64,000 bases of DNA from Chloroflexia bacterium (GTDB lineage Bacteria; Chloroflexota; Chloroflexia; Thermomicrobiales; CADCWN01). The stretch covers positions 20,001-84,000 of the forward strand of contig JAXLWN010000007.1 in the NCBI GenBank assembly GCA_046328475.1. Reading direction: 5' to 3'. Position 1 is the first letter of the stretch. Every line of letters starts with the position of its first letter. The position numbers and the translations under genes are program-made. Shown piece by piece: positions 1 to 64,000 of this stretch. Under the pieces are notes generated by a model. The model did not search any database and was not told where the DNA came from. It saw nothing but the letters and a program-made list of their open reading frames with translations.

Positions 1-1
1 G

Positions 2-1903
2 ACGGCGAACGCAACACCCACTCGGCGCACCGCCACGCGGACAGCAAAAAGGCCCACCGCAAAACGCACCGCCGCCGAGTCCACCCCCGAGACCACCGTC
101 CCCTCCGCCCCGGCAATCCAACCCGAACAGCCAGCACCAACCGCCGCGCCGAAGCGTCGCGGTCGCCCGCCCCGCGCCGCGCAGGCCGCAGCGGCGGAAG
201 CCACCGCACCGGTCGAGGTGAAGGCAGCGGTGCCCGAGGTGGCGGTTGCGCCGCCGCGCCAGGAGCGCCGCGCGCCGGATGGGCAGAAGCAGGCGACCGC
301 GCCCGCCGCGAGCGCGCCGACGGCGGCACCGATGGCCCCCATCGCCGCCGCCCCGGTCGTGCAGGCGCAAGCGCCGGGTGCGCAGCCGCAAGCCGCGGTC
401 GCGCCCGCGCCGATCCCGGCACCGGCGATGCCAGCGCCGGAGCGCGCCCCGGAACGGGCGCAGAATCCGCAGCAGCAGCGGCATGATAGGCAGCGCCACG
501 GCGCGAATGGTGCCGAGTCGAACGGTCGCCACGCCGCGCAGCAGTCGCGCCCGGTGGCCGAGGCCGCCGCCCCCGTGGCCGCGCCCCAGCCGCAGCGGCA
601 ACCCGAGCAGGCTCCGCCGCCCGCCGAGCGCGAGTCGCGCCAGCGCCCCAATACCATCGCGGTTGCCGAATTAGAGACGAAGACTGCCGATGAGTTGCGC
701 GAGATCGCCCGCGCGATCGGCATGACCGGCAGCCTGCGCTTCAACCGCTACGAGCTGGTCAATAAGATCCTGCAATATCAGACCGAGCAGCTCGGGCAGC
801 ACTACGGCGAAGGGGTGCTGGAGATCATCGAGGATGGCTTCGGCTTCCTGCGCGGCGAGCGGCTGCTCCCCGGCCAGGACGACATCTACGTCTCGCAGTC
901 GCAGATTCGCCGCTTCGGCCTCCGCACCGGCGACCGCGTCGCGGGCGTGGTGCGACCGCCGAAGGACAACGAGAAGTTCTTCAGCATGCTGCGCGTCGAG
1001 TCGGTCAACGGCGTTGACCCCGAGACCGCGCGCCGCCGCCCCGACTTCGAGAAGCTGACGCCGATCTTCCCGCTCGAATTGATCGACCTGGAGACGACGC
1101 AGAACGTGCTCTCCACGCGCCTCGTCAACCTCGTCGCCCCGATCGGGCGCGGGCAGCGCGGCCTGATCGTCTCGCCGCCGAAGGCCGGGAAGACGATCCT
1201 GCTGAAGTCGATCGCCAACGGCATCACCAGCAACTACGACGACATGCACCTGATGGTCTGCCTGATCGGCGAGCGCCCGGAGGAAGTGACCGACATGCGC
1301 CGCTCGGTGGACGGCGAGGTCATCAGCTCCACGTTCGACGAGCCGGTGGAGGACCACACCAAGGTCGCCGAGATGGCGCTGGAGCGCTCGAAGCGGCTGG
1401 TCGAGGGCGGGCGCGACGTGGTGATCCTGCTCGACTCGATCACGCGCCTCGCCCGCGCCTACAACCTGGCGGTCCCGCCGAGCGGGCGCACGCTCTCCGG
1501 CGGTATCGACCCGGTCGCGCTCTATCCGCCGAAGCGCTTCTTCGGCGCGGCGCGCAACATCGAGGGCGGCGGCTCGCTGACCATCATCGCCACCTGCCTG
1601 ATCGACACCGGTTCCCGCATGGACGACGTGATCTACGAGGAGTTCAAGGGGACCGGCAACATGGAGTTGCACCTCGACCGCAAGCTGGCCGAGCGCCGCA
1701 TCTACCCGTCGATCGACATCCAGCGCTCCGGCACCCGCCGCGAGGAGTTGCTGCTCGACGACCAGACGCTCAAGCAGGTCTGGACGATGCGCCGCATGGT
1801 CTCGATGCTCGGCGGCACCGAGGGCACCGAACTGGTGCTCAGCCGCCTCGCCAAGACCAAGACCAACCCCGAGTTCCTGCTCACGCTCAACAAGGAAGTC
1901 TAG
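2..1903 (+). CDS. rho: Transcription termination factor Rho with long low-complexity N-terminal extension; 5' end probably upstream of window
   Basis: ORF 218..1903 carries the Rho N-terminal/RNA-binding region (ELETKTADELREIARAIGMTG, EDGFGFLR, RFGLRTGD), Walker A PPKAGKT, LLDSITRLARAYN and C-terminal RSGTRREELL. The first ~190 aa are Ala/Pro/Gln/Arg-rich. The same frame is stop-free from nt 2 with the same composition (PKRRGRPPRAAQAAAAE), so GTG 218 is only the first in-window start candidate. Confidence 0.95.
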   Translation, partial: TANATPTRRTATRTAKRPTAKRTAAESTPETTVPSAPAIQPEQPAPTAAPKRRGRPPRAAQAAAAEATAPVEVKAAVPEVAVAPPRQERRAPDGQKQATAPAASAPTAAPMAPIAAAPVVQAQAPGAQPQAAVAPAPIPAPAMPAPERAPERAQNPQQQRHDRQRHGANGAESNGRHAAQQSRPVAEAAAPVAAPQPQRQPEQAPPPAERESRQRPNTIAVAELETKTADELREIARAIGMTGSLRFNRYELVNKILQYQTEQLGQHYGEGVLEIIEDGFGFLRGERLLPGQDDIYVSQSQIRRFGLRTGDRVAGVVRPPKDNEKFFSMLRVESVNGVDPETARRRPDFEKLTPIFPLELIDLETTQNVLSTRLVNLVAPIGRGQRGLIVSPPKAGKTILLKSIANGITSNYDDMHLMVCLIGERPEEVTDMRRSVDGEVISSTFDEPVEDHTKVAEMALERSKRLVEGGRDVVILLDSITRLARAYNLAVPPSGRTLSGGIDPVALYPPKRFFGAARNIEGGGSLTIIATCLIDTGSRMDDVIYEEFKGTGNMELHLDRKLAERRIYPSIDIQRSGTRREELLLDDQTLKQVWTMRRMVSMLGGTEGTELVLSRLAKTKTNPEFLLTLNKEV

Positions 1904-1936
1904 GGACCGGGCAGCGGCCACACACGACGCAACCGA

Positions 1937-1971
1937 GACACCGGGGCGGCTCTTGCAGCCGCCCCGGTGTC
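1937..1971 (+). terminator. GC-rich stem-loop 34 nt after the rho stop (14-bp perfect stem, 7-nt loop, no T-tract)
   Basis: Read directly: gacaccggggcggc-tcttgca-gccgccccggtgtc. It is followed by gtatact, not a T-run, so terminator function is inferred from position only. Confidence 0.5.
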
Positions 1972-2192
1972 GTATACTGACGCGAACGACACGTAGGCAG
2001 GGCGAACAATTCTCCGCGACAGCGGGAACACCGATCCAGCGGGGATTATTTGTCGTATAGAGACGTGAGAGGCCGAGCGCGCGACGCAGATCGCGCCAGC
2101 GACCGGAGCGCCGGACGTCGGTTCTTCCTCTCTCAGGAATTGATCGGTGACGCGGCAGCCTGACCCGCTGGGTGGCGTCGAGGAGGTGGACC

Positions 2193-2933
2193 ATGCTCAT
2201 GCGCCCCCTGGCCTTCTGCGCGCTGTTCCTGATGCTCGCCCTCACCGCCTGCGGTCGAGGGTCGGGTGCCAGCGTCGCGCCAACCAAAGCCCTCGTCGCG
2301 CCCACGGCGACGCCCAACATCGTCGCCACCCAGACCCGCGTCGCGGAGCTATCGCAACTCGCGACGCTGACCGCGCCGACGGCCGTCGCGGCCCTGGCCA
2401 CGCCGACGGCAAAACCAACAGGTAACAGCGAGCTGGCGAAGGGGAACCTCGTCGGGCGCACGTCGAACTCGGACACCTTCGTCGGCATGGTCGTCAATGG
2501 CGACGAGGTGATGGCCTACGTCTGCGACGGCAAGAACATGTCCCAGTGGTTCACCGGCAAGGTGCAGGGCGATCAGATCAACCTCAGCGCGGAAAATGGC
2601 GCAAAAATGACCGCGTCGGTCAAGAAATCGGCAACCACGTCCGAAGTGCAGGCGACCACCGGCACCTTCCTCGATTCTACGGGCCAGTCGCTCAGCTTCA
2701 CCTCCAATGCCACGGACAATCTCGGCAAGGCCGGGCTCTATCGCGCCTCCGGCACCTCGGGCGAGAGCAAGATGACGATGGGCGTGATCGTCCTGCCGGA
2801 CGGCAATCTGCGCGGCATCCTCCAGGTGGGGTCGCAACTGATCCCGGTGACCAACCCCACCTTCGCCACCAACAGCCTCACCGCCACCTTCCCGAATATC
2901 GGTCCACTCGTTGCGCAGAAAGCGGGTTCGTAG
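2193..2933 (+). CDS. Putative secreted lipoprotein, no recognisable domain
   Basis: ATG 2193 is preceded by GGAGG (2182-2186). The N-terminus MLMRPLAFCALFLMLALTACG is a signal peptide plus lipobox (LTAC), followed by a Thr/Ala/Pro linker and a Ser/Thr/Gly-rich body. The ORF-track start 2172 is an upstream alternative. Confidence 0.7.
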   Translation: MLMRPLAFCALFLMLALTACGRGSGASVAPTKALVAPTATPNIVATQTRVAELSQLATLTAPTAVAALATPTAKPTGNSELAKGNLVGRTSNSDTFVGMVVNGDEVMAYVCDGKNMSQWFTGKVQGDQINLSAENGAKMTASVKKSATTSEVQATTGTFLDSTGQSLSFTSNATDNLGKAGLYRASGTSGESKMTMGVIVLPDGNLRGILQVGSQLIPVTNPTFATNSLTATFPNIGPLVAQKAGS

Positions 2934-2952
2934 CGGTGCGAGCGTTCCAGAG

Positions 2953-2989
2953 GTAAAGCAGCACTTTGGCTATCAGAGTGCTGCTTTAC
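2953..2989 (+). terminator. Stem-loop 20 nt after the lipoprotein stop (13-bp stem, 11-nt loop)
   Basis: Read directly: gtaaagcagcact-ttggctatcag-agtgctgctttac. It marks the left edge of an A/T-richer patch. Confidence 0.45.
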
Positions 2990-3563
2990 TTAACAATGTA
3001 GCCTGGCCTCTTGAAGGCCCTGTACTCCAAAAATGCCCATGATCGTTGCTATTCAGGCCATTTGGGTAGCCCGAGCTGAGGCAACAGAATATAAGCTCGG
3101 TGCCGGACGAACTGGTCTCCCCGAAGCACTTGCCTTTCCGCAGATTGCCGTCACCGAAAACCCCAGCGAGCACGTCTTTGTGTTGCACCAGATAAGGAAC
3201 ATCACATCGCTTGACCGTGCTTCAGAACTCACGAAAATACGGCCATTCGGCAGCGTTTTCCATCATGGTCGCATCCGGATCTATCCGCCTGACGACCCTT
3301 CCGGCGTGAGGGTGATGTACTAAGGGCAGGAGGCTACTCCAACGGGCAAAGAGTCTGCGTTCACGCTATGCTTGCATGAGTGGGGCAGGGTGCGCTACGA
3401 CCTGAGCCGGGACATCCTTCGGGACCGGTTTTGCGAGCAATGGATCTTGAATATCGGCACCTGCACCGAGTTTCGGCCGGATATCTTCCTCGACTCCGAG
3501 CCGAGCGTGACCTACACCCGACTTGAGCAGATGCAGTGAGCTACCAGGGAGCACCGAGAGGAT

Positions 3564-3894
3564 ATGCGCTATTTCGTGCTGGCACTCGAAACCGGAGACG
3601 CCCTGAGCGACGAGGGGCTGCCGGTGGCCTGGGCAACCTGCCCCGACCTCCCCGGCGCTGTACGAGGAAGCTCCCACCGCCGACGAGGCGCTGCAACAGC
3701 TGCGTGCTCTCGCGCACACATCATCGCCGAGCACATCGTGCGCGAGGATCCCGCTCGATCCGGCGATCATCGACACAAATATGCCGCCACCCAACGCGTC
3801 CGACCCTGACACGCTCACCATCGCCATAACCGACGAGGAGATCGAAGCCGTCCGCGCCCTGCCGCTGCTGACGATCGAGCAGCCGGAACCGTAA
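3564..3894 (+). pseudogene. HicB/UPF0150-like antitoxin remnant split over two reading frames
   Basis: MRYFVLALETGD..GLPVAWATCPDLPG resembles the HicB-family N-terminal motif (..PDLPGC..). The expected continuation (EAPTADEALQQLRALA / IIAEHIVRE / IPLDPAIIDTN..IEQPEP*) alternates between the 3564 frame and a second frame that ends at TAA 3892-3894. This implies at least 2 frameshifts. The assignment is weak and motif-level only. Confidence 0.35.
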
Positions 3895-4055
3895 CGAGTG
3901 CGGGAGTGCTGAGTGCTGAGTGCTGAGTAAGTCGAGTCAATACCGTGGTGATAGAGGGGCGGCGAAATGCTCGCCGTCTTCTATCACCAGCACCGTTCGT
4001 ACTTCTATCACGGGAGACACTCAGCACTCAGCACTCAGCACTCCGCACTCGTTAC
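3891..4055. repeat. 38-nt inverted repeat built from (GTGCTGA)3 heptamer arrays around a 90-bp core with its own hairpin
   Basis: The left arm gtaacgagtgcgggagtgctgagtgctgagtgctgagt (3891-3928) and the right arm actcagcactcagcactcagcactccgcactcgttac (4019-4055) are reverse complements apart from one extra G. The inner hairpin runs 3948-3987. Confidence 0.9.
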
Positions 4056-5083
4056 GCTGGCACGTAGAGGCGCGGTGCTTCGACGTAGTCGTCCATGTCT
4101 TCGCGCATGTAGATGAAGGTCGCGCCCTCCATGTTGGTGGCGGCGGAGGGGTTGCCCGCGCGGTCGAGCGCGATGATGTTCATGCGGCTGACCCACGGGC
4201 CACCAAGCGATTTCAGGTCGTTCATCGATTCGAGCAGCGCGGCTTCCAGCGTCATCCCCATCTTCATGTAGAGGACGACGCTGTGCGCGGTGGCGCAGCG
4301 CATCGCCATCTCGCCGTGCCCGGTGCAGGCCGCCGCGCCGTAGCGGTTGTCGGCATAGTTCCCGGCCGCGATGATCGGGGAGTCGCCGAGCCGACCCGGG
4401 TACTTCCACGACCAGCCGCTCGTGCTGACGCCGCAGGCGATGTTGCCATCCTTGTCCTGCGCGATGAAGTTGACCGTGCCGGTCGGGCGCTCCGGATCGG
4501 CCGCGCGCCGCGAGAGTTCGGTCATCTTCTCCATGAACAGCGCTTCGCCGGGAGAGTACTCCGTGTCGCGGCGCAGCCCCTTCTCCCAGATCGCCTTCGC
4601 CTCCGGCGTCAGCAGGTCGCGCTCGGGAAAGCCCTGGTCGCGCGCGAAGCGGTCGGCACCCGCGCCCACGATCAGGACGTGGGGCAGCTCCTCCATCACC
4701 TTGCGCGCCACCTCGATCGGGTGCTCGATCCCGTGGATCGCGCCGACGCAGCCCGCCGCCAGCGTGTTGCCATCCATCAGCGAGGCGTCCAGTTCGACCT
4801 CGCCCAGCAGATTCGGCAGCCCCGAATAACCGACGCTGTGATCCTCCGGGTTGCTCTCCACCGGCTTGATCCCGGCCACCACCGCGTCGAGCGCGCTGCC
4901 ACCCTGGCGCAGCACCTCCACCGCCTGCTTGATACCGACCCGCCCGTTACTACTCGCGACGACGATCACCGCAGCCCTCCCCACAGATCCAATTCCCACA
5001 ATCGTGCGCGTTGCGCCGACCACGCGCATTCTACCCGATGCGAAGAGCTGGCGAATGTCAATACAGTGTCGCATGAACCTCAA
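4052..5083 (-). CDS. Asparaginase-2 family Ntn hydrolase (glycosylasparaginase / isoaspartyl peptidase-like)
   Basis: The motifs TGTVNFIAQDKDGNIACGVSTSG and PGRLGDSPIIAAGNYADNRYGAAACTGHGE match the autoprocessing Thr and active-site regions of the family. The true start may be the internal Met at 5029 (MRVVGATR..). Confidence 0.85.
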   Translation of the reverse strand: MRFMRHCIDIRQLFASGRMRVVGATRTIVGIGSVGRAAVIVVASSNGRVGIKQAVEVLRQGGSALDAVVAGIKPVESNPEDHSVGYSGLPNLLGEVELDASLMDGNTLAAGCVGAIHGIEHPIEVARKVMEELPHVLIVGAGADRFARDQGFPERDLLTPEAKAIWEKGLRRDTEYSPGEALFMEKMTELSRRAADPERPTGTVNFIAQDKDGNIACGVSTSGWSWKYPGRLGDSPIIAAGNYADNRYGAAACTGHGEMAMRCATAHSVVLYMKMGMTLEAALLESMNDLKSLGGPWVSRMNIIALDRAGNPSAATNMEGATFIYMREDMDDYVEAPRLYVPA

Positions 5084-5133
5084 ATAATCTTTGAGGAATC
5101 GCCTACAGCCAGAGGCAGGTTACGCCAATCACG

Positions 5134-6090
5134 TCACCTTCCGCCGCGCGCCAGCACGACGACCCCACCGACGACCAGCGCCGCGCCGAGGAGTTGGACC
5201 GGGGCGAGGTATTGGTCGAGGATGAGCGCGGCGAAGATAATCGAGAGGGCCGGTTCGATGGTGGCGGCGATGGCGACGTTGCCGGCCGGGAGGCGGCTGA
5301 GCGCGACCGTGTAGAGGGTGAGCGGCAGCAGCGTCACCAGGACGCCGACGGCGAGCGCGATGCGCAGCAAGGTCCAGGCGTCGGGGAGCATGGGGAGGCC
5401 GATGAATGCGGGCGCGCTGCCGGCCGGGGTGGCGAAGAGTTGCAGCGGGATCAGGCCGAGGCAGCCGATACTCAAGGTGTAAAAGAGGACGGTTGTGAAA
5501 TGGTAGTGGCGCAGCAGGGGGCGCGAGAAGAGAGCGTAATAGGCGTAGGTGGCCGCCGAGACGACGCCGAGCAGCACGCCGAGCAGGCTGAATTGGCCGC
5601 TGCGCCAGGGCGCGACGACGACGAAGGTGCCGAGCAGGCAGAGACACAAGGCCAGCAGCTTGCGCCGCGTCAGCGCCTCGCCGAACCAGCGCGCCGAGGC
5701 GAGCGTGACGAACGCCGGGAAGAGGTAGAGCAGGGCGGTGCCGACCGGCACGCTGTTCAGCTGGTAGGTGTAGATCAGCGCCGGATAGAAGATGGTGATG
5801 TAGACGAAGCCGAGCAGTGCCAGTTGCGGCAGGTGGTGACGCGCCACGCGCAGGCCGTCGCGCCGCGCCAGCAGCAGGTAGAGCCCGAGCAGCGCGGCGG
5901 CGGTGAGCCCGCGCACCAGCACCACCGTCAGCGGGCTGATCGCGGCGTTCTCCAGCACCAGCGCGAAGACGATCCCGGTGATCGACCAGAAGGTGACGGC
6001 CGCGAAGACGAGCAGATAGGTCGCCAGGGGCGCGCTTTCGTGATCGCGAACCGGGGCCAGCGGGGCGGCTTCGCTCGTCGCCACCGTCAC
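5134..6090 (-). CDS. EamA/DMT-superfamily transporter (about 10 TM helices)
   Basis: The protein is hydrophobic throughout with the duplicated 5-TM EamA-like pattern. The GTG start overlaps the upstream gene's stop by 4 nt (GTGA). Confidence 0.8.
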   Translation of the reverse strand: MTVATSEAAPLAPVRDHESAPLATYLLVFAAVTFWSITGIVFALVLENAAISPLTVVLVRGLTAAALLGLYLLLARRDGLRVARHHLPQLALLGFVYITIFYPALIYTYQLNSVPVGTALLYLFPAFVTLASARWFGEALTRRKLLALCLCLLGTFVVVAPWRSGQFSLLGVLLGVVSAATYAYYALFSRPLLRHYHFTTVLFYTLSIGCLGLIPLQLFATPAGSAPAFIGLPMLPDAWTLLRIALAVGVLVTLLPLTLYTVALSRLPAGNVAIAATIEPALSIIFAALILDQYLAPVQLLGAALVVGGVVVLARGGR

Positions 6091-7080
6091 AGCTCGGCGC
6101 GCTGGCCGCGCCCGGTCGCCTCGGCGCGCTCCACGGCGAAGCGGGCGACGGCGATATCCTGCACGGCGTTGCCGACCGACTTGAAGAAGGTGATCTGCTC
6201 CGCGCCGGTGCGCCCCGGCTTGTCGCCGCTGGCGATCTGCCCCAGTTCGGTCTCGATGTGGGCGCGGTCGATCAGCCCGGCATTCAGCGGCTTGACCAGG
6301 TCGCCCGCCTCGGCCAACGCCGCCGCTACCTCGTCCACGACGACGTAGGCGCGCACGACGGTCGCGGGCGGCACCTCCTGCATCGCCGGGGTGTAGGCCC
6401 CGACCGCGTTGATGTGTGCGCCGGGCTTAAGGTCGGCGTCGTCGAACAGCGGCTCGGTCGCATTCGTCGCGGTGCAGATGATGTCGGCCTCCCTGGTCGC
6501 GGCGCGCAGGTCATCGGCCACGCTCGCCCGCGCGCCAAGTTCGGGCAATTCGGCCCGCAGGCGCTCCACCAGCCCCTCGGCGCGAGCGCGCGTGCGCGAG
6601 GTGATCAGGATGCGCTCGATGCCGGGTCGGGCGGTGGCGACGGCCCAGATCTGCGTGAAGGCCTGCGCCCCCGCGCCGATGCTGAGGAGCGTCTTCGAGT
6701 CCTCGCGTGCCAGCAACTCGGTCGCCTTGCCCGAGACCGCGCCGGTGCGGAGCGCGGTGAGGAAGGTGCCGTCGAGGATGGCGAGTGGCTTGCCCGTCTC
6801 GGCGTCGATCACCCCGACAATCGCCATGATCGTCGGCAGGCCGCGTTCGCGGTTGCAGGGAAAAGACGGAAACGATCTTCATGCCGAGGCCGCCCACGGC
6901 CGGAACGGCGGCGGGCATGAAGAGGGTGACGCCGCCCAGCCAAGCCATGTTGTGCAGCGGCGGCGGAAGCGGCGACTGCGCCCGCCCCGCCGAAAGCTCG
7001 GCGAACGCCACGCCCATCAGCCGGATCGCCTCTTTCATCGGGACCAGTGCGCGCACATCGGCGGCGGAGAGGATGAGCAT
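6087..7080 (-). pseudogene. Ornithine cyclodeaminase / mu-crystallin family gene interrupted by a 1-nt frameshift
   Basis: The N-terminal 70 aa (MLILSAADVRALVPMKEAIRLM..GMKIVSVF) are in the 7080 frame. The remainder (..MAIVGVIDAETGKPLAILDGTFLTALRTGAVSG..) is in the 6827 frame. Removing one T/A from the run at 6858-6865 (gggaaaag) restores VFPCNRERGLPTIMAIVGV. Confidence 0.85.
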
Positions 7081-7108
7081 CGGGGTACCTCGCTATCGTT
7101 AACGTCGA

Positions 7109-7140
7109 TTCGTGCGTTCGTGCGTTCGTGCGTTCGTGCG
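7109..7140. repeat. Tandem octamer array (TTCGTGCG)4
   Basis: Read directly, just upstream of the OCD-like gene start. Confidence 0.9.
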
Positions 7141-7290
7141 TTGGTGGGGGTGGCGGATTGAGTGCGGCGGTTTGGGTGCATCGGCGGTTGAAACCGCGCC
7201 TGAGGGCGACTGCGGTCGCCACGAAATCGCCCTGCGGCGGTTAGGTCCCAACTTCGAGGTGTGGCTCAACCCGCCCGTGCCAACCGCACC

Positions 7291-7327
7291 CGTTCGCCCG
7301 TTCGCCCTTCACCCTTCACCCTTCTCC
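7291..7327. repeat. Short tandem array: (GTTCGCCC)2 then (CTTCACC)2 CTTCTCC
   Basis: Read directly. It overlaps the 3' end of the HTH-like remnant. Confidence 0.8.
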
Positions 7328-7720
7328 GCCCGCGCCTCACCGAGCGACGAGCGGAAGCGGGCGAGGATTTGCGGCCAGGGGGGTGGGTCGAGGGTGGCGG
7401 TCGCCTCCAGTTCGCGCAATTCACCGGCGTGCCTGTCGCGCTGGTGCCGCCAGCCCTCGGAGAGGTAGCGCACGGTCTTGGGGTTGTGGCCCGCGAGTGC
7501 GGTATGCTCGGTGCGGATGGCGCTCTCCAGCGTGCGCCGCCGCCCGCGCAGATAGACTTTGCGATAGAACCTCCGCCAGCCAGCGGTGCTGATCGAGAAG
7601 CGCCGCGCGATTGCCCGATAGCCGCTCGTCGCCCTCGGCGATGGCGGCGCGCAACCGCCGCTCGAAATCGGCCAGGATGGTGACGCGCTTGAGCGATTGC
7701 GTACTGTTCCACGAATGCAC
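7309..7720 (-). pseudogene. Small HTH-type DNA-binding protein remnant (frameshifted)
   Basis: MHSWNSTQSLKRVTILADFERRLRAAIAEGDERL (frame of 7720) continues as YRAIARRFSISTAGWRRFYRKVYLRGRRRTLESAIRTEHTALAGHNPKTVRYLSEGW.. in the 7309..7770 frame. The GYRAIARRFSIS stretch looks like a helix-turn-helix. The family was not identified. Confidence 0.35.
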
Positions 7721-7727
7721 CCCGAGA

Positions 7728-8190
7728 CTAGCGCGACAAATCCACGCACGCTTGGCGGCTCCGGTACCACGGCCGGAGAGGTGCCAAAGTCAGCAGACTT
7801 GGATTGCGCTCATAATAGCTTACAAACCAAGCGAGAAGTCCATCCCACTCACGAAAATCCCCCTGGTTGCTGGAGTGACCATCCAATCTCTTTCAATAGC
7901 GCGTTGCCTTTTGGCTGAGTTACGAAACTGCGAGGTTGTCACCCAGTTCGAGCGTTCATCTTTTCCGCCCCGCGCAACGGGGACGACATGATCCAAGGTC
8001 GGATATAGTTCCCAGTACATTATGTGACAATCGCTCATCTTCCAATTCGATTGGTAAGGCAATTCTTCGGGTAGAAGGCAGGAGAGTAGGCGCAAAGCAC
8101 CTGAAAAAACTAGTCGGTTTCCCAGAGTATCGGTCGACAAACCCATCGTCTATAAATAGGGCTGTCTGATCGTAGACAGAATAATTACGA
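7728..8190 (-). pseudogene. HNH endonuclease gene with at least 2 frameshifts, in an A/T-richer patch
   Basis: There are three out-of-frame pieces. (1) YSVYDQTALFIDDGFVDRYSGK. (2) RLVFSGALRLLSCLLPEELPYQSNWKMSDCHIMYWELYPTLDHVVPVARGGKDERSNWVTTSQFRNSAK, which carries the HNH core DH..P..GG..N..N. (3) WDGLLAWFVSYYERNPSLL. Together they follow the order of a ~200-aa HNH family that I recall from memory. Confidence 0.7.
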
Positions 8191-8217
8191 CCGGCAGAAA
8201 TTATCGGGACGAATGCA

Positions 8218-8316
8218 GAATTGAGAATTGAGAATTGAGAAAGGGCGGGTGGGTAAGCGCACGACCTGGCCTGCCGCCGACCCATTTCTACATTCTACAT
8301 TCTCAATTCTCAATTC
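8218..8316. repeat. Inverted heptamer arrays (GAATTGA)3 ... (TTCTACA)2(TCTCAAT)2 around a ~60-bp core
   Basis: gaattgagaattgagaattga (8218-8238) is complementary to tctcaattctcaattc (8301-8316). Confidence 0.85.
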
Positions 8317-8319
8317 CGT

Positions 8320-8928
8320 TCATACCACATACTTCTCGACGATTGGCTCCCCTTCGGCGAACCGGGTGGGACGCAGGGCGTGGATGCCGAGGGTTGTCGA
8401 TTTGCCGTCGAGGATGTTCTCGGAGAGCAGCAGGCCGGTGGCGGGGCTGTGCTGGAAGCCGTGGCCGCTGAAGCCGGTGGCGCAGGAGAAGCCGCGCGGC
8501 TCCGGCAACGCGCCGATCAGGCCGTGCGCGTCGGGCGACATCGTGTAGAAGCCGGACCAGCCGCCGACGACCCGCGCGCTGGCGAAGGTCGGCACGCGGC
8601 GATAGGCGAGGTCGGCGCTGTGCTCGGCCCAACCCGGATCGAGGTGCTTGTCGAGGCCGCTCAGCCCCTCCTCGTCGAGGCCGAGCCGCTCGCGCGCCTC
8701 CAGGAAATAGGGGAGGCTGAGCTGCGTCATCTGCACGTTGACGGCGGTGGAACATTGCTGCCGGAAGCCGCCCGCGCCGTCGCCCGACGCCCCTTGCGCG
8801 ATGCGATTGCGCTCCAGCACTACCCCGTCGGTGCAGCCGCGCTGCGCCAGGTGATAGGCGATGCTGGTGCCGACGGCACCCGCGCCGATCACGACGACCT
8901 CGGCGCGGCGCGGAATGATCTCGGGCAT
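8320..8928 (-). CDS. FAD-dependent oxidoreductase (DAO / sarcosine-oxidase-beta-like), apparently internally deleted (202 aa)
   Basis: The N-terminal Rossmann motif VVVIGAGAVGTSIAYHLAQRG..ASGDGAGGFR is joined after ~90 aa directly to the C-terminal region GGWSGFYTMSPDAHGLIGALP..ATGFSGHGFQHSPATG. Family members are usually ~370-390 aa, so the central substrate domain appears to be missing in-frame. Confidence 0.7.
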   Translation of the reverse strand: MPEIIPRRAEVVVIGAGAVGTSIAYHLAQRGCTDGVVLERNRIAQGASGDGAGGFRQQCSTAVNVQMTQLSLPYFLEARERLGLDEEGLSGLDKHLDPGWAEHSADLAYRRVPTFASARVVGGWSGFYTMSPDAHGLIGALPEPRGFSCATGFSGHGFQHSPATGLLLSENILDGKSTTLGIHALRPTRFAEGEPIVEKYVV

Positions 8929-8951
8929 GGATTTTCTCTCCCAGATACCTC

Positions 8952-9033
8952 GTAGGGGCGCTTCGCGAAGCGCCCTGCGCCGAGCGGCAACCGCTAGCCA
9001 GAGACACCAGGGCGGTTCACGAACCGCCCCTAC
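8952..9033. repeat. 82-bp composite palindromic element (two GC hairpins; termini GTAGGGGCG...CGCCCCTAC), copy 1
   Basis: gtaggggcgcttcgcgaagcgccctgcg..ggcaaccgctagcc..ccagggcggttcacgaaccgcccctac. By hand alignment, 73/82 positions are identical to 14453..14534. Confidence 0.9.
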
Positions 9034-9051
9034 AGTAACCGTCGCCTGTGC

Positions 9052-10203
9052 CTAATCCGCTGCCTGCCGCGAGAACCGCGACACCGCGAGGAAGCCGATA
9101 TCGTGGCGCGTCTTGCCGTCGATGGCGAGGTCGGCCAGGATTTCGCCGGTGGTTGGCCCGAACTTGAAGCCACGCCCGGAGAAGCCGCAGCCGATCAGCA
9201 CCTGCGGGTATTCCGGATGGCGGTCGATGATGAAATGATCATCGCGCGAATAGGCTTCCAGGCAGGTGATCCGGCGCAGCTCGGGACCGCAGGAGCCGGG
9301 CAGGTACTTGTCGAGCACTTCGCGCAGCAGGCCGATCTCCTCCTCGCGGATGGAGCGGTCGATGGTTCGCGCGGTGGTCGTCGGACCATCGAGCAATCGG
9401 CTGCGCCCCAGCTTCAGCCCGACCCCTTCGACGCCCGGCATCCCGTAGAAATCCCCCTCCGGCACGTCGAGCAGGAAACCGGGCGCGCCGCTCTCGATTG
9501 ACCAGTGGTCGGGGCGCGTCGGCGCGAAATAGCCGTTGGTGGTGCGGATGACGCGCAGCGGCAGATTGAGGTCGCGCAGCAGTTCGGTGGCCCAGGAGCC
9601 GGTCGTGATGATCAGTTGCGCGCCGGTGTATTCCCCCTGCGCGGTCGTGACCCGCATGCACCATCACCATCCGCTGCCCAGTTGGTGACCTCTGCAGAGT
9701 GCAGGAACGTCGCGCCGAGCCGCGCGGCCACCTCAAGGTGCGCGATCACGCCCCCTTCGGCCAGCACAAAGCCTGCCGTCTGCTCGTAGGCGACGAGCAA
9801 CCCGTCGCCGTTCCAAACGCCTGGGAAACGCTGCGCAGTGCCGCCTCGTCCAGAATCTCCAGAAACCGCCCTGTTGCATCTTCTCGGCGGTGGAGACGAA
9901 GCCGGGGCGATAGTTGATATCGACGATGCGGATCTCACCGGTCATCCAGAGTAGTTGACGACCCCGCGCCTCGGAAATCTCGTCCCATAGCTCGAACGCG
10001 CGCTCCCCGAGCGGCACGTAGCCGTCGTTCTGTACCGACGAGCGGCGAATCAGCCGGTGGTAGCCATGCGACGAACCCTGGTTGTGCCCCGGCCCGAACA
10101 TGTCGATCCCGAGCACCCGCTGCCCGCGCTTCGCCAACTGATACGCCGTCGCGCTCCCCGCCGCGCCCAGCCCGACCACGATCACATCGTAGGAATCGCT
10201 CAC
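9052..10203 (-). pseudogene. Monomeric sarcosine oxidase / N-methyltryptophan oxidase-like FAD enzyme with 2-3 frameshifts
   Basis: The N-terminus (YDVIVVGLGAAGSATAYQLAKRGQRVLGIDMF..GSSHG) is in frame a. The middle (RFPGVWNGDGLLVAYEQTAGFVLAEGGVIAHLEVAARLGATFLHSAEVTNWAADGDG) is in frame b. The C-terminus (MRVTTAQGEYTGAQLIITTGSW..GCGFSGRGFKFGPTTGE) is in frame c. The pieces are colinear with the family. Confidence 0.8.
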
Positions 10204-10291
10204 GGCTCCCCACCCTTCCGACTCTGCCCAGGTGTCGTATCAATCCCCTGCATGGATTATACCCGGCACCGGGCGAGATCGCGGGCAAGCA

Positions 10292-10322
10292 ATGCGGGGC
10301 GGCCAGTGTGGCCGCCCCGCAT
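10292..10322 (-). terminator. Stem-loop (14-bp stem, 3-nt loop) downstream of the Gfo/Idh/MocA gene
   Basis: atgcggggcggcca-gtg-tggccgccccgcat. It lies 27 nt past the stop at 10349. Confidence 0.5.
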
Positions 10323-10348
10323 CTTACCCTTTGCCCCGATCTCCCCTC

Positions 10349-11371
10349 TCACCGGGCGGATACCGGACCCCGCACCTGCTCGCGGATGGCGTCGATCAGC
10401 TCCATCGTCCGCACCGCGTCGTCCAGATCGGAGGCGGGGTAGGCGGGCGGGCGGCGATCGCGCACGCACTCGAGGAAGGAGCGATCCTGGTCCCACCAGC
10501 CGTTCAGGTAGGGCTGGCGCGGGCGGTCGGCCCACTGCGGTGCGGAGGGATCGACGTGCTCGATGGCGGTGAGGTCGTGGGTGAAGGCGTCCTGGTGGAC
10601 GATGCAGCGCTGCGCCAGGCCTTCGAGATGGGCCGAGGCGCGACGCCCGTGGATCGTCAGCTTCTCGCTGCGCACCTCGCCGAGCAGGTGGTTGTGGAAG
10701 AGCGCGGTCGCCCCGCCCGCGAAGCGCACCATCGCGACAAAGCTGTCATTCTGGTGATCGAAATAGTTGTGGACGTGGGCGTAGACCTCGGTCACCTCGC
10801 CGCAGAGGTAGCGCATCAGGTCGATGCTGTGGATGACGCCCGACGTGAGCACCTTCGACAGGCCCTCCTCGGTCGCGCCCATGCCGCGCAGGATGGCCAT
10901 GTGGAAGTGGTAGAACTCGACAATGATTGTGGCGATCGGGCCGTTCGCCTCGACCATGCGCTTCGCCTGCGTCAGCAACGGCTGGAAGCGCCGGTTGACG
11001 CCGACCATGCCGAAGACCCCGGCCTGTCGGGCGGTGTCGGCCAGCTCGCGCGTCTCCGCCGTGGCCATGCCGGGCGGCTTCTCCATCAGCGTCGGGACGC
11101 GCGCGGCGAGGCAGTCGCGGGCGACCGCGAAGGTGATCGGCGGCGGGGTGAGGACGAACGCAGCATCGAGCCGCTCCCGTTCGAGCATCTGCCGGTGATC
11201 GGTGTAGGTCGTGCCGATACCGAACTGGCGGCTCACCTGCGCCACGCGCTCGCTCACCGGATCGCAGAGCACCAGTTCGACATCGCGGTAGCGGGTCAGG
11301 CAGGGGAGGTGTGCGCCCTCGGCGATGCGCCCGGTGCCGATGACGCCGACGCGAAGCTTCTCCATCGTCAC
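10349..11371 (-). CDS. Gfo/Idh/MocA family oxidoreductase
   Basis: The N-terminal Rossmann motif is LRVGVIGTGRIAEGAHLP. EKP is found in MEKPPGM. The length and C-terminal alpha/beta domain are typical. Confidence 0.85.
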   Translation of the reverse strand: MTMEKLRVGVIGTGRIAEGAHLPCLTRYRDVELVLCDPVSERVAQVSRQFGIGTTYTDHRQMLERERLDAAFVLTPPPITFAVARDCLAARVPTLMEKPPGMATAETRELADTARQAGVFGMVGVNRRFQPLLTQAKRMVEANGPIATIIVEFYHFHMAILRGMGATEEGLSKVLTSGVIHSIDLMRYLCGEVTEVYAHVHNYFDHQNDSFVAMVRFAGGATALFHNHLLGEVRSEKLTIHGRRASAHLEGLAQRCIVHQDAFTHDLTAIEHVDPSAPQWADRPRQPYLNGWWDQDRSFLECVRDRRPPAYPASDLDDAVRTMELIDAIREQVRGPVSAR

Positions 11372-11383
11372 TCCTTCACTGGT

Positions 11384-13261
11384 TCAATGGAAGGTCAACG
11401 TCGATACCGGGTGGAGATGGCACGCGAACCAGTCGTCCAGCCAGCTCGCGCGGAGCAGGCGATGGCTCGGTCGCCCCACCAGGTTCATCAAGTGGCCCTC
11501 TTCCGGGAGCCGCCCCAATCGCACCTCGCGACCGAGTGCGGCGAGCGCGGCGCATAGTTCCTCGCTCTGGCCGATCAGGCAGTTCTCATCCCGCTCGGCG
11601 TGGATGAGCAGGAGCGGCGTGCGGATGCGGTCGGCGTGGGTGACGGGCGACAGGTCGCGGAAGCGCCCCGGCTCGGTCTCCGGTGTCCCCGCCATCTCCC
11701 AGGTCCAGAATGGCCGCGCCGCCGGGTTCCCCGCGAAGAGGCTGGTCAGGTTGCTGATGCCGTTCTCGCTGACCGCTGCGGCGACGCGGTCGGTGCGCGT
11801 CAGCAGCAGGTGGGTCATGTAGCCGCCGTAGCTCACGCCGGTCACGCCCAACCGCTGCGGGTCGCCCGCGCCGTCGGCCAGCGCGGCGTCGAGCGCCTGC
11901 ATGAGATCCTGTGCGTCGCGGTCGCCCCAGGCCCCGCGAATGGCGGTGGCGAACTCCTCGCCATAGCCCTGGCTGCCGCGCGGGTTGGCGTAGAGCACGG
12001 CGTAGCCGAGCGCGGCCAACCGTTGGAATTCGAAGTAGAACCGCTCCCCGAGCGGGTAGTGCGGCCCGCCGTGAATCTGGAGGATGAGGGGCGGGAGATC
12101 GTCTCCAGTCAGCGCGAGCGGGCGGACGAGCCAGGCGTCGATCAGTTCGCCGTCATCGGCCTGGAAGGGGCGATATTCCGGGCGACTCAGGGCGACTTCG
12201 CCCAGCCAATCGGCGTTGGGCGCGACCACGAGCTGCTCGTCACGACCCCCGAGGTCAGTCGTGCAGAGAGCCCCCGGCTGCATCGCGTCGGCGACGATAA
12301 AGGCCAGGCGATCGGCGCTGGCATTCACCGTAAAGGCCAGGACCGCTCGTTCTCCCTCGACCACAACCTCGCCGCGCCCAGCGGGATCGACCCGGCCGAT
12401 CCAGCTGCACCCGCGATCGGCGAAGCAGAAGTAGAGCCAATCGCAGCCTGCAATCGCGACCCAGGCGAGATCGGGCGGCCCCATACCCTGTGGCGTGTCG
12501 GCGCGCACAGTGAGACCGATGCTGCGGTCCAGCGCGGCGGTCAGCAAGCGCGGCGACTCGCCGTCGAGTCCGACGATCCAGAGGCCGAAGTTTGCGCCCT
12601 GGGAGGTGCCCTGGTCGTGACCGATGTAGGCGATGGCGCGACTGTCGGGCGACCAGGCATGCGAGCGGATCGGTCCCTGTCCGCTCGTCAGGCAGCGCGG
12701 CGTGCCACCGGTCGCCGGGGCAATCCAGATGTCGCTATTTGAGAGGAAGGCGATGCTTTGCCCATCGGGCGACCAGGCCGGGTTCGTTGCATCGCAGTCG
12801 CCAGCGGTAAGCCGAACCGCGACGCCGCCCGCTGCGGGAATGGTCCAGAGCTGCTTGTGCGGCTGATCCGTGCCTTGATCCGGCGCGCTGAAAACCAGGT
12901 GTTCGCCAGCGGGCGACCAGACTGGGCTCGCGGCTCCCGACGGGACTCCGTCGAGGCAACGGGCCATGCCGCTCTCAACCTCAACAAGCCAGAGCCGTCG
13001 CTCGCCGGAGCGGTCGGACACAAATGCGAGGTGTCGCCCACCTGGCGACCAGCAGGGCTGCTCGTCGAATGCGCCGTCGGGGGTCGGGCTGGCGACAGGC
13101 CCGCCTCCGACGGCGACCAGGCAGACGCGCGAGACCAGCGCATCGCGGGCGCGATCCAGCCCGCCCTCGGTGTAGGCGATCGTCGTGCCATCCGGCGAGA
13201 GGCGCGGCGTATCGAGCCATTTCAGCCGGTAGAGATCGTCCGTTTCGAGCCCGCGCGCCAT
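11384..13261 (-). CDS. S9 family serine peptidase (acylaminoacyl/prolyl oligopeptidase type) with N-terminal beta-propeller
   Basis: PD(G)-repeat propeller (SPDGTTIAY, SPGGRHLAF, SPAGEHLVF, SPDGQSIAF, SPDSRAIAY). The catalytic Ser motif is GVSYGGYMT. The C-terminal D/H region is LLLIHAERDENC..EGH. Confidence 0.9.
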   Translation of the reverse strand: MARGLETDDLYRLKWLDTPRLSPDGTTIAYTEGGLDRARDALVSRVCLVAVGGGPVASPTPDGAFDEQPCWSPGGRHLAFVSDRSGERRLWLVEVESGMARCLDGVPSGAASPVWSPAGEHLVFSAPDQGTDQPHKQLWTIPAAGGVAVRLTAGDCDATNPAWSPDGQSIAFLSNSDIWIAPATGGTPRCLTSGQGPIRSHAWSPDSRAIAYIGHDQGTSQGANFGLWIVGLDGESPRLLTAALDRSIGLTVRADTPQGMGPPDLAWVAIAGCDWLYFCFADRGCSWIGRVDPAGRGEVVVEGERAVLAFTVNASADRLAFIVADAMQPGALCTTDLGGRDEQLVVAPNADWLGEVALSRPEYRPFQADDGELIDAWLVRPLALTGDDLPPLILQIHGGPHYPLGERFYFEFQRLAALGYAVLYANPRGSQGYGEEFATAIRGAWGDRDAQDLMQALDAALADGAGDPQRLGVTGVSYGGYMTHLLLTRTDRVAAAVSENGISNLTSLFAGNPAARPFWTWEMAGTPETEPGRFRDLSPVTHADRIRTPLLLIHAERDENCLIGQSEELCAALAALGREVRLGRLPEEGHLMNLVGRPSHRLLRASWLDDWFACHLHPVSTLTFH

Positions 13262-13266
13262 CGCGC

Positions 13267-14397
13267 TTAGACCTTCCCGCCCGCACCGTCGTAGGTGAGC
13301 AGCACTGTCGGCGGGCGGTCGGGGCGGTGCAGCAGGTCGTAGGCCTGCGGCGCGTCGGTGAAGGGCACCCGCGTCGGCGCGAGCGAGCTGACCTCGACCT
13401 TGCCCTCAGCGAGCAGGCGCATGAACGCGGCCTGGTTGCGGTTCTCGGTCCAGCGCACATAGCCGACCGGGTAATCGACGTTGCCCTCCTCGTAGACCGG
13501 GTCGTAGCGACCGGGACCGTAGGCGATGGCAGGGTAGAAGATTACGTCGCGGGCGTACATGCGGTCGCGGTCGATCGACATGCCGAAGAGCCCGACGCCG
13601 ACGACGACCCCGCGCTGGCGGCAGAGGTCGAACGAGAGATTCAGCGGCTCGCTCGACGGCGTGACCACCGCCAGAAAGACGCCATCGGCCCCCAGACCAT
13701 CGGTCATCTGGTCGATCGCGTCGCGCGGGTCTTCCCGCTGCGAGTTGACGGCGCGGTGCGCGCCGCGTTCGAGCGCCTGTTGCACCCGCCGGTCGTCAAT
13801 ATCGACGCCGAGCACATACATCCCGGCCTGGCGCGCGATCTGCACCGCCAGCAGCCCGAGCAGCCCGAGTCCGTGGATCACGACCGTCTCGCCGAACGAG
13901 CAGCCGGTGCGTCGCAGGCCGTTCAGCGCGATGCTGCCGAGCGTCACGAAGGCCGCCTGGTCGAGCGGCACGTTGTCCGGCACGCGCACCGTCAGGTTGC
14001 GCGGCACGGCCACGCGCTCGGCGTGGACAGCGCACTGATTCCCCGAGCAAGCGACGCGGTCACCGGGCTTGATGTCGGTCACGTCTGGGGCCACCGCCAG
14101 GACGGTGCCGGCCAGGCTGTAGCCGATTGCGGCCAGCGGAGCCTCCACGATGCGTGGCTGCGGGCCGTCCCAGCGCACGCCGTTGTTGCGCAGTTGTGGC
14201 CGGCGCTTGGCGCGCGGGCCGGGATAGGTATCGTCGCCGGTCGTCTCCGGGCTGGAGGTGCTGGAGATGATGTGCATCTCGGTGCCGCTGCTGATCGCGG
14301 AGAAGGCCGGGGCGACCAGTACCTCACCGGAACGCAACTCCGGCTCGGGAACGTCGAGGACGACCACCCGCCCCAGGGTGGCAAAGGCGCGCTTCAT
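13267..14397 (-). CDS. Zinc-type alcohol dehydrogenase-like (MDR family) oxidoreductase
   Basis: GroES-like N-domain (EVLVAPAFSAISSGTE, GDRVACSGNQCAVHAE) and Rossmann motif VVIHGLGLLGLLAVQIA. The start was chosen at MKRAFATLG (14397). The ORF-track start 14424 is the alternative. Confidence 0.8.
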   Translation of the reverse strand: MKRAFATLGRVVVLDVPEPELRSGEVLVAPAFSAISSGTEMHIISSTSSPETTGDDTYPGPRAKRRPQLRNNGVRWDGPQPRIVEAPLAAIGYSLAGTVLAVAPDVTDIKPGDRVACSGNQCAVHAERVAVPRNLTVRVPDNVPLDQAAFVTLGSIALNGLRRTGCSFGETVVIHGLGLLGLLAVQIARQAGMYVLGVDIDDRRVQQALERGAHRAVNSQREDPRDAIDQMTDGLGADGVFLAVVTPSSEPLNLSFDLCRQRGVVVGVGLFGMSIDRDRMYARDVIFYPAIAYGPGRYDPVYEEGNVDYPVGYVRWTENRNQAAFMRLLAEGKVEVSSLAPTRVPFTDAPQAYDLLHRPDRPPTVLLTYDGAGGKV

Positions 14398-14452
14398 TGC
14401 TACTCCTTTGTTCAGGCCGTACAACGCTTCGCCGCTACGCGAGACGATCCAT

Positions 14453-14534
14453 GTAGGGGCGCGTCGTGACGCGCCCTGCGACGTGTGGCAACCGCGAGCC
14501 AGGGAGACCAGGGCGGTTCACGAACCGCCCCTAC
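14453..14534. repeat. 82-bp composite palindromic element, copy 2
   Basis: gtaggggcgcgtcgtgacgcgccctgcg..ggcaaccgcgagcc..ccagggcggttcacgaaccgcccctac. The differences from copy 1 in the first hairpin are one compensatory pair (T-A to G-C) plus one loop base. Confidence 0.9.
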
Positions 14535-14566
14535 GAACGCGCGAACGCACGAAGCAACAGGGCCGG

Positions 14567-15667
14567 TCAGATATCAAGCCGCTCGCCAGAGGCCACGTCG
14601 AAGAAGTGGAGCTTCTGACGGGGGAATTCGAGCGCGACCTTGTCGCCCAGGCGCAGCCGCCGATCCGGCTCGATGCGCCCGGTGATCGCCACGGCCCCCC
14701 GGTTGACCTCGACGTAGGTGTCCGAGCCCAATGGCTCCAGCAGGCCCACCTCGCCGACCAGACCCTGCCCGCCGCCACCATCCTCGGCGGCGGTGAGCCG
14801 CACATCCTCGGCGCGAATCCCGAGCACAGCCTTCGTCGCCAGCGGCGACGCCGGGCGACCTTCGCCCGCATTCGGCCAACTCAGCCGCAGGTCGCCGGAT
14901 TGATAGTCGATCCGGTCGCCGGTCACCTTCAGGTCCCCCTCGATCGTGCTCATGCGCGGCTTGCCGATGAAGGTGGCGACGTAGAGGTGCAGGGGGCGGC
15001 GGTAAACCTCCTCGGCGGGGCCGTACTGCACGATCCGCCCGTCGCGCATGACGGCGATGTAGTCCGAGAGCATCATCGCCTCTTCCTGGTCGTGCGTGAC
15101 GAAGATGGAGGTGGCCTTGAGTTGCTGGTGGAGTTTCTTGATCTCGCTCCGCATGCGCGTGCGGAGTGCCGCGTCGAGGTTCGAGAGCGGTTCGTCGAAG
15201 AGGAAGACTTTCGGCTCCTTCACCATCGCCCGCGCCAGCGCCACGCGCTGCTGCTGCCCGCCCGAGAGCTGCGAGATGCGGCGGTCGAGCAGGTGATCGA
15301 TCTCCAGCGCGCTGGCGACCCGGCGCACGCGCGAGTCGACCTCGTTCTTGGGCCGCTTGGCAAGCTTGAGCGCGAAGGCGATGTTGCCGTAGACGTTCAT
15401 GTGCGGATAGAGGGCATAGTTCTGGAAGACCATCGCCATGCCGCGCTCGTGCGGTGCCCAGTCGGTGATCCGCTGGCCATCGAGGAAGATGTCGCCGCCC
15501 GTCGCCTGCTCCAACCCGGCGATCAGGTTGAGCGTCGTCGTCTTGCCACAGCCCGACGGGCCGAGCAGCGTCACGAACGCCCCATCGGGAATCTCGAACG
15601 AGACCTCGCGCACGGCTTGCACCAACCCGAAGCTCTTCACCACCCGTTCCAGTGCCACGCGGCCCAT
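14567..15667 (-). CDS. Sugar ABC transporter ATP-binding protein (MalK/UgpC type)
   Basis: Walker A GPSGCGKTT, signature LSGGQQQRVALAR, Walker B FLFDEPLSNLD, and a C-terminal TOBE-like regulatory domain. The start was set at MGRVALERV. The longer ORF-track N-terminus reads through the heptamer array. Confidence 0.92.
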   Translation of the reverse strand: MGRVALERVVKSFGLVQAVREVSFEIPDGAFVTLLGPSGCGKTTTLNLIAGLEQATGGDIFLDGQRITDWAPHERGMAMVFQNYALYPHMNVYGNIAFALKLAKRPKNEVDSRVRRVASALEIDHLLDRRISQLSGGQQQRVALARAMVKEPKVFLFDEPLSNLDAALRTRMRSEIKKLHQQLKATSIFVTHDQEEAMMLSDYIAVMRDGRIVQYGPAEEVYRRPLHLYVATFIGKPRMSTIEGDLKVTGDRIDYQSGDLRLSWPNAGEGRPASPLATKAVLGIRAEDVRLTAAEDGGGGQGLVGEVGLLEPLGSDTYVEVNRGAVAITGRIEPDRRLRLGDKVALEFPRQKLHFFDVASGERLDI

Positions 15668-15685
15668 TGGCTCACTCCGTTCGCA

Positions 15686-15790
15686 GTCGTGAGTCGTGAG
15701 TCGTGAGTCGTGAGAATCTCGCTTGAGGCTAGAGGCAACCAGTGTAGCCGCTAGTTCTGCCAGTCCACTCACGACTCACGACTCACGACT
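15686..15790. repeat. Inverted heptamer arrays (GTCGTGA)4 ... (CTCACGA)3 around a 54-bp core, inside the ABC operon
   Basis: Read directly. It fills the permease-ATPase intergenic gap (15668-15792). Confidence 0.92.
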
Positions 15791-15792
15791 CG

Positions 15793-16629
15793 CTAATACT
15801 TCACACCCTCGACCAGGCCGCGCACGATGTAGCGATTGAGGAGGAAGACGAGCGCGATGACCGGCACGATCGCGAGCATCCCCGTCGCGGCGACGAGCGA
15901 GTTATCGGTGTGGAACGTGCCGCCCACCAGGCCCGACAATTTGACGGTGATCGGCACCGCCGTGCGGTTCGAGAGGATCAGACCGAACAGGAACTCGTTC
16001 CAGGCCCCGATGAAGGCGAAGATCGCGGTCGCGACGACGCCGGGGGCCGAGACCGGGATGATCACGCGGAAGAGCGCCCCCAGCCGGGAGCAGCCGTCCA
16101 TGCGCGCCGCCGCCTCCAGCGAGTAGGGGATTTGCTCGAAGAAGTTCTTCAGCATCCAGATCACGTAGGGCAGCAGGAAGGTGCTGTAGACCGCGATCAG
16201 CGCGGCGTAACTGTCGAGCAGGTGCAGGTTCCGGATCAGCAGGAACATCGGGATGATCAGGATGATCGCGGGCACCATGCGCGTCGCCAGCGTGAAGACC
16301 AGGAAGATGTTCTTGCCGGGGATCCGCAGCCGCGCCAGCGGGTAGGCCGCCAGCGCCCCGAGCGTCAGGCAGACCAGCATGGTCGCGGTGGCGACGATGA
16401 ACGACGTCCGCAGCGCGCTGATGTGCGAATCATCCGCGAGCGTCTGCTGATACCAGCGCAGGCTGGTGTCGGCCAGGCGCAGGTGGGGCGGGACCGAGAT
16501 GTAGTTGATCTCGGGTTGGACGCTCATGATCGCGATCCAGGCCACCGGGGCGACCGTCCAGAAGAGGAAGAAGAGGACCAGCGCGTAGAGCACCAGCGGG
16601 CGTCCCCAGCGCGCGAACGTGCGATACAT
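15793..16629 (-). CDS. Carbohydrate ABC transporter permease (MalG/BPD_transp_1 type)
   Basis: MYRTFARWGRPLVLYALVLFF.. It has 6 TM helices and an EAA-like loop SLEAAARMDGCSRLGALFRVIIP. ATG is at 16629. The long ORF-track extension to 17190 is a frame overlap with the upstream gene. Confidence 0.9.
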   Translation of the reverse strand: MYRTFARWGRPLVLYALVLFFLFWTVAPVAWIAIMSVQPEINYISVPPHLRLADTSLRWYQQTLADDSHISALRTSFIVATATMLVCLTLGALAAYPLARLRIPGKNIFLVFTLATRMVPAIILIIPMFLLIRNLHLLDSYAALIAVYSTFLLPYVIWMLKNFFEQIPYSLEAAARMDGCSRLGALFRVIIPVSAPGVVATAIFAFIGAWNEFLFGLILSNRTAVPITVKLSGLVGGTFHTDNSLVAATGMLAIVPVIALVFLLNRYIVRGLVEGVKY

Positions 16630-16643
16630 CGCCAGTTTCCTTC

Positions 16644-17609
16644 TCAGTCCGCGCCATCGGGCGCGACCGCTGCGGCGCGCGGGCGCAGGCGGAACATCAG
16701 CCCCGTGACGAGCGCGATCAGCGACATGATCAGCAGCGCCAGCAGGACGGCCATCGCCGAGGCGCGGCCCAGGCTCAGGCGCTCGAAGGCGTTGATGTAG
16801 ACGAGGTAGCTGAGCAGCACCGTCCCCTGCCCCGGCCCGCCGCGCGTCAGCGTGAAGATCAGGTCGAAGACCTGGAGCGAGACGATCGTCTCCAGCAAGA
16901 CGGCGAAGATCAGCGTGTTCCGCAGGTGGGGGAGGATGATGTGGCGGAAGCGCGACAGCACCCCGGCCCCATCCATCTTCGCGGCGCGGTAGAGCGACTC
17001 GGGGATGCTTTGCAGCGACGCCAGCAGGATCAGGGTTACGAACGGCATCCCCTTCCAGGCTGTCGCGACGGCGGCGACCGTGATCGCCAGCGGGGCGCTC
17101 GTCAGCCACGCCTGGTAGGCCGGGATGATCCCCAGGCTGTAGAGGACCGCGTTGACCAGCCCGTAGTTGCTCTGGAAGAGGTAGCGCCACATGACGCCGT
17201 TGACCACCGGCGCGACCGCCCAGGGCAGCAGGATCAGGACGCGCACCAGCTTGCGCCCGGCGAACGCCTCGTTGAGTACCAGCGCCAGGATGAGCGAGAG
17301 CCCCACGCAGATCACCACGCTGAGTCCGGCGAAGGTCAGCGTGCGGACGATCGAGTCCCGCATGACCTGATCGTGGAGCACCCGCCCGTAGTTATCGAGC
17401 CCGATCCACCGCTGGTCCGGCGAGACCGTCAGCTCGATGCGATGGAAGCTCATCCGGATCGCGTAGACGATCGGGTAGACCAGGAAGACGAGCAGGATCA
17501 GCGCCGTCGGCAGGAGCAGCAGCAGGCCGAAGCGCGACTCATCCATGCGGTGGAAGCGCTGGGCCAGGGTCGGGCGAGCCACGCGCCGCTCGGTGGGTAG
17601 GGCCGTCAT
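16644..17609 (-). CDS. Carbohydrate ABC transporter permease (MalF type)
   Basis: MTALPTERRVARPTLAQRFHRMDESRFGLLLLLP.. The EAA loop is LYRAAKMDGAGVLSRFRHIILP. ATG is at 17609. Confidence 0.9.
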   Translation of the reverse strand: MTALPTERRVARPTLAQRFHRMDESRFGLLLLLPTALILLVFLVYPIVYAIRMSFHRIELTVSPDQRWIGLDNYGRVLHDQVMRDSIVRTLTFAGLSVVICVGLSLILALVLNEAFAGRKLVRVLILLPWAVAPVVNGVMWRYLFQSNYGLVNAVLYSLGIIPAYQAWLTSAPLAITVAAVATAWKGMPFVTLILLASLQSIPESLYRAAKMDGAGVLSRFRHIILPHLRNTLIFAVLLETIVSLQVFDLIFTLTRGGPGQGTVLLSYLVYINAFERLSLGRASAMAVLLALLIMSLIALVTGLMFRLRPRAAAVAPDGAD

Positions 17610-17620
17610 CGTCGCTCCAA

Positions 17621-17736
17621 TGACGAATGACGAATGACGAATGACGAATAGCGTGGATACGAAGGGCAGTGCAGGCGCTCCTGGCATCCCTACCAATCGT
17701 CAGTCCACATTCGTCATTCGTCATTCGTCATTCGTC
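17621..17736. repeat. Inverted heptamer arrays (TGACGAA)4 ... (ATTCGTC)4 around a 60-bp core, inside the ABC operon
   Basis: Read directly. The right arm abuts the stop codon of the binding-protein gene (17737). Confidence 0.92.
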
Positions 17737-19265
17737 TTACCGGACCTTCGCCCAGTAATCGTCGATCACCTGCTGACCTTCCTTCTGGATCGCGGTCAGC
17801 GCCGCCTTCGGCTCCTGCTCACCCTTGATGACCTTCAGCACGTAGTTGTTGATGACCGTGCCGAGGTCGAAGTAGAACGGCGAGCCGTAGCGCGCGGCCG
17901 GATACTTGCCCTGCTCCTTGACGGCGGCGAACTGCGGGGAGACCTTCGCCACCTCCGCGTCGTCGAAGACCGACTGCAAGGAGGGCGGGCGGCCCCACTT
18001 CAGCGCCACGATCTTCTGGATCTCGGGCGAGGCGATGAACTCGATCCAGGCCAGCGCCGTGTCCTTGTTCTTGCCGTACTTGTTCATCGCATAGCCCTCG
18101 AAGCCGTTGATCGAGGCGCTGCGCAGCTTGATCCCCGGCACGATGCCGGTCGCCGCCTTGCCGACGATCTGCGACTGGGTCGGGTCGAGCGAGAGGGCGT
18201 AGTGGTTCGGGAAGGCGAAGTAGTGCCCCATGTTCCCGGCGCGGAAGACCTTGCCCTGCTCGATCGAGCTGGCGACTGTGATCCCGGCCGGATCGGCAAC
18301 CTTCGACTTGACGTGGGCATCCTGCAACGCATCCAGCGTCGCCTGGCCGAACTCGTTGTCGGCCTGGAGCTTCTTCAGATCGTCGCTGAGCAGCTGGCCA
18401 CCAGTCGTGTTGAAGAGTTGGGCGAAGCTGACGAAGCCGGCGTTGGCGTCGCCGAAGGTGAAGAGCGTGGCGAACTTGCCACCGGTCGCCAGCTTCTTGC
18501 TGTAGTCCATGAACTCGGCCCAGCTCTGCGGCGGCTTGGCCGGGTCGAGGCCGGCGGCCTTGTAGAGATCGGTGTTCCACATGAAGATCGACATGTTCGC
18601 GTCGAACGGCAGTGCGTAGAGCTTGCCCAGGAAGGTGAACGCCTTGACCGGCGCGGGCACCAGGCTATCGACGATCGACTTGCTGACCTTGCCGGTCAGG
18701 TCCTCCATCAGGGCCGGGCCGTACTTCGCGTTCAGCGTCTCCCAGCTATAGAAGGTATCGAACGTCGAATCCTGGGACGCCACGAAGACCGCGTACTTGG
18801 CGTCGGCGTCGGCGCTGCCGATCTCCGTGAAGTTGACCTTGATCCCGGTCTTGTCCTGGAAGAGCGGAATCCAGAGATCCTTGACGTAGGCGGTGTGGTG
18901 GTTCGGGCTGAGGAGATTGAGCTCCTTGCCGGCGAGCGGCTTGGAGATCGAGGCGGCGGCGCTGGGCCGTGCCGAAGCGGAGGCAGCAGCAGCGGCCGAC
19001 GCCGGTGCCGCCGAGGCGGCGCCGCCGAGGCGGGCGCGGCGGCTGCGGATGCGGGCGCTGCCGAAGCCGCCGGTGCGCGGAAGCGGCCGGTGCGGCCGAG
19101 GCCCGCAGGCGCGGCGGATGCGGCGGCGGAAGGCTTCGCCGGTGCCGTTGTGGCGGTGGGTGTCGTGGAGCCGCACGCGCTGAGGACGGTCAACCCCAAC
19201 CCGAGGCCGGAGAACTTCAGGAAACCGCGCCGCGAAAGACGAAAGCGGGATCGATCGTACGCCAT
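17737..19265 (-). pseudogene. ABC transporter extracellular solute-binding protein (family 1); signal peptide and mature domain are out of frame
   Basis: The Tat/lipoprotein signal MAYDRSRFRLSRRGFLKFSGLGLGLTVLSACGS is in the 19265 frame. The mature SBP domain (..KPLAGKELNLLSPNHHTAYVKDLWIPLFQDKTGIKVNF..) is in the 17737..19296 frame. The switch must lie in the GC-rich Ala/Ser/Pro linker, at about 18990-19120. Confidence 0.8.
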
Positions 19266-19394
19266 GATGCACTCCTCCCCATTGCTCAATGCTCACGCAA
19301 GACCAGAAGACGCGCCCATCCCCCGAATCGTGCTACCCCACGTGTCTCGCGATAGGCGGGGCCGGTCGCCCGCCCAATCCCCCGGCGGTCGGCA

Positions 19395-20138
19395 TCATCT
19401 CGAAGCCAACCCGCCAGCACTCGGGGAATCCCCCAACTTTCCTGTCGCGGTCGCGCCATCCTCGCCGCGCACCGCCTCCAGCCGCTCCAGCACCTGCTCG
19501 GCCGTCTCCATGATGTGCGGGGGGAGCAGGCGCGCGGCCAACTCGCCGTCGCCCGCGCGCAGCGCCTCCAGAATCGGCCCATGCCCGCCCGCGATCAGGG
19601 AAGAATCGTCCATCAGGTCATATTTCAGGAGCAGGAAGGCGCGCAGCATCGTCTCCATGCCCACCCAGGTCTCCAGCAGGCGCTTGCTGCGCGCGAGGTG
19701 GCAGATCACCAGGTGGAACCGGAGATCGAGATCGACGATCGCCTCGAAATCCTGCCGCGCGCCCGCGTCGTAGAGGTCATCGACCAGGCTCTGGAGTTCG
19801 TCCAACTCCGCCTGCGTGATCGTCTGCGCCCCCACTCGCGCGGCGTGGGCCTCCAGCAGGCTGCGGAAATTGCAGATATCGCGCAGATCCGCAACCGTGA
19901 GCGTCGCGACGTAGGTCCCGCGCCGGTGATTGTTGACGACGAGGCCCTTGCTCTCCAGCAGGCGCAGCGCCTCGCGCACGGTCGCCCGGCTGACCTGCAG
20001 CGCGGCGGCCAGTTCGCTATCGACCAACCGCTCGCCCGGCTTCAGTTGCCCCACGCGGATCGCCTGGCGCAACTGCTGGTAGACGTGCGTCGCGATCGCC
20101 TGCGATTCGACAGGCGTTAGCATATCCGGGATCGGCAT
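19395..20138 (-). CDS. GntR family transcriptional regulator (FadR/FCD subfamily)
   Basis: The winged HTH reads LKPGERLVDSELAAALQVSRATVREALRLLESKGLV. An all-helical C-terminal FCD-like domain follows. Confidence 0.88.
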   Translation of the reverse strand: MPIPDMLTPVESQAIATHVYQQLRQAIRVGQLKPGERLVDSELAAALQVSRATVREALRLLESKGLVVNNHRRGTYVATLTVADLRDICNFRSLLEAHAARVGAQTITQAELDELQSLVDDLYDAGARQDFEAIVDLDLRFHLVICHLARSKRLLETWVGMETMLRAFLLLKYDLMDDSSLIAGGHGPILEALRAGDGELAARLLPPHIMETAEQVLERLEAVRGEDGATATGKLGDSPSAGGLASR

Positions 20139-20253
20139 CGCGCAGACCTCGCGCCAGACTGTCAGATTGTCAACATTCAGACTAGCAGATTATTCGTAGC
20201 CTATCATGACCGTTCGCTGCTGTCAATTGGTTGATCGCGAACAGAAACAAGGG

Positions 20254-20285
20254 GCGGGCGGAGCGATCAAGGTCGCTCCGCCCGC
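20254..20285 (-). terminator. Stem-loop (13-bp stem) downstream of the TPP-enzyme gene
   Basis: gcgggcggagcga-tcaagg-tcgctccgcccgc. It lies 39 nt past the stop at 20324. Confidence 0.5.
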
Positions 20286-20323
20286 TGCTCATCCTGCCGG
20301 GGATATACTCTCTCTACGGCAAC

Positions 20324-21871
20324 CTACCCGATGATCAACTCGATCAGGAACGGCCCGCGCTGCTTGAAGCTCTGCGTCAGCAGATCGGCGCACTCCTCCA
20401 TGTTCGTCGCCCGCGCGGCCTCCACGCCCATGCCGTTGGCGAGCTTCACCCAGTCGAGCGGCGGGTTGTCCAGCCCGAGCATCCGCATCGCCGTCTCGCC
20501 CGGCGTCGCGCCGACGTTCGTGTATTCGCCGATCAGGATGTTGTACTTGCTGTTGTTCAGCAGAATCGTGGTGCAGGGCAGCTGCTCGTGGGCCTGGGTC
20601 CAGAGCGACTGCAACGAATACATCGCCGAGCCGTCCGCTTGCAGGCTGATCACCCGCCGCTCGCCGCCCGCGCCGATCGCCGCCCCGGTGGCCACCGGCA
20701 GGCCGTCGCCGATCGCGCCGCCGGTCAGTTGCAGCCAGTCGTGGGGCGGGGAGGCGTGCGTGTACCCATAGAAGCTGCGCCCGAACGTCACGCTCTCGTC
20801 GGAGACGATGGCGTTCTCGGGCATCAGCGCCGCCACCGTGCTCGCCAGCGAATCGGGGGTGATCGCGCCGCGCGCCACCTCCGGGCGCGGGCCGGGATCG
20901 GGGATGGCCACCTCCGGGGCAGCGAGTTCATCGACCAGCGCCTGGAGCGCCTGCTCGGCGTCCTGCCCGTAGCGCGACAGGGTGTGCAGCTGGGCGTGCG
21001 GCGGGTAGTGTCGCGAGGGCTTGCCGGGGTAGGCGAAGAAGCCGACCGGCGGCTTGGCATTCACCAGGATGATGTGGTTGAACCGGCTCAACGCCTTGAC
21101 CGCCACATCGACGGGGTAGGGGACGCGCTCGACTTGCAGCCGACCGCGACCGCGCGCCAGCCGCCCGTTCACGAAATCGACCATCAGCGCCGCGCCGGTC
21201 GCCTGCGCTAGCCGCCAGGCCAGCGCCTGCGCCGGGGCCTGGGCACCCTGCCCCGCCAGCAGAATCAGCGTCTCCTTGCCATGCTCTCGCAGCGCCCGCG
21301 CGGCCGATTGGATCGCGTGCGGATCGAGCGGCACCGGGGCCGGTACGGGGAGCGGCTGGGCGATCGCGCCGCCAGCATCCCAGGAGGTATCGGACGGCAG
21401 AATCAGCGTCGCGATTTGCCCGGGCATCGTGCGCGCGGCCTGGACCGCCGCCGCCGCATCCTTGCCGACCTCGGCCGAGGCGGTGCTGGTGCGCACCCAG
21501 CCCGAGACGGTGCGCGCCAGCGCATCGGTGTCGGCGGTCAGCGGCGCGTCGAACGGGCGGTGATAGGTCGCCTGGTCGCCGACGATGTTCACGATGCCGC
21601 TGCGCGCCCGGCGGGCATTGTGGAGATTCGCCAGCCCGTTCGCCAGCCCCGGTCCGCAGTGCAGCAGCGTGCAGGCGGGCTTGCCCGCAAGGCGATAATA
21701 GCCATCGGCCATGCCGGTGACGACATTCTCCTGCAACCCCAGAACGCAGAGCATCCCCGGAATCTCGTCGAGCGCGGCGACGAAGTGCATCTCGCTCGTG
21801 CCCGGATTGGCGAAGCAGGTATCGACCCCCGACAGCAGCAGGGTATGGACAAGACTCTCCGCGCCGTTCAT
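20324..21871 (-). CDS. Thiamine-pyrophosphate-dependent enzyme (acetolactate synthase large-subunit-like)
   Basis: The N-terminal Pyr domain reads MNGAESLVHTLLLSGVDTCFANPGTSEMHF. The C-terminal TPP-binding motif is GGAIGDGLPVATGAA..SLQADGSAMYSLQSLWT. The start was set at MNGAESL (21871). Confidence 0.85.
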   Translation of the reverse strand: MNGAESLVHTLLLSGVDTCFANPGTSEMHFVAALDEIPGMLCVLGLQENVVTGMADGYYRLAGKPACTLLHCGPGLANGLANLHNARRARSGIVNIVGDQATYHRPFDAPLTADTDALARTVSGWVRTSTASAEVGKDAAAAVQAARTMPGQIATLILPSDTSWDAGGAIAQPLPVPAPVPLDPHAIQSAARALREHGKETLILLAGQGAQAPAQALAWRLAQATGAALMVDFVNGRLARGRGRLQVERVPYPVDVAVKALSRFNHIILVNAKPPVGFFAYPGKPSRHYPPHAQLHTLSRYGQDAEQALQALVDELAAPEVAIPDPGPRPEVARGAITPDSLASTVAALMPENAIVSDESVTFGRSFYGYTHASPPHDWLQLTGGAIGDGLPVATGAAIGAGGERRVISLQADGSAMYSLQSLWTQAHEQLPCTTILLNNSKYNILIGEYTNVGATPGETAMRMLGLDNPPLDWVKLANGMGVEAARATNMEECADLLTQSFKQRGPFLIELIIG

Positions 21872-22029
21872 CCGATCCTCCTCACCCGACACGCCCCCAA
21901 GAGCATCCCGCACGCAGGGGCAACGACACCGACAACCCCCAACCGCCCACAATGCGCGAGATAGTATCATCGCCGGGCAACGACGAACAAAAAGGGCGGG
22001 GCAGCACACGCCACCCCGCCCCTCTTCTC

Positions 22030-22057
22030 ACGACTTACGACTTACGACTTACGACTC
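22030..22057. repeat. Tandem heptamer array (ACGACTT)3 ACGACTC just downstream of lon
   Basis: Read directly. AGTCGTA, the reverse complement of the rotated unit TACGACT, recurs at 56674 and 56695. Confidence 0.9.
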
Positions 22058-22063
22058 GCCCGC

Positions 22064-24649
22064 TCACGCGCTCGCCGCGACCGGCAGCCGCTCGCGGTCG
22101 AGTTCTGGCACGCTGCCGCCGACGGCGGCGACGCGCTCGAAGACGGTCGGGAGGGCAGCCTTCAGCACGTCGTCCATCGTCGTCGCGGGCACCCAGTTGA
22201 CCGCGTTCCGCATCTCCTCGGGCACGTCGTCGAGGTCGCCCTCGTTGCGCACCGGGAAGACGATCGTCCGCAGACCCGCGCGATAGGCCGCCATCGACTT
22301 GTCCTTCAACCCGCCGATCGGCAGTACCTGGCCGCGCAGCGTGATCTCGCCCGTCATCGCCACGTCGTCGCGCACCGGCGTGTTCGTCAGCAGCGAGACC
22401 AGCGCCGTCGCCATCGTCACGCCCGCCGAGGGGCCATCCTTCGGCACCGCGCCCGCCGGGACGTGGATGTGGATGTCCGACTCCTTCAGGAAGTTTGGAT
22501 CGATCCCCAGCCGCTCGGCGCGCGAGCGCACGTAGGAGAGCGCCGCCTGCGTCGATTCCTTCATCACGTCGCCCAGTTGCCCGGTGACGATCAGGTTGCC
22601 CCGACCCGGCACCTTCGTCGCCTCGATGAAGGTCAAGTCGCCGCCGACCGAGGTGACGACCATGCCGGTCGCCACGCCGGGGATGGCGGTGCGGGTGGCG
22701 ATATCCTCGTAGTAGAACTTGCGCCGCCCCAGGTAGTCGCGGATCACCTGCGGCGTCACGTCCACCGACGCGATCTTCCCGGCCGCGATGCCCGTGGCCG
22801 CCTTGCGCGCCACCGAGCCGATCTCGCGCTCCAGGTTGCGGACGCCCGCCTCGCGGGTGTAGCCCGCGATGATCTCGGAGACCGCGTCCTCCTGCCAGTG
22901 CAGCTCCTCGTCCTTCAGCCCGTTGGCCTTGAGCATCTTCGGCACGAGGTACTTCAGCGCGATCTGGCGCTTCTCCTCGTCGGTGTAGCCCGACAGCGGG
23001 ATGATCTCCATGCGGTCGCGCAGCGGCCCGGGGATGGTATCGAGCTGGTTCGCAGTGCAGATGAACATCACCTTCGACAGGTCGAACGAGACATCCAGGT
23101 AGTGGTCCCGGAAGGTGTTGTTCTGCTCCGGATCGAGCACTTCCAGCAGCGCCGACGACGGGTCGCCGCGCCAGTCGGAGCCGATCTTGTCGACCTCGTC
23201 CAGCACGAAGACCGGGTCGTTCGAGCCCGAGCGCCGGATCGCCTGGATGATCCGCCCCGGCATCGCGCCGATGTAGGTGCGCCGGTGGCCGCGAATCTCC
23301 GACTCGTCCCGCACGCCGCCGAGCGACATGCGCGTCAGGTGCCGCCCCAGCGCGTGGGCGATCGACTGCGCCAGGCTCGTCTTGCCGACGCCCGGGGGGC
23401 CGACGAAGCAGAGGATCGGCTCGCGGTTCAGCTCCGCGCCGTCCGCGCCGCGCTCCTTCTTCAGCTTGCGCACCGCCAGGTATTCGAGGATGCGATCCTT
23501 CGGCTTCTCCAGCCCGTAGTGCTCATCCTCCAAAATCTGCCGCGTCTTGGCGATGTCGATCTCCTCCTCGGTGCTGACGTTCCACGGCAGGGAAACCAGC
23601 CACTCCAGGTAGGTCTTGATCACGCCATACTCGGCGGCCTGCGGCGGCAGCTTGCTCAGGCGCTCCAGCTCGCGGTTCGCCTCCTTCTCCGCCTCCTCCG
23701 GCATCTTGGCGTCGGCGATCTTCTTGCGGTACTCGGCGATCTCCGCTTCCTGCTCGTTGCTCTCGCCCAGTTCCTTCTGGATCGCCTTCAACTGCTCGCG
23801 CAGGTAGTATTCGCGCTGATTCTTGCCGACTTCCTCCTGGACCTCGGACTGGATCTTCTTGCCGATTTCGAGGACTTCGAGTTCCCGGCTCATGTGGCCG
23901 TTCAACTCCTCGAACTTCGCCTTGACCTCGTCGATCTCCAGCAGCTTCTGCTTCTGCTCGGCGTCGAGCCGCAGGTTGGAGCCGATGAAGTAGGCGAGGT
24001 GGCGCGGGTCCTCGATGTTGATCGCCACCGTCAGCAGATCGTCCGCCAGGTTCGGCGCGATCGCCACCAGCCGACCGAAGAGATCGATCGTGGCGCGCAT
24101 CTGCCCCTGGATCTCGAGCGTGTCCTCGACCTGCTCGGGGGCATACTCGACCTTCGCGCGCAGATACGGCTGCTCCTGCACGAACTCGCCGATCTTGATC
24201 CGCTCCACGCCCTGGAGGACCAGGCGCACCGTGCCATCCGGCACGCGCATCATCTGGTGGATGATGCCCATCGCGCCGATTTCCAGCGTGTCGCCCGGCT
24301 TCACCGAGTCGCCCGGCTGCTCGGCATCCTTCTGCATCACCAGTCCGACCATCCGGTCGCCGTTGACCACGTCGTCGATCAGCCGCAGCGAGCGGGCCTG
24401 CCCGGCCGCCAACGGCACCACGATCTGCGGGAAGACGACCGTGCCGCGCAGGGGCAGGATCGGCAGGGTCTCGGGCACCGGCTGCGACGGCAACTGCTCC
24501 TTGCCGCCCACCTCCTGCGCCGGTGGTGGGGGAGCCGCAGCGGTACCGCTCTGCTCGGGCACCGGCGACGGCACTGGCTCCTTGTCGCCCGGCTCCGGCA
24601 CCGGCTGCTCCTGATTCTTGTTCACCTTGTTCTCTTGCTCTTCCGGCAC
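22064..24649 (-). CDS. lon: ATP-dependent Lon protease (endopeptidase La)
   Basis: LON N-domain [16 protein letters not shown]+ Walker [10 protein letters not shown], and the protease domain with [15 protein letters not shown] (catalytic Ser). 861 aa with a Pro/Glu-rich N-terminal tail. Confidence 0.97.
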
Positions 24650-24670
24650 GCTGTCCTGCCTTTCGGTAGC

Positions 24671-24746
24671 CAGTCGTCAGTCGTCAGTCGTCAGTCGTCA
24701 GTAGATACGAAATACACCGACGCACCGACGCACGAATGCACTGACG
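24671..24746. repeat. Tandem arrays (CAGTCGT)4 followed by an octamer array (CACNNACG)4 between hsp20 and lon
   Basis: Read directly. CAGTCGT is the reverse complement of ACGACTG. That unit matches 6 of 7 positions of the unit downstream of lon. Confidence 0.9.
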
Positions 24747-24751
24747 CACTA

Positions 24752-25222
24752 CTACTCCTCGTCTTGCCCGTTGGTATTCGCCGTGGTCACCCGCACCGAG
24801 CGCGGCACCACCCGGCGAGGCGGCACTTTGGGGAGGATGATCTGCAACACGCCCGCCTCGTAGGTCGCCTCGACCGCGTCGGGGGCGATGGCGAAGGGGA
24901 TGAAGACCTCCGCCGCGAAGGGGCCGTAGGCGATGTCCATCTGGTGATAGACCCGCTTCTCCTCGTGCGCCTCGCGTCGGCGCACGCCGCGCACGCGCAG
25001 CAGGTGCTCCTCCACCGAGACGTCGAGCGCCTCCTCGTCGATCCCGGCGAGTTCGGCCCGCACGACGAGCGAGTTGCCCGTCTCGTACACCTCCAGGTGC
25101 GGTCGCCAGACCCCCGCCACCTGGTGCTGCATCCGATTGACGAGGGCCTGGAACGCCCCCTCCATCTCGGACTGAATCTGCTCGGCCTGCCGACTCATCA
25201 GCAACCGTCGAGTCCGGTCCAT
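24752..25222 (-). CDS. Hsp20/alpha-crystallin family small heat-shock protein
   Basis: The alpha-crystallin domain reads WRPHLEVYETGNSLVVRAELAGIDEEALDVSVEEHLLRVRGVRR..AYGPFAAEVFIPFAIAPDAVEATYEAGVLQIILPK. The start was set at MDRTRRLL (25222). Confidence 0.9.
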   Translation of the reverse strand: MDRTRRLLMSRQAEQIQSEMEGAFQALVNRMQHQVAGVWRPHLEVYETGNSLVVRAELAGIDEEALDVSVEEHLLRVRGVRRREAHEEKRVYHQMDIAYGPFAAEVFIPFAIAPDAVEATYEAGVLQIILPKVPPRRVVPRSVRVTTANTNGQDEE

Positions 25223-25322
25223 CGTCTGTCTCCCACCTCCGCGACGCCCCCGCCGCCTCGACATCCTGAGCTCTCGCCGGAATGCCGCCGCACGCGCCGC
25301 GCCACATCCTATCGATGCGTCA

Positions 25323-25351
25323 AGTATACGCTCTTTCAGCCATCTTGACAA
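25323..25351 (-). promoter_or_regulatory. Candidate sigma-70-type promoter for hsp20(-lon): TTGTCA-17 bp-TATACT
   Basis: Minus-strand reading: ttgtca agatggctgaaagagcg tatact, about 95 nt upstream of the hsp20 ATG. The same spot carries the direct repeat CTTGACAA..CTTGACAA on the plus strand. Confidence 0.4.
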
Positions 25352-25734
25352 GACTTCTTGACAATGCAGATTATAGCTAAGCGGCTACATCTGACTATCA
25401 TTACCCGCTACAACGTGTAGCGAGCAAGAACTATTCCACCAACTTCCAACCAGGGATCGACAGCACCACCGGGACACCAGGGACACGAAGCAGAACGAGT
25501 AAAAATCACAGAGGGCACAGCGTACACCGCGACGAAAAAGAAGCATGAGCAAGGAGCGCAGTTGCCGCCCCTCATTCATGCTTAACTAACGCACGCAGCG
25601 CCCACTCTGTTCTTTGCGGAGAAAAGCGATTTCGTCTCCGCGTCGTGCTCCGCGTCTCCGCGCCTCTGCGGTCTTACTCTCTTCTCTCTTCTCTCCACTC
25701 TCCTCATCCCCTCGTCTTGGCGGTTCAATCCCCG

Positions 25735-26658
25735 TCAGACGTAGAGGATGACGACGCAGGTAGCGACCCAGAGGACGACGCAGGCGAGCAGCGGGCGGTC
25801 GGCGAGCATCACCTGCTCGGGGCTGCCCCCCTCGTTCTTGCGATAGACGAGGTAGAGGTAGCGGAAGAGGCCGTAGAGGACGAAGGGGATGGTCAGCATC
25901 ATCGAGTGGTTCTTCGGCAGGTTCTCCGCCGAGAAGGTGTAGAGCGCGTAGGCCATCACGATCGACGCGGTGACGATCGCGATCAACTCTTCCAGTAGCG
26001 TGGCCGAGTACTCCTCCAACACGCGGCGGTGCTGCCCGGCGGTCTCGTTCAGCAGCATGATCTCCGCGCGCCGCTTGCCGAAGCCGAGGAAGAGCGCCCC
26101 CAGGCCGATCAGCGTGTAGAACCAGGGCGAGATCGGCACCCCGATCGCCACCGCGCCCGCGATGGCGCGCAGCACGAAGCCTGACGAGATGATGAAGACA
26201 TCGAGGATCACCTGGTGCTTGAGGCCGAACGAGTAGCCGACCTGCACCGCGAAGTAGACCCCCACCACCAGCGCCAACAACGGGCGCATCAACCCCGCGC
26301 CGACCAGCGCCACCACGATCAGCAGCGCGCAGGTGAGCCAGGCGAGCGACACCGGCAGTTCCCCGGCGGCGATCGGGCGGAAACGCTTCTTGGGGTGGAG
26401 CCGATCCTGCTCCACATCCTTCAAGTCGTTGAGCAGGTAGACCGCGCTGCTCGTCAGGCAGAAGAGGCCATAGGCGGCGACGGCCTGGAGCAGCGGGATC
26501 AGGTCGAACAGGCTGATCGCGGCGGCGCCCTCCTGCGGGCGGCGCGCGAAGATCAGCGCGGTGAAGACCAGCAGGTTCTTGGTGATCGCCTGGCGCGGGC
26601 GCAGCGCCGCCACCAGCGCAGCGGGCAGCGACCGGCGACGCCTCGTCGGCTCATCCAT
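25735..26658 (-). CDS. UbiA-family prenyltransferase, decaprenyl-phosphate phosphoribosyltransferase-like
   Basis: LRPRQAITKNLLVF.. and the Asp-rich motif LLNDLKDVEQDRLHPKKRFRPIAAGEL. Multiple TM helices. The start was set at MDEPTRRRR (26658). Confidence 0.8.
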   Translation of the reverse strand: MDEPTRRRRSLPAALVAALRPRQAITKNLLVFTALIFARRPQEGAAAISLFDLIPLLQAVAAYGLFCLTSSAVYLLNDLKDVEQDRLHPKKRFRPIAAGELPVSLAWLTCALLIVVALVGAGLMRPLLALVVGVYFAVQVGYSFGLKHQVILDVFIISSGFVLRAIAGAVAIGVPISPWFYTLIGLGALFLGFGKRRAEIMLLNETAGQHRRVLEEYSATLLEELIAIVTASIVMAYALYTFSAENLPKNHSMMLTIPFVLYGLFRYLYLVYRKNEGGSPEQVMLADRPLLACVVLWVATCVVILYV

Positions 26659-26956
26659 GGGCGGCGGTGCGCCAAGATCGGGAAGCTCCACCAGTTCACT
26701 CGTCGCCACGCCCGCCACCCTCACCTGGTACGAAGTACCGCCCCAGCGGCGGCCCACACGATAATGATGCCCGGTCGCGCCGTATGTGTCGATGGTACAT
26801 TATGGGCGGTTCCCGATCCACCCGAGGTACCAGAGTACCTTTCGCCACATTGAGCGATCTCTCGCCCAACGATCGGCCCCGACCACACCAAACGCAACGA
26901 GCGGAGGCCCATCGCCCCCGCTCGAATATCGCTCGTCTTGTGGAGAAATGCGCAGC

Positions 26957-27163
26957 TTACGCGCGCCCAGGTCGGGACAAGTGCCCGCGCCCGAGGCGCG
27001 TCGCCAACCCATCGCGCACCCGCGTCGCCGCCTCCCGTTCGAGCGCGGCGAGGAGCCGCTCGTAGCGCGCCACCAGCGCCGGATCACCATGCTCCGGCAC
27101 CATCTCACGCTCACGAGCGGCGCGTTCGCGCCGTGGGGTTGTCGCTATCCGCTGTCGTTCCAT
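26957..27163 (-). CDS. Small hypothetical protein (68 aa, Arg/Glu-rich helical)
   Basis: ATG is preceded by AGGAGGG. GC3 is high. No domain was recognised. This could be a chance ORF. Confidence 0.3.
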   Translation of the reverse strand: MERQRIATTPRRERAAREREMVPEHGDPALVARYERLLAALEREAATRVRDGLATRLGRGHLSRPGRA

Positions 27164-27243
27164 GCCGCCCTCCTGGCGTCAGCCGCATAACTCACGCCAA
27201 TAGCCCAGCAAGGCCCGTGCCAGACAACGCACCACATGACAAC

Positions 27244-27327
27244 TCGTCACTCCTCGCTCCTCCGTCGCTCGTACTTCGTCGTTCGTACTTCGTACTTGAC
27301 TCAGCACTCAGCACTCAGCACTTCGCA
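27244..27327. repeat. Twelve consecutive in-register heptamers of mixed sequence (..TACTTCG TCGTTCG TACTTCG TACTTGA CTCAGCA x3 CTTCGCA)
   Basis: Read directly. It combines the units seen at 4021 (TCAGCAC) and 56025 (TACTTCG). Confidence 0.85.
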
Positions 27328-27399
27328 GTTGCCCCGTGCGCCCGGAACGCGTACCCTTCGCGCGGACGCCGCGACGGTGCGGTGGCGAGGAGGGGTGGC

Positions 27400-27984
27400 A
27401 TGGACGCGGTGCTAGCACGGTTCAGGGAGATGGCGATCGCCGCCGCACGCAACCCGGCCTTCATCCACCACCGCTGGTACGTCGATCACCACCTGCTGAT
27501 CGTCGAGCGGATCGCGGGCGAACTCTGCGAGCGCCACCCCGAGGCCGATGCGACCCTGGTCAATGTGCTCGTCTGGCTGCACGACTACGGCAAAGCGATC
27601 GACCGCGTCAACGAGCGCGTGGCGACGATCACGCGCGGTCGCGCGGCCTTGCTCGCCGCCGGCTTCACCGCCGAATTCGCGCACCGGGCGCTCTGGTGCT
27701 ACGAGCGCCACGAGACATACGACACCCTCGCCGACGCCCCGATCGAGGTGCAGATCGCCTCCTCGGCCGACGGCGCGGCGCACCTCGTCGGCCCCTTCTA
27801 CGCCCTCTGGTGGTACGAGAACCCCCAGCGCCCCATCGCCACCCTGCTGGCCGACAACCGGCGCAAGGCGCTCTTCGACTGGGAGCGCAAGATCGTCCTC
27901 CCCGAAGTCCGCGCCGCCTTCGCCGCCCGCCACCGCCTCCTCCTCGAACAGTGCGGCGACCTCCCCGAACGCTTCATCTCCTGA
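27400..27984 (+). CDS. HD-domain metal-dependent phosphohydrolase-like protein
   Basis: H..HD signature (HHLLIVERIAGE..VLVWLHDYGK). The start was set at MDAVLARF (27400). The upstream part of the 348-aa ORF runs through the repeat block. Confidence 0.65.
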   Translation: MDAVLARFREMAIAAARNPAFIHHRWYVDHHLLIVERIAGELCERHPEADATLVNVLVWLHDYGKAIDRVNERVATITRGRAALLAAGFTAEFAHRALWCYERHETYDTLADAPIEVQIASSADGAAHLVGPFYALWWYENPQRPIATLLADNRRKALFDWERKIVLPEVRAAFAARHRLLLEQCGDLPERFIS

Positions 27985-28010
27985 TCCCATAGTCTGACTT
28001 CCGCCCGCTC

Positions 28011-30266
28011 CTACCGGAGCGCGCGGACGACGCGCTCCGGGGTGATGGGGAGTTCGTGGACGCGGGCACCGGAGGCGGCGGCGATGGCATTGGCGAGGGC
28101 GGCGGCGGGCGGCACGAGCGGCGGCTCGCCGACGCCCTTGGCACCGAACGGGGTGGTGGGGGCCGGGTGTTCGAGGATGATCGCCTCGATCGGCGGGGTG
28201 GTGTTGGCGCGCGGCAGGGCGTAGTCGAGCAGGGTGGCGGTGAGGAGCGTGCCCGACTCGTCGTACTCCATCCCCTCGTAGAGGCCCCAGCCGAAGCCCT
28301 GCACCGTGCCACCGATGATCTGCCCCTCGACCAGCGCCGGGTTGATCGCCCGCCCCGCGTCCTGCACGGCGACGTAGCGGAGGATCGCGGTCTCGCCGGT
28401 CTCGGGATCGACGCGGACGCGCGCGAGGTGGGCGGTCGCGGCGGAGAAGCCCTGTTGCAGGGCGACCGTGCCGCTGGCGTAGACCGGGGCGTAGTTGCCC
28501 CCAAAGACCATCGTCAGGCGGGTGAGGTCGGCGATCGGGCGCGAGCGGTCGGGCACGCCGCGCACCCGCACGGTGTCGCCGACGATCTCCAGATCATCGG
28601 GGATCGACTCCAGCTCCTCGGCGGCGATGGCGAGGAGCTGGCGGCGGGCTTCGGAGGCGGCCTGCACGATGGCCGCGCCGACGGTGAAGGTGGTCTTGCT
28701 GCCGCCCGCCGCCCCGGCGTAGGGCGCGGCGAGCGAGTCGGGCGCGACGATGCGCACGCGCGACAGGTCCATGCCGAACGCCTCCGCCGCCATCAGCGCG
28801 AGGGAGGTGTTCGAGCCGGAGATATCCTGCGAGCCGATCATCACGTCGAGGGTGCCGTCGGCGTCGAGGCGGCAGACGGCGGAGGCCGGTTCGCGCGAGC
28901 CGCCCCACGCGCCGACCGCGACGCCGAGGCCCTCGTGCTCGCCGAGCGGTTCGGCGTAGGCGGGGTGCTGTTGCAACGCTTCCAGGCACTCGCGCAGGGC
29001 GATCAGCTTCCAGGCGGAGCCGTCGGGGCGCGGGTCGCCCTCGCCCGCGACGTTCTGGAGGCGGAAGGCGAGCTCGTCCAGGCCCAGTTCGCGGGCCATG
29101 ATGCTCATGTTCGACTCGATCGCGAAGACGGCTTGCGGCCCGCCCGGCGCGCGATAGGAGCCCTGCAAGACGGTGTTGGTGTAGGCGTCGAAACCCTCGA
29201 TGTCGAGGTGCGGGATGCGGTAGCAGGAGCCGAGCAGCGAGCAGAGTCCGGCGGTCGGCACATCGTGCCCGGCGACGCCGATATCGACCGTCACGCGTGC
29301 CTTAAGGGCGAGCAAGGTGCCGTCGCGCCGCGCGCCGGTGGTGAGGGCGATGGTGCAGGCGGGGGCCGGGTTCATCGCCAGTTGCTCCTCGGTGCGGCTG
29401 AGGACGAGGCGCACCGGGCGGCGCAACTGGCGGGCGAGCAGGCCGACCAGCGGCTCGTAGACCGGGAGGTATTTGCCGCCGAAGCCGCCGCCCACGGCGG
29501 TCGCGGTGACACGCACGCGATGCGCGGGGAGGCCGACCGCGCCCGCGACGGCGTCGCGACAGGCGAACATGCCCTGGGTGGCGGTCCAGACCTGGAGGGT
29601 GCCGGTGGGATCGGGGGCGGCGACCATCGCGTGGGGCTCGACGTACCCCTGGTGGGTGCGGCGGGTGCGGTAGGTGCGCGTGACGACGACGTCAGACGCG
29701 GCGAGGCCGCGCGCGATGTCGCCCCGGTGGAAGTGGATGTGGCCGGAGACGTTGGGGCCGAGCGGGCGTTCCTCGGCCGCGCCCACGGTCACATCGGTGT
29801 GCGCCGCGCCCGGCTCGCCGCCGAGCATCGTCGCGTCCACGGCGCGGGGGGTGTCGGGGAGTAGCGCCGTCTCGATGTAGAGGGTGGCGGGGAGCGGCTC
29901 GTACTCGACCTGACTCAGCGCGGCGGCGTCGGTGGCGATCGCCTCGGACTCGGCGACGACGACCGCGATGGGCTGGCCGTAGTAGGAGGCGCGACCGATG
30001 CCCAGCGGCGGCGGGGAGGGGCGCTTGCGCCAGTGCGGCTCCAGGTCGGCCCCGCTGTAAACCGCGAGGACGCCAGGGAGGGCGCTGGCTGCGGCGGTGT
30101 CGAAGCCGACGATCCGGGCGCTGGCGTGGGGGCTGGTGACCAGCCGGGCGTGGGCCATCCCGGGCAGGGCGAGGTCGGCCGCGAACAATTCGGTGCCGAT
30201 CAGCTTCTCGTATGAATCGATGCGCTTCGTGGGGGTGCCGACATAGTGCAAGGTCGTCGCCATCAT
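28011..30266 (-). CDS. Xanthine dehydrogenase / aldehyde oxidase family molybdopterin-binding (large) subunit
   Basis: The N-terminal a/b-hammerhead region reads YVGTPTKRIDSYEKLIGTELFAADL..ARLVTSPHASARIVGFD. Two Mo-binding domains follow, and the C-terminus reads FGAKGVGEPPLVPPAAALANAI. The start was set at MMATTLHYVG (30266). Confidence 0.9.
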   Translation of the reverse strand: MMATTLHYVGTPTKRIDSYEKLIGTELFAADLALPGMAHARLVTSPHASARIVGFDTAAASALPGVLAVYSGADLEPHWRKRPSPPPLGIGRASYYGQPIAVVVAESEAIATDAAALSQVEYEPLPATLYIETALLPDTPRAVDATMLGGEPGAAHTDVTVGAAEERPLGPNVSGHIHFHRGDIARGLAASDVVVTRTYRTRRTHQGYVEPHAMVAAPDPTGTLQVWTATQGMFACRDAVAGAVGLPAHRVRVTATAVGGGFGGKYLPVYEPLVGLLARQLRRPVRLVLSRTEEQLAMNPAPACTIALTTGARRDGTLLALKARVTVDIGVAGHDVPTAGLCSLLGSCYRIPHLDIEGFDAYTNTVLQGSYRAPGGPQAVFAIESNMSIMARELGLDELAFRLQNVAGEGDPRPDGSAWKLIALRECLEALQQHPAYAEPLGEHEGLGVAVGAWGGSREPASAVCRLDADGTLDVMIGSQDISGSNTSLALMAAEAFGMDLSRVRIVAPDSLAAPYAGAAGGSKTTFTVGAAIVQAASEARRQLLAIAAEELESIPDDLEIVGDTVRVRGVPDRSRPIADLTRLTMVFGGNYAPVYASGTVALQQGFSAATAHLARVRVDPETGETAILRYVAVQDAGRAINPALVEGQIIGGTVQGFGWGLYEGMEYDESGTLLTATLLDYALPRANTTPPIEAIILEHPAPTTPFGAKGVGEPPLVPPAAALANAIAAASGARVHELPITPERVVRALR

Positions 30267-30605
30267 TGTCCCTTTCCAACACACGGCAAATGTCGGGCGA
30301 ATTGTACGGCACTGGTCGCCTGTTACGATGGGGGAGGGGGGGCGAAAAGTAGGTTTGTTTTTGCATTTTTGCTTTTTCTTTTTCTCTTTCCCTGGGGGCG
30401 AGGGCGGGGAGGGAGGCCCTCCATCCCCCAATGCTGGGGGACTTTACGGCGGTGGCGCTGGTGATGCGGGTCGGTTGGCGGTAGGTTGGCTCCCCCTACC
30501 CCCACATGTGGGGGATTTGGACGGATGGCTGAGGTGGGGGTGGTGGTCATGATGGGCCTCCTTGGGTGGGTGGCTTGGAGCACGGTGCGGGTGCCGTCTC
30601 ACGCT

Positions 30606-30628
30606 GGGCGGGTCGCGACCCGCCCTAC
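30606..30628. repeat. Single GC hairpin of the CCCTAC-flanked family
   Basis: gggcgggtcgcgacccgccctac, read directly. Confidence 0.7.
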
Positions 30629-30762
30629 CTGGATGAGGCGGCGTTGTGTCTGACGCCGCTACCTGTATCGTACCCGCCGAGGGGGGGGCGGACGTGCCAC
30701 ATTAGTGGAAAGATGACATTTGGAGTCATCGTGGCAAGGATGGGGGATTGAGTGGGGTGGGG

Positions 30763-31735
30763 TTAGTCGCGGGCGGCGTACCAGCGCAAGACGCGGAGGG
30801 CGCGCAGGTGTTCCAGCGGCTCGGGTGGCCTGCGCCTGCGTCGAGTTGGATTGGCATCTCGCCGGGTATTGGCATCGAGCGGCCAGCGGCCGTCGCTGTC
30901 GCGCTTGAGGCGACCAGGGCGATGGCTTCGGCTACGCGTTCGTCGGGGTAGACGTGGTTGGCACGGCGCAGGTATTCGAGGCCGCGCAGCAGGTCGTAGT
31001 GCCACCAGGTCGGGAAGGCGAGATTGGTCCAGGTGGCGCACCCCTTGCGGTCACGGCGATCACCTCGCCGCCGGTCGATTTCCGGCGGAAGAGGCGGCGT
31101 TCGAGCAGGTATTCCTTGCCCGCGCAGCCGGGTTTGGTCACCTCCGGCTGTTGCCGGATTGTTCGTGCGCGAGCAGGGCTTCGAGCACGATCGTAGTGCT
31201 GAAACCCAGAGGAGCGCGTCGAGCCGTTCTCGGCCTCGCAATTCCAGCCGCCATCGGGCAGTTGCTCGCCGAGCAGTCGCTCGATGATGCCCTGGACATC
31301 CTGGCCGAAGTAGGCACCGGCCGCCGCGACCTGTCCGTTGATGCAGGGTCTGCTTCGGCCTGAGAAGAAGGGGGTTGTCGCCGCCATCCGGACCCCATCC
31401 TCTGCCAGGTCACGCGGTCGCGCACGAGGCTCGCGCGCTGCGCTTCGCGCCGGTGTGGATCGAGGCCGAGGTCGCGCAGCAGCATCAGGGCGTGCATGGT
31501 GGAGGTCCAGCCGCGATTCCAGGTCGCGCCGCCCCACTGTCCGTCGGCCCTGGAGGGCGAGCAACTGCGCGCCCGCGCCCTCGGTGGCAACCCGCGCTCG
31601 CTCGGCCGCGATCGCGGGCGCATCGGTCAGGTCACGCAGCACCTGCCAGCGGATCGCCGGATCGCCAGCGAGCAGCCAGGTGATGACTGCCTGCTCGGGG
31701 TGGCGAGGCTGGCCGTTCGGGTGGGGATCGCCATC
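30763..31735 (-). pseudogene. Prenyltransferase/squalene-cyclase-repeat (terpenoid cyclase-like) gene with at least 5 frameshifts
   Basis: Colinear pieces lie in different frames: ITWLLAGDPAIRWQVLRDLTDAPAIAAERARVATEGAGAQLLALQ; RADGQWGGATWNRGWTSTMHALMLLRDLGLDP; FFSGRSRPCINGQVAAAGAYFGQDVQGIIERLLGEQLPDGGWNCEAENGSTRSS; FSTTIVLEALLAHE; GKEYLLERRLFRRKSTGGEVI; NLAFPTWWHYDLLRGLEYLRRA..DERVAEAIALV; DGRWPLD; LEHLRALRVLRWY*. Confidence 0.75.
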
Positions 31736-33042
31736 TGCCGCCCAGGGGGGCGGACCTCACCCCGCCGCCTGCGGGCGGCACCCTCTCCCGCGAGGAGAGG
31801 GGAGGTTCCGACTCCGCACGCATTTCCGCGCGACCCGATACTGGTGGTGATCGAACGCGCCAGTCGCCAACGGCGCGTTCAGCCGCGCGATCAGGGTAGC
31901 GCACGCGGCGGCCTCCTGACATGCTGATGTTCTCAGGGGGTGGGGTCGAGGACGAGCTGGGTTTGGTGATCTGGGCGAGGAGGCGACCTTCAAGGTTGGT
32001 GGTGAGGCGGGCTTTGCCAGACCTGGGTGCGTCGGCCGCGATGGGAGGGGAGGCATTCGCCGGTGACGATGCTGCCGCTCAGCGATGTTGCGTTGCGTGA
32101 CGGGTGCGCGAATGCGCGGCTTCTGCATGGCGATGGTCTCGACAAGCGTGGCAACTGCGTGTAGCATCATGGCCATCCTTGGTAGTGGGACCACATGATC
32201 GATGAAGAGTGTGTATGCCACCGGTGTCGTCAGCACTGGTGGGAGCTTTGGCATTGAAAGGGTACGCCATGTGGCAATGGGACAGTGATGACGAACAATC
32301 CTTCGAGGCCGAGGACCCATCGCCTCGAATATGAGGCAATGGCAAGACAAATCTGTTGATTTCGATGAACTCGCTGCTGGCTTCGATGGCGCGCCTGCTA
32401 TCGGACGTTCGCTACTCCCGCTGGGCCGTATCATCGAGGAGCCCTATCTTCAGGATCTTAGCTGGCTTGTTACTGATGGCTGGCCTGTTGAGGTGTTGGC
32501 ACTGTGGCCTCTGGTCGCATGTAGATCATCCTGATCAGCAGCATTGTGAGGAGTGCCCAAGCTCCTCTGCCGTCGTTGCTGCCGCTTGCCAGCCACCTTT
32601 TTCTTGTGGCTGAAGCGTCTGCCCCACTGCTGGGTGCGACGGGCCAGCGCGGCACTCTGCCAAGCGCAGATTGTTCGTATTGGTTGGTATTGGCCTATAC
32701 GACGGCTGTGCGCTCTGATTCGAGTTGGACTCGCCGGTGAGATTGTGCCGACCGATATATTCGTTGCGCCGAGCGAGCTGGAAGAGATCGTCCCTAAGCA
32801 TTTTGCCGAAACCAGATCATGTGCCTGCGGATTGTGGGCTAAAGCGCTGCGATGGTGGCTGCCGTTATCGCCGGGGGATCGTCGGCCACACTGGTGGGCA
32901 CGATATGCGACTTCAGCCGTAGGGGGCGAGGCTAACGAGGCGGATGCCGAGCAGGCGGCTGAAGGGGGGCAGGCGGTCTTGCATTTCGGCGAGCGGGTTC
33001 ATGGTTGCCTCCACAGAGTTGAGCGCTCTGCCCCTCACGATT

Positions 33043-33963
33043 TCAGGGGGCGATGGCGAACTCTTCGCCGGTGAGGGCGTGGCGGCGGGCGGCCCAGGCT
33101 TCCGGTCGTTCTTCGGTGAGGAGGAAGGTGTAGCCGTCGCCGGGGACAGGGCCAACGAGCAGGGCTTCGGGGTGGAGGTGTTCGAGAGGCAGATTGGCGC
33201 GGGTGAAGGCGTCGGCGACGGTACGCAGGTCTGCAGCGAGAAGGTGGAGCAGGGCGATTTCGCCGCGATCGTGCGGGGCGTCCTGCCAGGCGCGGGTTGT
33301 AGCGACGGCGGTATTCGTCGGGGTGAGCCAGGTGGCGAGGTGGGGGCCGATCTGCACGACGGCTGAGCCTTCCTCCTCGGGGATCGGTTCGTGGGGAGCG
33401 AGGAGGGTGGCCCAGCGGATGGCGCGGGCGCGGGGATCGGGCGCGACGAGGATGACGCCGTTGATGGCGTAGGCGGTGTTGGGCGGGATCGGCACCGGGC
33501 GGGGCGAGGGGCGCTGCGCGCCATGGTAGGTCAGGGCGAAGCAGTGGGCACCGGGGAGGAGGTCGCGGGGGATCGGCTGGAAGCTCCAGGCTGGCCCGGC
33601 GTCGGACGTCGCGCACGCCCCGGCTGATGGCGGGCGGGAGGGTGTAGCCGCGCTCGCGCCATTCCTCGGCGGTGGCGGCGACATCGGGGGATTCCAGGCC
33701 GATGCCCCAGGGTCGCATGGCGGGCTGATAGGTCTGGATGCCGGGGACGCCACTGCCACCGGCGGCGAAGAGGGCGTCGTCTTCGACCCAGGCGAGTTCG
33801 AGGTATTCGGGGCCGAGCATGATGAAGCCGTTGCGCAGGCCGGGGTCGTGGCGCACGGTCGTCGCTTCGGGGAGGAAGCCACTGACGGTAGAGGTCGAGT
33901 TGGGCCCTCGATGGTGGCGGCGCGGGTCGAGGTGATGAAATGCTCCATGCGAATGGGGTGCAT
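33043..33963 (-). pseudogene. Glyoxalase-like (VOC superfamily) domain protein with at least 2 frameshifts
   Basis: MHPIRMEHFITSTR.. is in one frame. TVRHDPGLRNGFIMLGPEYLELAWVEDDALFAAGG..RPWGIGLESPDVAATAEEWRERGY is in a second frame. PGAHCFALTYHGAQ..INGVILVAPDPRARAIRWATLL..EIALLHLLAADLRTVADAF is back in the first frame. Confidence 0.55.
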
Positions 33964-33982
33964 TGGGCCTCCGGGGTGTGAA

Positions 33983-34017
33983 GGGAGAGGGGAGAGGGGA
34001 GAGGGGAGAAGGGAGAA
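33983..34017. repeat. Tandem heptamer array (GGGAGAG)3(GGGAGAA)2
   Basis: Read directly, upstream of the VOC-like remnant. Confidence 0.85.
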
Positions 34018-34154
34018 GGATGAGGCGTGGGCTGATGTTGAAAGTGAGTGGAGTTCCGATTGCTCCGCCCGGAGATAAATCTCCGTTATACACGCGCCGG
34101 ATGAATCCGGCTTGGGCGGGGCATGGCGGGCAGGGTTGGCGTGGGGGGTAATCC

Positions 34155-35087
34155 TCATGCGTTCGACCTCGGGTGGGTGCCGTTGGCGGGGAGGAGGGCT
34201 GCGCAGACGGCGAAGTTGAGGGGGGTGGGGACGTTGTGTTCGCGGCCGAGGCGGACGATCGCGCCGTTAAAGGCGTCGAGTTCGATGCGGCGTCCGGCGG
34301 CGAGGTCGCGGCTGAGGGAGCTGCGGACGGTGGGGGAGGCACCGGCGAGGACGGCGAGCTGGCGCGCGATGGCGTCGTCGGGGAGTTGCACGCCGAGGGC
34401 GCGGGCGACGGCGACGGCTTCTTCCATCATGCCGCGACAGAGGGCGAAGGTCTCGGGACAGGAGCAGAGGGCGCGATAGGGGAGGCGGGTGAGGCCGCTG
34501 AGGCTGCCACCGGCGACGATGGAGAGGAATTTCTCCCAGAGGACAACGCGGATATTGGGGCTGAGTTCGGCGGCAAGCCCGGCGGCGTGGAAGGTCTTCA
34601 GGAGTTGCTCGGTGCGCGGGCTGGTGCCGCCCGCGAGTTCGCCAAAGCGGAGGTGGCCGGAGAGGCCGCCCTCGACGATCAGGCCGGGCGCGGCGACGTG
34701 CGCGGTGCGGTAGACCACGCCGCCGAGAACGGCGTTGAGACCGACGACGCGGGCGATGCGGTCTTCGTTGTCCACGCCGTTCTGGAGGGAGAGGACGAGT
34801 GTGGCCGGTCCCATCAGCGGTGGCAGGCGGGCGGCGAGGGCGTCGGTGTCGTAGGACTTGACGCCGAAGATGACGAGATCGACCGGGCCGATGTCGCGCG
34901 GGTCGTCGCTGGCGGCGACGGCGACGGTGAATTCGCCCGCCTCGTCCGAGCGGAGGGTGAGGCCGCGCTCGCGGATGGCCTGGAGGTGCGCGCCGCGCGC
35001 GATGCAGGCGACCTCGTGCCCGGCGCGGGCGAGCATCGCGCCGTAGTAGCCTCCGAGGCCGCCGGTTCCGGCGATGGCGACGCGCAT
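34155..35087 (-). CDS. panE: 2-dehydropantoate 2-reductase (ketopantoate reductase, ApbA/PanE family)
   Basis: MRVAIAGTGGLGGYYGAMLARAGHEV (Rossmann), LQNGV, and the C-terminal ApbA_C region SSLSRDLAAGRRIELDAFNGAIVRLG. The start was set at 35087. Confidence 0.85.
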   Translation of the reverse strand: MRVAIAGTGGLGGYYGAMLARAGHEVACIARGAHLQAIRERGLTLRSDEAGEFTVAVAASDDPRDIGPVDLVIFGVKSYDTDALAARLPPLMGPATLVLSLQNGVDNEDRIARVVGLNAVLGGVVYRTAHVAAPGLIVEGGLSGHLRFGELAGGTSPRTEQLLKTFHAAGLAAELSPNIRVVLWEKFLSIVAGGSLSGLTRLPYRALCSCPETFALCRGMMEEAVAVARALGVQLPDDAIARQLAVLAGASPTVRSSLSRDLAAGRRIELDAFNGAIVRLGREHNVPTPLNFAVCAALLPANGTHPRSNA

Positions 35088-35145
35088 GGGGCACCTCCTG
35101 GCGGGGATTGTACTGTAGTGGGGGCGTGAGAAAGGACGGGTGAAC

Positions 35146-35257
35146 CGCCAAGACGCCAAGGAGACGCCAAGGACGCCAAGACGAAGGACGATTTTACCGC
35201 AGAGGACGCAGAGGGCGCAGAGGACGTAGAGACGAGGAGAGAAGAGAGAGGAGAGAT
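35146..35257. repeat. Cluster of short tandem repeats: CGCCAAG-core repeats, then a 9-nt periodic run (ACGCAGAGG GCGCAGAGG ACGTAGAGA CGAGGAGAG..)
   Basis: Read directly, in the divergent panE / DUF4291 intergenic region. Confidence 0.8.
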
Positions 35258-35393
35258 GGATTGGTACAGGGGGACATGGGAGAGGGATGAGAGACGGTAG
35301 ACGGTCGAGATGGGATTTTTGTCGCTTTACCGGTTGGCATGCCTGACGCTACACTCGGCTTGGTGGGTGAACACGGGAGGTTGGGCGCGAACG

Positions 35394-35987
35394 ATGCCAG
35401 CGACATATGAGATTCGCGCGGATTATGACGCGCAGACGATTGTGGTTTATCAGGCGTATGCCCCGGCCATTGCTCTGCCCGCCCTCGCGGCGCAACGGTT
35501 TGTCCCGCCTTTTTCGTTCGGTCGGATGACCTGGATCAAGCCGTCGTTCCTGTGGCTGATGGAGCGGAGCAACTGGGGGCAGAAGGCCGGACAAGAGCAG
35601 ATCCTGGCGGTGCGCATCAGGCGCGAGGGCTGGGATGCGGCCCTCGCGCAGGGGGTGCTCACATCGTATGAGCCGCGTGCCCACCGCGACCAGCGTGCGT
35701 GGCAAGCCCAATTTGACCAGGCGCTCGTCCATGTGCAGTGGGATCCTGAGCGTTCGATCCGGGGCGCGGGCTTGCCCTACGACAGCATCCAGGTAGGACT
35801 CAGCCGCCATGTCATCCGGCGCTACGTGGATGAGTGGACGGTGGGTATCAGCGACTACACCCCGCTCGTGCGGAAGATTGCGGGACTCATCAAGGCCGGG
35901 CAGGTGGCACAAGCGCGCAAGCTGCTGCCTGTCGAGCGGGTGTATCCGGTCGATCCGGAGGTCGGGCGACGATTGCTGATCGCCTAA
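35394..35987 (+). CDS. DUF4291-domain protein
   Basis: [67 protein letters not shown] matches my recollection of the DUF4291 core. ATG is at 35394. Confidence 0.7.
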
Positions 35988-36037
35988 TAGCCGGTCTGCG
36001 GCCAAACCCACTTGTGTAGGCATGCGCCACACGAGGC

Positions 36038-36062
36038 GGGCGACGCGCCGAGTCGCCCCTAC
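36038..36062. repeat. Single GC hairpin of the CCCTAC-flanked family
   Basis: gggcgac-gcgccga-gtcgcccctac, lying between convergent genes. Confidence 0.7.
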
Positions 36063-36075
36063 GAGGGGCAGTGGG

Positions 36076-36867
36076 TTAGCGTTGCGCCAATACCTCTTCG
36101 CGGCGCCAGGTGGCGGCGGCGATGGTGATGAGGAGGATGTCGGCGAGGACGAGGCCGAGGATGACGGCGATGAGGGCGAGGTTGCCCCAGTCCTGGAGTT
36201 TGAGGGAGAGGACGAAGATGCCGCCCCAGAAGGGGAAGAGGGCGAGGCCGCCGAGTTGCTGCGCGGTGTTGAAGGTGCGCACGCGCGAGGAGATCAGGCT
36301 GGCGACGCCCGCCGCGAAGATGGCGACGGCGGGGATGAGCGCGAGCAGGGCGAGGGAGAGGCCGGGCGGGAGCAGTCGCAGCTTGTCGGGGCCGACGACG
36401 ATGGCGAGGCTGGTGAGGTAGACGATTTCCGCGACGATCGAGAAGAGGAACGCGGGGAGGACCGAGCCGAGGATTTTGCCGCCGAAGATGGCGAAGTTCG
36501 ACGCGGGCGAGGCGAGGAGCGGCGCGAGGTTTCCCTTCTCCATCTCGCCCGCGAACTGGCCGGAGGCGACGCCGACCGCGCCGGTGGCGGGCACGAGGCC
36601 GATCGAGAGGAGGTAGATCGCCAGGGCCGTGCCGAGCGCGTCCGTTCGGCCCCCCGCAACGAGGGTGTCGACCTGGCGGCTGATGACGCCCACAACCATG
36701 CCGATCGGGAAGATGAGCGCGAAGAAGAGGTTGAAGCCGAGCGACATGCGGTCGCGCAGCGATTCGAGCGCGCCGCGCCGCGCGATCAGCAGCAGCGTGC
36801 GGGCGTCGCTGGGGCGGTTGAACGGGGTGGGCGTCGGCCCGGTGGTGGGCAATGGTGTGCTGCTCAT
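36076..36867 (-). CDS. ABC-2 type transporter permease
   Basis: About 6 TM helices. It overlaps the upstream ATPase gene by 4 nt. Composition is typical of ABC-2 exporters. Confidence 0.75.
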   Translation of the reverse strand: MSSTPLPTTGPTPTPFNRPSDARTLLLIARRGALESLRDRMSLGFNLFFALIFPIGMVVGVISRQVDTLVAGGRTDALGTALAIYLLSIGLVPATGAVGVASGQFAGEMEKGNLAPLLASPASNFAIFGGKILGSVLPAFLFSIVAEIVYLTSLAIVVGPDKLRLLPPGLSLALLALIPAVAIFAAGVASLISSRVRTFNTAQQLGGLALFPFWGGIFVLSLKLQDWGNLALIAVILGLVLADILLITIAAATWRREEVLAQR

Positions 36868-37836
36868 GCGCGCTCCTCGGCGGTGGCGGCGGCGACCGGC
36901 AGGCCGACCGCTGCGGCGTAGACATCTTCCAGGGTGCGGGTCTCGCAGTTGACGGCGACGATCTGCGCCCCGGCGGCGGCGAGGCGGGCGATGACCTGCG
37001 GGTTGACCTCGCGGGGCCGGGGGGTGCGGTAGGCGACCGTGGCCGCGCCGTGCGCGCCGTTCATCCCGGCGATTGGGGCGAGGGCGGCGAGGCCGAGGTC
37101 GGCCAGGATGCCGGGCGCGGCGGGGTGGGCGGCGGCGAGGTCGATTCGCACGAGGGTGTCGGGCGAGGCGCTGGCGCGCAGGGCGGCGGGGGAGTCTGAC
37201 GCGACGATGCGGCCGTGCTGGATAATGGCGACTTCGTCGGCGAGGCGCTCGGCTTCGTCGAGGTCGTGGGTGCAGAGGATGATGCTGCGCTTAGAGTCGC
37301 GCAGGTCGCGGATGAGGTCGCGGACGGCGCGCGACGAGAGCGGGTCGAGGCCGCTGGTCGGCTCGTCGAGGAAGAGGGCGGCCGGTTCGTGCAGGAGGGC
37401 GCGGGCGAGCGCGACCTTCTGCTTCATCCCCTTGGAGAAGCCGGTCATGCGCTCGCGGCGGTGGGACGAGAGGTCGAAGATGGCGAGGAGTTCGTCGATC
37501 CGCCGCTGGCGGGCGGCGGCGGGGAGGCCATAGACGCCGCCAAAGAAGTCAAGATAGGCTGGGGCGGTCATCTGCTCGTAGAGGCCGGGGGAATCGGTGA
37601 CGAGGCCGACGCGGGCGCGCACCCCGGCGGGGTCGGTGCGCACGTCGCAGCCGGCGACGGTGGCCTGGCCGTCGCTGGGGCCGATCAGGCCGGCGAGCAT
37701 GCGCACGGTGGTGGTCTTGCCCGCGCCGTTCGGCCCGAGCAGGGGCGAGGATCGCGCCGCTGGGGACGCGCAGGGAGACGTTTTCCACTGCGGTGAAACT
37801 GCCGAAGCGGCGCGTCAGGCCGATTGCTTCGATCAT
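36864..37836 (-). pseudogene. ABC transporter ATP-binding protein with a 1-nt frameshift inside the Walker A region
   Basis: MIEAIGLTRRFGSFTAVENVSLRVPSGAILA is in the 37836 frame. LLGPNGAGKTTTVRMLAGLIGPSDGQ.. LSGGMKQK-like FSKGMKQKVALARAL and LFLDEPTSGLD are in the 37706 frame. Removing one G/C from the run at 37742-37745 restores ILALLGPNGAGKTTT. Confidence 0.85.
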
Positions 37837-38142
37837 GGGGTGCCTTTCTCTCGCGATGTTGCTGCGCCGCCGGGGGTGTTGCCGGGCGGCGATAGTGTTC
37901 CGATCTACGGGGCGGCGCGGGCTGCCGCGCCATGCGATCACTGTAGCAAAAGGCGGGGGGTGGGTGCATCACCGTGGGGTAGGAGGTGGGGTCCCTCGGG
38001 CGGGGGAGGGGTGTTGACGGTTGAATGGGGGAGATCGGCAGTTTCAACCGCCGATATTGCCCACACGAAGGAGGCGTAGATAGTGGCGCGGGGCGGCTCG
38101 GTGAGCCCCCCCCGCCGCTTTGCTGCTGAGTTTTGCCGACGC

Positions 38143-40836
<2,694 letters not shown>

Positions 40837-40937
40837 ATCCCTCCCTCCAGTCTCGCCTTACTCTTCATGGGACGCACGCGATGCGGCGTGCCAGATGACG
40901 CGATTGTACCACCGGTACGGCATTGTGCTTGCCCGAT

Positions 40938-41162
40938 CTAGCTATCGAGTGCGTCCCGGCCCCGCGCGGTGAGCGTCACGGCGCATTCGGCGAGGCGGGG
41001 GCCAGTTTCTACCCGGATCAATTCGTCGCCGAGGGCGTCCTCCCAGGCCGAGAGGCGCGGGCAGGAGGTGCGCCAGGCGTCCATCGCCTCGGCGTAGGTG
41101 CGCGGGCGGAGGGTCAGCCAGGTGAGGAATTCGCGGGTCGCGGGCGCGATTGCGGTTGGCAT
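40938..41162 (-). CDS. Small hypothetical protein (74 aa), divergent from LysR
   Basis: MPTAIAPATREFLTWLTLRPRTYAEAMDAWRTSCPRLSAWEDALGDELIRV.. GC3 is high. No domain name could be assigned. Confidence 0.45.
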   Translation of the reverse strand: MPTAIAPATREFLTWLTLRPRTYAEAMDAWRTSCPRLSAWEDALGDELIRVETGPRLAECAVTLTARGRDALDS

Positions 41163-41289
41163 TGCTGACTCCTATGAGGCGAAATCACCATTCCCATCGA
41201 GAAACGAGCCCAGGCAAACCGATTTCCATTGCACTCACTATGCGCCTCCTACGACAATAAGTCAAAGACAGGTATCATCTGATTCTAAT

Positions 41290-41306
41290 AACGAATGCTT
41301 ATCGTT
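41290..41306. promoter_or_regulatory. Candidate LysR-type operator (AACGA-N7-TCGTT, fits T-N11-A)
   Basis: Inverted repeat aacgaatgcttatcgtt, 20 nt upstream of the LysR ATG in the divergent intergenic region. Confidence 0.3.
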
Positions 41307-41325
41307 CAGGCTGCGGAGAGAGTTG

Positions 41326-42219
41326 ATGGAACTGCGGCAACTGCGGTACTTCGCGGCGGTGGCGCGGCGGCGTCATTTCACGTTGGCGGCAGAGGCGATC
41401 GGGGTGGCGCAACCGGCGCTCTCGCAGCAGGTGCGGCTGCTGGAGCGCGAGCTCGGTGTGCAGCTGTTCGACCGGAGCGGGCGGCGGGTGCGGCTGACGG
41501 CGGCGGGCGAGGCGCTGCTGGTGCGGGCGGAGAGCATTCTGGCGGAGGTCGCCAACGCGCAATCGGAGATGGCGGAATATGCCGGGACGGTGCGCGGGCG
41601 GGTGGTGGTCGGCACGCTGCCGTCGCTCGCGGAACACCAGTTGCCGCCGTTGGTCGCGGCGTTCCACCGCCGCCACCCCGGCCTGGAGCTGATCCTGCGC
41701 GAGGAGCGGACGGCGCGGCTGCTGGAACTGCTGGCGGCGGGGGAAGTGGACCTCGCGCTGTTGCACCAGTCGCCCGCCGCGACCGAGGCGCTGCCCGCGC
41801 TGACCATCGAGCCGCTCTTCACGGAGGAGTTGGTGGCGGCGGTCGGCGAGGGGCACCGGTTGGCGGATCGCGCGGCGCTGCCGCTGGCGGCGCTGCGCGA
41901 CGAGGACTTTGTGCTGACCAAGTCGGGCTCGGCGATCCGCGACACGATCCTGGCGGCGTGCGCGGTGGCCGGGTTCGCGCCGCACATCGCGTTCGAGAGC
42001 GGCGCGGCGGCGACGGCCCGCGCGCTGGCCGCTGCCGGGCTCGGGATTGCCATCCTGCCTCGCTCGGAGGCGCTGGCCGACGGCCCGCCGCTGGTCGCGA
42101 TCGAGCTGGACCCGCGCCTGACGCGCACGGTGGCGCTCGCCTGGCCCGCCGCGCGCCGCCACCCGCCCGCGACGGCGGCGTTCCTGGCGCTGGCGCGGGA
42201 GGCGTTGCGACGGGGGTGA
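41326..42219 (+). CDS. LysR family transcriptional regulator
   Basis: MELRQLRYFAAVARRRHFTLAAEAIGVAQPALSQQVRLLERELGVQLFDR (HTH), followed by a LysR substrate-binding domain. Confidence 0.93.
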   Translation: MELRQLRYFAAVARRRHFTLAAEAIGVAQPALSQQVRLLERELGVQLFDRSGRRVRLTAAGEALLVRAESILAEVANAQSEMAEYAGTVRGRVVVGTLPSLAEHQLPPLVAAFHRRHPGLELILREERTARLLELLAAGEVDLALLHQSPAATEALPALTIEPLFTEELVAAVGEGHRLADRAALPLAALRDEDFVLTKSGSAIRDTILAACAVAGFAPHIAFESGAAATARALAAAGLGIAILPRSEALADGPPLVAIELDPRLTRTVALAWPAARRHPPATAAFLALAREALRRG

Positions 42220-42263
42220 GGGCGCTACGTGCCTCTGCGTTCGCGTTTCGGGGTCGCGGCGGC

Positions 42264-43409
42264 TTACTCCGGGGCTGGTACCGCCACCAGCGCGTCGCCG
42301 TCGAGGTCGTAGTGGCGGGCGCGGTAGGTCAGCCGCCCGGTCTCATCCCAGGCGGCGAAGAGGTATTCCATCTCGGGCGAATAGATCAGCGTGCCGCGCT
42401 TCTGCCCTTCCTCCAGCCACACCGAGTCGAGCGAGCCCCAGAGTCTGAACGTCGCCCCCTGGGCATGGAGGTACCAGTTGCCAGGCGATTGAATACCCGA
42501 TCGGGTGCTACCTGCTTTGTATCGCAGCTCATAGAAACCGACGTAGCGAGCATACGTGCCTGCGGCCTGCATCGCGGCGTGTTGCTGATCGACGGTCCGC
42601 CCCGTAACAAACAGCAGGCCCAGGAGGAAGACTGAAGCGCCATAGAGGGAAAGAAAGATGCCCGGTGGAGCACCGAGGTAGTGGAAGATGCCGCCGATCG
42701 CGGCGGGCACGAGCATCATGGCGACGATCTGCCAGGGCCACCCGCCGTTCGGATCCAGGCGCGCCCGCATCTGCGGCGTGAGGGGGTAGCGACCGGGAGC
42801 GACCGGGTGTCGCCCCGCTTGCGCGCGCGCGGTCGCGGGCGCAGCGGCGCGCGAGCCTTCCGGCACCCTCCCATCGCCCGCGCCGGGTGCGACAAGTTCC
42901 TTGTCACTGCGCAGGTCGTAGTCGGCGTACTGGTGGATGACACGCCCCTGCTGATCCCAGATGGCGAAGATCGCCTGCGCCGCGACGGAGTAGACCGCGG
43001 TCACGCGCTCCTGCGCCAGGATCGGCTCCGCCTGCTCCGTGCGAAGATCCAGCGGCAGGCGGTCGTCCCCCAGGATCATGGCAAACTTCTGACCGCGCGC
43101 CGGGGGGGCGATGTGGGGCGGCCCCACGTAGTGCCGGTAGGTGCCCTCCGCCAGTGCCCGCCGCACCCGCGAGTGATTCCCCCAGAAGTGGACCGCGCCG
43201 AGGATGATGGGCGTTGCGAGGAAGCAGAGCACCAACAGGGCGATGTACGGGAAGGCGTCGCCGGTCGTGGGGAGGAGGCACGCCGTCAAGATGCCGACGA
43301 ACGCCGCGAGTGCGAGTCCTCCCCGAACAAGCAGTCGGTTGTTCCTGGCGCGGTGCTCCAGGAGTGCCGCACGCATCTGCTGCGTCAGTGGCAGTGATTC
43401 GGGTGTCAT
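42264..43409 (-). CDS. Membrane protein built from two homologous halves (each 2 TM helices plus a ~100-aa soluble domain)
   Basis: The two halves share PLT.QMRA.L, two hydrophobic helices, GTY..YVG, YS..FA.WD..GR and YDL..D.LVA in the same order. No family was recognised. Confidence 0.6.
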   Translation of the reverse strand: MTPESLPLTQQMRAALLEHRARNNRLLVRGGLALAAFVGILTACLLPTTGDAFPYIALLVLCFLATPIILGAVHFWGNHSRVRRALAEGTYRHYVGPPHIAPPARGQKFAMILGDDRLPLDLRTEQAEPILAQERVTAVYSVAAQAIFAIWDQQGRVIHQYADYDLRSDKELVAPGAGDGRVPEGSRAAAPATARAQAGRHPVAPGRYPLTPQMRARLDPNGGWPWQIVAMMLVPAAIGGIFHYLGAPPGIFLSLYGASVFLLGLLFVTGRTVDQQHAAMQAAGTYARYVGFYELRYKAGSTRSGIQSPGNWYLHAQGATFRLWGSLDSVWLEEGQKRGTLIYSPEMEYLFAAWDETGRLTYRARHYDLDGDALVAVPAPE

Positions 43410-43571
43410 GGCATCCCCTCATCGCTGGCGGCTACACGGATAGCGACCCCGCGTACCAGCATGGGCCACGCCCGCGCCTGTGCCTATCCGGGGAAGTACG
43501 GATTTTTCGTGCGCCTACCGCCCCACGCGGGCCTGCGCGGCGGCGACGTTGCGGCGGGGAGGAAGGGGAGA

Positions 43572-44279
43572 TCAGTGGTTGGGGCGGCCCGTGGCCTGGA
43601 ATGGCAATGTGCCAACACGCCCATCGCATGTGCCGATCGACCAATCGATCAGGAGCGTTTCACCGCTCGTCGGCAGGGAGAGGCGCATTTGACTGGGGGT
43701 CGGTGTCAACGGTTCGCAGCGACCCGCGCCGGGGCCGCGCGTGGAGTAGGTCAGGTAGGTCAGGGCATACCCTGGCCCGTTGTCGCGATGTGGGATGGGC
43801 GGGGCGAGGCCGGGCAGGAGCACGACGGTCGCGGCGGGCTGGCCGTCCCAGGTTTTCCAGCCGGTCAGGTCGGCGCTTGCGGGTGTCGAGAGTATCACCG
43901 CGCCATCGTCACCCAGGAGTTCAAGCCCCGGCACGCCGGTGAGGCTGCATTGCGCCGATCCCCGATTACGAAAGTAGAGTATGAGGAAGACTGTGCCACT
44001 GGCAGCCATCTCGCCGCCCTCGGAAATAGCCAAATCCGACGCACGGCATGGCGGGGCTACGCCTGCGGCGATTGGTGTCGGTGGAGCAGTTGTCGCGGTT
44101 AATTCTGGCGTGGATACCGCAAGGGGGGTGACAGGATCACTCCCGGCGAGCGGTCGCGTTGCCGTGCTGAGGGGAGTATCGCCCAGCGGCGAGGTGCGCA
44201 CCACCTCCCGAGCGCAACCCGCCATGCAGAGCAGCCCAAGAATAAGCAAGGCCGTTGCTATGACACGCCCGCCCATCAC
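43572..44279 (-). CDS. DUF4232-domain secreted lipoprotein (paralog a)
   Basis: Signal plus lipobox LLCMAGC. The DUF4232 core reads PPCRASDLAISEGGEMAASGTVFLILYFRNRGSAQCSLTGVPGLELLGDDG. Confidence 0.75.
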   Translation of the reverse strand: MMGGRVIATALLILGLLCMAGCAREVVRTSPLGDTPLSTATRPLAGSDPVTPLAVSTPELTATTAPPTPIAAGVAPPCRASDLAISEGGEMAASGTVFLILYFRNRGSAQCSLTGVPGLELLGDDGAVILSTPASADLTGWKTWDGQPAATVVLLPGLAPPIPHRDNGPGYALTYLTYSTRGPGAGRCEPLTPTPSQMRLSLPTSGETLLIDWSIGTCDGRVGTLPFQATGRPNH

Positions 44280-44392
44280 TCAGCCTCATCCGGTAGCCAT
44301 CACCTATCATCGATGCAACGCGCGGAATGGGCACGAGGTACGGTCGGGGTTTGCTACAATTTCCGGGTACCAGAAGCGCGAAGGAGCAGGGC

Positions 44393-44665
44393 ATGGCACA
44401 GACGGTGCGCGCGATCTATGAACAAGGGCAACTCAGGCTGCTGGAGGATGTGGCGCTGTCCGAAGGACAGGAGGTGAACATCTCGATCCTTTCCGACCGC
44501 GACCTGGTCCGGGCGGCGCTCGGCGATCTCGTCGTTAAATTCCCGGAAGAGGAGAGCGACGATGCGATTGATGAGGAGGCGTTGCTGCGCGAGATCGAAG
44601 CCGAACTGACCGGAGACCTGCGACTCTCGGAGGCGATCATTGAGGAACGTCGCGAGGATTCGTGA
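44393..44665 (+). CDS. AF2212/DUF104-like antitoxin (VapB-type partner of the PIN toxin)
   Basis: The N-terminus MAQTVRAIYEQGQLRLLEDVALSEGQEVNISIL is typical of the family. SD AAGGAG is at 44381-44386. The stop overlaps the toxin GTG (GTGA, 44662-44665). Confidence 0.7.
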   Translation: MAQTVRAIYEQGQLRLLEDVALSEGQEVNISILSDRDLVRAALGDLVVKFPEEESDDAIDEEALLREIEAELTGDLRLSEAIIEERREDS

Positions 44666-45123
44666 GCCACTACTTCCTCGACAGCAGCGCGCTGCTCAAG
44701 CGATATGTCGTTGAGCCTGGGAGTCGCTGGATCCGCGCGTTGACCTCGCCGGCCGTAGGGCACGAATTGTTCGTCGCCGCGATTGTGCGTGTTGAAGCAG
44801 TCTCGGCGCTGGCCCGTCGTAGGCGTGAAGGTCGCCTATCTGCGCTGGGAGCTCGCAACCTGCGCCTGCTTATCGAACGCCAGATAGGTCGTTGCATCGT
44901 TGCCGAGGCGAACGATGCGGTGTTGCAGCGCGCTTGCGATTTGCTTGAGCGCCACGCGCTCCGCGCATACGACGCGGTGCAGCTTGCTTCCGCGCTTGAG
45001 AGCAACGACCGCTTGCAGGCAAGGGCGCTGGCTCCGATTACCTTCGTCTCTGCCGACCAGCGACTCCTCGCCGCCGCATCGGCTGAGGGGCTGGCGGTCG
45101 AAGATCCCAACCTCCACACCTGA
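44662..45123 (+). CDS. vapC: PIN-domain ribonuclease toxin (VapC family)
   Basis: MSHYFLDSSALLKRY (first acidic residue), ..AYDAVQLASAL.., ..FVSADQRLLAAA.. This is the typical PIN acidic quartet spacing. It is translationally coupled to the upstream antitoxin. Confidence 0.8.
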   Translation: MSHYFLDSSALLKRYVVEPGSRWIRALTSPAVGHELFVAAIVRVEAVSALARRRREGRLSALGARNLRLLIERQIGRCIVAEANDAVLQRACDLLERHALRAYDAVQLASALESNDRLQARALAPITFVSADQRLLAAASAEGLAVEDPNLHT

Positions 45124-45178
45124 CATTCTCTTTGCAGCACACCACGCTCTCCCCATAGACAGGGACCCGATTTGCGGG

Positions 45179-45258
45179 CCTGGCCCGCCGCGCGCCGCCA
45201 CCCGCCCGCAACGGCGGCGTTCCTGGCGTTGGCGCAAGACGCGTTGCGGCGGGGATGA
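45179..45258 (+). pseudogene. Orphan 80-nt copy of the LysR gene 3' end (encodes AWPAARRHPPATAAFLALAQDALRRG*)
   Basis: By hand alignment, 73/80 nt are identical to 42140..42219, the true 3' end of the LysR CDS. Homology starts abruptly at cctggcccgcc. Confidence 0.85.
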
Positions 45259-45269
45259 GCGACGGGAGA

Positions 45270-45974
45270 TCAGGGACTGGTGCGACCGGTGGCCTGGAAT
45301 GGAGAGGTGCCAATGCGTCCGTCGCATGTGCCGATCGACCAATCGAGCAGGAGCGTTTCACCGCTCGTCGGCAGGGTGAGGCGCATTCGAACAGGGGCCG
45401 GTGTCAGCGGTTCGCATCGGCCTGCGCCAGGGCCGCGCGTAGAGTAGCCCAGGTAGGTCAGCGCATACCCTGGCCCATTGTAGCGATGCGGGATGGGTGG
45501 GGGGAGGTCAGGAAGCAGCACGACGGGCGTTGCGGGCTGGCCATCCCAGGTTTTCCAGCCGGTCAGATCGCCGCTTGCGGGTGTCGAGAGTATCACCACG
45601 CCATCGTCACCCAGGAGATCAAGGCCCGGCACGCCGGTGAGGCTGCATTGCGCCGATCCCTGATTCCGAAAGTAGAGAATGAGGGAGATTGTGCCGCTGG
45701 CAGCCATCTCGCCGCCCTCGGAGATAGCTAGGTCCAACGCACGGCATGGTGGGGCTGCTCCTGCGCCGATGGGTGTCGCTGGAGCAGTCGTCGCAGTGAA
45801 TCTTGGTGTGGATACCACAAGAGGGGTGGCAGGATCCTTCCCGGTAAGCGGACGCGTTGCCGGGTTGGTGGGAGAGTCGCCTAGCAATGAGGTGCGCACC
45901 ACCTCCCGGGCACAGCTCACCGTGCCAAGCAAACAGACGACAAGCATGGCTATTACTGCGACGTGTCTGCACAT
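45270..45974 (-). CDS. DUF4232-domain secreted lipoprotein (paralog b)
   Basis: Colinear with 43572..44279 along its full length (roughly three quarters identical by eye). The lipobox is LLGTVSC. Confidence 0.75.
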   Translation of the reverse strand: MCRHVAVIAMLVVCLLGTVSCAREVVRTSLLGDSPTNPATRPLTGKDPATPLVVSTPRFTATTAPATPIGAGAAPPCRALDLAISEGGEMAASGTISLILYFRNQGSAQCSLTGVPGLDLLGDDGVVILSTPASGDLTGWKTWDGQPATPVVLLPDLPPPIPHRYNGPGYALTYLGYSTRGPGAGRCEPLTPAPVRMRLTLPTSGETLLLDWSIGTCDGRIGTSPFQATGRTSP

Positions 45975-46065
45975 TGTTCAACCTCGCCGGGAGCCATTGC
46001 ACATTATTAGTGCAACGCGCGGGACGCGCGCGGGGTATGGTTGTCGGTTTATTCATCGACAGATC

Positions 46066-46194
46066 GTAAGGGCGACGCGGTGCGTCGCCCGCTTGGAGAG
46101 CGGTAATTGTATGGCATAGCGGTGTGCGCCGGTGGGTGGTGATCCGCGTCGCAATTGCCGCCCCGGCGCGGGCGACGCACCGCGTCGCCCCTAC
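46066..46194. repeat. 129-bp MITE-like element with 27-nt terminal inverted repeats that are themselves hairpins (CCCTAC family)
   Basis: gtaagggcgacgcggtgcgtcgcccgc (46066-46092) matches the reverse complement of gcgggcgacgcaccgcgtcgcccctac (46168-46194) at 26/27 positions. The right end contains the stop codon of the Pat-like gene (cta, 46191-46193). Confidence 0.85.
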
Positions 46195-48941
46195 AACACC
46201 AGCCACGCCTCAACCACCTCATCCCGATAGTTGTGCTTGAGGGTGAAGCCGTGCTGTTTGGCGACGCGCTGCATGCCGGTGTTCTCGGGGAGGATTTCGG
46301 CGGTGATGCGGCGGAGGCCTTCGTCGCGGCCGATCTGGATGAGGCGGCTGAGGAGTTCGGAGCCGAGGCCGAGGCGCTGGTAGCGGTCGTTGACGAGCAG
46401 GGCGAACTCGGCTTCGGGTGCGTCGGTGCCGGGGGTGCGACTGAGGCGGCCGACGGCCATGATCTCGGGCTGGCCGGTCTCGGGGTTGCGGCGCTCGACG
46501 ACCAGGGCCATCTCGCGGGCGTAGTCGATGAAGCACATCCGCACCAGGCGCTCGTGCGAGGTGCGCTGGTGCAGCGTCATCATGTGGAAGTAGCGGTAGT
46601 AGACGCTCCGCTCGGAGAGGTTCTGGTGGAACTGGACCAGCAGGGGCTCGTCCTCGGGGCGGATCGGGCGGATGGTGACCTCCTCGCCGCCACGCGTGGT
46701 CCAGTTGGAGGCGTACTGCGCCGGGTAGGGGTGGATCGCGGAGCGGGGAAGGTCGGACTCGGGGATGGCGGGGTCGTGGAGGACAACGCGCGCATCGAGC
46801 GCGATCAGGCGGTCGGGCGAGGCGAGCAGCGGGTTGATGTCGAGTTCCTTGATCTGCGGCTGCTCGACGATCAGTTGGCTGAAGCGGACCAGCAGGCCCT
46901 CCAGCGCCGCGAGATCCACGGGCGGGCGACCGCGCACGCCCTGGAGGGCGGTCAGGATGCGGGTGCCCTCCATCATGCGCCGGGCCAGGGTGGTGTTGAG
47001 TGGGGGGAGGGCCAGGGCGCGGTCGCGGAAGACCTCCACCAGCTGCCCGCCGGTGCCGAAGAGGAGGACCGGGCCGAACTGCGAGTCGATGCTGCTGCCG
47101 ACGATCAGCTCGTAGCCATCGAGGCGGACCATCGGCTGCACGGTGACACCGGCGAAGTCGGCGGCGGGGACGCCGCGCTGGATGCGCTGGAAGGCCGCGC
47201 GCACGGCGTCGGCATCGGCGAGGTTGAGTTGCACGCCGCCCACATCGGTCTTGTGGGTGATCGTCTTGGAGTAGAGTTTGAGCACCGCCGGGTAGCCGAT
47301 CGCATCCGCCGCCGCGACCGCCCCCTCCTCGTCGGTCGCCACGCGCGTCTCCACGGTCGGGATGCCGTAGGCGGCCAGCAGGGCTTTCGATTCGGGCTCG
47401 GTCAGCAGCGTGCGCCCCTCGGCGCGGATCGCCCGCAACTGCGCCCGCACGTCCGATTCCGCATTCCGCACTCCGAATTCCGCATTCGACAGCGTTGGCG
47501 TCTCGTAGAGGCTGCGGAGGTTGTCGGCGTAGCGCCACATGTAGGCGAAGACGCGCGCGGCGGTGTCGGGGTAGGGGAAGGTGGGGATGCCCGCGCGCGT
47601 CAGGATCGCCTCGCCCGGTGCCACCGCGTCGCCCCCCATGAAGGAGGCGATCAGCGGCTTGTGGATCGAGTGCGCGTAGGGCGCGAGCAGCTCGGCGACG
47701 CGCGTGGGGTCGGTCATCGCCTGCGGCGTCAGCATGATCAGCAGGCCATCGGTCGTCGGGTCCTTCGCGGCGGCGGCGAGCGTCTTGGCGTAGCGGTCGG
47801 GGTCGGCATCGCCGATGATGTCGATCGGGTTGCCGTGGCTCCAGTGTTCGGGCAGCACGCCATCGAGTGCCGCGAGCGTCTCGGGCGCGAGCTCGGCCAG
47901 CGCGCCGCCGTTTTGCAGGAGCGCGTCGGTCGCCAGCACCCCAGGGCCGCCCGCGTTGGTGACCAGCGCCAGGCGCGGGCCGCGCGGGCGGGGCTGCTTG
48001 GCGAGCGCCTCGGCCAGATAGAAGACCTCGGCGATGGTGTTGACGCGCAGCACGCCGACGCGACGGAAGGCGATGTCCAGCACCTCGTCGCTGCCGGTGA
48101 GCGAGCCGGTGTGGGAGGCGGCGGCGTGCGCGGCCTGCGCGGTGCGCCCGCCCTTGATCACGATGATCGGCTTGGTCAGCGCCACCTCGCGCGCGGCGGA
48201 GAGGAAGGCGGTCGCGTCGCCGATCGACTCCATGTAGACGATGATGCTCTGGGTCTTGCGGTCGTTGCCGAAATAGTCGATCAGGTCGCCCCAGCCGACA
48301 TCGAGCATCGAGCCGACCGAGATGAAGGCGCTGAAGCCGACCTCCTCGCGCAGGCTCCAGTCGAGCACGGAGGTGCAGAGCGCGCCGCTCTGGCTGAGGA
48401 AGGCGACGTTGCCGGGGCGGGCGATGGTGGCGGCGAAGGTGGCGTTGAAGCCGCTCGGCGGGGTCATCGCGCCGAGGCAGTTCGGCCCCAGCAGGCGCAT
48501 CCGCCCCTTGCGCGCCTCGGCGAGCACCTGGCGCTCCAGTTCGGCCCCCGCCTCGCCCTGCTCCTTGAAGCCGGCCGAGATGATGATCGCCCCCTTCACC
48601 CCGGCCGCGACGCACTCGGCGACGATCGCGGGCACGGTCGGCGCGGGCGTGGCGATGATCGCGAGATCGACCCGCTCGGGCACCTCGCCGATCGCGGCGT
48701 AGGCCTTGATGCCGAGCACGTAGCGTCGCTTCGGATTGACCGGGAAGACCGCACCGCCGAACGGGCTGGCGACGAGGTTCGCCAGGATCGTGCGCCCGAC
48801 GCTCCTCGGCTCCTCGCTCGCGCCGATCACCGCGACCGCGCGCGGCTTGAAGAGCGCGTCGAGCGGCTGCCGCTCGGCGCGGTAGACATCGTGCGCCGGG
48901 TCGCTGGGTGCGGGCATCTGCGGGCCGGGCTGCTGCGCCAT
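46191..48941 (-). CDS. Pat-type bifunctional protein: ADP-forming acetyl-CoA synthetase-like (CoA-binding, ligase, ATP-grasp) fused to a C-terminal GNAT acetyltransferase
   Basis: CoA-binding region [20 protein letters not shown]; SHTGSLTG; ATP-grasp region [36 protein letters not shown]; C-terminal GNAT region [21 protein letters not shown]. The start was set at MAQQPGPQ (48941). Confidence 0.9.
47454..47488. repeat. Heptamer array (CGATTCC GCATTCC GCACTCC GAATTCC GCATTCG) embedded in the Pat-like CDS
   Basis: Read directly. It is translated on the minus strand as ..[14 protein letters not shown].. in the linker between the ligase and ATP-grasp parts. The same unit forms the intergenic array at 62872. 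Confidence 0.85.
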
Positions 48942-49155
48942 GCTGATCCCTCCATCGGCGTAGCCGGTATCATCGCGCGCGAACGAACGAGCGCCCTCGC
49001 ACAGCTTACAGCACGCCGCGTGCCGCTGGGCGCGCAAAACCGCGCCGCCGGGGTCGCGTTTAAGGCATGGTTGCCGGGCCAACGATTTCCGCTACACTTC
49101 CCCCGGTCCGCTACGGACACTTGCATGTTGGACGCCCACAGCGAGGAAGGATTGC

Positions 49156-50790
49156 GTGATCAGGCGCTCGCGACGATCGGTTGTCAGGGTCGTACTCCTC
49201 GTCATCGCCCTCGGTCTTCTCCTGCCACCAGCGATCCTCCCGATCCTCCCGGTCGCGGCGGCTGGCCGCGCAGAGGGGACCCCGCTGCCGCAGTCCACGC
49301 TCCTCGGCATCGCCGCGCACGCCTGGTGGCTCGATCCCTACCAGGATCAGATGCTCGCCGCGTTCAAGGACCTCAACGTCCAGGTCGTGCGGATCAGCAT
49401 CGACTGGAAGCGGGTCGAGGCGACGAAGGGGCAATACGACTGGTCGCTCTACGACCGCACCCTCATCCCGCTGGCGGAGCGCCGGATCGCGATCGTCGGG
49501 GACCTCAGTTCCTTCCCGGCCTGGACCTCGACCGACCCCGAATGCGCCGTCCCCTTCAGCGAGCCGCAGCACTGCCTGCCGCGCCCGGAGGTGATCACCG
49601 ACTGGGAGCGGTTCTGCGCCGCCGCCGCCGCGCGCTATCCCTTCATCGAGCGGTGGGAGATCTGGAACGAGCCGGAACTCTGGTACGGGATGAAGCCGCA
49701 GGATCACTATCTGGCCTATGTGCGCAGCGCCCACCGCGCGATCCACGCCAACAATGCGCGGGCGCGCGTGGCGATCACCAGCCTGATCGGCTGGAGTTGG
49801 CTGCGCGAGCTCTACGCCCAGTCGCCGGCGAACGACCGGCCCTGGGAGGCGATCGCCTATCACCCCTACCCCATCCCGGGGGGGATCAACGACAACGACC
49901 CTGACCACCCGATCGACACCGACCGGATCGAGGAATTGCGGCGGCGCATGGACGAGAATGGGGACCAGGCGAAGCCGATCTGGATCACCGAGTTCGGCTT
50001 CAGTAAGCCGCCCGCCGACCAGGCGCGCCGCCTCATGAATACGCTCTCCTGGTTCGCCGCCCGGCCCTACATCGAACTGGCCTGCCTGCACATGCTGCAC
50101 GATTGGGCCGGGGACGACCCCAGCCCGGCGGGCTACGGGCTGATGTCGGCCGATCCGCGCCCGACCGAGGAGAATCCGCAGCCGACGCGCTTCACGCCGA
50201 AGGAGCCGTTCTACTCGACGTTCAAGCAATACCCGCGATCCGCGCCGCCCCTGCCACCCGACGGCCCGGGGCAGCGTTCTTTCCCCCAGACCGGGCAGAC
50301 GATCGCGGGGGGCTTCCTCGCCGCCTGGCAGGAACGTGGTGGTCTGCCGATCTTCGGCTACCCGCTGACCGATGTCTTCTGGGAGCGGCTGGAGAATGGG
50401 CACTGGTATCGTGTGCAGTATTTCGAGCGGGCGCGCTTCGAGTACCACCCCGAGAATCCCGCCCCCTACGACATCCTGCTCGGCCAGTTCGGTCGCGCCC
50501 TGCACCCCGCCGATGCGCCGGTCGCCGCCGAGCCGGGAGCGCGATATTTCGCGGAGACGGGGCACAATCTTTCCGGCGGATTCCGCACCTACTGGGAAGG
50601 GCGCGGCGGCCTGGCGCAGTTCGGCTTCCCGATCAGCGAGGTCTTCACCGAGACGCTGGAGGACGGCAAGAGTTACCGGGTGCAGTATTTCGAGCGAGCA
50701 CGGTTCGAGTATCACCCGGAGAATCCCGCGCCGTACGACATCCTGCTCGGCCAGTTCGGCAGGCGCATCCTGGCCTCGCGCACGCCATAA
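49156..50790 (+). CDS. Secreted/anchored clan GH-A (TIM-barrel) glycoside hydrolase with two C-terminal ~70-aa repeats
   Basis: N-terminal signal/anchor. The candidate acid/base motif is RWEIWNEPE and the candidate nucleophile motif is PIWITEFG. The tandem C-terminal repeats end in YRVQYFERARFEYHPENPAPYDILLGQFGR. Confidence 0.75.
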   Translation: MIRRSRRSVVRVVLLVIALGLLLPPAILPILPVAAAGRAEGTPLPQSTLLGIAAHAWWLDPYQDQMLAAFKDLNVQVVRISIDWKRVEATKGQYDWSLYDRTLIPLAERRIAIVGDLSSFPAWTSTDPECAVPFSEPQHCLPRPEVITDWERFCAAAAARYPFIERWEIWNEPELWYGMKPQDHYLAYVRSAHRAIHANNARARVAITSLIGWSWLRELYAQSPANDRPWEAIAYHPYPIPGGINDNDPDHPIDTDRIEELRRRMDENGDQAKPIWITEFGFSKPPADQARRLMNTLSWFAARPYIELACLHMLHDWAGDDPSPAGYGLMSADPRPTEENPQPTRFTPKEPFYSTFKQYPRSAPPLPPDGPGQRSFPQTGQTIAGGFLAAWQERGGLPIFGYPLTDVFWERLENGHWYRVQYFERARFEYHPENPAPYDILLGQFGRALHPADAPVAAEPGARYFAETGHNLSGGFRTYWEGRGGLAQFGFPISEVFTETLEDGKSYRVQYFERARFEYHPENPAPYDILLGQFGRRILASRTP

Positions 50791-50859
50791 AGGTTTCCTC
50801 GCGGCGCGGCGGGCGTTATGCTTGCGCGGTAGGCTATGGGGAGGTTGTAGGGCGGGGGA

Positions 50860-53070
50860 ATGGTGGTCACAGTCGAGCGAGAGGGCAGGATAGAGGCGGC
50901 AGCGGGGCCGCCGACCGGCGTATCTCGTTCCGGCGCGTTGCGCACCGCCGCCCTGTTTCTGATTTTCCTCGGCTTTTACCTGCTCACCACCGGGGGCCAT
51001 CTCTATGCCGTGGACGAGGAGACGCTCTTCCGCGCGACGGAGAGCGTGGTGGAGCGCGGCACGCTGGCGCTGCCGCCCGACGCCTGGGGGCTGGTGACGA
51101 GCGAGCAGCGGACCGGCGGGGCGCTCTACTCGCAGTACGAGCCGGGACAATCGCTCGCCGCGATCCCGTTCTACCTGCTGGGCAAGGCGCTCGCGCCGCG
51201 CTTCCCAACGTTCGCCACGCCGACCATTATCCGCTTTGCGGTCTCGCTCTTCGGCGCGTTCGTCGCGGCGGCGACGGTGGCGTTGCTCTACCGCGTCGGG
51301 CTGGCGCTCGGCTACCGAGAGCGGACGACGCTGGCCGGTGCGGCGATCTACGGGCTGGCGACGACCGCCTGGCCCTACGCGCGCACCTTCTACGCCGAGC
51401 CGCTGACCGCGCTCTGCCTGCTGGCGACGCTCCACGCCATCCGGCGCGGCACGGAGCGATCGGGGGCGCACGGCTGGCTCGCCTGGGGCGGCGCGGTGGC
51501 CGGGCTATCGCTCTTCGTGAAACCGCACGCGGCGCTGGTGCTGCCGTTCCTCGGGCTCTACCTGCTGGGCCGGGTCGCCGGATCGCCCCCCTGGTCGGTC
51601 GCCACGCTGCGGCGGGTGCTCCTCCCGGCGCTCGTCTGGGGGGTGGCGGCGATCGTCGGGACGGTGCCGCTGCTGATCGGCAATGCGATCATGTATGGCG
51701 GGCCGTTCACGACGGGCTACAGCGCGGGGCGGCTCGAAGGGCTGGCCTATCCCTTCTTCAAGGGCCTGTATGGGCTGCTCCTCTCGCCGGGGAAGGGGGT
51801 GGCATGGTATTCGCCGCCGCTCGTGCTGGCGCTGCTGGCGGCGTGGCCGTTCTTCCGCCGCCGCCGCGCCGAGGCGCTGGCCTGCCTGGGGATCACGCTG
51901 GTCCACCTCGCGTTCTACAGCCGCCTGACGCTCTGGAACGGCGACTGGGCCTGGGGGCCGCGCTACCTGCTCGTCATCCTCCCCTTCATGTACCTGCCGA
52001 TCCTGGCCTTCCTCGACGCGGCGCGCGGGTGGCATTGGCGTACGGCGCTGGCGACCGCAGTGGTCGTGATCGGCGTGGGCGTGCAATTACTCGGGGTGCT
52101 CGTGAACCCGGTCTGGCCCCGCGCGCAGGTCTACGATCTGGTGGTCGATAACGCCGACCGCGACGCGCGGATCGAGGCGCGCTTTTTCTCGCCCGCGTCG
52201 TCGCCACTGGTCGTCCACGCGCGCCTCCTCGGCGAGCGAATCGCCGAATGGCGCGACCGCATCACGCCGCCGCCCGACACCGCCGTGATCGGCAGTGGTT
52301 TTGCCGATGTCGAGGGGGGCGCGGACAAGCTCTTCCCGCGCTGGACCGGTGGCGCGGGGATGATCGCGCTCCACAGCGGTGGCGGCGAGCCGCTGACGGT
52401 GAAGCTGACCTTCTTCGACCACCGCCCGGCTGCATTGCGCACAGTGCCCTCAGCGGTCCTGGTGAATGGCCGCCGCCTGCCGGACAGCGCGATTGAGCGC
52501 AGCAACTTCACCGGCGACGGCGAGGGGTGGACCTATCAATTCGTCGTCCCCGGCGGTCGAAACGTGCTGCTCACCCTCCTCAGCGCGCCCTGGAACCCGC
52601 GCCTGCTCGGCGTCGGCGACCGCGACGAGACGCTGGGGGTCTTTGTCCACAATGTGGAGGTCTGGCGACTCGGGCAGCCCTGGCCGGTGCGCGACGACGC
52701 GGCCACCGCCGCCCGGCGCACCATTCCCGCGCTCCCGACCTCCCCGGAAAACCTCTACGAGTGGTTCAATGCCTATCAGCCGTTCGGTGCCGCCGCCAAC
52801 GGCACGGTCGTCCACCACGCGGTCGATCACTGGGCCTGGTATCTGGCGATTGGGGGACTGCCACGCGGGTTAGTGATCAGGTCGATGTTTATTTTCGGCA
52901 CGATCGTGCGCGGTGCCATTCCTCCTGGGGCTGATCCTCTTCGTCCGAAGCCCGCCTGCTGCGTTGCGGCGCGCATTGCCGCGCCTGCTCCGCCAGCGGC
53001 GCACGTGGTGCGGCGACGGGCACATGCTGCTGTATGCAAGCTGATCCACGAGGTCAGCATTCAGCTGTAG
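50860..53070 (+). CDS. Polytopic membrane glycosyltransferase, GT-C fold (ArnT/PMT-like), with a large C-terminal extracytoplasmic domain
   Basis: More than 10 TM helices. The first-loop acidic motif is YAVDEETLF. The last ~60 aa lie in an A/T-richer stretch and look non-native, so the true 3' end is uncertain. Confidence 0.65.
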   Translation: MVVTVEREGRIEAAAGPPTGVSRSGALRTAALFLIFLGFYLLTTGGHLYAVDEETLFRATESVVERGTLALPPDAWGLVTSEQRTGGALYSQYEPGQSLAAIPFYLLGKALAPRFPTFATPTIIRFAVSLFGAFVAAATVALLYRVGLALGYRERTTLAGAAIYGLATTAWPYARTFYAEPLTALCLLATLHAIRRGTERSGAHGWLAWGGAVAGLSLFVKPHAALVLPFLGLYLLGRVAGSPPWSVATLRRVLLPALVWGVAAIVGTVPLLIGNAIMYGGPFTTGYSAGRLEGLAYPFFKGLYGLLLSPGKGVAWYSPPLVLALLAAWPFFRRRRAEALACLGITLVHLAFYSRLTLWNGDWAWGPRYLLVILPFMYLPILAFLDAARGWHWRTALATAVVVIGVGVQLLGVLVNPVWPRAQVYDLVVDNADRDARIEARFFSPASSPLVVHARLLGERIAEWRDRITPPPDTAVIGSGFADVEGGADKLFPRWTGGAGMIALHSGGGEPLTVKLTFFDHRPAALRTVPSAVLVNGRRLPDSAIERSNFTGDGEGWTYQFVVPGGRNVLLTLLSAPWNPRLLGVGDRDETLGVFVHNVEVWRLGQPWPVRDDAATAARRTIPALPTSPENLYEWFNAYQPFGAAANGTVVHHAVDHWAWYLAIGGLPRGLVIRSMFIFGTIVRGAIPPGADPLRPKPACCVAARIAAPAPPAAHVVRRRAHAAVCKLIHEVSIQL

Positions 53071-53208
53071 CGCCGCAGGTGCGAAGGTTGATGCCAGTTT
53101 GTTGCGGGGCGTTCCGGCGATAAGCCGGGCGTGACCAAGCGGCGACCTGCGCGTTCATTGTGCCGGTGCCCGCCGTCAATCGAGGTACTATCATTAGCGC
53201 CACCTGTC

Positions 53209-55450
53209 ATGAAGGATGTGACGGCCTGCGTGATGGAGACCACGCACTGCGCCGTTCTCGAAACTGTCCGTCTGCCAGCCCACTGGGGATCGGTGCGGCG
53301 GTGCGACGGTTGGTGCGCGCTCGCTGGGGCCGAGGCGTGGTGCGCGCTGGTGCTCGCGGTCATGGCTGTCAACCTGTTGCTGATCCTGCCCCAGAAGACG
53401 ATCACGGTGGACGAATTTGTCCACATCCCGGCGGGCTGCGTCGGGCTGACGGTGGGGACTTCCGACTGAACAACGAGCACCCGCCGCTGGTTAAGCTCTG
53501 GGCGGCATTGCCGTTGCTGACGCTCGGCACGAAGTCGCTGCCCGAGCTGCCCGCCGAGAATCCGGGGTAGCGGATCGATGAACACTGCGCGCTTACTTCT
53601 GGAGGAGAACGCGGCGGTTCGGGGCGATCAATTACCTCTGGGCGCGCTAAAGCCGATGATCGCGCTGACCCTGGCGCTGGGGGTGGTGGTCTTCGTCGCG
53701 ACGCGGCGCAACTGGCCGCGCTGGGGGTGCTGGCGGTCGCGCTCTTCAGCCCGGAGCCGACCATGCTGGGGCACGGGCGGATCGTCCACACCGACATCGC
53801 CGCGCTCGCCTATCTCGTCGCCCTGCTGGCGCTCTACGCCTACGCTGCGCGCCCGACCTGGGTCGCGCGGCGCTGCTGGGCGAAGTGGTGGGTGCGGCGT
53901 TCAAGCATGGCGCATTCGCTGGTGGTGCTCGGCCGGTCGTGCGATTGGACTGCTGGCGCTGTGAGCGGCCGCGCCGCGCCGGGAACAGTCGGCGGGCAAT
54001 CGTGGGCAGGCGGCTGTTGCGCTGGTGGCGATCGTCGCGCTCAATGCCGCCTACGAGTTCCGCCACCAGGCCGCTGGAAGCGATCGACCTCGCCTGGATT
54101 CGCGCCGAGCACCCCGCCGAAGCCGGGCGGGTGATCGCCGGGTTCGACGCGCTCTCGCCGGTCGTGCCGCCCTACTATCTACTCGGGGTCTACACCGTCT
54201 TCGGGCACAATGAGGGGGGGCACCAGGCGGCGCTCTTCGACGAGCACAGCCAGCGTGGCTGGTGGTACTACTTCCCGGTCGCGTTCGCCCTGAAGACCGC
54301 GCTCCCCTTCCTGCTCATCACGATCGGCGCGCTCGGCTGGGCGCTCTGGCGCGTCGGCGCGCGACGCGACTGGCGGCTGCTGGCATTCGTCGGCCCCCCG
54401 GCGCTCTACGCCGGGTTCGCGATGACGAGCCAGATCAACATCGGCATCCGCCACATTTTGCCCGTCTTCCCGTTCCTCTTCATCCTCGGTGGCGCGGCGC
54501 TCGACCGCCTCCTGGCGGCGCGGCTCGCGATCCCGTCCATGCTCCGAGCGCGGAAGGGGCGGCGGACGAAGTCGAAAGGAACGCCCCTGCGCCAGTCGCT
54601 CGGGATCGCCATCGTCGCGCTGCTGCTCGGCTGGATGGGGGGCGAGGCGATCCGCGCGCACCCCGATTACCTCGTCTACCTGAACGAGTTGGCGCGCGGG
54701 CCGGGGTGGCAGTATCTCTCCGATTCGAATATCGAGTGGGGCGACGATACGGAGGCGCTGGCGGCGTACTTGCACGCGCAGGGTGAGCACTCCGTGCGCG
54801 CGGCGGTCGCCGGGAGTCGCGATAGTCTCGGCTTCTTCGGCGTCGAATACCTCGACTACTTCGACGCCAAGGCGTCTGATCAGCCGACGCGCTACCTCGC
54901 GATCGGGGCGAGCTTCCTCAATGGCTCGACCGTGCCGCCGACGCTGACCGAGACGCGCCCGGACTATTTCGCCACCTACCGCTACCGCCAGCCGGTCGCG
55001 GTCTTCGGACGGGCGATCTACCTCTATCCCTACCCCGAGACCGAGGCACCGCTGGCGGCGGCGCTCTCGCCGACCACCTACCGCGCCGCGCTCGGCGCAT
55101 CGCGTTTGCCGACGACGCTGCGCCCCGGCGAGACGGTCGGCGTCTGGGTGCAGGTCCGCAACGACAGCACCCAGGCCTGGCCGCCGTCCGATCACGGCGA
55201 GGTCCGCTATCAGATTCGGCTCGGCAATCGCTGGTTCGACACGAGCGGCGCGACACTGGTGCGCGACGATTCCCGCGCGCCGCTCTACCACGCGCTCTAC
55301 CCCGGCGAGCGCACCGACATGCTGCTCACCATCACCGCGCCCGATCAACCGGGCAACTACCTGCTCGACATCGATCTCGCGCAGGAAGGGATCGCCTGGT
55401 TCGGCGAGCACGGGAGCGCACCGATCCGGGTGCCGGTGCGGGTGCGGTGA
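53209..55450 (+). pseudogene. GT39/GT83-type (PMT_2/ArnT-like) glycosyltransferase; the N-terminal third is fragmented by at least 3 frameshifts, the C-terminal 521-aa ORF is intact
   Basis: Pieces lie in different frames: ..LILPQKTITVDEFVHIPAG; GDFRLNNEHPPLVKLWAALPLL; LAVALFSPEPTMLGHGRIVHTDIAALAYLVALLALYAY. The open frame 53885..55450 follows (..WWYYFPVAFALKTALPFLL..) and ends in an Ig-like domain. Confidence 0.7.
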
Positions 55451-55477
55451 TTGCGGATTGCAGATTTCGGATTGAAG
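55436..55477. repeat. Heptamer array (GTGCGGG TGCGGTG ATTGCGG ATTGCAG ATTTCGG ATTGAAG)
   Basis: Read directly. It spans the stop codon of the GT gene (TGA 55448-55450). Confidence 0.8.
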
Positions 55478-55485
55478 GGAACGCG

Positions 55486-55959
55486 ATGGCGATTTTGCTG
55501 CGCGATGTGACGAAGGAGAACTGGCAAGAGTGCGTGCGGCTGAAGCTCGCGCCCGAGCAGGAGCATTTTGTCGCCTCGAATGCTTACTCGATCGCCGAGT
55601 CGAAGTTCATGCCGACCTACATCCCGCAGGCGATCTACCATCGCGCCGACGGAGAGGCCGAGGAGACGATGGTCGGATTCGTGATGTACGGCTTCTATCC
55701 CGATGACGAGCCGCCGTTCGGGCAGCGCCACTGGATCTTCCGCCTGATGATCGATCGGGACCATCAGGGCAAAGGCTACGGGCGGGAGGCGATGCGACAG
55801 GTCCTCGCACGCCTGGAGGCCGATCCTGCCTGTACGAGTGTGCTGATCGGCTACGAGACGGAAAATGTGATCGCCAGCAAGCTCTACGCCGACCTCGGCT
55901 TCCGCGAGATCGGCCCCGCGCCGTGGGGCGAGATGGTTGCCGAGCGCGCGACAAAATGA
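55486..55959 (+). CDS. GNAT family N-acetyltransferase
   Basis: The acetyl-CoA motif region reads FRLMIDRDHQGKGYGREAMRQVL. 157 aa. ATG is at 55486. Confidence 0.85.
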   Translation: MAILLRDVTKENWQECVRLKLAPEQEHFVASNAYSIAESKFMPTYIPQAIYHRADGEAEETMVGFVMYGFYPDDEPPFGQRHWIFRLMIDRDHQGKGYGREAMRQVLARLEADPACTSVLIGYETENVIASKLYADLGFREIGPAPWGEMVAERATK

Positions 55960-55962
55960 GGC

Positions 55963-56038
55963 GGAAGGACGAAGTACGAACGACGAAGTACGAAGTAAGG
56001 CGCTGCCTGAGGTAAGTCTCTGTCTACTTCGTACTTCG
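55963..56038. repeat. Inverted heptamer arrays (CGAAGTA-type x5 ... TACTTCG x2) around a 27-bp core
   Basis: Read directly, between the two GNAT genes. Confidence 0.88.
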
Positions 56039-56058
56039 TCCGCACGAGGAGACGAACC

Positions 56059-56664
56059 ATGCCCACAGCCACCAGGGAAGCAGCGCCGCTCGCGCTCGAT
56101 ATCCAGCCGCTGACGCCCGACCGCTGGAGTGACCTGGAAGCCCTCTTCGGGAAGCAGGGGGCCTATTCCGGCTGCTGGTGCATGTGGTGGCGGCTGGCCG
56201 GGTCGGACTTCGGGAATGCCGGGGCTGCGGGTCGCAAGGCGGCGTTCGCGGGGATTGTCGCCGAGGGGCGGGTGCCGGGACTGCTCGCCTACGCGGATGG
56301 GGTGCCGGTCGGCTGGTGCGCCATCGCGCCGCGCAGCGAATTCCCGCGCTTCGACCGCTCGCGCTACTGGCAGCCGGTGGACGACCGGCCGGTCTGGTCG
56401 CTGAACTGCTTCTACATCGCGCGCGGCCAGCGCGGGCGCGGGATCGCCACTGCATTGCTGAGCGCGGCAATCGCCTTCGCGAAAGAGCGCGGCGCGCGGA
56501 TCGTCGAGGCGTACCCGAAGGATGTTGACGTGAGAGCGTCGGCTTCCTCGATCTATACCGGCACGGTCGGGATATTCCTCGCCGCCGGGTTCGCGGAGAT
56601 CGCACGCCGCCACCCGGAGCGGCCGATCATGCGGCTGGAGGTCGAAGTAACGAGGGACGAGTAA
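56059..56664 (+). CDS. GNAT family N-acetyltransferase
   Basis: The motif A region reads FYIARGQRGRGIATALLSAAIAFAKERGARIVEAYP. The stop codon TAA (56662-56664) lies inside the second GTAACGA repeat unit. Confidence 0.85.
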   Translation: MPTATREAAPLALDIQPLTPDRWSDLEALFGKQGAYSGCWCMWWRLAGSDFGNAGAAGRKAAFAGIVAEGRVPGLLAYADGVPVGWCAIAPRSEFPRFDRSRYWQPVDDRPVWSLNCFYIARGQRGRGIATALLSAAIAFAKERGARIVEAYPKDVDVRASASSIYTGTVGIFLAAGFAEIARRHPERPIMRLEVEVTRDE

Positions 56665-56834
56665 CGAGGGACGAGTCGTACGTCGTACGATGTAAGTCGT
56701 AAGAGGGGCTTACGGATTCTTCGCTATCGCTCGGAATGACACCACCGAGGGCTGTGCCTTGAGCAGGTGTCATTCCGAGCGCAGCGAAGAATCCGTCTCC
56801 CCTCATTACTCGTTACTCGTTACTCGTCACTCCC
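56647..56834. repeat. Nested palindromic element: outer heptamer arrays (GTAACGA/GGGACGA.. vs TACTCGT x3) enclosing a ~40-bp inverted repeat (..acggattcttcgct.tcgctcggaatgacacc / ggtgtcattccgagcgcagcgaagaatccgt..)
   Basis: Read directly. The inner arms are 56703-56743 and 56766-56804, with a 22-nt loop. Nine in-register heptamers lie on the left. Confidence 0.9.
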
Positions 56835-57480
56835 TCCCCCGCAGTCGCTCTGCATCCGGATCGATCCGCTCGTCCGGGCGCTCCGGGTTGATGCCGGTGT
56901 ACGGGTTCCAGTTGTAGCGGGTGGCGAGGTCGATCCGCAGGGTGCCGGTGGTCGCGCCTGCGGGGAGCAGGATGGTGATCAGGCCGCTATTATCCACGGT
57001 GTGCTCGACCGGGGCGTTGTTCCAGCTGACCAGATAGACGCGCGTGGCGGGCACCGTCGCCAGGATCGCGGCGCGGTGGCGCGGATCGCCACGGCGCACC
57101 AGCGTGGCGATCACGCCGTTGTGCCCCTCCTCCCATGTGCAGGATTCCACCCAGATGTCGAGGCCGGTCGTCAGGCGACCGGGGCGGTGGTAGGCCCCGA
57201 ACCACTGGAGGACCGGCGCGGAGAGCCCCCCGAAGTGGTGCCAGCCCGCGCCGCGTCCGGTGGCGACCACAAAATGCTCGGCGCAGGTGCCGGATCGCTC
57301 CACCTCATCCTGCCAGACTTCGAGCGCGGTCTGCGCGATCCGGCGCGCGAGGTCGGGCTGGCCGAGGTCGAGCAGCGTCTTCCAGAAATACCACTGGTGC
57401 GCCATCCAGACCGTGCCGTTCCAGTAGCCGTCGGCGCGATAGTAGAGATCGACGGCGAGGTCCCGGCGGTGTTGCAGCGG
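56827..57480 (-). pseudogene. C-terminal fragment (about 215 aa) of an (alpha/alpha)6-barrel glycoside hydrolase; the 5' two thirds are missing
   Basis: DLYYRADGYWNGTVWMAHQWYFWKTLLDLGQPDLARRIAQTAL..TCAEHFVVATGRGAGWHHFGGLSAPVLQWF resembles the last helices of GH15/GH63/MGH1-like enzymes. Homology begins immediately after the stop of the crotonase remnant. Confidence 0.55.
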
Positions 57481-57481
57481 A

Positions 57482-58270
57482 CTAGTGGCCGGTCCAGGTC
57501 GCGGCGGGCGTCCAGGAAGGCACAGATCCCCTCCCTGGGCGTCGGTGGCGAGGGAAGTCTTTATCGTCATCACGGTCTTGGTGTACTCGTAGGCGGCGTG
57601 CTGGTCGCGCGATCTGCGCGAACGTGCCTCCCTGCCGATGCCGATGACGAGCGGCTGGCGGCGGCGATCTGCGCGGCGATCCGCGCGTGCGCGCCATCAC
57701 CTGCTCGGCGGGGACAACTTCGTTGACGAGGCCCCAGTCGGCGGCGGTGCGCGCGTCGATCGATGCCGGTCAGCAGCATCTGCATGGCGCGCTTCTGGCT
57801 GATCACGCGGCTGAGCGCGACCATCGGCGTGGAGCAAAGAGGCCGATCTTCACGCCCGGCGTGCCGAACTTCGCCTCTTCCTCGGCCACGACGAGGTCGC
57901 AAGAGGCGGCGAGCTGGCACCCGGCGGCGGTGGCGATGCCGCGCACCATCGCGATCATCGGCTGCGGGATTTGGCCTGACCAGTTCCATCAGTTCGCAGC
58001 AGCGGTCGAAGATGGTGCGGTACTCCTCGACCGAGCGCCTGGTCATCTCGCGCAGGTCGCGCCTGGCCGAAAAGCGGGGCTGTTCCCGGCCAGGATCACC
58101 ACGGCGACATCACGCTGCGCGCTGATCTCGCGCAGCGCGTCGATCACGGCTTCTTTCATCAGCGCGAGCGAGAGCGCGTTGCGCTTCTCCGGCCGGTCCA
58201 GCGTGATCGTGGCGATGCGCGACTCGGCATCGAACTCGGTGAGGATGGACGAGGCAACAGCGGTGGTCAT
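57482..58270 (-). pseudogene. Enoyl-CoA hydratase/isomerase (crotonase) gene with at least 6 frameshifts
   Basis: My hand translation recovers colinear pieces in alternating frames: MTTAVASSILTEFDAESRIATITLDRPEKRNALS..VVILAG; [32 protein letters not shown]; [45 protein letters not shown]; [24 protein letters not shown]; IDARTAADWGLVNEVVPAEQV; AAQIAAAS; DQHAAYEYTKTVMT; ..TWTGH*. Confidence 0.85.
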
Positions 58271-58307
58271 GGGGAGGTCCTTTCGATCGAGGGGCGACAA
58301 CGCCTGG

Positions 58308-59232
58308 TTATTCGCCCGAAGCATATGTAGCGCGCACTTCGTCCAGAGTCGTAGCAGTCCTGAGCCGATCCATGATGATTGGAGTAAGGCCACATCGGTG
58401 ATAGTGCGAATATCGGGCATGAGCGCGCCGCTCAAGCGGGCCAAACTTCAAGTCTAGGCCGAACTCAATGGCTTGCCATAGGCCGCGCCTTTCACCAAGT
58501 CGTTCGCCATATGTGACGTAGGTCATGCCAATTTCCTCCTCCAGGTCGCGGATTTCGCGCCAGGTTTGGGCTTCCAATTCCGGTGGTAGTCGCAGCAACC
58601 ATTCGATGAAGCGGAAGAGGCGGATGTAATCTTGACGCGATCATAGCCGAGGCGATAGAGCCGCCGGGCCAGTGCCAGCTTCGCTCGCGCCCTGGGTTTC
58701 CGGGTCAGCACGCGCGCTGCTCCGCGCGTCGAGGTGCGCCAGGACAATCGTCGCGCAAGGGTTCGGGTCTGGCTCAGTGCCGCCTGGTCGAAATCGAGCA
58801 GCTTCACGGTCGGGAAGGTCAGGCTGAGCGCGCAGCCCCAGCGGTCGTAGCCGAAGCGGTGCGGTCGCCAGCGGGGCCGATCATCCCCAGGATGGCGAGG
58901 CTCGGCCGATCGCGGCGGTACGATCGAAGAGCCGCGGCGTGATAGCGGAACATCCGTTCGGCAAAGAGGGTGTCGGTCTGACTTGACTTCCAGGTGGATG
59001 AAGATGTGCGCCTCATCGCCACCGTGCAGCCAGACTCGCATCAGTTTGTCGACCGCTTGCTTGCCGGTCTCATCGGTCGGGGCGACTTGCTGCAACATGG
59101 TATCCAACGGGTGTAGCCGCGCGACCAGTCGATGTCGGCGTGCGCATCGGGGAAGCAGAACGCCATGATCTCGGGCAGGTAGTCGTCCAGGAACTCCTTC
59201 CACGGGCCGTCGAAGTCGATGGCTGGCAGCAT
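58308..59232 (-). mobile_element. Remnant of an Rpn-family recombination-promoting nuclease / putative transposase (PD-(D/E)XK core plus DUF4351 tail), several frameshifts
   Basis: Pieces recovered: MLPAIDFDGPWKEFLDDYLPEIMAFCFPDAHADIDWSRGY; LDTMLQQVAPTDETGKQAVDKLMRVWLHGGDEAHIFIHLEV; TDTLFAERMFRYH; FPTVKLLDFDQAAL; and the C-terminal LPPELEAQTWREIRDLEEEIGMTYVTYGERLGERRG..FGLDLKFG. The order matches the family as I remember it. Confidence 0.65.
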
Positions 59233-59303
59233 ATCCCGTCTCCTCGCAACTAAGTATACTGTGCGCAGGAAAACGCGCTGAACGAAGCGACGGAGTTAGA
59301 CCG

Positions 59304-60331
59304 ATGCACGCCATTGCCCTCGATCCACTGCATTTCTCCCCGACGAAGCGGTCGGGCGGATGCTCGCGCACGATGTTGAGATCGGCGGGCGGGCGAAGCT
59401 GCGTATGGGCCACCGTGACCGAGGAGTGACGGCTGACGCTGCGCGGGCGAGGGGGCACAAGCTCCACGTCCTGACGCTGGACGCGGGCGATATGACCGAG
59501 GAGGAGGCCGGGCGACGACTTGCCGCAGCGGTCGCCGGGCCGGGCGTGCTGGTGAAAGGCTGGTCGAGGGGCGCTTCAACCTCGTCGCTGCCGGGCGCGG
59601 GCTGCTGCGCTTCGATGCTGCCGCGTTGCAGGCGCTGAACGAGTTGGGTGATGTCTCGATCTCGGCCTGGCCGCCGACGGGCAGACGGTCGAGCCGGGCG
59701 AGGTGCTGGCCGGGGTGAAGGTGACGCCGCTCGTCGCGCGAGGATGACGTGCGCGAGGCCGAGCAGATTGCCGCCGCGTCGGCCGAAGGTGCAGCACGCG
59801 TGCTGCCCTTCCTGCTGCCGAAGGTCGGCGTCGTCATCCGCGAGGCGCCAGAACGACCGGGAGCGCGAGCGGGTCGTCGCCCGCCTGCGCGAGAAGATCG
59901 GCTGGTTCGGAGGCGAGGTGATCGCGGTGGCGCAGGTGCCCGACGACGGGGCGATGGTCGGCGATGCCTTCCGCGACCAGCTCGACGCCGGGGCCGACCT
60001 GATCCTGGCGACGGGGGGGAGCGCGCTCGACCCGCTCGACGCGATGCTGCTGGGGCTGAACCGAGTGGAAGCGAAGATGGAGAAGTTCGGCGCGCCCGCG
60101 CACCCCGGCAGCCTCTTCTGGCTCGCCTACGCGCGCGAGGTGCCGCTCTTCGGCGTCGCCTCCTGCGGCATGTTCTCCAAGGCGACCTCGGTGGACCTCC
60201 TGCTGCCGCCCGTCTTCGCCGGGGAACGCCTCGATCGCCGCAGCATCGCCGCGCTCTGGCAGGGGGGCTTGCTGAACCGAGAAATGGCGTTCAAGTTCCC
60301 GGCGTATGACGGCCAGAAGCGCCAGGACTGA
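59304..60331 (+). pseudogene. Molybdopterin-binding (MoCF_biosynth/MoeA-CinA-like) domain protein with several frameshifts
   Basis: Intact-looking C-terminal half: VVARLREKIGWFGGEVIAVAQVPDD..GADLILATGGSALDPLD..FGAPAHPGSLFWLAY..PLFGVASCGMFSKATSVDLLLP. The N-terminal pieces (GRMLAHDVEIGGRAKL; HVLTLDAGDMTEEEAGRRLAAAVAGPGV; RFNLVAAGRGLLRFDAAALQALNELGDV; VKVTPLV; AARVLPFLLPKVGVVIRE) are spread over three frames. Confidence 0.6.
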
Positions 60332-60351
60332 GGGCGCGAACCGCAGCGGGA

Positions 60352-61707
60352 GTGCTACCGATGATCATCGCCGCAGGCAGCCTGCTCGGCGGTCGCTATC
60401 GCCTCGATCGCCAGCTGGGGAAGGGGGCGTTCGCCCAGGTCTACCTGGCGTCCGATGCCCGGCTCAAGCGGCGCGTCGCGGTGAAGTTGCCCGAGCCCGA
60501 CTTGATCGCGCAGCCCGATCTGCGCCTGCGCTTCGAGAGCGCGCTCGAGCGCAGCGCGGAAATCGACCATGCCAACATCCTCGGCATCTACGACTACGGC
60601 GACGCGGAGGGGGCGATCTACCTCGTCGCGCCGTACGTCGAGGGCGGCACGCTGGCCGAGAAGCTGAGGCAGCAGGGCCGCCTCGGCCTGCAGGCGACCG
60701 GCGACTATCTCGCACAGGCCGCCGCAGCGCTCGATTACGCGCACGAGCGCAACCTCGTCCACGGCGGGCTGAATCCCCGGGATCTGCTGCTGCGCGACAA
60801 CGGGAAGCGGCTGCTGATCGCCGATTTTGGCCTCGCGCAGGCGTTCGGGAACGCCAACGTCGGGCTGGCTGACGGACAGGCGCAGGCGAACGTCGCGTAC
60901 ATGGCCCCGGAGCAGTTTCAGGGCACCGCCGGGCGCGCTGCCGACATCTACGCGCTCGGCTGCCTCCTCTTCGAGATGCTCACGGGTGCGGCCCCGTTCA
61001 CGGACCCCCCCGAGCAGATCAAGCAGGCCAAGGAGACGGGCGTGCCCCCGTCGATCATCGAGCGCAGCCACGGCCAATTGCCGGAATCGCTGCAAATCGT
61101 CATCGAGATCGCGCTGGCGAAGCGCCCGGAGGATCGCTTCCGGAGCGCGGGCGAACTGGCCGCCGCCTACCAGGAGGCGATCGCGGCACCGGTGCCAACC
61201 GCGTCGGGACAGGTCGCGCCGCGACCGCCGGAGACGGCGGTAACACCCGTGCAGGTTGCGCAATCGACCGTCACGGCCGCGCCACCGCCACTGGCGTCGT
61301 TAGCGACAGCGCCACTCCAGGCAACGGGCAACGCAGCGCCGCCCGCCTCCGGCGCGCTCTCGCCCGCGCAGGCCGATGCGCAGGTGCTGGCGGCGCAGAG
61401 TTGGGCGTGGAAGATCGCGCAATCGTGGTGGGTCGTGTTCCCGTTCCTGACGCTCTCGTTGCTCAGTTGGGCCGTCTTCCTCTATGTCGGGGTGCGCGCC
61501 CGGCGCGTGCGCTGGCTGCTCTGGGGCGTGGTCTACTTCGTCGCGCTGGTCATCGTCTTCACCTTCACGGACACGTCGCTCGCCGCCTGGACGATCTTGT
61601 TCGCCTGGTTCGGGTCAATCGGGCATGCGGCGGTGATCGCAAGGCCATACTTGCGCCGCCTGGCCGGGATTCAAGCATTTCAGAATCTGCGCCCGTGGAT
61701 TTTCTAG
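60352..61707 (+). CDS. Hanks-type Ser/Thr protein kinase homolog with degenerate catalytic loop (predicted pseudokinase) and a C-terminal multi-TM domain
   Basis: The Gly-loop LGKGAFAQVY, VAVK Lys, DFG (IADFGLA) and APE (YMAPEQ) are present. The catalytic loop reads LVHGGLNPRDLLL instead of HRDLKPxN. A Pro/Ala-rich linker follows, then 3-4 hydrophobic helices. An alternative ATG start lies at 60361. Confidence 0.85.
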   Translation: MLPMIIAAGSLLGGRYRLDRQLGKGAFAQVYLASDARLKRRVAVKLPEPDLIAQPDLRLRFESALERSAEIDHANILGIYDYGDAEGAIYLVAPYVEGGTLAEKLRQQGRLGLQATGDYLAQAAAALDYAHERNLVHGGLNPRDLLLRDNGKRLLIADFGLAQAFGNANVGLADGQAQANVAYMAPEQFQGTAGRAADIYALGCLLFEMLTGAAPFTDPPEQIKQAKETGVPPSIIERSHGQLPESLQIVIEIALAKRPEDRFRSAGELAAAYQEAIAAPVPTASGQVAPRPPETAVTPVQVAQSTVTAAPPPLASLATAPLQATGNAAPPASGALSPAQADAQVLAAQSWAWKIAQSWWVVFPFLTLSLLSWAVFLYVGVRARRVRWLLWGVVYFVALVIVFTFTDTSLAAWTILFAWFGSIGHAAVIARPYLRRLAGIQAFQNLRPWIF

Positions 61708-61737
61708 CCGCCGTGGCGACACCTTCCCGGAGCAAAG

Positions 61738-61770
61738 CATGGCGACCCGCCGCGATGGCGGGTCGCCATG
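61738..61770. terminator. Bidirectional stem-loop (14-bp stem, 5-nt loop) between the convergent kinase-like and ytxJ-like genes
   Basis: catggcgacccgcc-gcgat-ggcgggtcgccatg, read directly. Confidence 0.55.
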
Positions 61771-61798
61771 TTCATGTCTGACTCATCCGAATGAGAAG

Positions 61799-62179
61799 CT
61801 ATTTCTGGGCACTCCCCGCGAGCGCGGAACCGACGGCCTGCGCCGTGATGGAGAAATGCGAGGCATCCCAGACCGCCTTGCCATCCCGCAAGACCAGGGC
61901 TTGCGGCGATTCGTGGCGCACGCCGGTCCGCGCCGCGATGGCATCGGAAAGATCGTGCTGCCGGGAGACATTGACGAGGTAGGCGTCCGCGAGCGGCTGC
62001 TCGGCGAGTTGCTGCATCTCGCCCCACGCCCGCCGGCTGATCGGGCAGTAGGGGTCGTGCAGGAAGAGCAGCACCGGCGCGTCGTGCGACCGCGCCAGCA
62101 GACCATCGAAGGCGTCGGCGTCGGGAAGAGGCGCAAACCCGCCCTCCGCCTGTTCGCCCTTCGATCCGTTGAGATTCAT
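61799..62179 (-). CDS. ytxJ: YtxJ-type thioredoxin-fold protein (bacillithiol-system monothiol, DUF2847)
   Basis: PVLLFLHDPYCPISRRA (single-Cys CPIS motif), VSRQHDLSDAIAARTGVRHESPQALVLRDGKAVWDASHFSIT. This matches the family signature (..HESPQ..SH..IT). Confidence 0.7.
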   Translation of the reverse strand: MNLNGSKGEQAEGGFAPLPDADAFDGLLARSHDAPVLLFLHDPYCPISRRAWGEMQQLAEQPLADAYLVNVSRQHDLSDAIAARTGVRHESPQALVLRDGKAVWDASHFSITAQAVGSALAGSAQK

Positions 62180-62396
62180 CGGCTTGCTCCCATGCTACCG
62201 GCTCGGCATCGAACCGCGCCCGCTGATTATCGGTCCGCAGCAAGAGCTGCGCCAGTTGCCGCGCGCCGGAGCAACACCTGTCGCCCTCGTGCTATCCTTA
62301 CGCCAACGCGACAGGCGGCAGACGAGCGGTGTCGGCATGGTCCGGCAGCCCGGCGATTCGGCACCCGGCGGCGAAAGCACCGAAAGGACGACCGCG

Positions 62397-62753
62397 ATGC
62401 ATCTCGCCATCTTCAGCGATACGGTCAAGAGCCATTTCTCGGAGGAGCGGCCCGATCAATCGGCGTTGATCCTCTTCGGCAACGCGAAGTTCGACCTGAC
62501 GCGGCAGCCGATCGATCTCTTCGCGAGCCTCAGGGTTTTCAGCATTTTTGGCTCGGCCAGGGTGCTCGTCCCGCCCGGGACGCAGGTGGTCACCGACGGC
62601 GTGGCGATTTTCGGCGCGGCGAAGGTGCGCAGCACCTCGACGGTCGGCCCGGAGGTGCGCATCCGCTACCTCGCGCTCTTCGGCAACGTCGAAGTCATCG
62701 AAGCCGAGGACGAGCCGGTGGCAGTCCATGCGGGGCGGGTGCTCCCGTACTGA
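62397..62753 (+). CDS. Small beta-rich hypothetical protein, possibly LiaF-C/DUF2154-like
   Basis: MHLAIFSDTVKSHF..LILFGNAKFDLT..VFSIFGSARVLVPPGTQVVTDGVAIFGAAKV.. shows a repeated FG..(K/R)V pattern as in LiaF-like C-terminal domains. The assignment is weak. ATG is at 62397. Confidence 0.45.
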   Translation: MHLAIFSDTVKSHFSEERPDQSALILFGNAKFDLTRQPIDLFASLRVFSIFGSARVLVPPGTQVVTDGVAIFGAAKVRSTSTVGPEVRIRYLALFGNVEVIEAEDEPVAVHAGRVLPY

Positions 62754-62766
62754 CGGGGGCGGATTC

Positions 62767-62790
62767 GAAGTTCAAAGTTCAAAGTTCAAA
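62767..62790. repeat. Tandem heptamer array GAAGTTC (AAAGTTC)2 AAA
   Basis: Read directly, 14 nt after the stop at 62753. Confidence 0.85.
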
Positions 62791-62871
62791 ACACGGGCCA
62801 CCGATTGTGGCGCGGCATACTGGTCTGCGCCCTGCGTGCTATCATAACGAGCGAGGGGCGGTGTGTGGGGG

Positions 62872-62906
62872 ATATTCCGCATTCCGCATTCGTCAGTCAC
62901 CATTCG
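62872..62906. repeat. Heptamer array ATATTCC GCATTCC GCATTCG TCAGTCA CCATTCG upstream of sucC
   Basis: Read directly. It shares the GCATTCC/GCATTCG units with the in-CDS array at 47454. Confidence 0.85.
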
Positions 62907-62924
62907 TTTGCGGGGGTATGAGGA

Positions 62925-64000
62925 GTGAATATCCACGAGTATCAGGCGGCCGAGTTGTTCGCCAAGTATGGCCTGCCCGTCAATCCGGGCAAGGTGGCGA
63001 CGAGCCCGGAGGAAGCCGCCGAGCATCAGCGCAGCTTCGGCGGCACCGTCGTGCTGAAGGCGCAGGTCCACAGCGGCGGGCGCGGCAAGGCGGGCGGCGT
63101 GAAGCTGGCCAAGACGCCGGAGGAGGCCGCCGAGCGCACCGGGCAGATCCTCGGGCTCGACATCCGGGGGCATATCGTCCGCAAGGTGCTGGTCGCGCCG
63201 GGGGCCGACATCGCCAAGGAGTATTACCTCGGCGTCATCCTCGACCGCGAGGCGCGCGGCGTCACGATCATGGGGAGCGCCGAGGGGGGCGTGGACATCG
63301 AGGAGGTCGCGCGCACTAACCCCGAGGCGATCATCAGGGTGACGGCCGACCAGATGCTCGGATTGCAGGACTTCCAGGCCCGCCAACTGGCGTTCGGCAT
63401 GGGGATCCCGGCCGACCAGGTCGGCGGCTTCGTGGCGATCGTCAAGGGGCTCTACAACGCGTTCGTCGGCGAGGATGCCTCGCTGGCCGAGATCAACCCG
63501 CTCATCCGCACCGGCGACGGCAAGTGGCAGGCGATCGACTCGAAGATGGTGCTGGACGACAGCGCGATCGGTCGCCACCCCGGCACCGAGGCGCTGCGCG
63601 ACCTGAGCGAGGAGAACGAGACCGAACTCCAGGCGAAGGCGGCCGGCATGGCCTTCGTGAAGCTCGACGGCGAGATCGGCTGCATGGTCAACGGCGCGGG
63701 CCTCTCGATGGCGACGATGGACGCGATCAAGGCCGCCGGGGGCGCACCGGCCAATTTCCTCGACGTGGGCGGCAGCGCCACCTCGGCGCAGGTCGTGACC
63801 GGGCTGAAGCTGATCCTGGCCGACCCCGAGGTCAAGGCGATCCTCTTCAACATCTTCGGCGGCATCGCCCGCTGCGACGTGATCGCCCAGGGCATCGTCG
63901 ATGGCCTGACGCAGATCGAGGTCAAGGTGCCGCTGGTCGTCCGCCTCCTCGGCACGAACCAGGAGGAGGGCCGCCGCATTCTGCGCGAATCCGGCTTCGA
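62925..64000 (+). CDS. sucC: Succinate--CoA ligase (ADP-forming) beta subunit, 3' end beyond window
   Basis: This gene is absent from the ORF track because it runs off the window. My hand translation from GTG 62925 gives [100 protein letters not shown]. Confidence 0.93.

Follow-up and report, generated by a model that had tools for sequence, protein, structure and literature searches.

Heptamer arrays between genes

The DNA analysed here is a 64-kb stretch, referred to below as the window, from an uncultured Thermomicrobiales bacterium (Chloroflexota). Among its genes are a sugar ABC-transporter operon, lon with an HSP20 gene, two GNAT genes and an asparaginase gene, and short tandem arrays of heptamers stand in the spacers. 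Tandem Repeats Finder returned 26 period-7 rows in the window, which group into about 17 loci, together with a few 8- and 9-mers, in line with the count given by the first-pass annotation. Perfect arrays of at least three copies numbered 13 at period 7, two at period 4, one at period 5 and one at period 8, with none at other periods. Across 100 window sequences simulated with a Markov-1 model, period-7 arrays were expected 0.0 times (maximum 0), while array counts at periods other than 7 matched chance; the enrichment over randomised sequence is therefore specific to period 7.

All 13 perfect period-7 arrays lie outside real coding sequence, as the annotation had said of the intergenic copies, save for short overlaps at gene ends, where one array covers the last 16 nt of a gene. 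Gene calls from a near-identical contig were used for this check, and as much as 80% of the window lies in high-GC3 open frames. Genes do contain two imperfect arrays, at 47445-47487 and 55449-55474.

Over 21.4 kb the window is 99.79% identical to an independent assembly, GCA_046328415.1 (locus L001), in which all eight shared arrays are present unchanged. The two strains differ at 45 positions over this length and at none within the eight arrays, which indicates that the arrays are not hypermutable at strain level. The arrays are no assembly artefact. About 1.3 Mb of other Chloroflexota contained only one array, whereas close Thermomicrobiales relatives do carry them; in this sample the heptamer arrays are thus all but restricted to the lineage of these close relatives.

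Six inverted pairs

The six loci at which inverted pairs of arrays had been proposed to form long stems were all recovered in place, with complementary arms and stable predicted folds. Predicted RNA folding energies range from -36 to -121 kcal/mol, and z-scores lie between -6 and -14 for hairpins L1, L3, L4 and L6, near -5 for L2 and near -2.5 for L5. The hairpins occupy the stretch between a stop codon and whichever comes next, a ribosome-binding site or another stop codon. L3 and L4 both lie within one sugar ABC-transporter operon, and the cores of the window elements are 27-126 nt long and hold no ORF.

Within the operon, L4 (17610-17736, minus strand) consists in sense order of (GACGAAT)x4.1 at 17708-17736, a 58-nt core and (ATTCGTC)x4.4 at 17619-17649; the arms are complementary at 100% over 28 nt, and the sense fold is predicted at -72 kcal/mol. 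Its start is the stop codon of the solute-binding protein gene (17737-19179), and it ends 12 nt upstream of the ATG of permease 1 (17609). L3 (15668-15792, minus strand) likewise runs in sense order through (GAGTCGT)x3.6 at 15767-15791, a 52-nt core and (CTCACGA)x4.3 at 15685-15714, with 24 nt of 100% complementarity and a folding energy of about -66 kcal/mol, and is bounded by the stop of permease 2 (15793-16629) on one side and by the ATPase gene (14567-15667), with its ribosome-binding site and ATG (15667), on the other.

L1 (3895-4051, unstranded) occupies the entire gap between the stops of two convergent genes, a plus-strand ORF (3607-3894) and the minus-strand asparaginase gene (4052-5083). 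Its arms, (GAGTGCT)x3.6 at 3904-3928 and (CACTCAG)x4.7 at 4018-4050, are 100% complementary over 26 nt and enclose an 89-nt core with a nested hairpin; folding gave -102.5 and -100.9 kcal/mol (z about -12). L2 (8211-8316, unstranded) directly follows the stop (8320) of a minus-strand DAO-domain ORF and pairs (GAGAATT)x3.6 at 8217-8241 with TTCTACA/ATTCTCA arrays at 8286-8316 (24 nt, 92%).

The remaining two hairpins adjoin the GNAT genes. L5 (55960-56058, plus strand), the weakest of the six at -36 kcal/mol, separates the stop of the first (55447-55959) from the ribosome-binding site and ATG (56059) of the second (56059-56664); its 5' arm (55964-55997) is of GAAGTAC/GAACGAC type with periods 7 and 14, its 3' arm (56025-56039) is TACTTCG x2.1, and some 14-17 bp can form. 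L6 (56640-56840, unstranded) begins with arrays at 56646-56701, of period 14 AGTAACGAGGGACG and then GTCGTAC, which overlap the final 19 nt and the TAA stop of the second GNAT gene, an instance of the contact with stop codons noted earlier. The 3' array, (CTCGTTA)x4.4 at 56802-56832, is complementary to them at 88% over 25 nt, and the far end of the hairpin adjoins the stop (56827) of a convergent minus-strand gene. Nested in the core is a further hairpin of about 40 bp that pairs almost perfectly, and folding gave -118 and -121 kcal/mol.

Other arrays and recurring units

The HSP20-lon spacer (24650-24751, minus strand) holds, in sense order, an 8-mer GTGCGTCG array at 24715-24749 and then (ACTGACG)x4.6 at 24671-24702. 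These pair in 7-bp blocks, with one G.U pair in each and 1-nt bulges between blocks, and fold at -38.6 kcal/mol in sense and -34.5 kcal/mol in antisense. A solo array, (AAGTCGT)x3.9 at 22027-22057 (minus strand), follows directly after the lon stop (22064), is complementary at 6/7 to the array upstream of lon (24671-24702) and directly precedes a canonical intrinsic terminator (about 21986-22024). The elements themselves were ruled out as intrinsic terminators, as the U-tract is absent and the canonical terminator is separate, after the lon array.

The other arrays are unstranded. Between divergent genes, two solo arrays abut at 27263-27322, one of TCGTACT type (27263-27297) and one of (ACTCAGC)x3.4 (27299-27322). 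Positions 27269-27293 are the exact reverse complement of 55969-55993 in an L5 arm over 25 nt, variant unit included, and 27299-27322 is identical over 24 nt to 4019-4042 in an L1 arm. The annotation's picture of locus-specific units with some distant recurrences holds. At 7109-7324, (TTCGTGCG)x4.8 (7109-7146) and CCCGTTCG / CCCTTCA (7287-7324) showed no clear complementarity, and folding found no special structure (z about -1). The spacer upstream of a plus-strand gene starting near 62922 carries solo arrays at 62764-62891, namely (TTCAAAG)x3.9 (62764-62790) and (ATTCCGC)x2.6 (62874-62891); the latter shares the TCCGCAT unit with the imperfect period-7/21 array at 47445-47487 inside a 963-aa minus-strand gene (46191-49082). 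Further arrays are a pyrimidine-rich period-7/14 array at 25672-25702, purine-rich on the minus sense strand, between the stop of a UbiA-family gene and the HSP20 promoter region; an intergenic purine-rich (GGGAGAG/GAAGGGA)x5-6 array at 33979-34025; and purine-rich 9-, 8- and 7-mer arrays (CGCCAAGGA, CGCAGAGGA and AGAGAGA) at 35146-35256 in a divergent intergenic region. A NAGTCGT unit family recurs across loci, and the unit vocabulary is limited. The solo arrays (22030, 27263-27322, 62764 and 33979) show that pairing is not needed for an array to exist.

Orthologous spacers and strand polarity

The unit sequence proved to vary between relatives at orthologous spacers: at 75-87% nucleotide identity a hairpin still occupies the same junction, its two arms having changed unit. 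In the binding-protein/permease-1 spacer, alignment with L087 (82% nucleotide identity) showed that both arms have GACGATT where the window has GACGAAT; the units are of GAGAAGT type in L002, and the hairpin is degenerate (GACGAAA/G) in L089 and plain and GC-rich in L005. In the permease-2/ATPase spacers, all arrays begin with "stop-CGAGT" and use GAGTCGT, CAGTCGG or CAGTAGT, and L002 and L088 keep the L3 architecture with other units. The HSP20-lon spacer of L006 carries a different, unrelated heptamer hairpin, and the arrays on either side of lon in L007 are perfectly complementary to each other. No hairpin array was found in the HSP20-lon spacer of L008-L011 and L032, and L089 has an 8-nt spacer without an element at a junction that is occupied in other relatives; such absences (L089, L008-L011) indicate that the stem is dispensable. 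Since both arms change together and the architecture persists, these comparisons point to concerted evolution in place of a maintained stem, rather than to a copy-and-paste element.

Mismatches tend toward G.U pairs in the gene-sense RNA, with a sense-strand G.U excess at L006 and L087. The sense fold was the more stable at six of nine co-directional loci (for example -74.6 vs -53.5 and -59.1 vs -47.1 kcal/mol), the antisense strand was favoured at L3 and at the L002 permease-2/ATPase spacer, and L5 was neutral, so that the predicted energies gave a mixed outcome. Read 5' to 3' on one strand, 27 of 27 hairpins have a G-rich arm first and a C-rich arm second. Because an inverted repeat is identical on both strands, this polarity does not identify the transcribed strand, and it could stem from a DNA-level or single-stranded-DNA process. 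For L1, L3 and L4, perfect complementarity without G.U pairs fits recent DNA-level homogenisation as well as selection.

Arrays around PF05635 genes

PF05635, the Avd-like "23S rRNA intervening-sequence protein" family, corresponds to a small, mobile-looking gene. In a sample from five phyla, short-period arrays stood on the flanks of about 19 of 21 PF05635 genes, as inverted pairs in about 15 cases. The L088 spacer orthologous to that of L3, between permease 2 and the ATPase gene, has (CAGTAGT)4 and (ACTACTG)4 around such a gene, and heptamer-array stems enclose PF05635 genes in the same way in L100 and L092. The same GAGTAGCCAGTAGTCAGTAGTC and GACTACTGACTACTG arrays surround PF05635 genes of L088 and L100 whose neighbouring genes differ. 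The arms of a true 23S rRNA intervening sequence (IVS) of Azospirillum have period 7 and the same design. PF05635 genes also sit tightly within unrelated operons (cas10-cmr3, cas6-cas4 and the RNR subunit genes), and on pANA02 of Anabaena sp. 90 all eight arrays in 50 kb accompany Avd-family genes, one of them lying between the avd and RT genes of a DGR.

The association of PF05635 with arrays appears to be new, and the bracketing of these genes by heptamer stems in several phyla may help explain heptamer repeats that have long been puzzling. A PF05635 gene is absent from the window and from the near-identical contig segment, and no similarity of the window cores to PF05635 cassettes was found. 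The window elements look like an ORF-less form of the stem-loop that surrounds PF05635 genes in 23S IVSs and operon spacers.

Proposed explanation and alternatives

The elements are lineage-specific intergenic hairpins with heptamer stems, and we infer that they act in the transcript as ORF-less IVS-like RNA elements, a proposal to which we give an even chance. Each would be a resident of its own spacer and no copy of a mobile consensus. Units would arise and homogenise locally, probably via replication slippage, and the complementarity of the arms would be maintained by selection on pairing or by hairpin-templated correction; the unit would thus drift while the stem persists at the same junction across species. 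The transcript would form a nearly perfect double-stranded RNA stem of 20-38 bp, beginning no more than a few bases from a stop codon, ending before the next ribosome-binding site or convergent stop, and looping out whatever the arms enclose. As a barrier at the 3' end, the stem might stabilise the upstream message, in the way expected of a hairpin that follows the binding-protein gene of an ABC operon; alternatively, it could serve as an RNase III-type site at which cistrons are processed apart.

The elements might also be a neutral by-product, in which slippage makes heptamer microsatellites in a lineage prone to it, template switching at hairpins that already exist copies an array to the other arm, and the outcome has no function and is left at tolerated sites. 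In many bacteria no long simple repeats are commoner than heptanucleotide ones, which has been put down to slippage of the polymerase (Mrazek 2007, as cited in PMC4679880 and PMC4692102). The unequal copy numbers of the arms (3.6 vs 4.7; 3.4 vs 5.6), the solo and 8-/9-mer arrays, the relatives without an element at the same junction and the perfect stems of L1, L3 and L4 without G.U pairs all speak for such an origin. However, it accounts poorly for a hairpin that persists at its junction despite the two-arm unit change over 75-87% identity, for the exact stop-to-ribosome-binding-site placement that leaves the binding site free, for the polarity in 27 of 27 cases and for the sense-strand G.U excess at L006 and L087, and no copy-number change was found between strains. 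We consider it rather unlikely.

Non-autonomous mobile elements next to stops, either MITE-like or miniature PF05635/IVS cassettes with the arrays as terminal inverted repeats, are quite improbable. The 25-nt match between 27269-27293 and 55969-55993 includes a non-periodic variant unit and so indicates a copy event, and the identical arrays of L088 and L100, the PF05635 genes within unrelated operons and the restricted vocabulary with its NAGTCGT family would suit mobility. Against it, the cores are unrelated to one another and to PF05635 cassettes, units are mostly locus-specific, orthologous arrays share in-place descent with their conserved "stop-CGAGT" start, the window has no PF05635 gene, and neither target-site duplication nor transposase was seen. 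Finally, the strict period with variable sequence, the arrays accompanying Avd-family genes across phyla (as on pANA02) and a heptamer-binding protein speculated on in the cyanobacterial literature (bioRxiv 10.1101/2022.06.06.494920) might suggest sites for a protein that binds nucleic acid with a 7-nt period (a regulator or a trans-acting Avd-like PF05635 pentamer), the hairpin being secondary, but this is very improbable given that locus-specific units speak against a sequence-specific binder, a PF05635 gene is absent from the window and the near-identical segment, and arm complementarity would be superfluous for a simple binding array.

Comparison with known repeats

The proposed stem-loops resemble several known repeats. 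First, Xanthomonas genomes each carry 70-75 convergent inverted pairs of GGGAATC heptamer arrays; from species to species, length and sequence vary but the single or paired type is preserved (Rehm et al. 2015, PMC4692102). These pairs refute the view of the first-pass annotation that an inverted-pair architecture could be assigned to no described family; its reading of the arrays as non-random, period-specific, intergenic and paired stands. In most bacterial genomes, moreover, heptanucleotide repeats are the most frequent type of long simple repeat, according to a summary in PMC4679880 of Mrazek et al. 2007, and together with the Xanthomonas pairs this means that the general kind of repeat was already known. 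The Xanthomonas arrays and those of the window are both few-copy tandem heptamers, mostly intergenic, with convergent pairs able to form a stem-loop and the G-rich array first. Compared to the single genome-wide unit of Xanthomonas, which has G-runs and G-quadruplex potential, units in the window are locus-specific and without G-runs, and the stop-to-ribosome-binding-site placement and concerted turnover of both arms are not described for Xanthomonas.

Second, the annotation was right in its guess of Chloroflexota and in the likeness it drew to cyanobacterial STRR: the period of 7, short arrays, intergenic bias and patchy phylogenetic distribution are shared with STRR and long simple repeats. 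In Nostocales, STRR draw on a small number of genome-wide units and mostly stand as single direct arrays (Mazel et al. 1990, as cited in PMC4679880 and PMC4692102), and few heptamer pairs were found in Nostoc (PMC4692102), while this Thermomicrobiales window has many units, often as inverted pairs. We place the elements in the general class of heptanucleotide long simple repeats and STRR, arranged in convergent inverted pairs like those of Xanthomonas. Third, the TAACTGA repeats of Beggiatoaceae, Cyanobacteria and Bacteroidetes (169 direct sets, one indirect) lie just upstream of start codons, where a post-transcriptional role was proposed (MacGregor 2015, PMC4679880). They too are intergenic heptamer arrays (2-6 copies) near gene boundaries, often with stop triplets, but comprise a single unit in direct repeats before starts, whereas the window has inverted pairs after stop codons.

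Fourth, in the 23S IVS of Coxiella burnetii, tandem heptamers are located on the stem's 5' side, and it is at the first repeat that RNase III cleaves the stem (PMC4990558). As in 23S rRNA IVSs with a PF05635 / S23p ORF, a long terminal-inverted-repeat stem would loop out an insert; the window elements differ in lying in mRNA spacers rather than rRNA, in having no ORF and in cores unrelated to PF05635 cassettes. Like enterobacterial REP/BIME, the window hairpins follow stop codons, including that of a binding-protein gene in an operon. REPs are stable extragenic palindromes after stop codons, as between malE and malF or hisJ and hisQ, and those directly after the solute-binding-protein gene of an operon keep 3' exonucleases off the upstream mRNA and establish differential expression. 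Throughout a genome REPs share a single consensus of about 35 bp, and RAYT transposases mobilise them; the window stems, in contrast, are built of tandem heptamers with no common consensus, and no RAYT was seen. What distinguishes the present elements from described repeats is their locus-specific units, their concerted descent at orthologous junctions and the use of such stems also to enclose PF05635 genes.

Heptamer arrays and their position between genes

Tandem Repeats Finder returned 26 period-7 rows in the 64-kb window, corresponding to approximately 17 loci, as well as a few units of 8 or 9 nt. Counts of perfect arrays with three or more copies were 13 for period 7, two for period 4, one each for periods 5 and 8, and none for the other periods. 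When the window was simulated 100 times under a Markov-1 model, the period-7 expectation was 0.0 and the maximum 0, and the other periods were at chance level. Against these controls (13 period-7 arrays observed, 0.0 expected), the claim of the first-pass annotation that the arrays are non-random was upheld, and the same figures (13 versus 0.0) apply to them as long simple repeats, i.e., units of 5 to 11 nt in tracts longer than chance. The arrays are a genuine feature, well in excess of chance, and represent at least 13 unit classes within the 64 kb. All 13 perfect arrays fall outside real coding sequence, despite the fact that up to 80% of the window lies in high-GC3 open frames; two imperfect arrays in the window are located inside genes.

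The first-pass annotation had also placed six inverted pairs, in which an array and its reverse complement flank a core, and its coordinates were correct for all six, which are delimited here as L1 (3895–4051), L2 (8211–8316), L3 (15668–15792), L4 (17610–17736), L5 (55960–56058), and L6 (56640–56840). Convergent arrays that can form a stem-loop were found in the window at these six loci and in the HSP20–lon spacer. The arms are 24 to 28 nt long and 100% complementary at L1, L3, and L4 and 88% to 92% complementary at L2 and L6; those of L5 are shorter. The predicted RNA folds range from −66 to −121 kcal/mol, with z from −6 to −14, at L1, L3, L4, and L6, and are weaker at L2 (z of about −5) and L5 (z of about −2.5). 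Folding of the 8-mer/7-mer region at 7100–7330 was no better than that of shuffles.

The sugar ABC-transporter operon, on the minus strand, is arranged as GntR, solute-binding protein, L4, permease 1, permease 2, L3, and ATPase. L4 starts at the binding-protein stop codon and extends to 12 nt short of the permease-1 ATG, leaving GGAG free, while L3 starts 1 nt past the permease-2 stop and ends approximately 23 nt upstream of the ATPase ATG. L5 likewise occupies the gap between two GNAT genes, and L1 and L6 each occupy a gap between convergent genes, the L6 array covering the final 19 nt and the TAA stop of its gene.

A scan of the whole window against Rfam at gathering thresholds gave no matches, which rules out a catalogued RNA family; rRNA was absent as well, and neither tRNA nor tmRNA genes were found in the window. 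Scans of 60 kb for sigma-70 promoters and intrinsic terminators returned counts at shuffle level, and no match accounts for the hairpins. The hairpins are not intrinsic terminators, as there is no U-tract (a T-run 3′ of the hairpin is absent at six of six loci) and the terminator-like matches are at chance level, none being coincident with the hairpin stems. The core of L1 contains one weak terminator-like match. After lon comes a solo array and then, distinct from it, a canonical terminator.

Strain comparison and orthologous spacers

The flanking solute-binding protein and Lon protease assign the window to an uncultured member of the Thermomicrobiales (Chloroflexota). An independent MAG contig from the near-identical assembly GCA_046328415.1 (L001) shares 99.79% identity with the window over 21.4 kb, and none of the 45 differing positions falls within the eight arrays common to both. 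The arrays are present and identical in this independent assembly, which rules out an assembly artefact and, because none of the 45 differences lies in a shared array, indicates a lack of hypervariability on this time scale. Copy-number variation between close strains was not found in the eight shared arrays, which is a weak test of a single strain pair. Contingency or phase-variation loci are disfavored for now, since no array differs between these two strains and the arrays lie outside promoters and reading frames. In 1.47 Mb of loci around Lon orthologues, period-7 arrays also occur in the close Thermomicrobiales relatives, and approximately 1.3 Mb of Anaerolineae and other Chloroflexota contained just one. 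A single metagenome scan, queried with the binding protein, yielded one locus of 25% identity that was irrelevant.

The binding-protein/permease-1 spacer consists of (GACGAAT)4 … (ATTCGTC)4 in the window and of (GACGATT)3 … (AATCGTC)4 in the relatives L087 and L088 (82% nucleotide identity to the window), in which the core can still be aligned and is adjoined by one ancestral ATTCGTC unit. The same spacer carries GAGAAGT-type arms with an unrelated core in L002 (80% nucleotide identity), a hairpin of degenerate GACGAAA/GACGAAG in L089 (75%), and a plain GC-rich hairpin in L005 (75% to 82%). The permease-2/ATPase spacer begins with "stop-CGAGT" in three lineages and continues with GAGTCGT in the window, CAGTCGG in L002, and CAGTAGT in L088; at this junction the spacer of L089 is 8 nt long and L005 has no arrays. 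At the HSP20–lon junction, the window contains an 8-mer/7-mer pair and the relative L006 a GTCCGTA/TACGGAC hairpin in which every mismatch is a G·U pair in the sense RNA; no element was found at this junction in more distant relatives.

These comparisons among relatives, of the kind suggested by the first-pass annotation, show that the unit sequence varies between orthologous intergenic regions. The stem has therefore long resided at its junction, and the unit change consists of substitutions fixed across all copies of both arms, a compensated form of concerted evolution. Both this in-place change and the unrelated cores of different loci contradict transposition of a consensus element. At the same junctions a heptamer-built stem survives the replacement of its unit on both arms, which provides natural evolutionary replicates, and unit replacement under a constant stem is the signature of maintained structure, not of maintained sequence.

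Between permease 1 and permease 2, L088 contains a GC-rich, highly structured insert of approximately 250 nt (5052–5300; identical sequence in L087 from 3644). In the window the two genes are 14 nt apart and the insert is absent.

The arrays are not strictly private to one locus and some exchange or duplication has taken place, because exact arm copies, a recurring unit family, and complementary flanking arrays are found. Orphan arrays at 27263–27322, between divergent genes, include an exact 25-nt reverse complement (27269–27293) of the L5 arm at 55969–55993, non-periodic variant unit included, and a 24-nt copy of the L1 arm at 4019–4042. Units of the NAGTCGT family are found repeatedly in the window, L006, and L007. 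The arrays flanking lon are mutually complementary, at six of seven positions per unit in the window (22030–22056 and 24671–24702) and perfectly in L007 (12–48 and 2588–2618). RNA from 27263–27322 could pair in trans with the L5 and L1 hairpin arms, and lon mRNA could pair between its 5′ and 3′ untranslated regions, across 2.6 kb.

Association with PF05635 genes

The permease-2/ATPase stem of L087 and L088, (CAGTAGT)4–5 … (ACTACTG)4, encloses a 130-aa gene (cassette at L088 6140–6648) of PF05635, the "23S rRNA intervening sequence protein," four-helix-bundle, or Avd-like family. In another member of the Thermomicrobiales (L100, 3365–3905), a PF05635 cassette with the same unit lies between transporter genes, the proteins being 62% identical, and in L092 (1462–1925) a cassette with arms TAGTTGA/CGACTAA, including U·G pairs, follows the NurA gene. 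A tblastn search detected no PF05635 homologue in the window. Local alignments of 11 cores with three PF05635 cassettes and with each other scored at shuffle level, which rules out the cores as decayed PF05635 cassettes or as a shared mobile core.

A tblastn search of PLSDB plasmids for PF05635 gave 32 records, mostly from Nostocales, and 18 regions were examined (plasmid loci L102–L119, with a further bracketed cassette at L120 38120–38939). Inverted period-7 pairs with cassette-specific units were found on either side of the ORF in Calothrix, Nostoc (two cases), Picosynechococcus, Anabaena, Stanieria, Geminocystis, and Riemerella (Bacteroidota), and such a pair flanks the PF05635 ORF in the genuine 23S rRNA intervening sequence (IVS) of Azospirillum. 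Two more PF05635 genes are flanked by irregular purine/pyrimidine inverted arrays, those of Trichormus and Scytonema by a partial pair, and four by arrays of the same orientation; one region was without arrays. In total, 21 PF05635 genes were sampled from Chloroflexota, Cyanobacteriota, Bacteroidota, Pseudomonadota (23S IVS), and Gemmatimonadota, and short-period arrays, mostly of period 7, flank approximately 19 of these, approximately 15 as inverted pairs with cassette-specific units.

As a control, 50-kb stretches from three plasmids were scanned for period-7 arrays. Anabaena sp. 90 pANA02 (L120) yielded eight, seven of which bracket a four-helix-bundle gene, while the eighth (L120 4072–4090) separates avd from the reverse-transcriptase gene in a diversity-generating retroelement; all eight abut an Avd-family gene. 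Three of the six arrays in the Nostoc edaphicum plasmid are located around PF05635 and RNR-beta genes. The strict scan found no period-7 arrays in the Riemerella plasmid because the flanking arrays there are imperfect.

PF05635 genes were also seen tightly placed inside unrelated operons, including cas10–cmr3, cas6–cas4, RNR subunit genes, and an ABC transporter. Most of 4,001 PF05635 homologues reside on very short contigs (approximately 0.5 to 3 kb), as expected if flanking arrays break short-read assemblies.

It is possible, and we propose it tentatively, that heptamer arrays in bacteria form the stems of cassettes belonging to a widespread system around Avd-like PF05635 proteins and are not mere slippage noise. 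The flanking arrays at approximately 19 of the 21 sampled PF05635 genes and the placement of all eight pANA02 arrays support this reading. Such a system would include the cyanobacterial STRR and possibly the heptamer families of Xanthomonas, Bacteroidota, and Beggiatoaceae. A G-rich-first inverted pair may insert at a stop codon, become looped out of the transcript or rRNA of its host, and either carry a PF05635 gene or remain an ORF-less hairpin like those of the window. The PF05635 protein would then bind, generate, or mobilize the arrays, possibly with a reverse transcriptase; Avd acts with reverse transcriptase in diversity-generating retroelements.

The cross-phylum association with PF05635 is the most interesting lead and a testable handle on the heptamer puzzle. 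PF05635/Avd-like genes inside like stems in five phyla represent a concrete candidate partner and tie the repeats to the RNase III–excised 23S rRNA IVS; for the heptamer repeats of Nostoc, the partner was described as "yet to be identified" (bioRxiv 10.1101/2022.06.06.494920). If the link is true, an old descriptive puzzle becomes directly testable; if it is false, the elements remain a clear case of REP-like intercistronic hairpins built by an uncommon mutational path, in a phylum that has received little study.

Polarity and proposed mechanism

The first arm contains more G than C in all 27 tabulated hairpins (seven from the window, six from relatives, and 14 PF05635 cassettes). Any mechanism proposed for heptamer repeats must account for this strict rule. 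The bias is ruled out as evidence for the transcribed strand, and polarity cannot name the strand that matters, because an inverted repeat reads alike on both strands; G-rich-first polarity is meaningful only within one strand, taken in the 5′-to-3′ direction. A possible reason for the polarity involves Rho: a C-rich, G-poor arm made first would present an exposed loading site for the termination factor, and a C-rich arm made second would be captured at once by the first arm. A three-frame stop function of the first arm was rejected, as stops in all three frames are present in 12 of the 27 and are largely explained by the C-poor composition.

The sense fold is predicted to be more stable than the antisense fold in six of nine co-directional spacers, with two opposite and one neutral. 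Examples are L006 (−74.6 versus −53.5 kcal/mol, with seven G·U pairs) and L087 (−59.1 versus −47.1 kcal/mol, with five G·U pairs). This excess is suggestive, not decisive, as a sign of action at the RNA level.

The best-supported mechanism, which we give roughly even chances of being correct, is that the arrays would act as a long stem in the transcript, between cistrons or at 3′ ends, serving as an mRNA stabilizer and/or an RNase III site, with the window hairpins as the ORF-less counterpart of the IVS-like PF05635 cassettes. Its main rival, that the arrays are a functionless mutational by-product, seems rather unlikely. In the part of PMC4679880 that draws on Mrazek (2007), heptanucleotides outnumber all other long simple repeats in most bacterial genomes, which is attributed to polymerase slippage.

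Other features of the window and its relatives

A second, unrelated repeat family is present in the window at 8952–9033, 14453–14534, and 46066–46194. Its elements of approximately 82 nt consist of two palindromic halves (GTAGGGGCGC..GCGCCCTG ... CAGGGCGG..CCGCCCCTAC), two copies having an identical 28-nt right half, and the family looks REP- or MITE-like. The motif occurs several times in L006 and also in L092, and one L006 copy (7048–7170) encloses a heptamer hairpin. The L6 core (56703–56800) is itself a nearly perfect hairpin of approximately 40 bp (GGGGCTTACGGATTCTTCGCT...TGTCATTCCGAGCG...AGCGAAGAATCCGTCTCCCC) nested in the heptamer stem, and its CATTCCGAGCG motif has one further occurrence, in L016.

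Three consecutive short ORFs on the minus strand (8320–8928, 9052–9657, and 9733–10203) all match the FAD-dependent oxidoreductase (DAO) family and look like a split or decaying gene; L001 has the same three pieces, and the REP-like element at 8952–9033 lies between two of them. A diverged direct duplication (42139–44210 versus 45178–45908) contains many exact matches of 18 to 36 nt, at offsets of approximately 3,039 nt for the blocks at 42139–42189 and approximately 1,698 nt for 43624–44210; it falls within 43.4–46.2 kb, where GC3-based gene calling gave few confident genes.

Comparison with known repeat systems

Among long simple repeats, heptanucleotides are the commonest class in many bacteria, and they have no accepted function or origin. 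Tandem heptanucleotide repeats have been known in cyanobacteria since 1990, and the STRR1–3 units are CCCCAGT, TTGGTCA, and CAACAGT. Like the cyanobacterial STRR, the window has tandem heptanucleotide units in intergenic DNA. Unlike STRR, which uses few genome-wide units in heterocystous cyanobacteria, the window has many units, none of them an STRR unit, in a Thermomicrobiales host.

Compared to other described families, the closest likenesses and differences are as follows. First, Xanthomonas genomes carry 70 to 75 convergent inverted GGGAATC pairs each, the type being kept between species (PMC4692102). As there (Rehm 2015), the window arrays are convergent, close together, and able to form a stem-loop, and in the window and its relatives type and position are kept between related species while length and sequence vary; the G-rich-first polarity is also shared with the Xanthomonas pairs (PMC4692102). 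However, Xanthomonas has one genome-wide G-run unit with G-quadruplex potential, whereas the window units are locus-specific and the hairpin arms lack GGG. Geobacter metallireducens has families of four to five tandem heptanucleotides (PMC2700814) and Chloroflexus aurantiacus a species-specific 14-nt satellite family (PMC6749651).

Second, like REP/BIME elements, the window hairpins are extragenic palindromes after stop codons, also within operons (L3 and L4 in the ABC operon, L1 and L6 between convergent genes), but REP/BIME elements share a consensus and the window arms and cores differ by locus, with no core-to-core similarity. Compared to MITEs, which have terminal inverted repeats and a homologous interior, the window cores are unrelated and the terminal arrays locus-specific, and no direct duplication of a target site was found outside the arms at the six hairpin loci.

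Third, the 23S IVS of Coxiella has a 28-bp stem with an S23p ORF and two to three tandem GACAGAT repeats, the number of which varies by strain, and RNase III cleaves at the first repeat (PMC4990558). Like the 23S rRNA IVS/PF05635 cassette, the window elements are predicted to loop out an insert by a long stem of terminal inverted repeats. Unlike it, the window inserts have no PF05635 ORF, although an orthologous stem in L087/L088 holds one, and the elements lie between protein-coding genes and not in a 23S rRNA helix. The full-text literature searched, which covers part of the journals, contained no description of heptamer-built stems as a general feature of PF05635 genes or of heptamer hairpins from the Thermomicrobiales. 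The window elements are not a categorically new type, being inverted pairs of heptanucleotide arrays whose units are locus-specific and undergo concerted evolution, and inverted heptamer pairs of this design are previously undescribed in this phylum.

Follow-up and report, generated by a model that had tools for sequence, protein, structure and literature searches.

The symmetric repeat that lies between two convergent genes in the window, the 64,000-nt stretch of DNA analyzed here, is very probably best explained, as a whole, as one member of a family of intergenic hairpins dispersed over the genome, the arms of which are tandem heptamer arrays resembling the cyanobacterial short tandemly repeated repetitive heptanucleotides (STRR) and the Xanthomonas heptamer repeats. 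The symmetry of the locus is a recurrent product of this repeat system and not the mark of a unique element. The genome, G000, is a Thermomicrobiales MAG of 7.23 Mb in 325 contigs, with 67.8% GC, in which 2,455 period-7 and 941 period-8 arrays were detected, compared with 209 arrays of period 6. Within the window, the heptamer array pattern produced seven matches, against none in 100 shuffles.

Inspection of the sequence and a repeat search both bore out the description, in the earlier note, of a 38-nt inverted repeat holding the TAA stop codons of both genes inside its arms, along with the core hairpin and the repeated CTTCTATCAC noted there (Table 1). When read in a 7-nt register from the stop, each arm resolves into five heptamers, TAACGAG/TGCGGAG/TGCTGAG x3, followed by T, and because the register begins with TAACGAG, the TAA belongs to the first unit of the array. 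TRF likewise reported GAGTGCT x3.6 in the left arm and CACTCAG x4.7 in the right arm. The 12-mer TAACGAGTGCGG occurs only twice genome-wide, once in each arm, so the two arms of the locus share one origin. With TAACGAG placed external to the GAGTGCT units, the locus runs counter to the module order that prevails in this genome (29:1). Only one other element (C235:11364-11530) is similar over the whole length, at 71% identity and with different outer ends; it combines (GAGTGCT) arms and inner AGGTACG/AAGTACG units with a core hairpin, GGGGACGGCGAACTGCTCGCCGTCCCC, that is followed by a T-run and, judging from its sequence, looks like a genuine intrinsic terminator.

Table 1. Features of the convergent locus, in window coordinates; inverted repeats are from the repeat search
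Feature	Position	Strand	Description
Remnant of conserved gene	3564-3894	+	~108-aa gene; final frame closed by TAA 3892-3894
Inverted repeat, complete	3890-3928 / 4019-4056		arms of 39/38 nt; one bulged G at 3904
Inverted repeat, outer perfect	3890-3903 / 4043-4056		14 nt
Inverted repeat, inner perfect	3903-3928 / 4019-4044		26 nt
Left arm	3890-3928	+	39 nt: CG + TAACGAG + TGCGG[G]AG + (TGCTGAG)x3 + T; holds left stop TAA 3892-3894
Core	3929-4018	.	90 nt between arms
Inner hairpin of core	3946-3989		stem 3946-3955 / 3980-3989
Weak terminator-like stem-loop in core	3958-3975	+	with a T-rich tail
Direct repeat CTTCTATCAC in core	copies at 3978 and 4002
cgttcgtacttc in core	3994-4005	right-arm orientation	remnant of inner AAGTACG/AACGACG-type unit
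Right arm	4019-4056	-	38 nt; reverse complement CG + TAACGAG + TGCGGAG + (TGCTGAG)x3 + T; holds asparaginase stop (complement of 4052-4054)
Asparaginase_2 gene (isoaspartyl peptidase / L-asparaginase type)	4052-5083	-	longest ORF 343 aa; PF01112, E = 6.1e-73

The arms pair as a 38-bp stem enclosing the core hairpin, with a predicted folding energy of -120 kcal/mol (z = -12.95) on one strand and -115.5 kcal/mol (z = -13.44) on the other, equaled by none of 200 shuffles; the bidirectional stem proposed in the earlier note thus stands. As for the accompanying contention that such symmetry is hard to obtain by chance, the fold and the array pattern exceed those of shuffled sequences, and the symmetry is not rare, with at least 15 other convergent gene pairs being organized alike. 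The long stem is not a classical U-tract terminator, because it lacks a flanking T-run. No T-run was found after either arm of the long stem, the sole candidate being the weak plus-strand inner hairpin with its T-rich tail, and a bidirectional Rho-independent terminator, which calls for a U-tract after the stem on both strands, was accordingly rejected. An Rfam hit to MIR1437 was below the threshold (50 vs 168 bits) and is an artefact expected of any long hairpin. When transcribed from either side, the stem would probably serve the two convergent mRNAs as a common 3'-end structure, where it could act as a barrier to exonucleases or a substrate of RNase III.

The left gene proved to be neither intact nor recognizably HicB-like, as it had been read earlier. 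Alignment of translations and nucleotides with intact orthologs from three congeners (L031-L033), which end in IExP[ED]P, uncovered three frameshifting indels, namely, +1 after DLPGA, -1 at LAH/IIAEH and +1 after REDP; either the gene has decayed into a pseudogene or the assembly is poor at this place. Pfam, including its HicB/UPF0150 profile, yielded no match at E <= 0.01 for the stitched protein, the best matches of the intact orthologs, to ABATE (E = 0.002) and DUF6894 (E = 0.36), were both below the cut-off, and no paralogs were found in the genome. The asparaginase has its best orthologs in Thermomicrobiales/Chloroflexia MAGs; these are 82% identical over residues 39-343, and the C-terminus, RLYVPA in the window protein, is conserved. 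Because they align from residue 39, the start is likely at 4969, and our own gene call spans 4052-4969.

Comparison of the orthologous sites in the three congeners separates the position of the stop codons from their identity (Table 2). The ends of both proteins are conserved whether the congener has no array, a plain hairpin or an array of another unit, indicating that the stop positions are native. Thus, the altered asparaginase stop or C-terminus that the earlier note had suggested seeking in relatives did not materialize; the ends are kept with or without repeats, including in the congener with an 11-nt spacer, where the asparaginase is one residue shorter than the other orthologs (RLY[IV]P[AE]). 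Genome-wide, using as the reference 1.19 Mb sampled from this congener, G002, C-terminal length was identical for 43% of genes with an array at the stop (n = 61) and 45% of genes without one (n = 348), and within two residues for 79% and 72%, respectively.

Table 2. The orthologous convergent site in the window genome and three congeners; protein ends are given up to the stop
Genome / locus	Asparaginase end	Left gene end	Spacer
G000 (window)	RLYVPA	TIEQPEP	157 nt, (GAGTGCT) arms + core hairpin
G003 / L033	RLYIPA	VIEAPEP	about 80 nt, (GAGTGCC)3.5 / 2.4 hairpin from TGA
G001 / L032	RLYIPE	VFEAPEP	97 nt, plain hairpin
G002 / L031	RIYIP	MIEVPDP	11 nt, without repeat

The stop triplets, on the other hand, are probably written by the array, because stop identity tracks the adjacent unit: TAA stops adjoin 44 of 87 TAA-containing units vs 80 of 461 other units (OR 4.9, p = 2.8e-10). 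The claim that the element supplies both stops therefore probably holds for the triplets, but not for their positions. Certain junctions between stop and array recur ('TAA cgagtaacgag' and 'TAG cgagtgctgag'); a single fixed register of the stop codon relative to the unit phase was nevertheless rejected, as several registers are represented among the junctions. Stop-side arrays contain a stop triplet in the sense strand in 54% of cases and in the antisense strand in 12%; the remaining 46% of stop-side units are without a stop triplet, so a three-frame stop is not universal. Start-side arrays contain ATG, GTG or TTG in 9.6% of mRNA-sense strands vs 46% of the other strands.

The 134 distinct period-7 units are led by GAGTCGT (277), GAGTAAC (274), GAGTGCT (193) and AAGTACG (174). 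An AGT core is common to the most abundant units (GAGTCGT, GAGTAAC, GAGTGCT, AAGTACG, CAGTAGT, AAGTCGT and others), and switches between units within arrays keep this core in register. According to our own gene calls, on which the rules of location and orientation are based, 2,670 of 3,043 arrays (88%) are intergenic, compared with about 24% of the DNA being non-coding. The 373 of 3,043 period-7/8 arrays that lie mostly within called genes could represent insertions in frame, errors of gene calling or pseudogenes. By spacer type, arrays occur in 24.5% (divergent), 27.4% (tandem) and 29.4% (convergent) of cases. Among 2,243 period-7 arrays, copy number has its mode at four (562 arrays with three units, 1,272 with four, 201 with five and 44 with six), and the median array length is 31 nt, or about 4.4 units. 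Most of these arrays (2,085 of 2,243) are devoid of GGG/CCC and have a median of 4.4 units, vs 4.3 for those with GGG/CCC. Of the 1,315 stop-side arrays, 52% have their first base in the interval from -10 to +3 nt relative to the last base of the stop codon, with a peak at -2, and 67% start no more than 10 nt downstream of the stop. Start-side arrays end 9-20 nt 5' of the start codon and thus adjoin the Shine-Dalgarno (SD) site.

The arrays follow rules of polarity and order that are near-absolute. Read inward from the gene, GAGTCGT appears in one orientation at 203:2, GAGTAAC at 133:6 and GAGTGCT at 107:3, with a consistency of 97-99% per family. In its 5'->3' direction, the G-rich strand points away from the gene; the inward-read strand has more G than C whatever the type of spacer (277:18 in convergent, 78:11 in divergent, 344:15 and 561:61 in tandem ones). 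As for module order, GAGTCGT lies outside GAGTAAC at 35:0, and GAGTGCT lies outside GAGTAAC at 29:1 and outside AAGTACG at 15:1. From outer to inner, the families succeed each other as GAGTGCT and GAGTCGT, then GAGTAAC, then AAGTACG, GGCGATA and CGAAGGTT. There are 182 (GAGTGCT) arrays of at least 2.5 units, and a second array of another unit nearly always follows inward. Outer arrays are more perfect (p = 2e-7), but this difference vanishes within families and is thus a family effect; the idea that arrays are layered by age, the youngest lying nearest to the gene, failed this within-family test and was rejected.

Pairing of arrays into hairpins is also systematic. Among 1,916 array clusters, 294 contain an inverted pair of arrays of the same unit and one contains a separated direct pair; both stops carry arrays in 23 convergent spacers, with the same unit inverted in 15 of the 23. 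Genome-wide, the inverted symmetry ends at the array edge and is not longer than in cross-locus controls, and variant units are shared between the arms of one locus in 34.6% of cases vs 29.7% for arms of different loci, which is not a significant difference. Extension of a palindrome in situ was rejected on these two grounds. The sequence between arms can itself be repetitive: a REP-like motif, GGACCTCACCCC..GCCGCCTGCGGGCG (e.g., C295:24757-24790 and window 7180-7260), the 12-mer of which has 66 copies in the genome, is often the core between heptamer arms, and a nested palindrome with GTCATTCCGAGCG..CGCTCGGAATGAC, the 13-mer of which occurs seven times in the genome, is located between GAGTAAC-type arrays at window 56700-56800.

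Across the order, the arrays have a patchy distribution, with the (GAGTNNN)x3.5 pattern being found in 51 of 151 genomes sampled, including 12/12 in family f5, 5/6 in f1, 25/67 in f4, 7/20 in f2 and 1/45 in f3. Turnover among congeners is apparent as well. The congener G002 (4.2 Mb, 96% complete) has no match to the pattern and two period-7 arrays in the 1.19 Mb sampled (L121-L180). Three consecutive GAGTGCT units are matched 195 times in G000, 66 times in G004 and not at all in G001, G002 or G003, and three consecutive GAGTGCC units are matched 26 times in G003 and five times in G000. At the orthologous asparaginase site, the hairpins of G000 and G003 are each built from the unit variant of their own genome; they are either homologous or independent. 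Seven convergent pairs are conserved between G000 and G002, of which two carry arrays (spacers of 244 vs 105 and 175 vs 38 nt), too few for statistics.

How the locus came about can be read in several ways. The earlier note favored a prefabricated palindromic element, inserted or copied whole between the genes, which replaced their ends and now supplies both stops. The 12-mer TAACGAGTGCGG and the rare variant unit TGCGGAG, each mirrored in both arms, and the use of TAA at both stops in a genome where only 17% of genes end in it agree with such an insertion, but we regard it as unlikely, given that the C-termini and stop positions equal those of congeners lacking the element, that there is no donor copy (the single whole-length relative being divergent and having other outer ends), that, across the genome, inverted symmetry is confined to the arrays, and that sharing of variant units within a locus hardly exceeds that between loci. 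The locus is thus not a discrete mobile element copied as a unit. A more specific version, in which the locus is an IS630/Tc1-type MITE with a TA target-site duplication (..CG-TA-ACGAG...CTCGT-TA-CG..) and terminal inverted repeats, would account for the TA at both ends and for arms that resemble long terminal inverted repeats. It is very improbable, because the arms consist of generic tandem arrays, which recur at 182 sites in combination with many different partners and cores, full-length copies do not form a family, the outer 12-mer is unique to the locus, other array junctions carry stop codons or SD sites instead of a constant TA, and array lengths are quantized by 7 nt.

Ordinary simple-sequence repeats that expanded locally by replication slippage, starting in the arms of an already present terminator hairpin and with no dedicated process, would be expected to yield the perfect tandem units, the fast turnover among congeners and the cores resembling old terminators, yet this origin, too, is quite unlikely: the copy-number distribution peaks at four instead of declining monotonically, a few units are common to hundreds of loci, unit repertoires are genome-specific with strict polarity and module order, and G002, similar in its genes, is virtually devoid of arrays over the 1.19 Mb sampled. 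That an assembler created a chimeric palindrome at a repeat is barely credible, even though the genome is a MAG of 325 contigs, since the arms are unequal by a single base, the core lacks symmetry, synteny with the three congeners extends over both flanks, and a similar architecture is present at the orthologous site of the independently assembled L033 and at 294 such loci in G000.

Under the preferred reading, that of a genome-wide family of heptamer hairpins, the arrays would have been added to pre-existing short spacers by polar, length-limited copying, to which simple slippage or a cut-and-paste transposon appears to be a poorer fit. Older terminator-like hairpins of the ancestral spacers would survive as cores, and selection at the level of translation would retain only the copies that respect the stop position and the SD site. 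A TAA, TGA or TAG of the array itself would then become the stop, with all three frames closed within 21 nt. More speculatively, and rather doubtfully, the arrays might be written by an unrecognized lineage-specific process that places NAGTNNN heptamers at gene boundaries, in blocks of ~31 nt (about 4.4 units) and with fixed polarity, from genome-specific templates and often at the two ends of a spacer simultaneously. A polarity in which, on both strands, the G-rich strand points 5'->3' toward the spacer center is the trace expected of templated 3'-end extension at a break. If this DNA-writing scenario is true, the symmetry of the convergent stops at the locus would be the footprint of one two-sided event.

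Neither an enzyme nor a template that could account for the proposed copying was found. A RAYT/Y1 transposase was rejected as the mobilizer, because the presence of Y1_Tnp (PF01797) is not tied to that of the arrays, with no co-variation across the 151 genomes of the order; family f5 has arrays in 12/12 genomes and Y1_Tnp in 4/12, and family f3 has arrays in 1/45 and Y1_Tnp in 24/45. The sole RVT_1 match in G000 (C134:85-1311), a 408-aa protein encoded on a 1.9-kb contig and containing a YADD motif and a maturase-like C-terminus, looks like a reverse transcriptase of the group II intron type, which we take it to be, and was on this basis rejected as the writer of the arrays.

Several known repeat systems share some of these features. 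STRR comprise several heptamer units per genome, are dispersed and intergenic, have no known function, and several of their units contain AGT, as do many units in G000; the STRR belong to another phylum with a different base composition and are not known to show systematic hairpin pairing, stop anchoring or a module hierarchy. Tandem intergenic heptamers are present genome-wide, with a preference for four units, in Xanthomonas (GGGAATC) and Nostoc PCC 7120 (GGGGA(C/T)T), as described in a study that also cites the STRR of Calothrix PCC 7601 (Rehm et al. 2015, PMC4692102). These repeats adjoin the 5'-neighboring ORF in any orientation, lying within 50 bp after the stop (sense) or before the start (antisense), some overlap the stop codon, and 70-75 convergent pairs form inverted repeats; the four-unit preference was attributed to G-quadruplexes (PMC4692102). 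The arrays of G000 are similarly tandem, 7-nt, dispersed, intergenic and stop-proximal, with about four units and a fixed polarity relative to the ORF, but they comprise over 130 different units instead of a single one, are concatenated in strict order and begin on the stop codon itself. Furthermore, GAGTGCT and TAACGAG contain no G-run, and, with the four-unit mode seen in arrays without GGG/CCC, the G-quadruplex rationale cannot apply in G000.

The TAACTGA repeats of marine Beggiatoaceae, cyanobacteria and Bacteroidetes occur in two to six copies, mostly in intergenic regions, and are phylogenetically patchy, with no known mechanism (MacGregor 2015, PMC4679880). In forward orientation, TAACTGA provides stops in three frames, and 13 sets overlap the stop of the upstream gene; it is a single unit, mostly in sense just upstream of starts, where it replaces the RBS, and a single inverted repeat is reported (PMC4679880). 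G000 differs in having many units and common hairpin pairs, and in that, upstream of starts, it is the C-rich strand, free of stops and starts, that lies in sense. Integron attC sites, characterized by R''/R' core sites (RYYYAAC / GTTRRRY), extrahelical bases, a neighboring IntI and a cassette array, also come to mind, the ends GCGTAAC and GTTACGC each being one base off by eye and one G being bulged, but the occurrence of about 1,900 clusters between ordinary genes in all orientations argues against such sites. REP/BIME/REPIN elements are short intergenic palindromic units, often arranged as inverted doublets between convergent genes and mobilized by RAYT (Y1), and in E. coli REP-type elements stabilize mRNA 3' ends. 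Unlike these, the arms in G000 are tandem heptamers rather than a conserved imperfect palindrome and do not track Y1_Tnp. Our search of one literature library for tandem repeats in Thermomicrobiales retrieved no paper on repeats of this kind.

Taken as a single instance, the locus carries a modest practical message, and it is the repeat family as a whole that is of higher interest. Neither an origin nor a function is generally accepted for the heptamer repeats that border genes in Xanthomonas, cyanobacteria and Beggiatoaceae, and the Thermomicrobiales genome G000 is an extreme case of the phenomenon, in which the four-unit preference is independent of G-quadruplex potential. Because the congener G002 is almost free of arrays, a comparative-genomic search for the responsible factor is feasible. 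For annotation, the arrays matter in that they define the stop codons and 5' leaders of hundreds of genes and can mislead gene callers.

Follow-up and report, generated by a model that had tools for sequence, protein, structure and literature searches.

Introduction

Site-specific integration classically leaves behind direct repeats of the target gene's 3′ end, by which the gene is regenerated. Orphaned gene ends are also known from a second setting, the Rhs, CDI and T6SS effector-immunity loci, where C-terminal displacement and orphan 3′ modules have been described (Jackson 2009; Poole 2011; Kirchberger 2017; PMC5361080), with additive insertions pushing the old 3′ end of an upstream gene, together with its partner, downstream and leaving orphan strings behind. 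A published proposal explains displaced 3′ ends at these loci by homology-facilitated illegitimate recombination (PMC5361080), a process for which that article cites de Vries & Wackernagel 2002, Prudhomme et al. 2002 and Meier & Wackernagel 2003.

Here, we analyse a 64-kb stretch of DNA (the window) from an uncultured high-GC lineage, probably Chloroflexota, in which the 3′ end of a LysR-family regulator gene recurs as an orphan tail downstream, so that the two copies bracket 3 kb of DNA. We argue that the orphan tail is probably the scar left by additive illegitimate recombination, anchored in homology, at an islet of variable content between LysR and a Pat-like gene. As in homology-facilitated illegitimate recombination, one conserved flank is available as a possible homologous anchor, the other junction appears to be non-homologous (with GC-rich microhomology in the lineage of the relative L082), and foreign DNA would have been added beside a gene that remains intact; unlike the experimentally observed process, the event is deduced here from comparative anatomy in uncultured relatives. 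As at the Rhs, CDI and T6SS loci, there are orphan 3′ modules, namely T2′ with DUF4232a and T3 with DUF4232b (Table 1), although the displaced gene is a LysR regulator rather than a polymorphic toxin, and the cargo consists of DUF4232 lipoproteins and toxin-antitoxin pairs rather than effector-immunity pairs. The locus also resembles replacement-type flexible genomic islets in its conserved core flanks, its varied cargo and a GC3 that is lower in the islet genes (0.66–0.82) than in the flanking genes (0.87–0.97); it differs from them in that two alleles appear to be concatenated rather than swapped, which would account for the orphan tail T3.

Results

The repeated LysR 3′ end and its neighbour

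A sequence-only reading of the window had pointed to an 80-nt direct repeat of the LysR 3′ end with the same frame and stop in both copies, and this repeat is real: 73 of the 80 bases are identical over those coordinates, and 75 of 82 over the full extent of T1 and T3, which share the reading frame and end in TGA. The first 31 nt of the repeat occur exactly twice in the 64-kb window, compared with an expectation of zero from 100 shuffles, and the window holds no further copy of the T1/T3 tail. The homology starts abruptly at G/CCTGGCCCGCC, as had also been noticed, and for the 54 nt to its left (J) no match was found, either in the window or in the loci fetched from relatives. A 15-nt palindrome at 45174–45188, read directly from the sequence, straddles the junction between J and T3. 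The gene content previously assigned to the segment (LysR, a membrane protein, a DUF4232 pair and VapBC) agrees with Pfam. T3 is a non-functional relic.

Table 1 Features of the LysR–Pat islet, in window coordinates.
Feature	Position	Strand	Remarks
LysR-family regulator gene	41326–42219	+	Pfam HTH_1 and LysR_substrate; conserved left flank of the variable islet
T1, functional LysR 3′ end	42139–42220	+	Copy repeated at T3 (45178–45259)
M, 381-aa membrane protein gene	42264–43409	−	Between LysR and DUF4232a; internal two-fold repeat
T2′, remnant of the LysR tail	43547–43563	+	Last 17 nt of the tail; left end of the DUF4232a/b duplication
DUF4232a unit	43547–44352 (CDS 43572–44279)	−	Lipoprotein-like gene and upstream region Ua; Pfam DUF4232
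AF2212-like antitoxin	44393–44665	+	Pfam, E 1.5e-11
PIN toxin	44662–45123	+	Pfam, E 4.8e-8
J, junction sequence	45124–45177	none	54 nt from the VapC stop to T3; junction 45177/45178
T3, orphan LysR 3′ end	45178–45259	+	Non-coding relic; frame and stop kept, without start codon
DUF4232b unit	45242–46050 (CDS 45270–45974)	−	CDS and upstream region Ub; Pfam DUF4232
Inverted-repeat (REP/MITE-like) element	46066–46194	none	Between Ub and the Pat stop
Pat-like acyl-CoA synthetase/GNAT acetyltransferase gene	46191–49082	−	Conserved right flank of the islet

The orphan tail does not stand alone. T3 is contiguous with DUF4232b in one collinear 873-nt block (45178–46050) made up of the LysR tail, DUF4232b and its promoter, and the repeated unit is therefore about 870 nt long, not 80 nt. 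The DUF4232a and DUF4232b units are 82% identical over 814 columns, and the former retains just the last 17 nt of the LysR tail. This remnant, T2′ (CGTTGCGGCGGGGAGGA), lies just before the DUF4232a stop, has its own stop mutated from TGA to GGA, is conserved in the relative L092, and is clearly homologous to the LysR tail because the 814-column, 82%-identical duplication has its left end there. Of the third, degraded tail that had been placed at about 43500–43570, the T2′ portion stands, while the part at 43500–43546 aligns with the tail no better than shuffled sequence does (score 13, shuffle mean 12.3). DUF4232a and DUF4232b (dN/dS 0.36, dS 0.35; upstream regions about 70% identical) are two diverged lipoprotein paralogues, both under purifying selection, and together with the L092 copy they form a trichotomy at 86–88% identity.

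At the nucleotide level, T1 is the best-conserved 81-nt bin of LysR (comparison with L082, L177 and L088). Among LysR tails, T3 comes nearest to the T1 of the window itself, with 7 differences compared with 10–23 to the LysR tails of relatives. This proximity is also compatible with an intragenomic origin of T3.

Haplotypes of the islet in relatives

The left flank of the locus is conserved: the order aconitase-orf74-LysR is kept in L082, L086 and L177, parts of it can be seen in L081 and L098, aconitase adjoins LysR in L089, L091 and L095–L097, and amino-acid identities across all relatives are 74–94% for aconitase and 75–92% for LysR. With Pat on the right (84–86% nucleotide identity in L088 and L177), conserved sequence that could serve as a homologous anchor is present.

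Between these flanks, and up to Pat where the contig reaches that far, the cargo differs among L081, L082, L086, L088, L175, L177 and the window. In L094, a convergent DUF4232 gene lies 22 nt from the LysR stop, and from 45178 onward T3-DUF4232b runs collinear with this locus (76% over 819 nt); in L175, a DUF4232 3′ remnant directly follows LysR and is itself followed by VapB. The ancestral order suggested earlier, LysR followed by a convergent DUF4232 gene, is thus found in L094 and as a remnant in L175, and the displaced T3 is still collinear with its original neighbour as seen in these simpler haplotypes. From VapBC, L175, one of the more distant relatives, retains only the antitoxin gene and its promoter, with a promoter-like box TGCTACAATTTCC common to it and the window (44352–44364). 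VapBC homologues (67–69% nucleotide identity) directly follow LysR in the more distant relatives L086 and L088, the latter reading LysR-VapBC-Pat with 13 nt from VapC to Pat. L177 carries no cargo, LysR being directly convergent with Pat, and in L081 LysR is followed by an FHA-domain gene. The left flank is conserved in all of L177, L088, L086 and L081. Neither whole parental haplotype, LysR-DUF4232-inverted repeat-Pat or one with VapBC-J, was seen among the fetched loci. By this comparison, the LysR–Pat space is a small variable islet whose cargo varies by lineage: nothing, VapBC, DUF433/DUF5615, a DUF4232 lipoprotein gene, M, or unrelated genes.

A tail duplication in another lineage

A parallel event was observed in L082-85, four contigs from four samples, which read LysR, a different toxin-antitoxin pair (DUF433/DUF5615), a 92-nt Pat 3′ fragment and an orphan LysR tail. 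This tail, 106 nt long, is fused to the Pat fragment through an imperfect 18-nt overlap with the core CGCGCCTCA; it differs from T3 in its left boundary and in its C-terminus (RRAMAG*), and an unrelated gene comes next. The left boundaries of the tail duplications do not coincide: T3 in the window starts 82 nt before the stop, the L082 tail 106 nt and T2′ about 17 nt. The L082-85 tail is the product of an independent event, a microhomology fusion to the other flanking gene, Pat.

These observations bear on the proposal, made in the sequence-only reading, of site-specific integration into the gene's 3′ end. A mobile element whose attP contains the LysR 3′ end would have integrated into LysR, with T1 and T3 as attL and attR and with the integrase lost or acting in trans. 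T1 and T3 do resemble the classic footprint in being direct 3′-end repeats that regenerate the gene, tails were duplicated at the same gene in two lineages, and no other part of LysR is as well conserved in nucleotide sequence as the tail; as in integrase-mediated islands in the 3′ ends of tRNA or protein genes, repeats of the target's end bracket accessory DNA and the target is intact. However, the bracketed 3 kb are not one unit, its genes being present or absent independently in relatives: VapBC occurs after LysR without the rest (L086, L088), DUF4232 alone (L094), M-DUF4232 alone (L092, L093), the antitoxin gene only (L175), or no cargo at all (L177). In addition, the repeat boundaries vary between events, and the L082 junction carries a fragment of the opposite flanking gene, that is, donor chromosomal context.

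No recombinase or transposase domain was found with Pfam in the six bracket genes or in ten flanking gene-like ORFs (at least 100 aa, gene-like base composition, at 28.0–37.7 kb and 49.2–53.6 kb), in agreement with the earlier statement that no integrase is present and extending it to about 10 kb on either side; similarity to known plasmids or phages was likewise not found. Single-strand DNA folds of T1 and T3 on both strands gave z between −0.26 and −1.55, none of them significant, so that the tail offers no significant fold (z −0.3 to −1.6) in favour of an integration site. Site-specific integration is already disfavoured by these findings, and we regard it as very improbable. An integron-like cassette array was also considered and rejected, with no folded attC-type site in T1 or T3 (same z range) and no integrase in the scanned genes. 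We give equally little credence to a broader version, in which the last ~80–100 nt of LysR would be a dedicated recombination hotspot where integrase-less cassettes (toxin-antitoxin pairs and DUF4232 units) were inserted repeatedly by a trans-acting recombinase encoded elsewhere, leaving T2′, T3 and the L082 tail as three independent footprints.

Age of the repeat and possible duplication within one genome

The two copies of the tail differ at 7 of 82 positions, compared with 15.9 expected if the relic had been neutral since the DUF4232a/b split (P = 0.006) and 7.6 expected for two constrained LysR alleles. The observed divergence fits the second expectation, that of two constrained LysR alleles, and not a neutral relic dating back to the DUF4232a/b split, though the comparison spans 82 nt only and the same pattern would result if T1 had converted T3.

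This result weighs on an in-situ tandem duplication, in which an unequal or illegitimate exchange between sister chromosomes would have copied a stretch that began 82 nt ahead of the LysR stop and ended shortly after VapC, after which the second VapBC was lost, M was inserted and the copies diverged within one genome. Such an origin would explain why the two copies share one locus and one orientation and why T3 is closest to its own T1, and in its topology the L082 junction, in which the right flank is fused to the left flank, matches that of a tandem duplication. But T1 and T3 are far less diverged than a neutral relic of that age should be, the L082 'copies' contain entirely different genes, and the L092 DUF4232 gene, which has M as its partner just as DUF4232a does, resembles a no more closely than b. 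At least two more precise events would also be needed, loss of the second VapBC and its replacement by the inverted-repeat region, and neither a second VapBC promoter nor J has left a trace right of 46050. We consider a tandem duplication unlikely. In its simplest form, as a head-to-tail segmental duplication with the same content and equal age, it does not describe the locus, in which VapBC and J separate the copies, M is found in the left unit only and the inverted-repeat element in the right unit only, and the tail and DUF4232 parts have diverged to different degrees.

A variant would reconcile the low T1–T3 divergence with the high DUF4232a/b divergence: a recent in-situ duplication of tail and DUF4232, followed by replacement of the left copy (M-DUF4232a) with a diverged allele through homologous recombination. 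It is compatible with M-DUF4232 as an independently circulating haplotype, which is linked in this way in L092 and L093 on contigs of their own, and nothing in the data speaks directly against it. Nevertheless, it invokes two events where one suffices and still requires both the illegitimate junction at 45177/45178 and the VapBC between the copies, and we consider it quite improbable.

Probable additive recombination at the islet

Under additive, homology-anchored illegitimate recombination, which we consider the probable origin of the orphan tail, two alternative islet haplotypes would stand end to end in the window: LysR-M-DUF4232a-VapBC-J, followed by (LysR tail)-DUF4232b-inverted repeat-Pat. 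Their joining would have taken a single homologous crossover in a conserved flank and one illegitimate join at 45177/45178, at a point 82 nt ahead of the stop codon in a LysR allele. The same product would also arise from a Campbell-type insertion of a circularised fragment. The cut LysR allele would have left only T3, still joined to its downstream neighbour DUF4232b, while the intact LysR kept T1. M would have come to lie between LysR and DUF4232a through an earlier event of this kind, which left T2′ behind. The mechanism of recombination, its direction and the origin of the haplotypes in different cells are what we infer from this arrangement. As had been suggested before, the best reading is that the event added DNA while LysR kept an intact 3′ end.

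The locus would then be a clean, datable natural case of additive recombination, with two stacked alleles of a variable islet and a gene-end fragment left as a scar, suggesting that toxin-antitoxin modules and paralogous surface-protein genes can accumulate between conserved genes without mobile-element machinery. The scar is real but ordinary, produced by a known kind of event, and it neither calls for a new mechanism nor opens a long-standing question. For annotators, it carries the caution that a 3′-end direct repeat is not always an att site.

Other islet genes and the right flank

In functional terms, the islet is predicted to contain a VapBC addiction module, two DUF4232 lipoprotein paralogues and M. 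The segment 44393–45123 has the layout of a VapBC-type type II toxin-antitoxin operon, which begins with a small antitoxin gene and continues with a PIN toxin gene, the two ORFs overlapping by 4 nt (GTGA, 44662–44665). M has no Pfam or NCBIfam family match, and its two halves are 27% identical (E 1e-9). The inverted-repeat element between Ub and Pat has 27-nt arms that are 96% complementary, with an RNA fold of z = −8.4. A third copy of its palindrome lies at 36038–36058.

A repeated LysR 3' end marks a contiguous DUF4232 unit

The 3' end of the LysR gene (T1) recurs about 3 kb downstream as an orphan tail copy (T3), with 75 of 82 positions matching, the same frame and a TGA stop in both. The initial 31 nt are identical and occur at only two sites in the 64-kb window, against none expected by chance, confirming the 80-nt repeat described in the sequence-only reading. 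Homology begins abruptly at the left edge of T3. DUF4232a with its flanks (43547–44352) aligns to 45242–46050 at 82% identity over 814 columns, and this alignment takes in the final 17 nt of the LysR tail, so that T3 is the left end of a contiguous unit, 45178–46050, comprising the LysR tail, a short spacer, DUF4232b and its upstream region. A third, degraded tail copy had also been claimed; it holds for a 17-nt remnant beside DUF4232a (T2'), its stop mutated to GGA, but not further left to 43500, where similarity was no better than that of shuffles. No match to J, the 54 nt between the VapC stop and T3, was found in the window or any fetched locus, nor were homologues of 42221–43546 and 46051–46184.

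Features in and around the islet, the variable space between the convergent conserved genes LysR and Pat
Feature	Position	Strand	Remark
Third palindrome copy	36038–36058		between convergent genes
74-aa ORF	40938–41162	minus	no Pfam or NCBIfam match
LysR (CDS)	41326–42219		Pfam
T1	42139–42220		LysR 3' end
M, 381-aa membrane protein	42264–43409	minus	no Pfam or NCBIfam match
T2'	43547–43563		tail remnant
DUF4232a	43572–44279	minus	Pfam
AF2212-like antitoxin and PIN toxin (VapBC)	44393–45123		Pfam
J	45124–45177		
T3	45178–45259		orphan LysR tail
DUF4232b	45270–45974	minus	Pfam
129-nt element	46066–46194		arms 46066–46092 and 46168–46194
Pat-like acyl-CoA synthetase/GNAT	46191–49082	minus	named after Pfam families of the L088 orthologue

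A perfect 15-nt palindrome, GCGGGCC-T-GGCCCGC (45174–45188), straddles the junction of J and T3, with only its right half present in T1; it may be due to chance or be a trace of junction formation. In L082, L177 and L088, nucleotide conservation along LysR is highest in the final 81-nt bin (42136–42216; 0.85–0.95), and that of the preceding bin (42055–42135) is among the lowest (0.62–0.74); the left edge of T3 falls at this same change in conservation.

Relatives carry simpler states of the islet

Scanning a species-representative genome collection for LysR revealed no close genome (best match 46%), an exact look-up of the window LysR found nothing, and a search of metagenomes for the tail pattern gave 0 matches in a collection that evidently lacks the samples of JGI contigs known to carry the pattern. 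A metagenome protein scan returned only 75% relatives with unrelated downstream regions. A tblastx comparison of the downstream regions of relatives with the window yielded only compositional noise and was discarded. Metagenomic contigs were compared that had been reached via LysR homologues at 70–92% identity, plus three reached via DUF4232 homologues. The left flank (aconitase, orf74, LysR) is kept wherever a contig extends to it, and what lies downstream of LysR varies by lineage.

Arrangement downstream of LysR in relatives' loci
Locus	LysR identity	Arrangement
L081	92%	FHA-domain gene
L082–L085	89%	DUF433/DUF5615 pair, 92-nt Pat 3'-end fragment, 106-nt orphan LysR tail, unrelated 388-aa gene
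L086	78%	VapBC
L088	81%	VapB, VapC, then Pat after 13 nt
L092, L093	LysR absent from contig	M–T2'–DUF4232
L094	89% (tail, nucleotide)	22 nt, convergent DUF4232, then DUF433 antitoxin gene
L175	83%	~70-nt DUF4232 3' remnant, VapB promoter and VapB, then glycosyltransferase
L177	82%	Pat directly after LysR, convergent

The suggestion that LysR was ancestrally convergent with a DUF4232 gene is borne out by this comparison, as the simpler arrangement is present in L094 and a remnant of it in L175; from 45178 on, T3–DUF4232b is collinear with the L094 LysR–DUF4232 pair (76% over 819 nt). L175 and L177 appear to show this islet in a deleted and an empty form. The 3-kb bracket is not one unit: its VapBC is a long-standing neighbour of LysR in more distant lineages, and M–DUF4232a is a separately circulating block carrying its own tail remnant. 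Across 42200–46400, GC3 is 0.66–0.82 versus 0.87–0.97 in the flanks (aconitase, LysR, Pat), which gives the islet the look of accessory DNA; local GC falls to 0.60–0.66 around 44000–46200.

In L177 (2002–2158), a 150-nt spacer separates the convergent LysR and Pat; a candidate DUF4232 remnant within it was rejected, being a 14-nt match only. L175 (964–1370) has VapB without VapC beside the DUF4232 remnant. The VapBC homologue of L086 (11005–11735, GCA_963851995.1) is readable only with two to three frameshifts, reflecting either a pseudogene or indel errors.

T3 as a probable recombination scar

Of the 13 loci with LysR that were examined, only the window and the L082–L085 lineage have orphan tails, the latter represented by four contigs from four samples. 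There, the overlap of Pat fragment and tail is an imperfect 18-nt microhomology (TCGCCACGCGCCTCATGC). The tail starts about 26–32 nt further upstream than T3, encodes a different C-terminus, and differs from the resident tail mostly by synonymous changes (7 synonymous versus 3 non-synonymous codons). This event is independent of, and parallel to, that in the window. Fusion of a right-flank piece to a left-flank piece is expected from illegitimate joining of two islet haplotypes and differs from the product expected of a recombinase acting at a fixed site.

Site-specific integration into the LysR 3' end, the mechanism put forward in the sequence-only reading, is not supported: no recombinase was found in the bracket or in gene-like ORFs scanned at 28.0–37.7 kb and 49.2–53.6 kb, and the boundary differs in each of the three tail duplications. 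Single-strand folding of the tail was insignificant, so that an attC-like structure was rejected, and the absence of similarity to plasmids or phages led us to reject such an origin. An assembly chimera was likewise rejected, since no shared k-mer lies at the junction and an analogous structure (L082) recurs in four samples.

T3 is probably a scar of recombination within a variable islet, and non-functional; the earlier interpretation was right about the ancestral arrangement, and its integration mechanism is not supported. We propose that two LysR–Pat islet haplotypes, either of which could have been the resident, were concatenated through a single homologous crossover within a conserved flank plus a single illegitimate join between 45177 and 45178. 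This would be homology-facilitated illegitimate recombination or, equivalently, single-crossover insertion of a circularised fragment. M would have been inserted, and T2' left behind, by an earlier event of this kind that is common to L092. Among described systems, the scar comes closest to the 'displacement' undergone by 3' ends and partner genes in Rhs, CDI and T6SS loci, where homology-facilitated illegitimate recombination has already been proposed (PMC5361080).

Age of the junction

DUF4232a and DUF4232b differ with dS = 0.35 and dN/dS = 0.36, the latter indicating that both have been kept by selection; identity between their non-coding upstream regions is about 70%. With the L092 copy added, the three DUF4232 genes make an unresolved trichotomy (86–88% identity). 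Over the mere 82 nt of the tail, the seven T1–T3 differences compare with ~16 expected for a neutral relic since the a/b split (P = 0.006) and 7.6 predicted for two LysR alleles diverging under constraint. The observed number fits constrained alleles rather than a neutral relic and suggests that each DUF4232 unit diverged while attached to a working LysR, in separate genomes, and that the joining came afterwards. The main alternative is that gene conversion accounts for the low T1–T3 divergence.

Other elements

The 74-aa ORF between aconitase and LysR has 71–86% amino acid identity in L081, L082, L086, L098 and L177. Within ~3.7 kb at 30431–34155, there are only two short gene-like ORFs (31496–31927 and 32944–33366), both without a Pfam match. 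M contains an internal tandem duplication (halves 27% identical, E 1e-9); the N-terminus of its L092 counterpart is only 45% identical, and the neighbouring spacer that leads to DUF4232 has about 89% nucleotide identity. The 129-nt element (RNA fold z = -8.4) lies between the DUF4232b promoter and the Pat stop, and its 27-nt inverted arms are each themselves a GC palindrome (GGGCGACGCnnnGCGTCGCCC); with the related third copy at about 36 kb, this family looks REP- or MITE-like.
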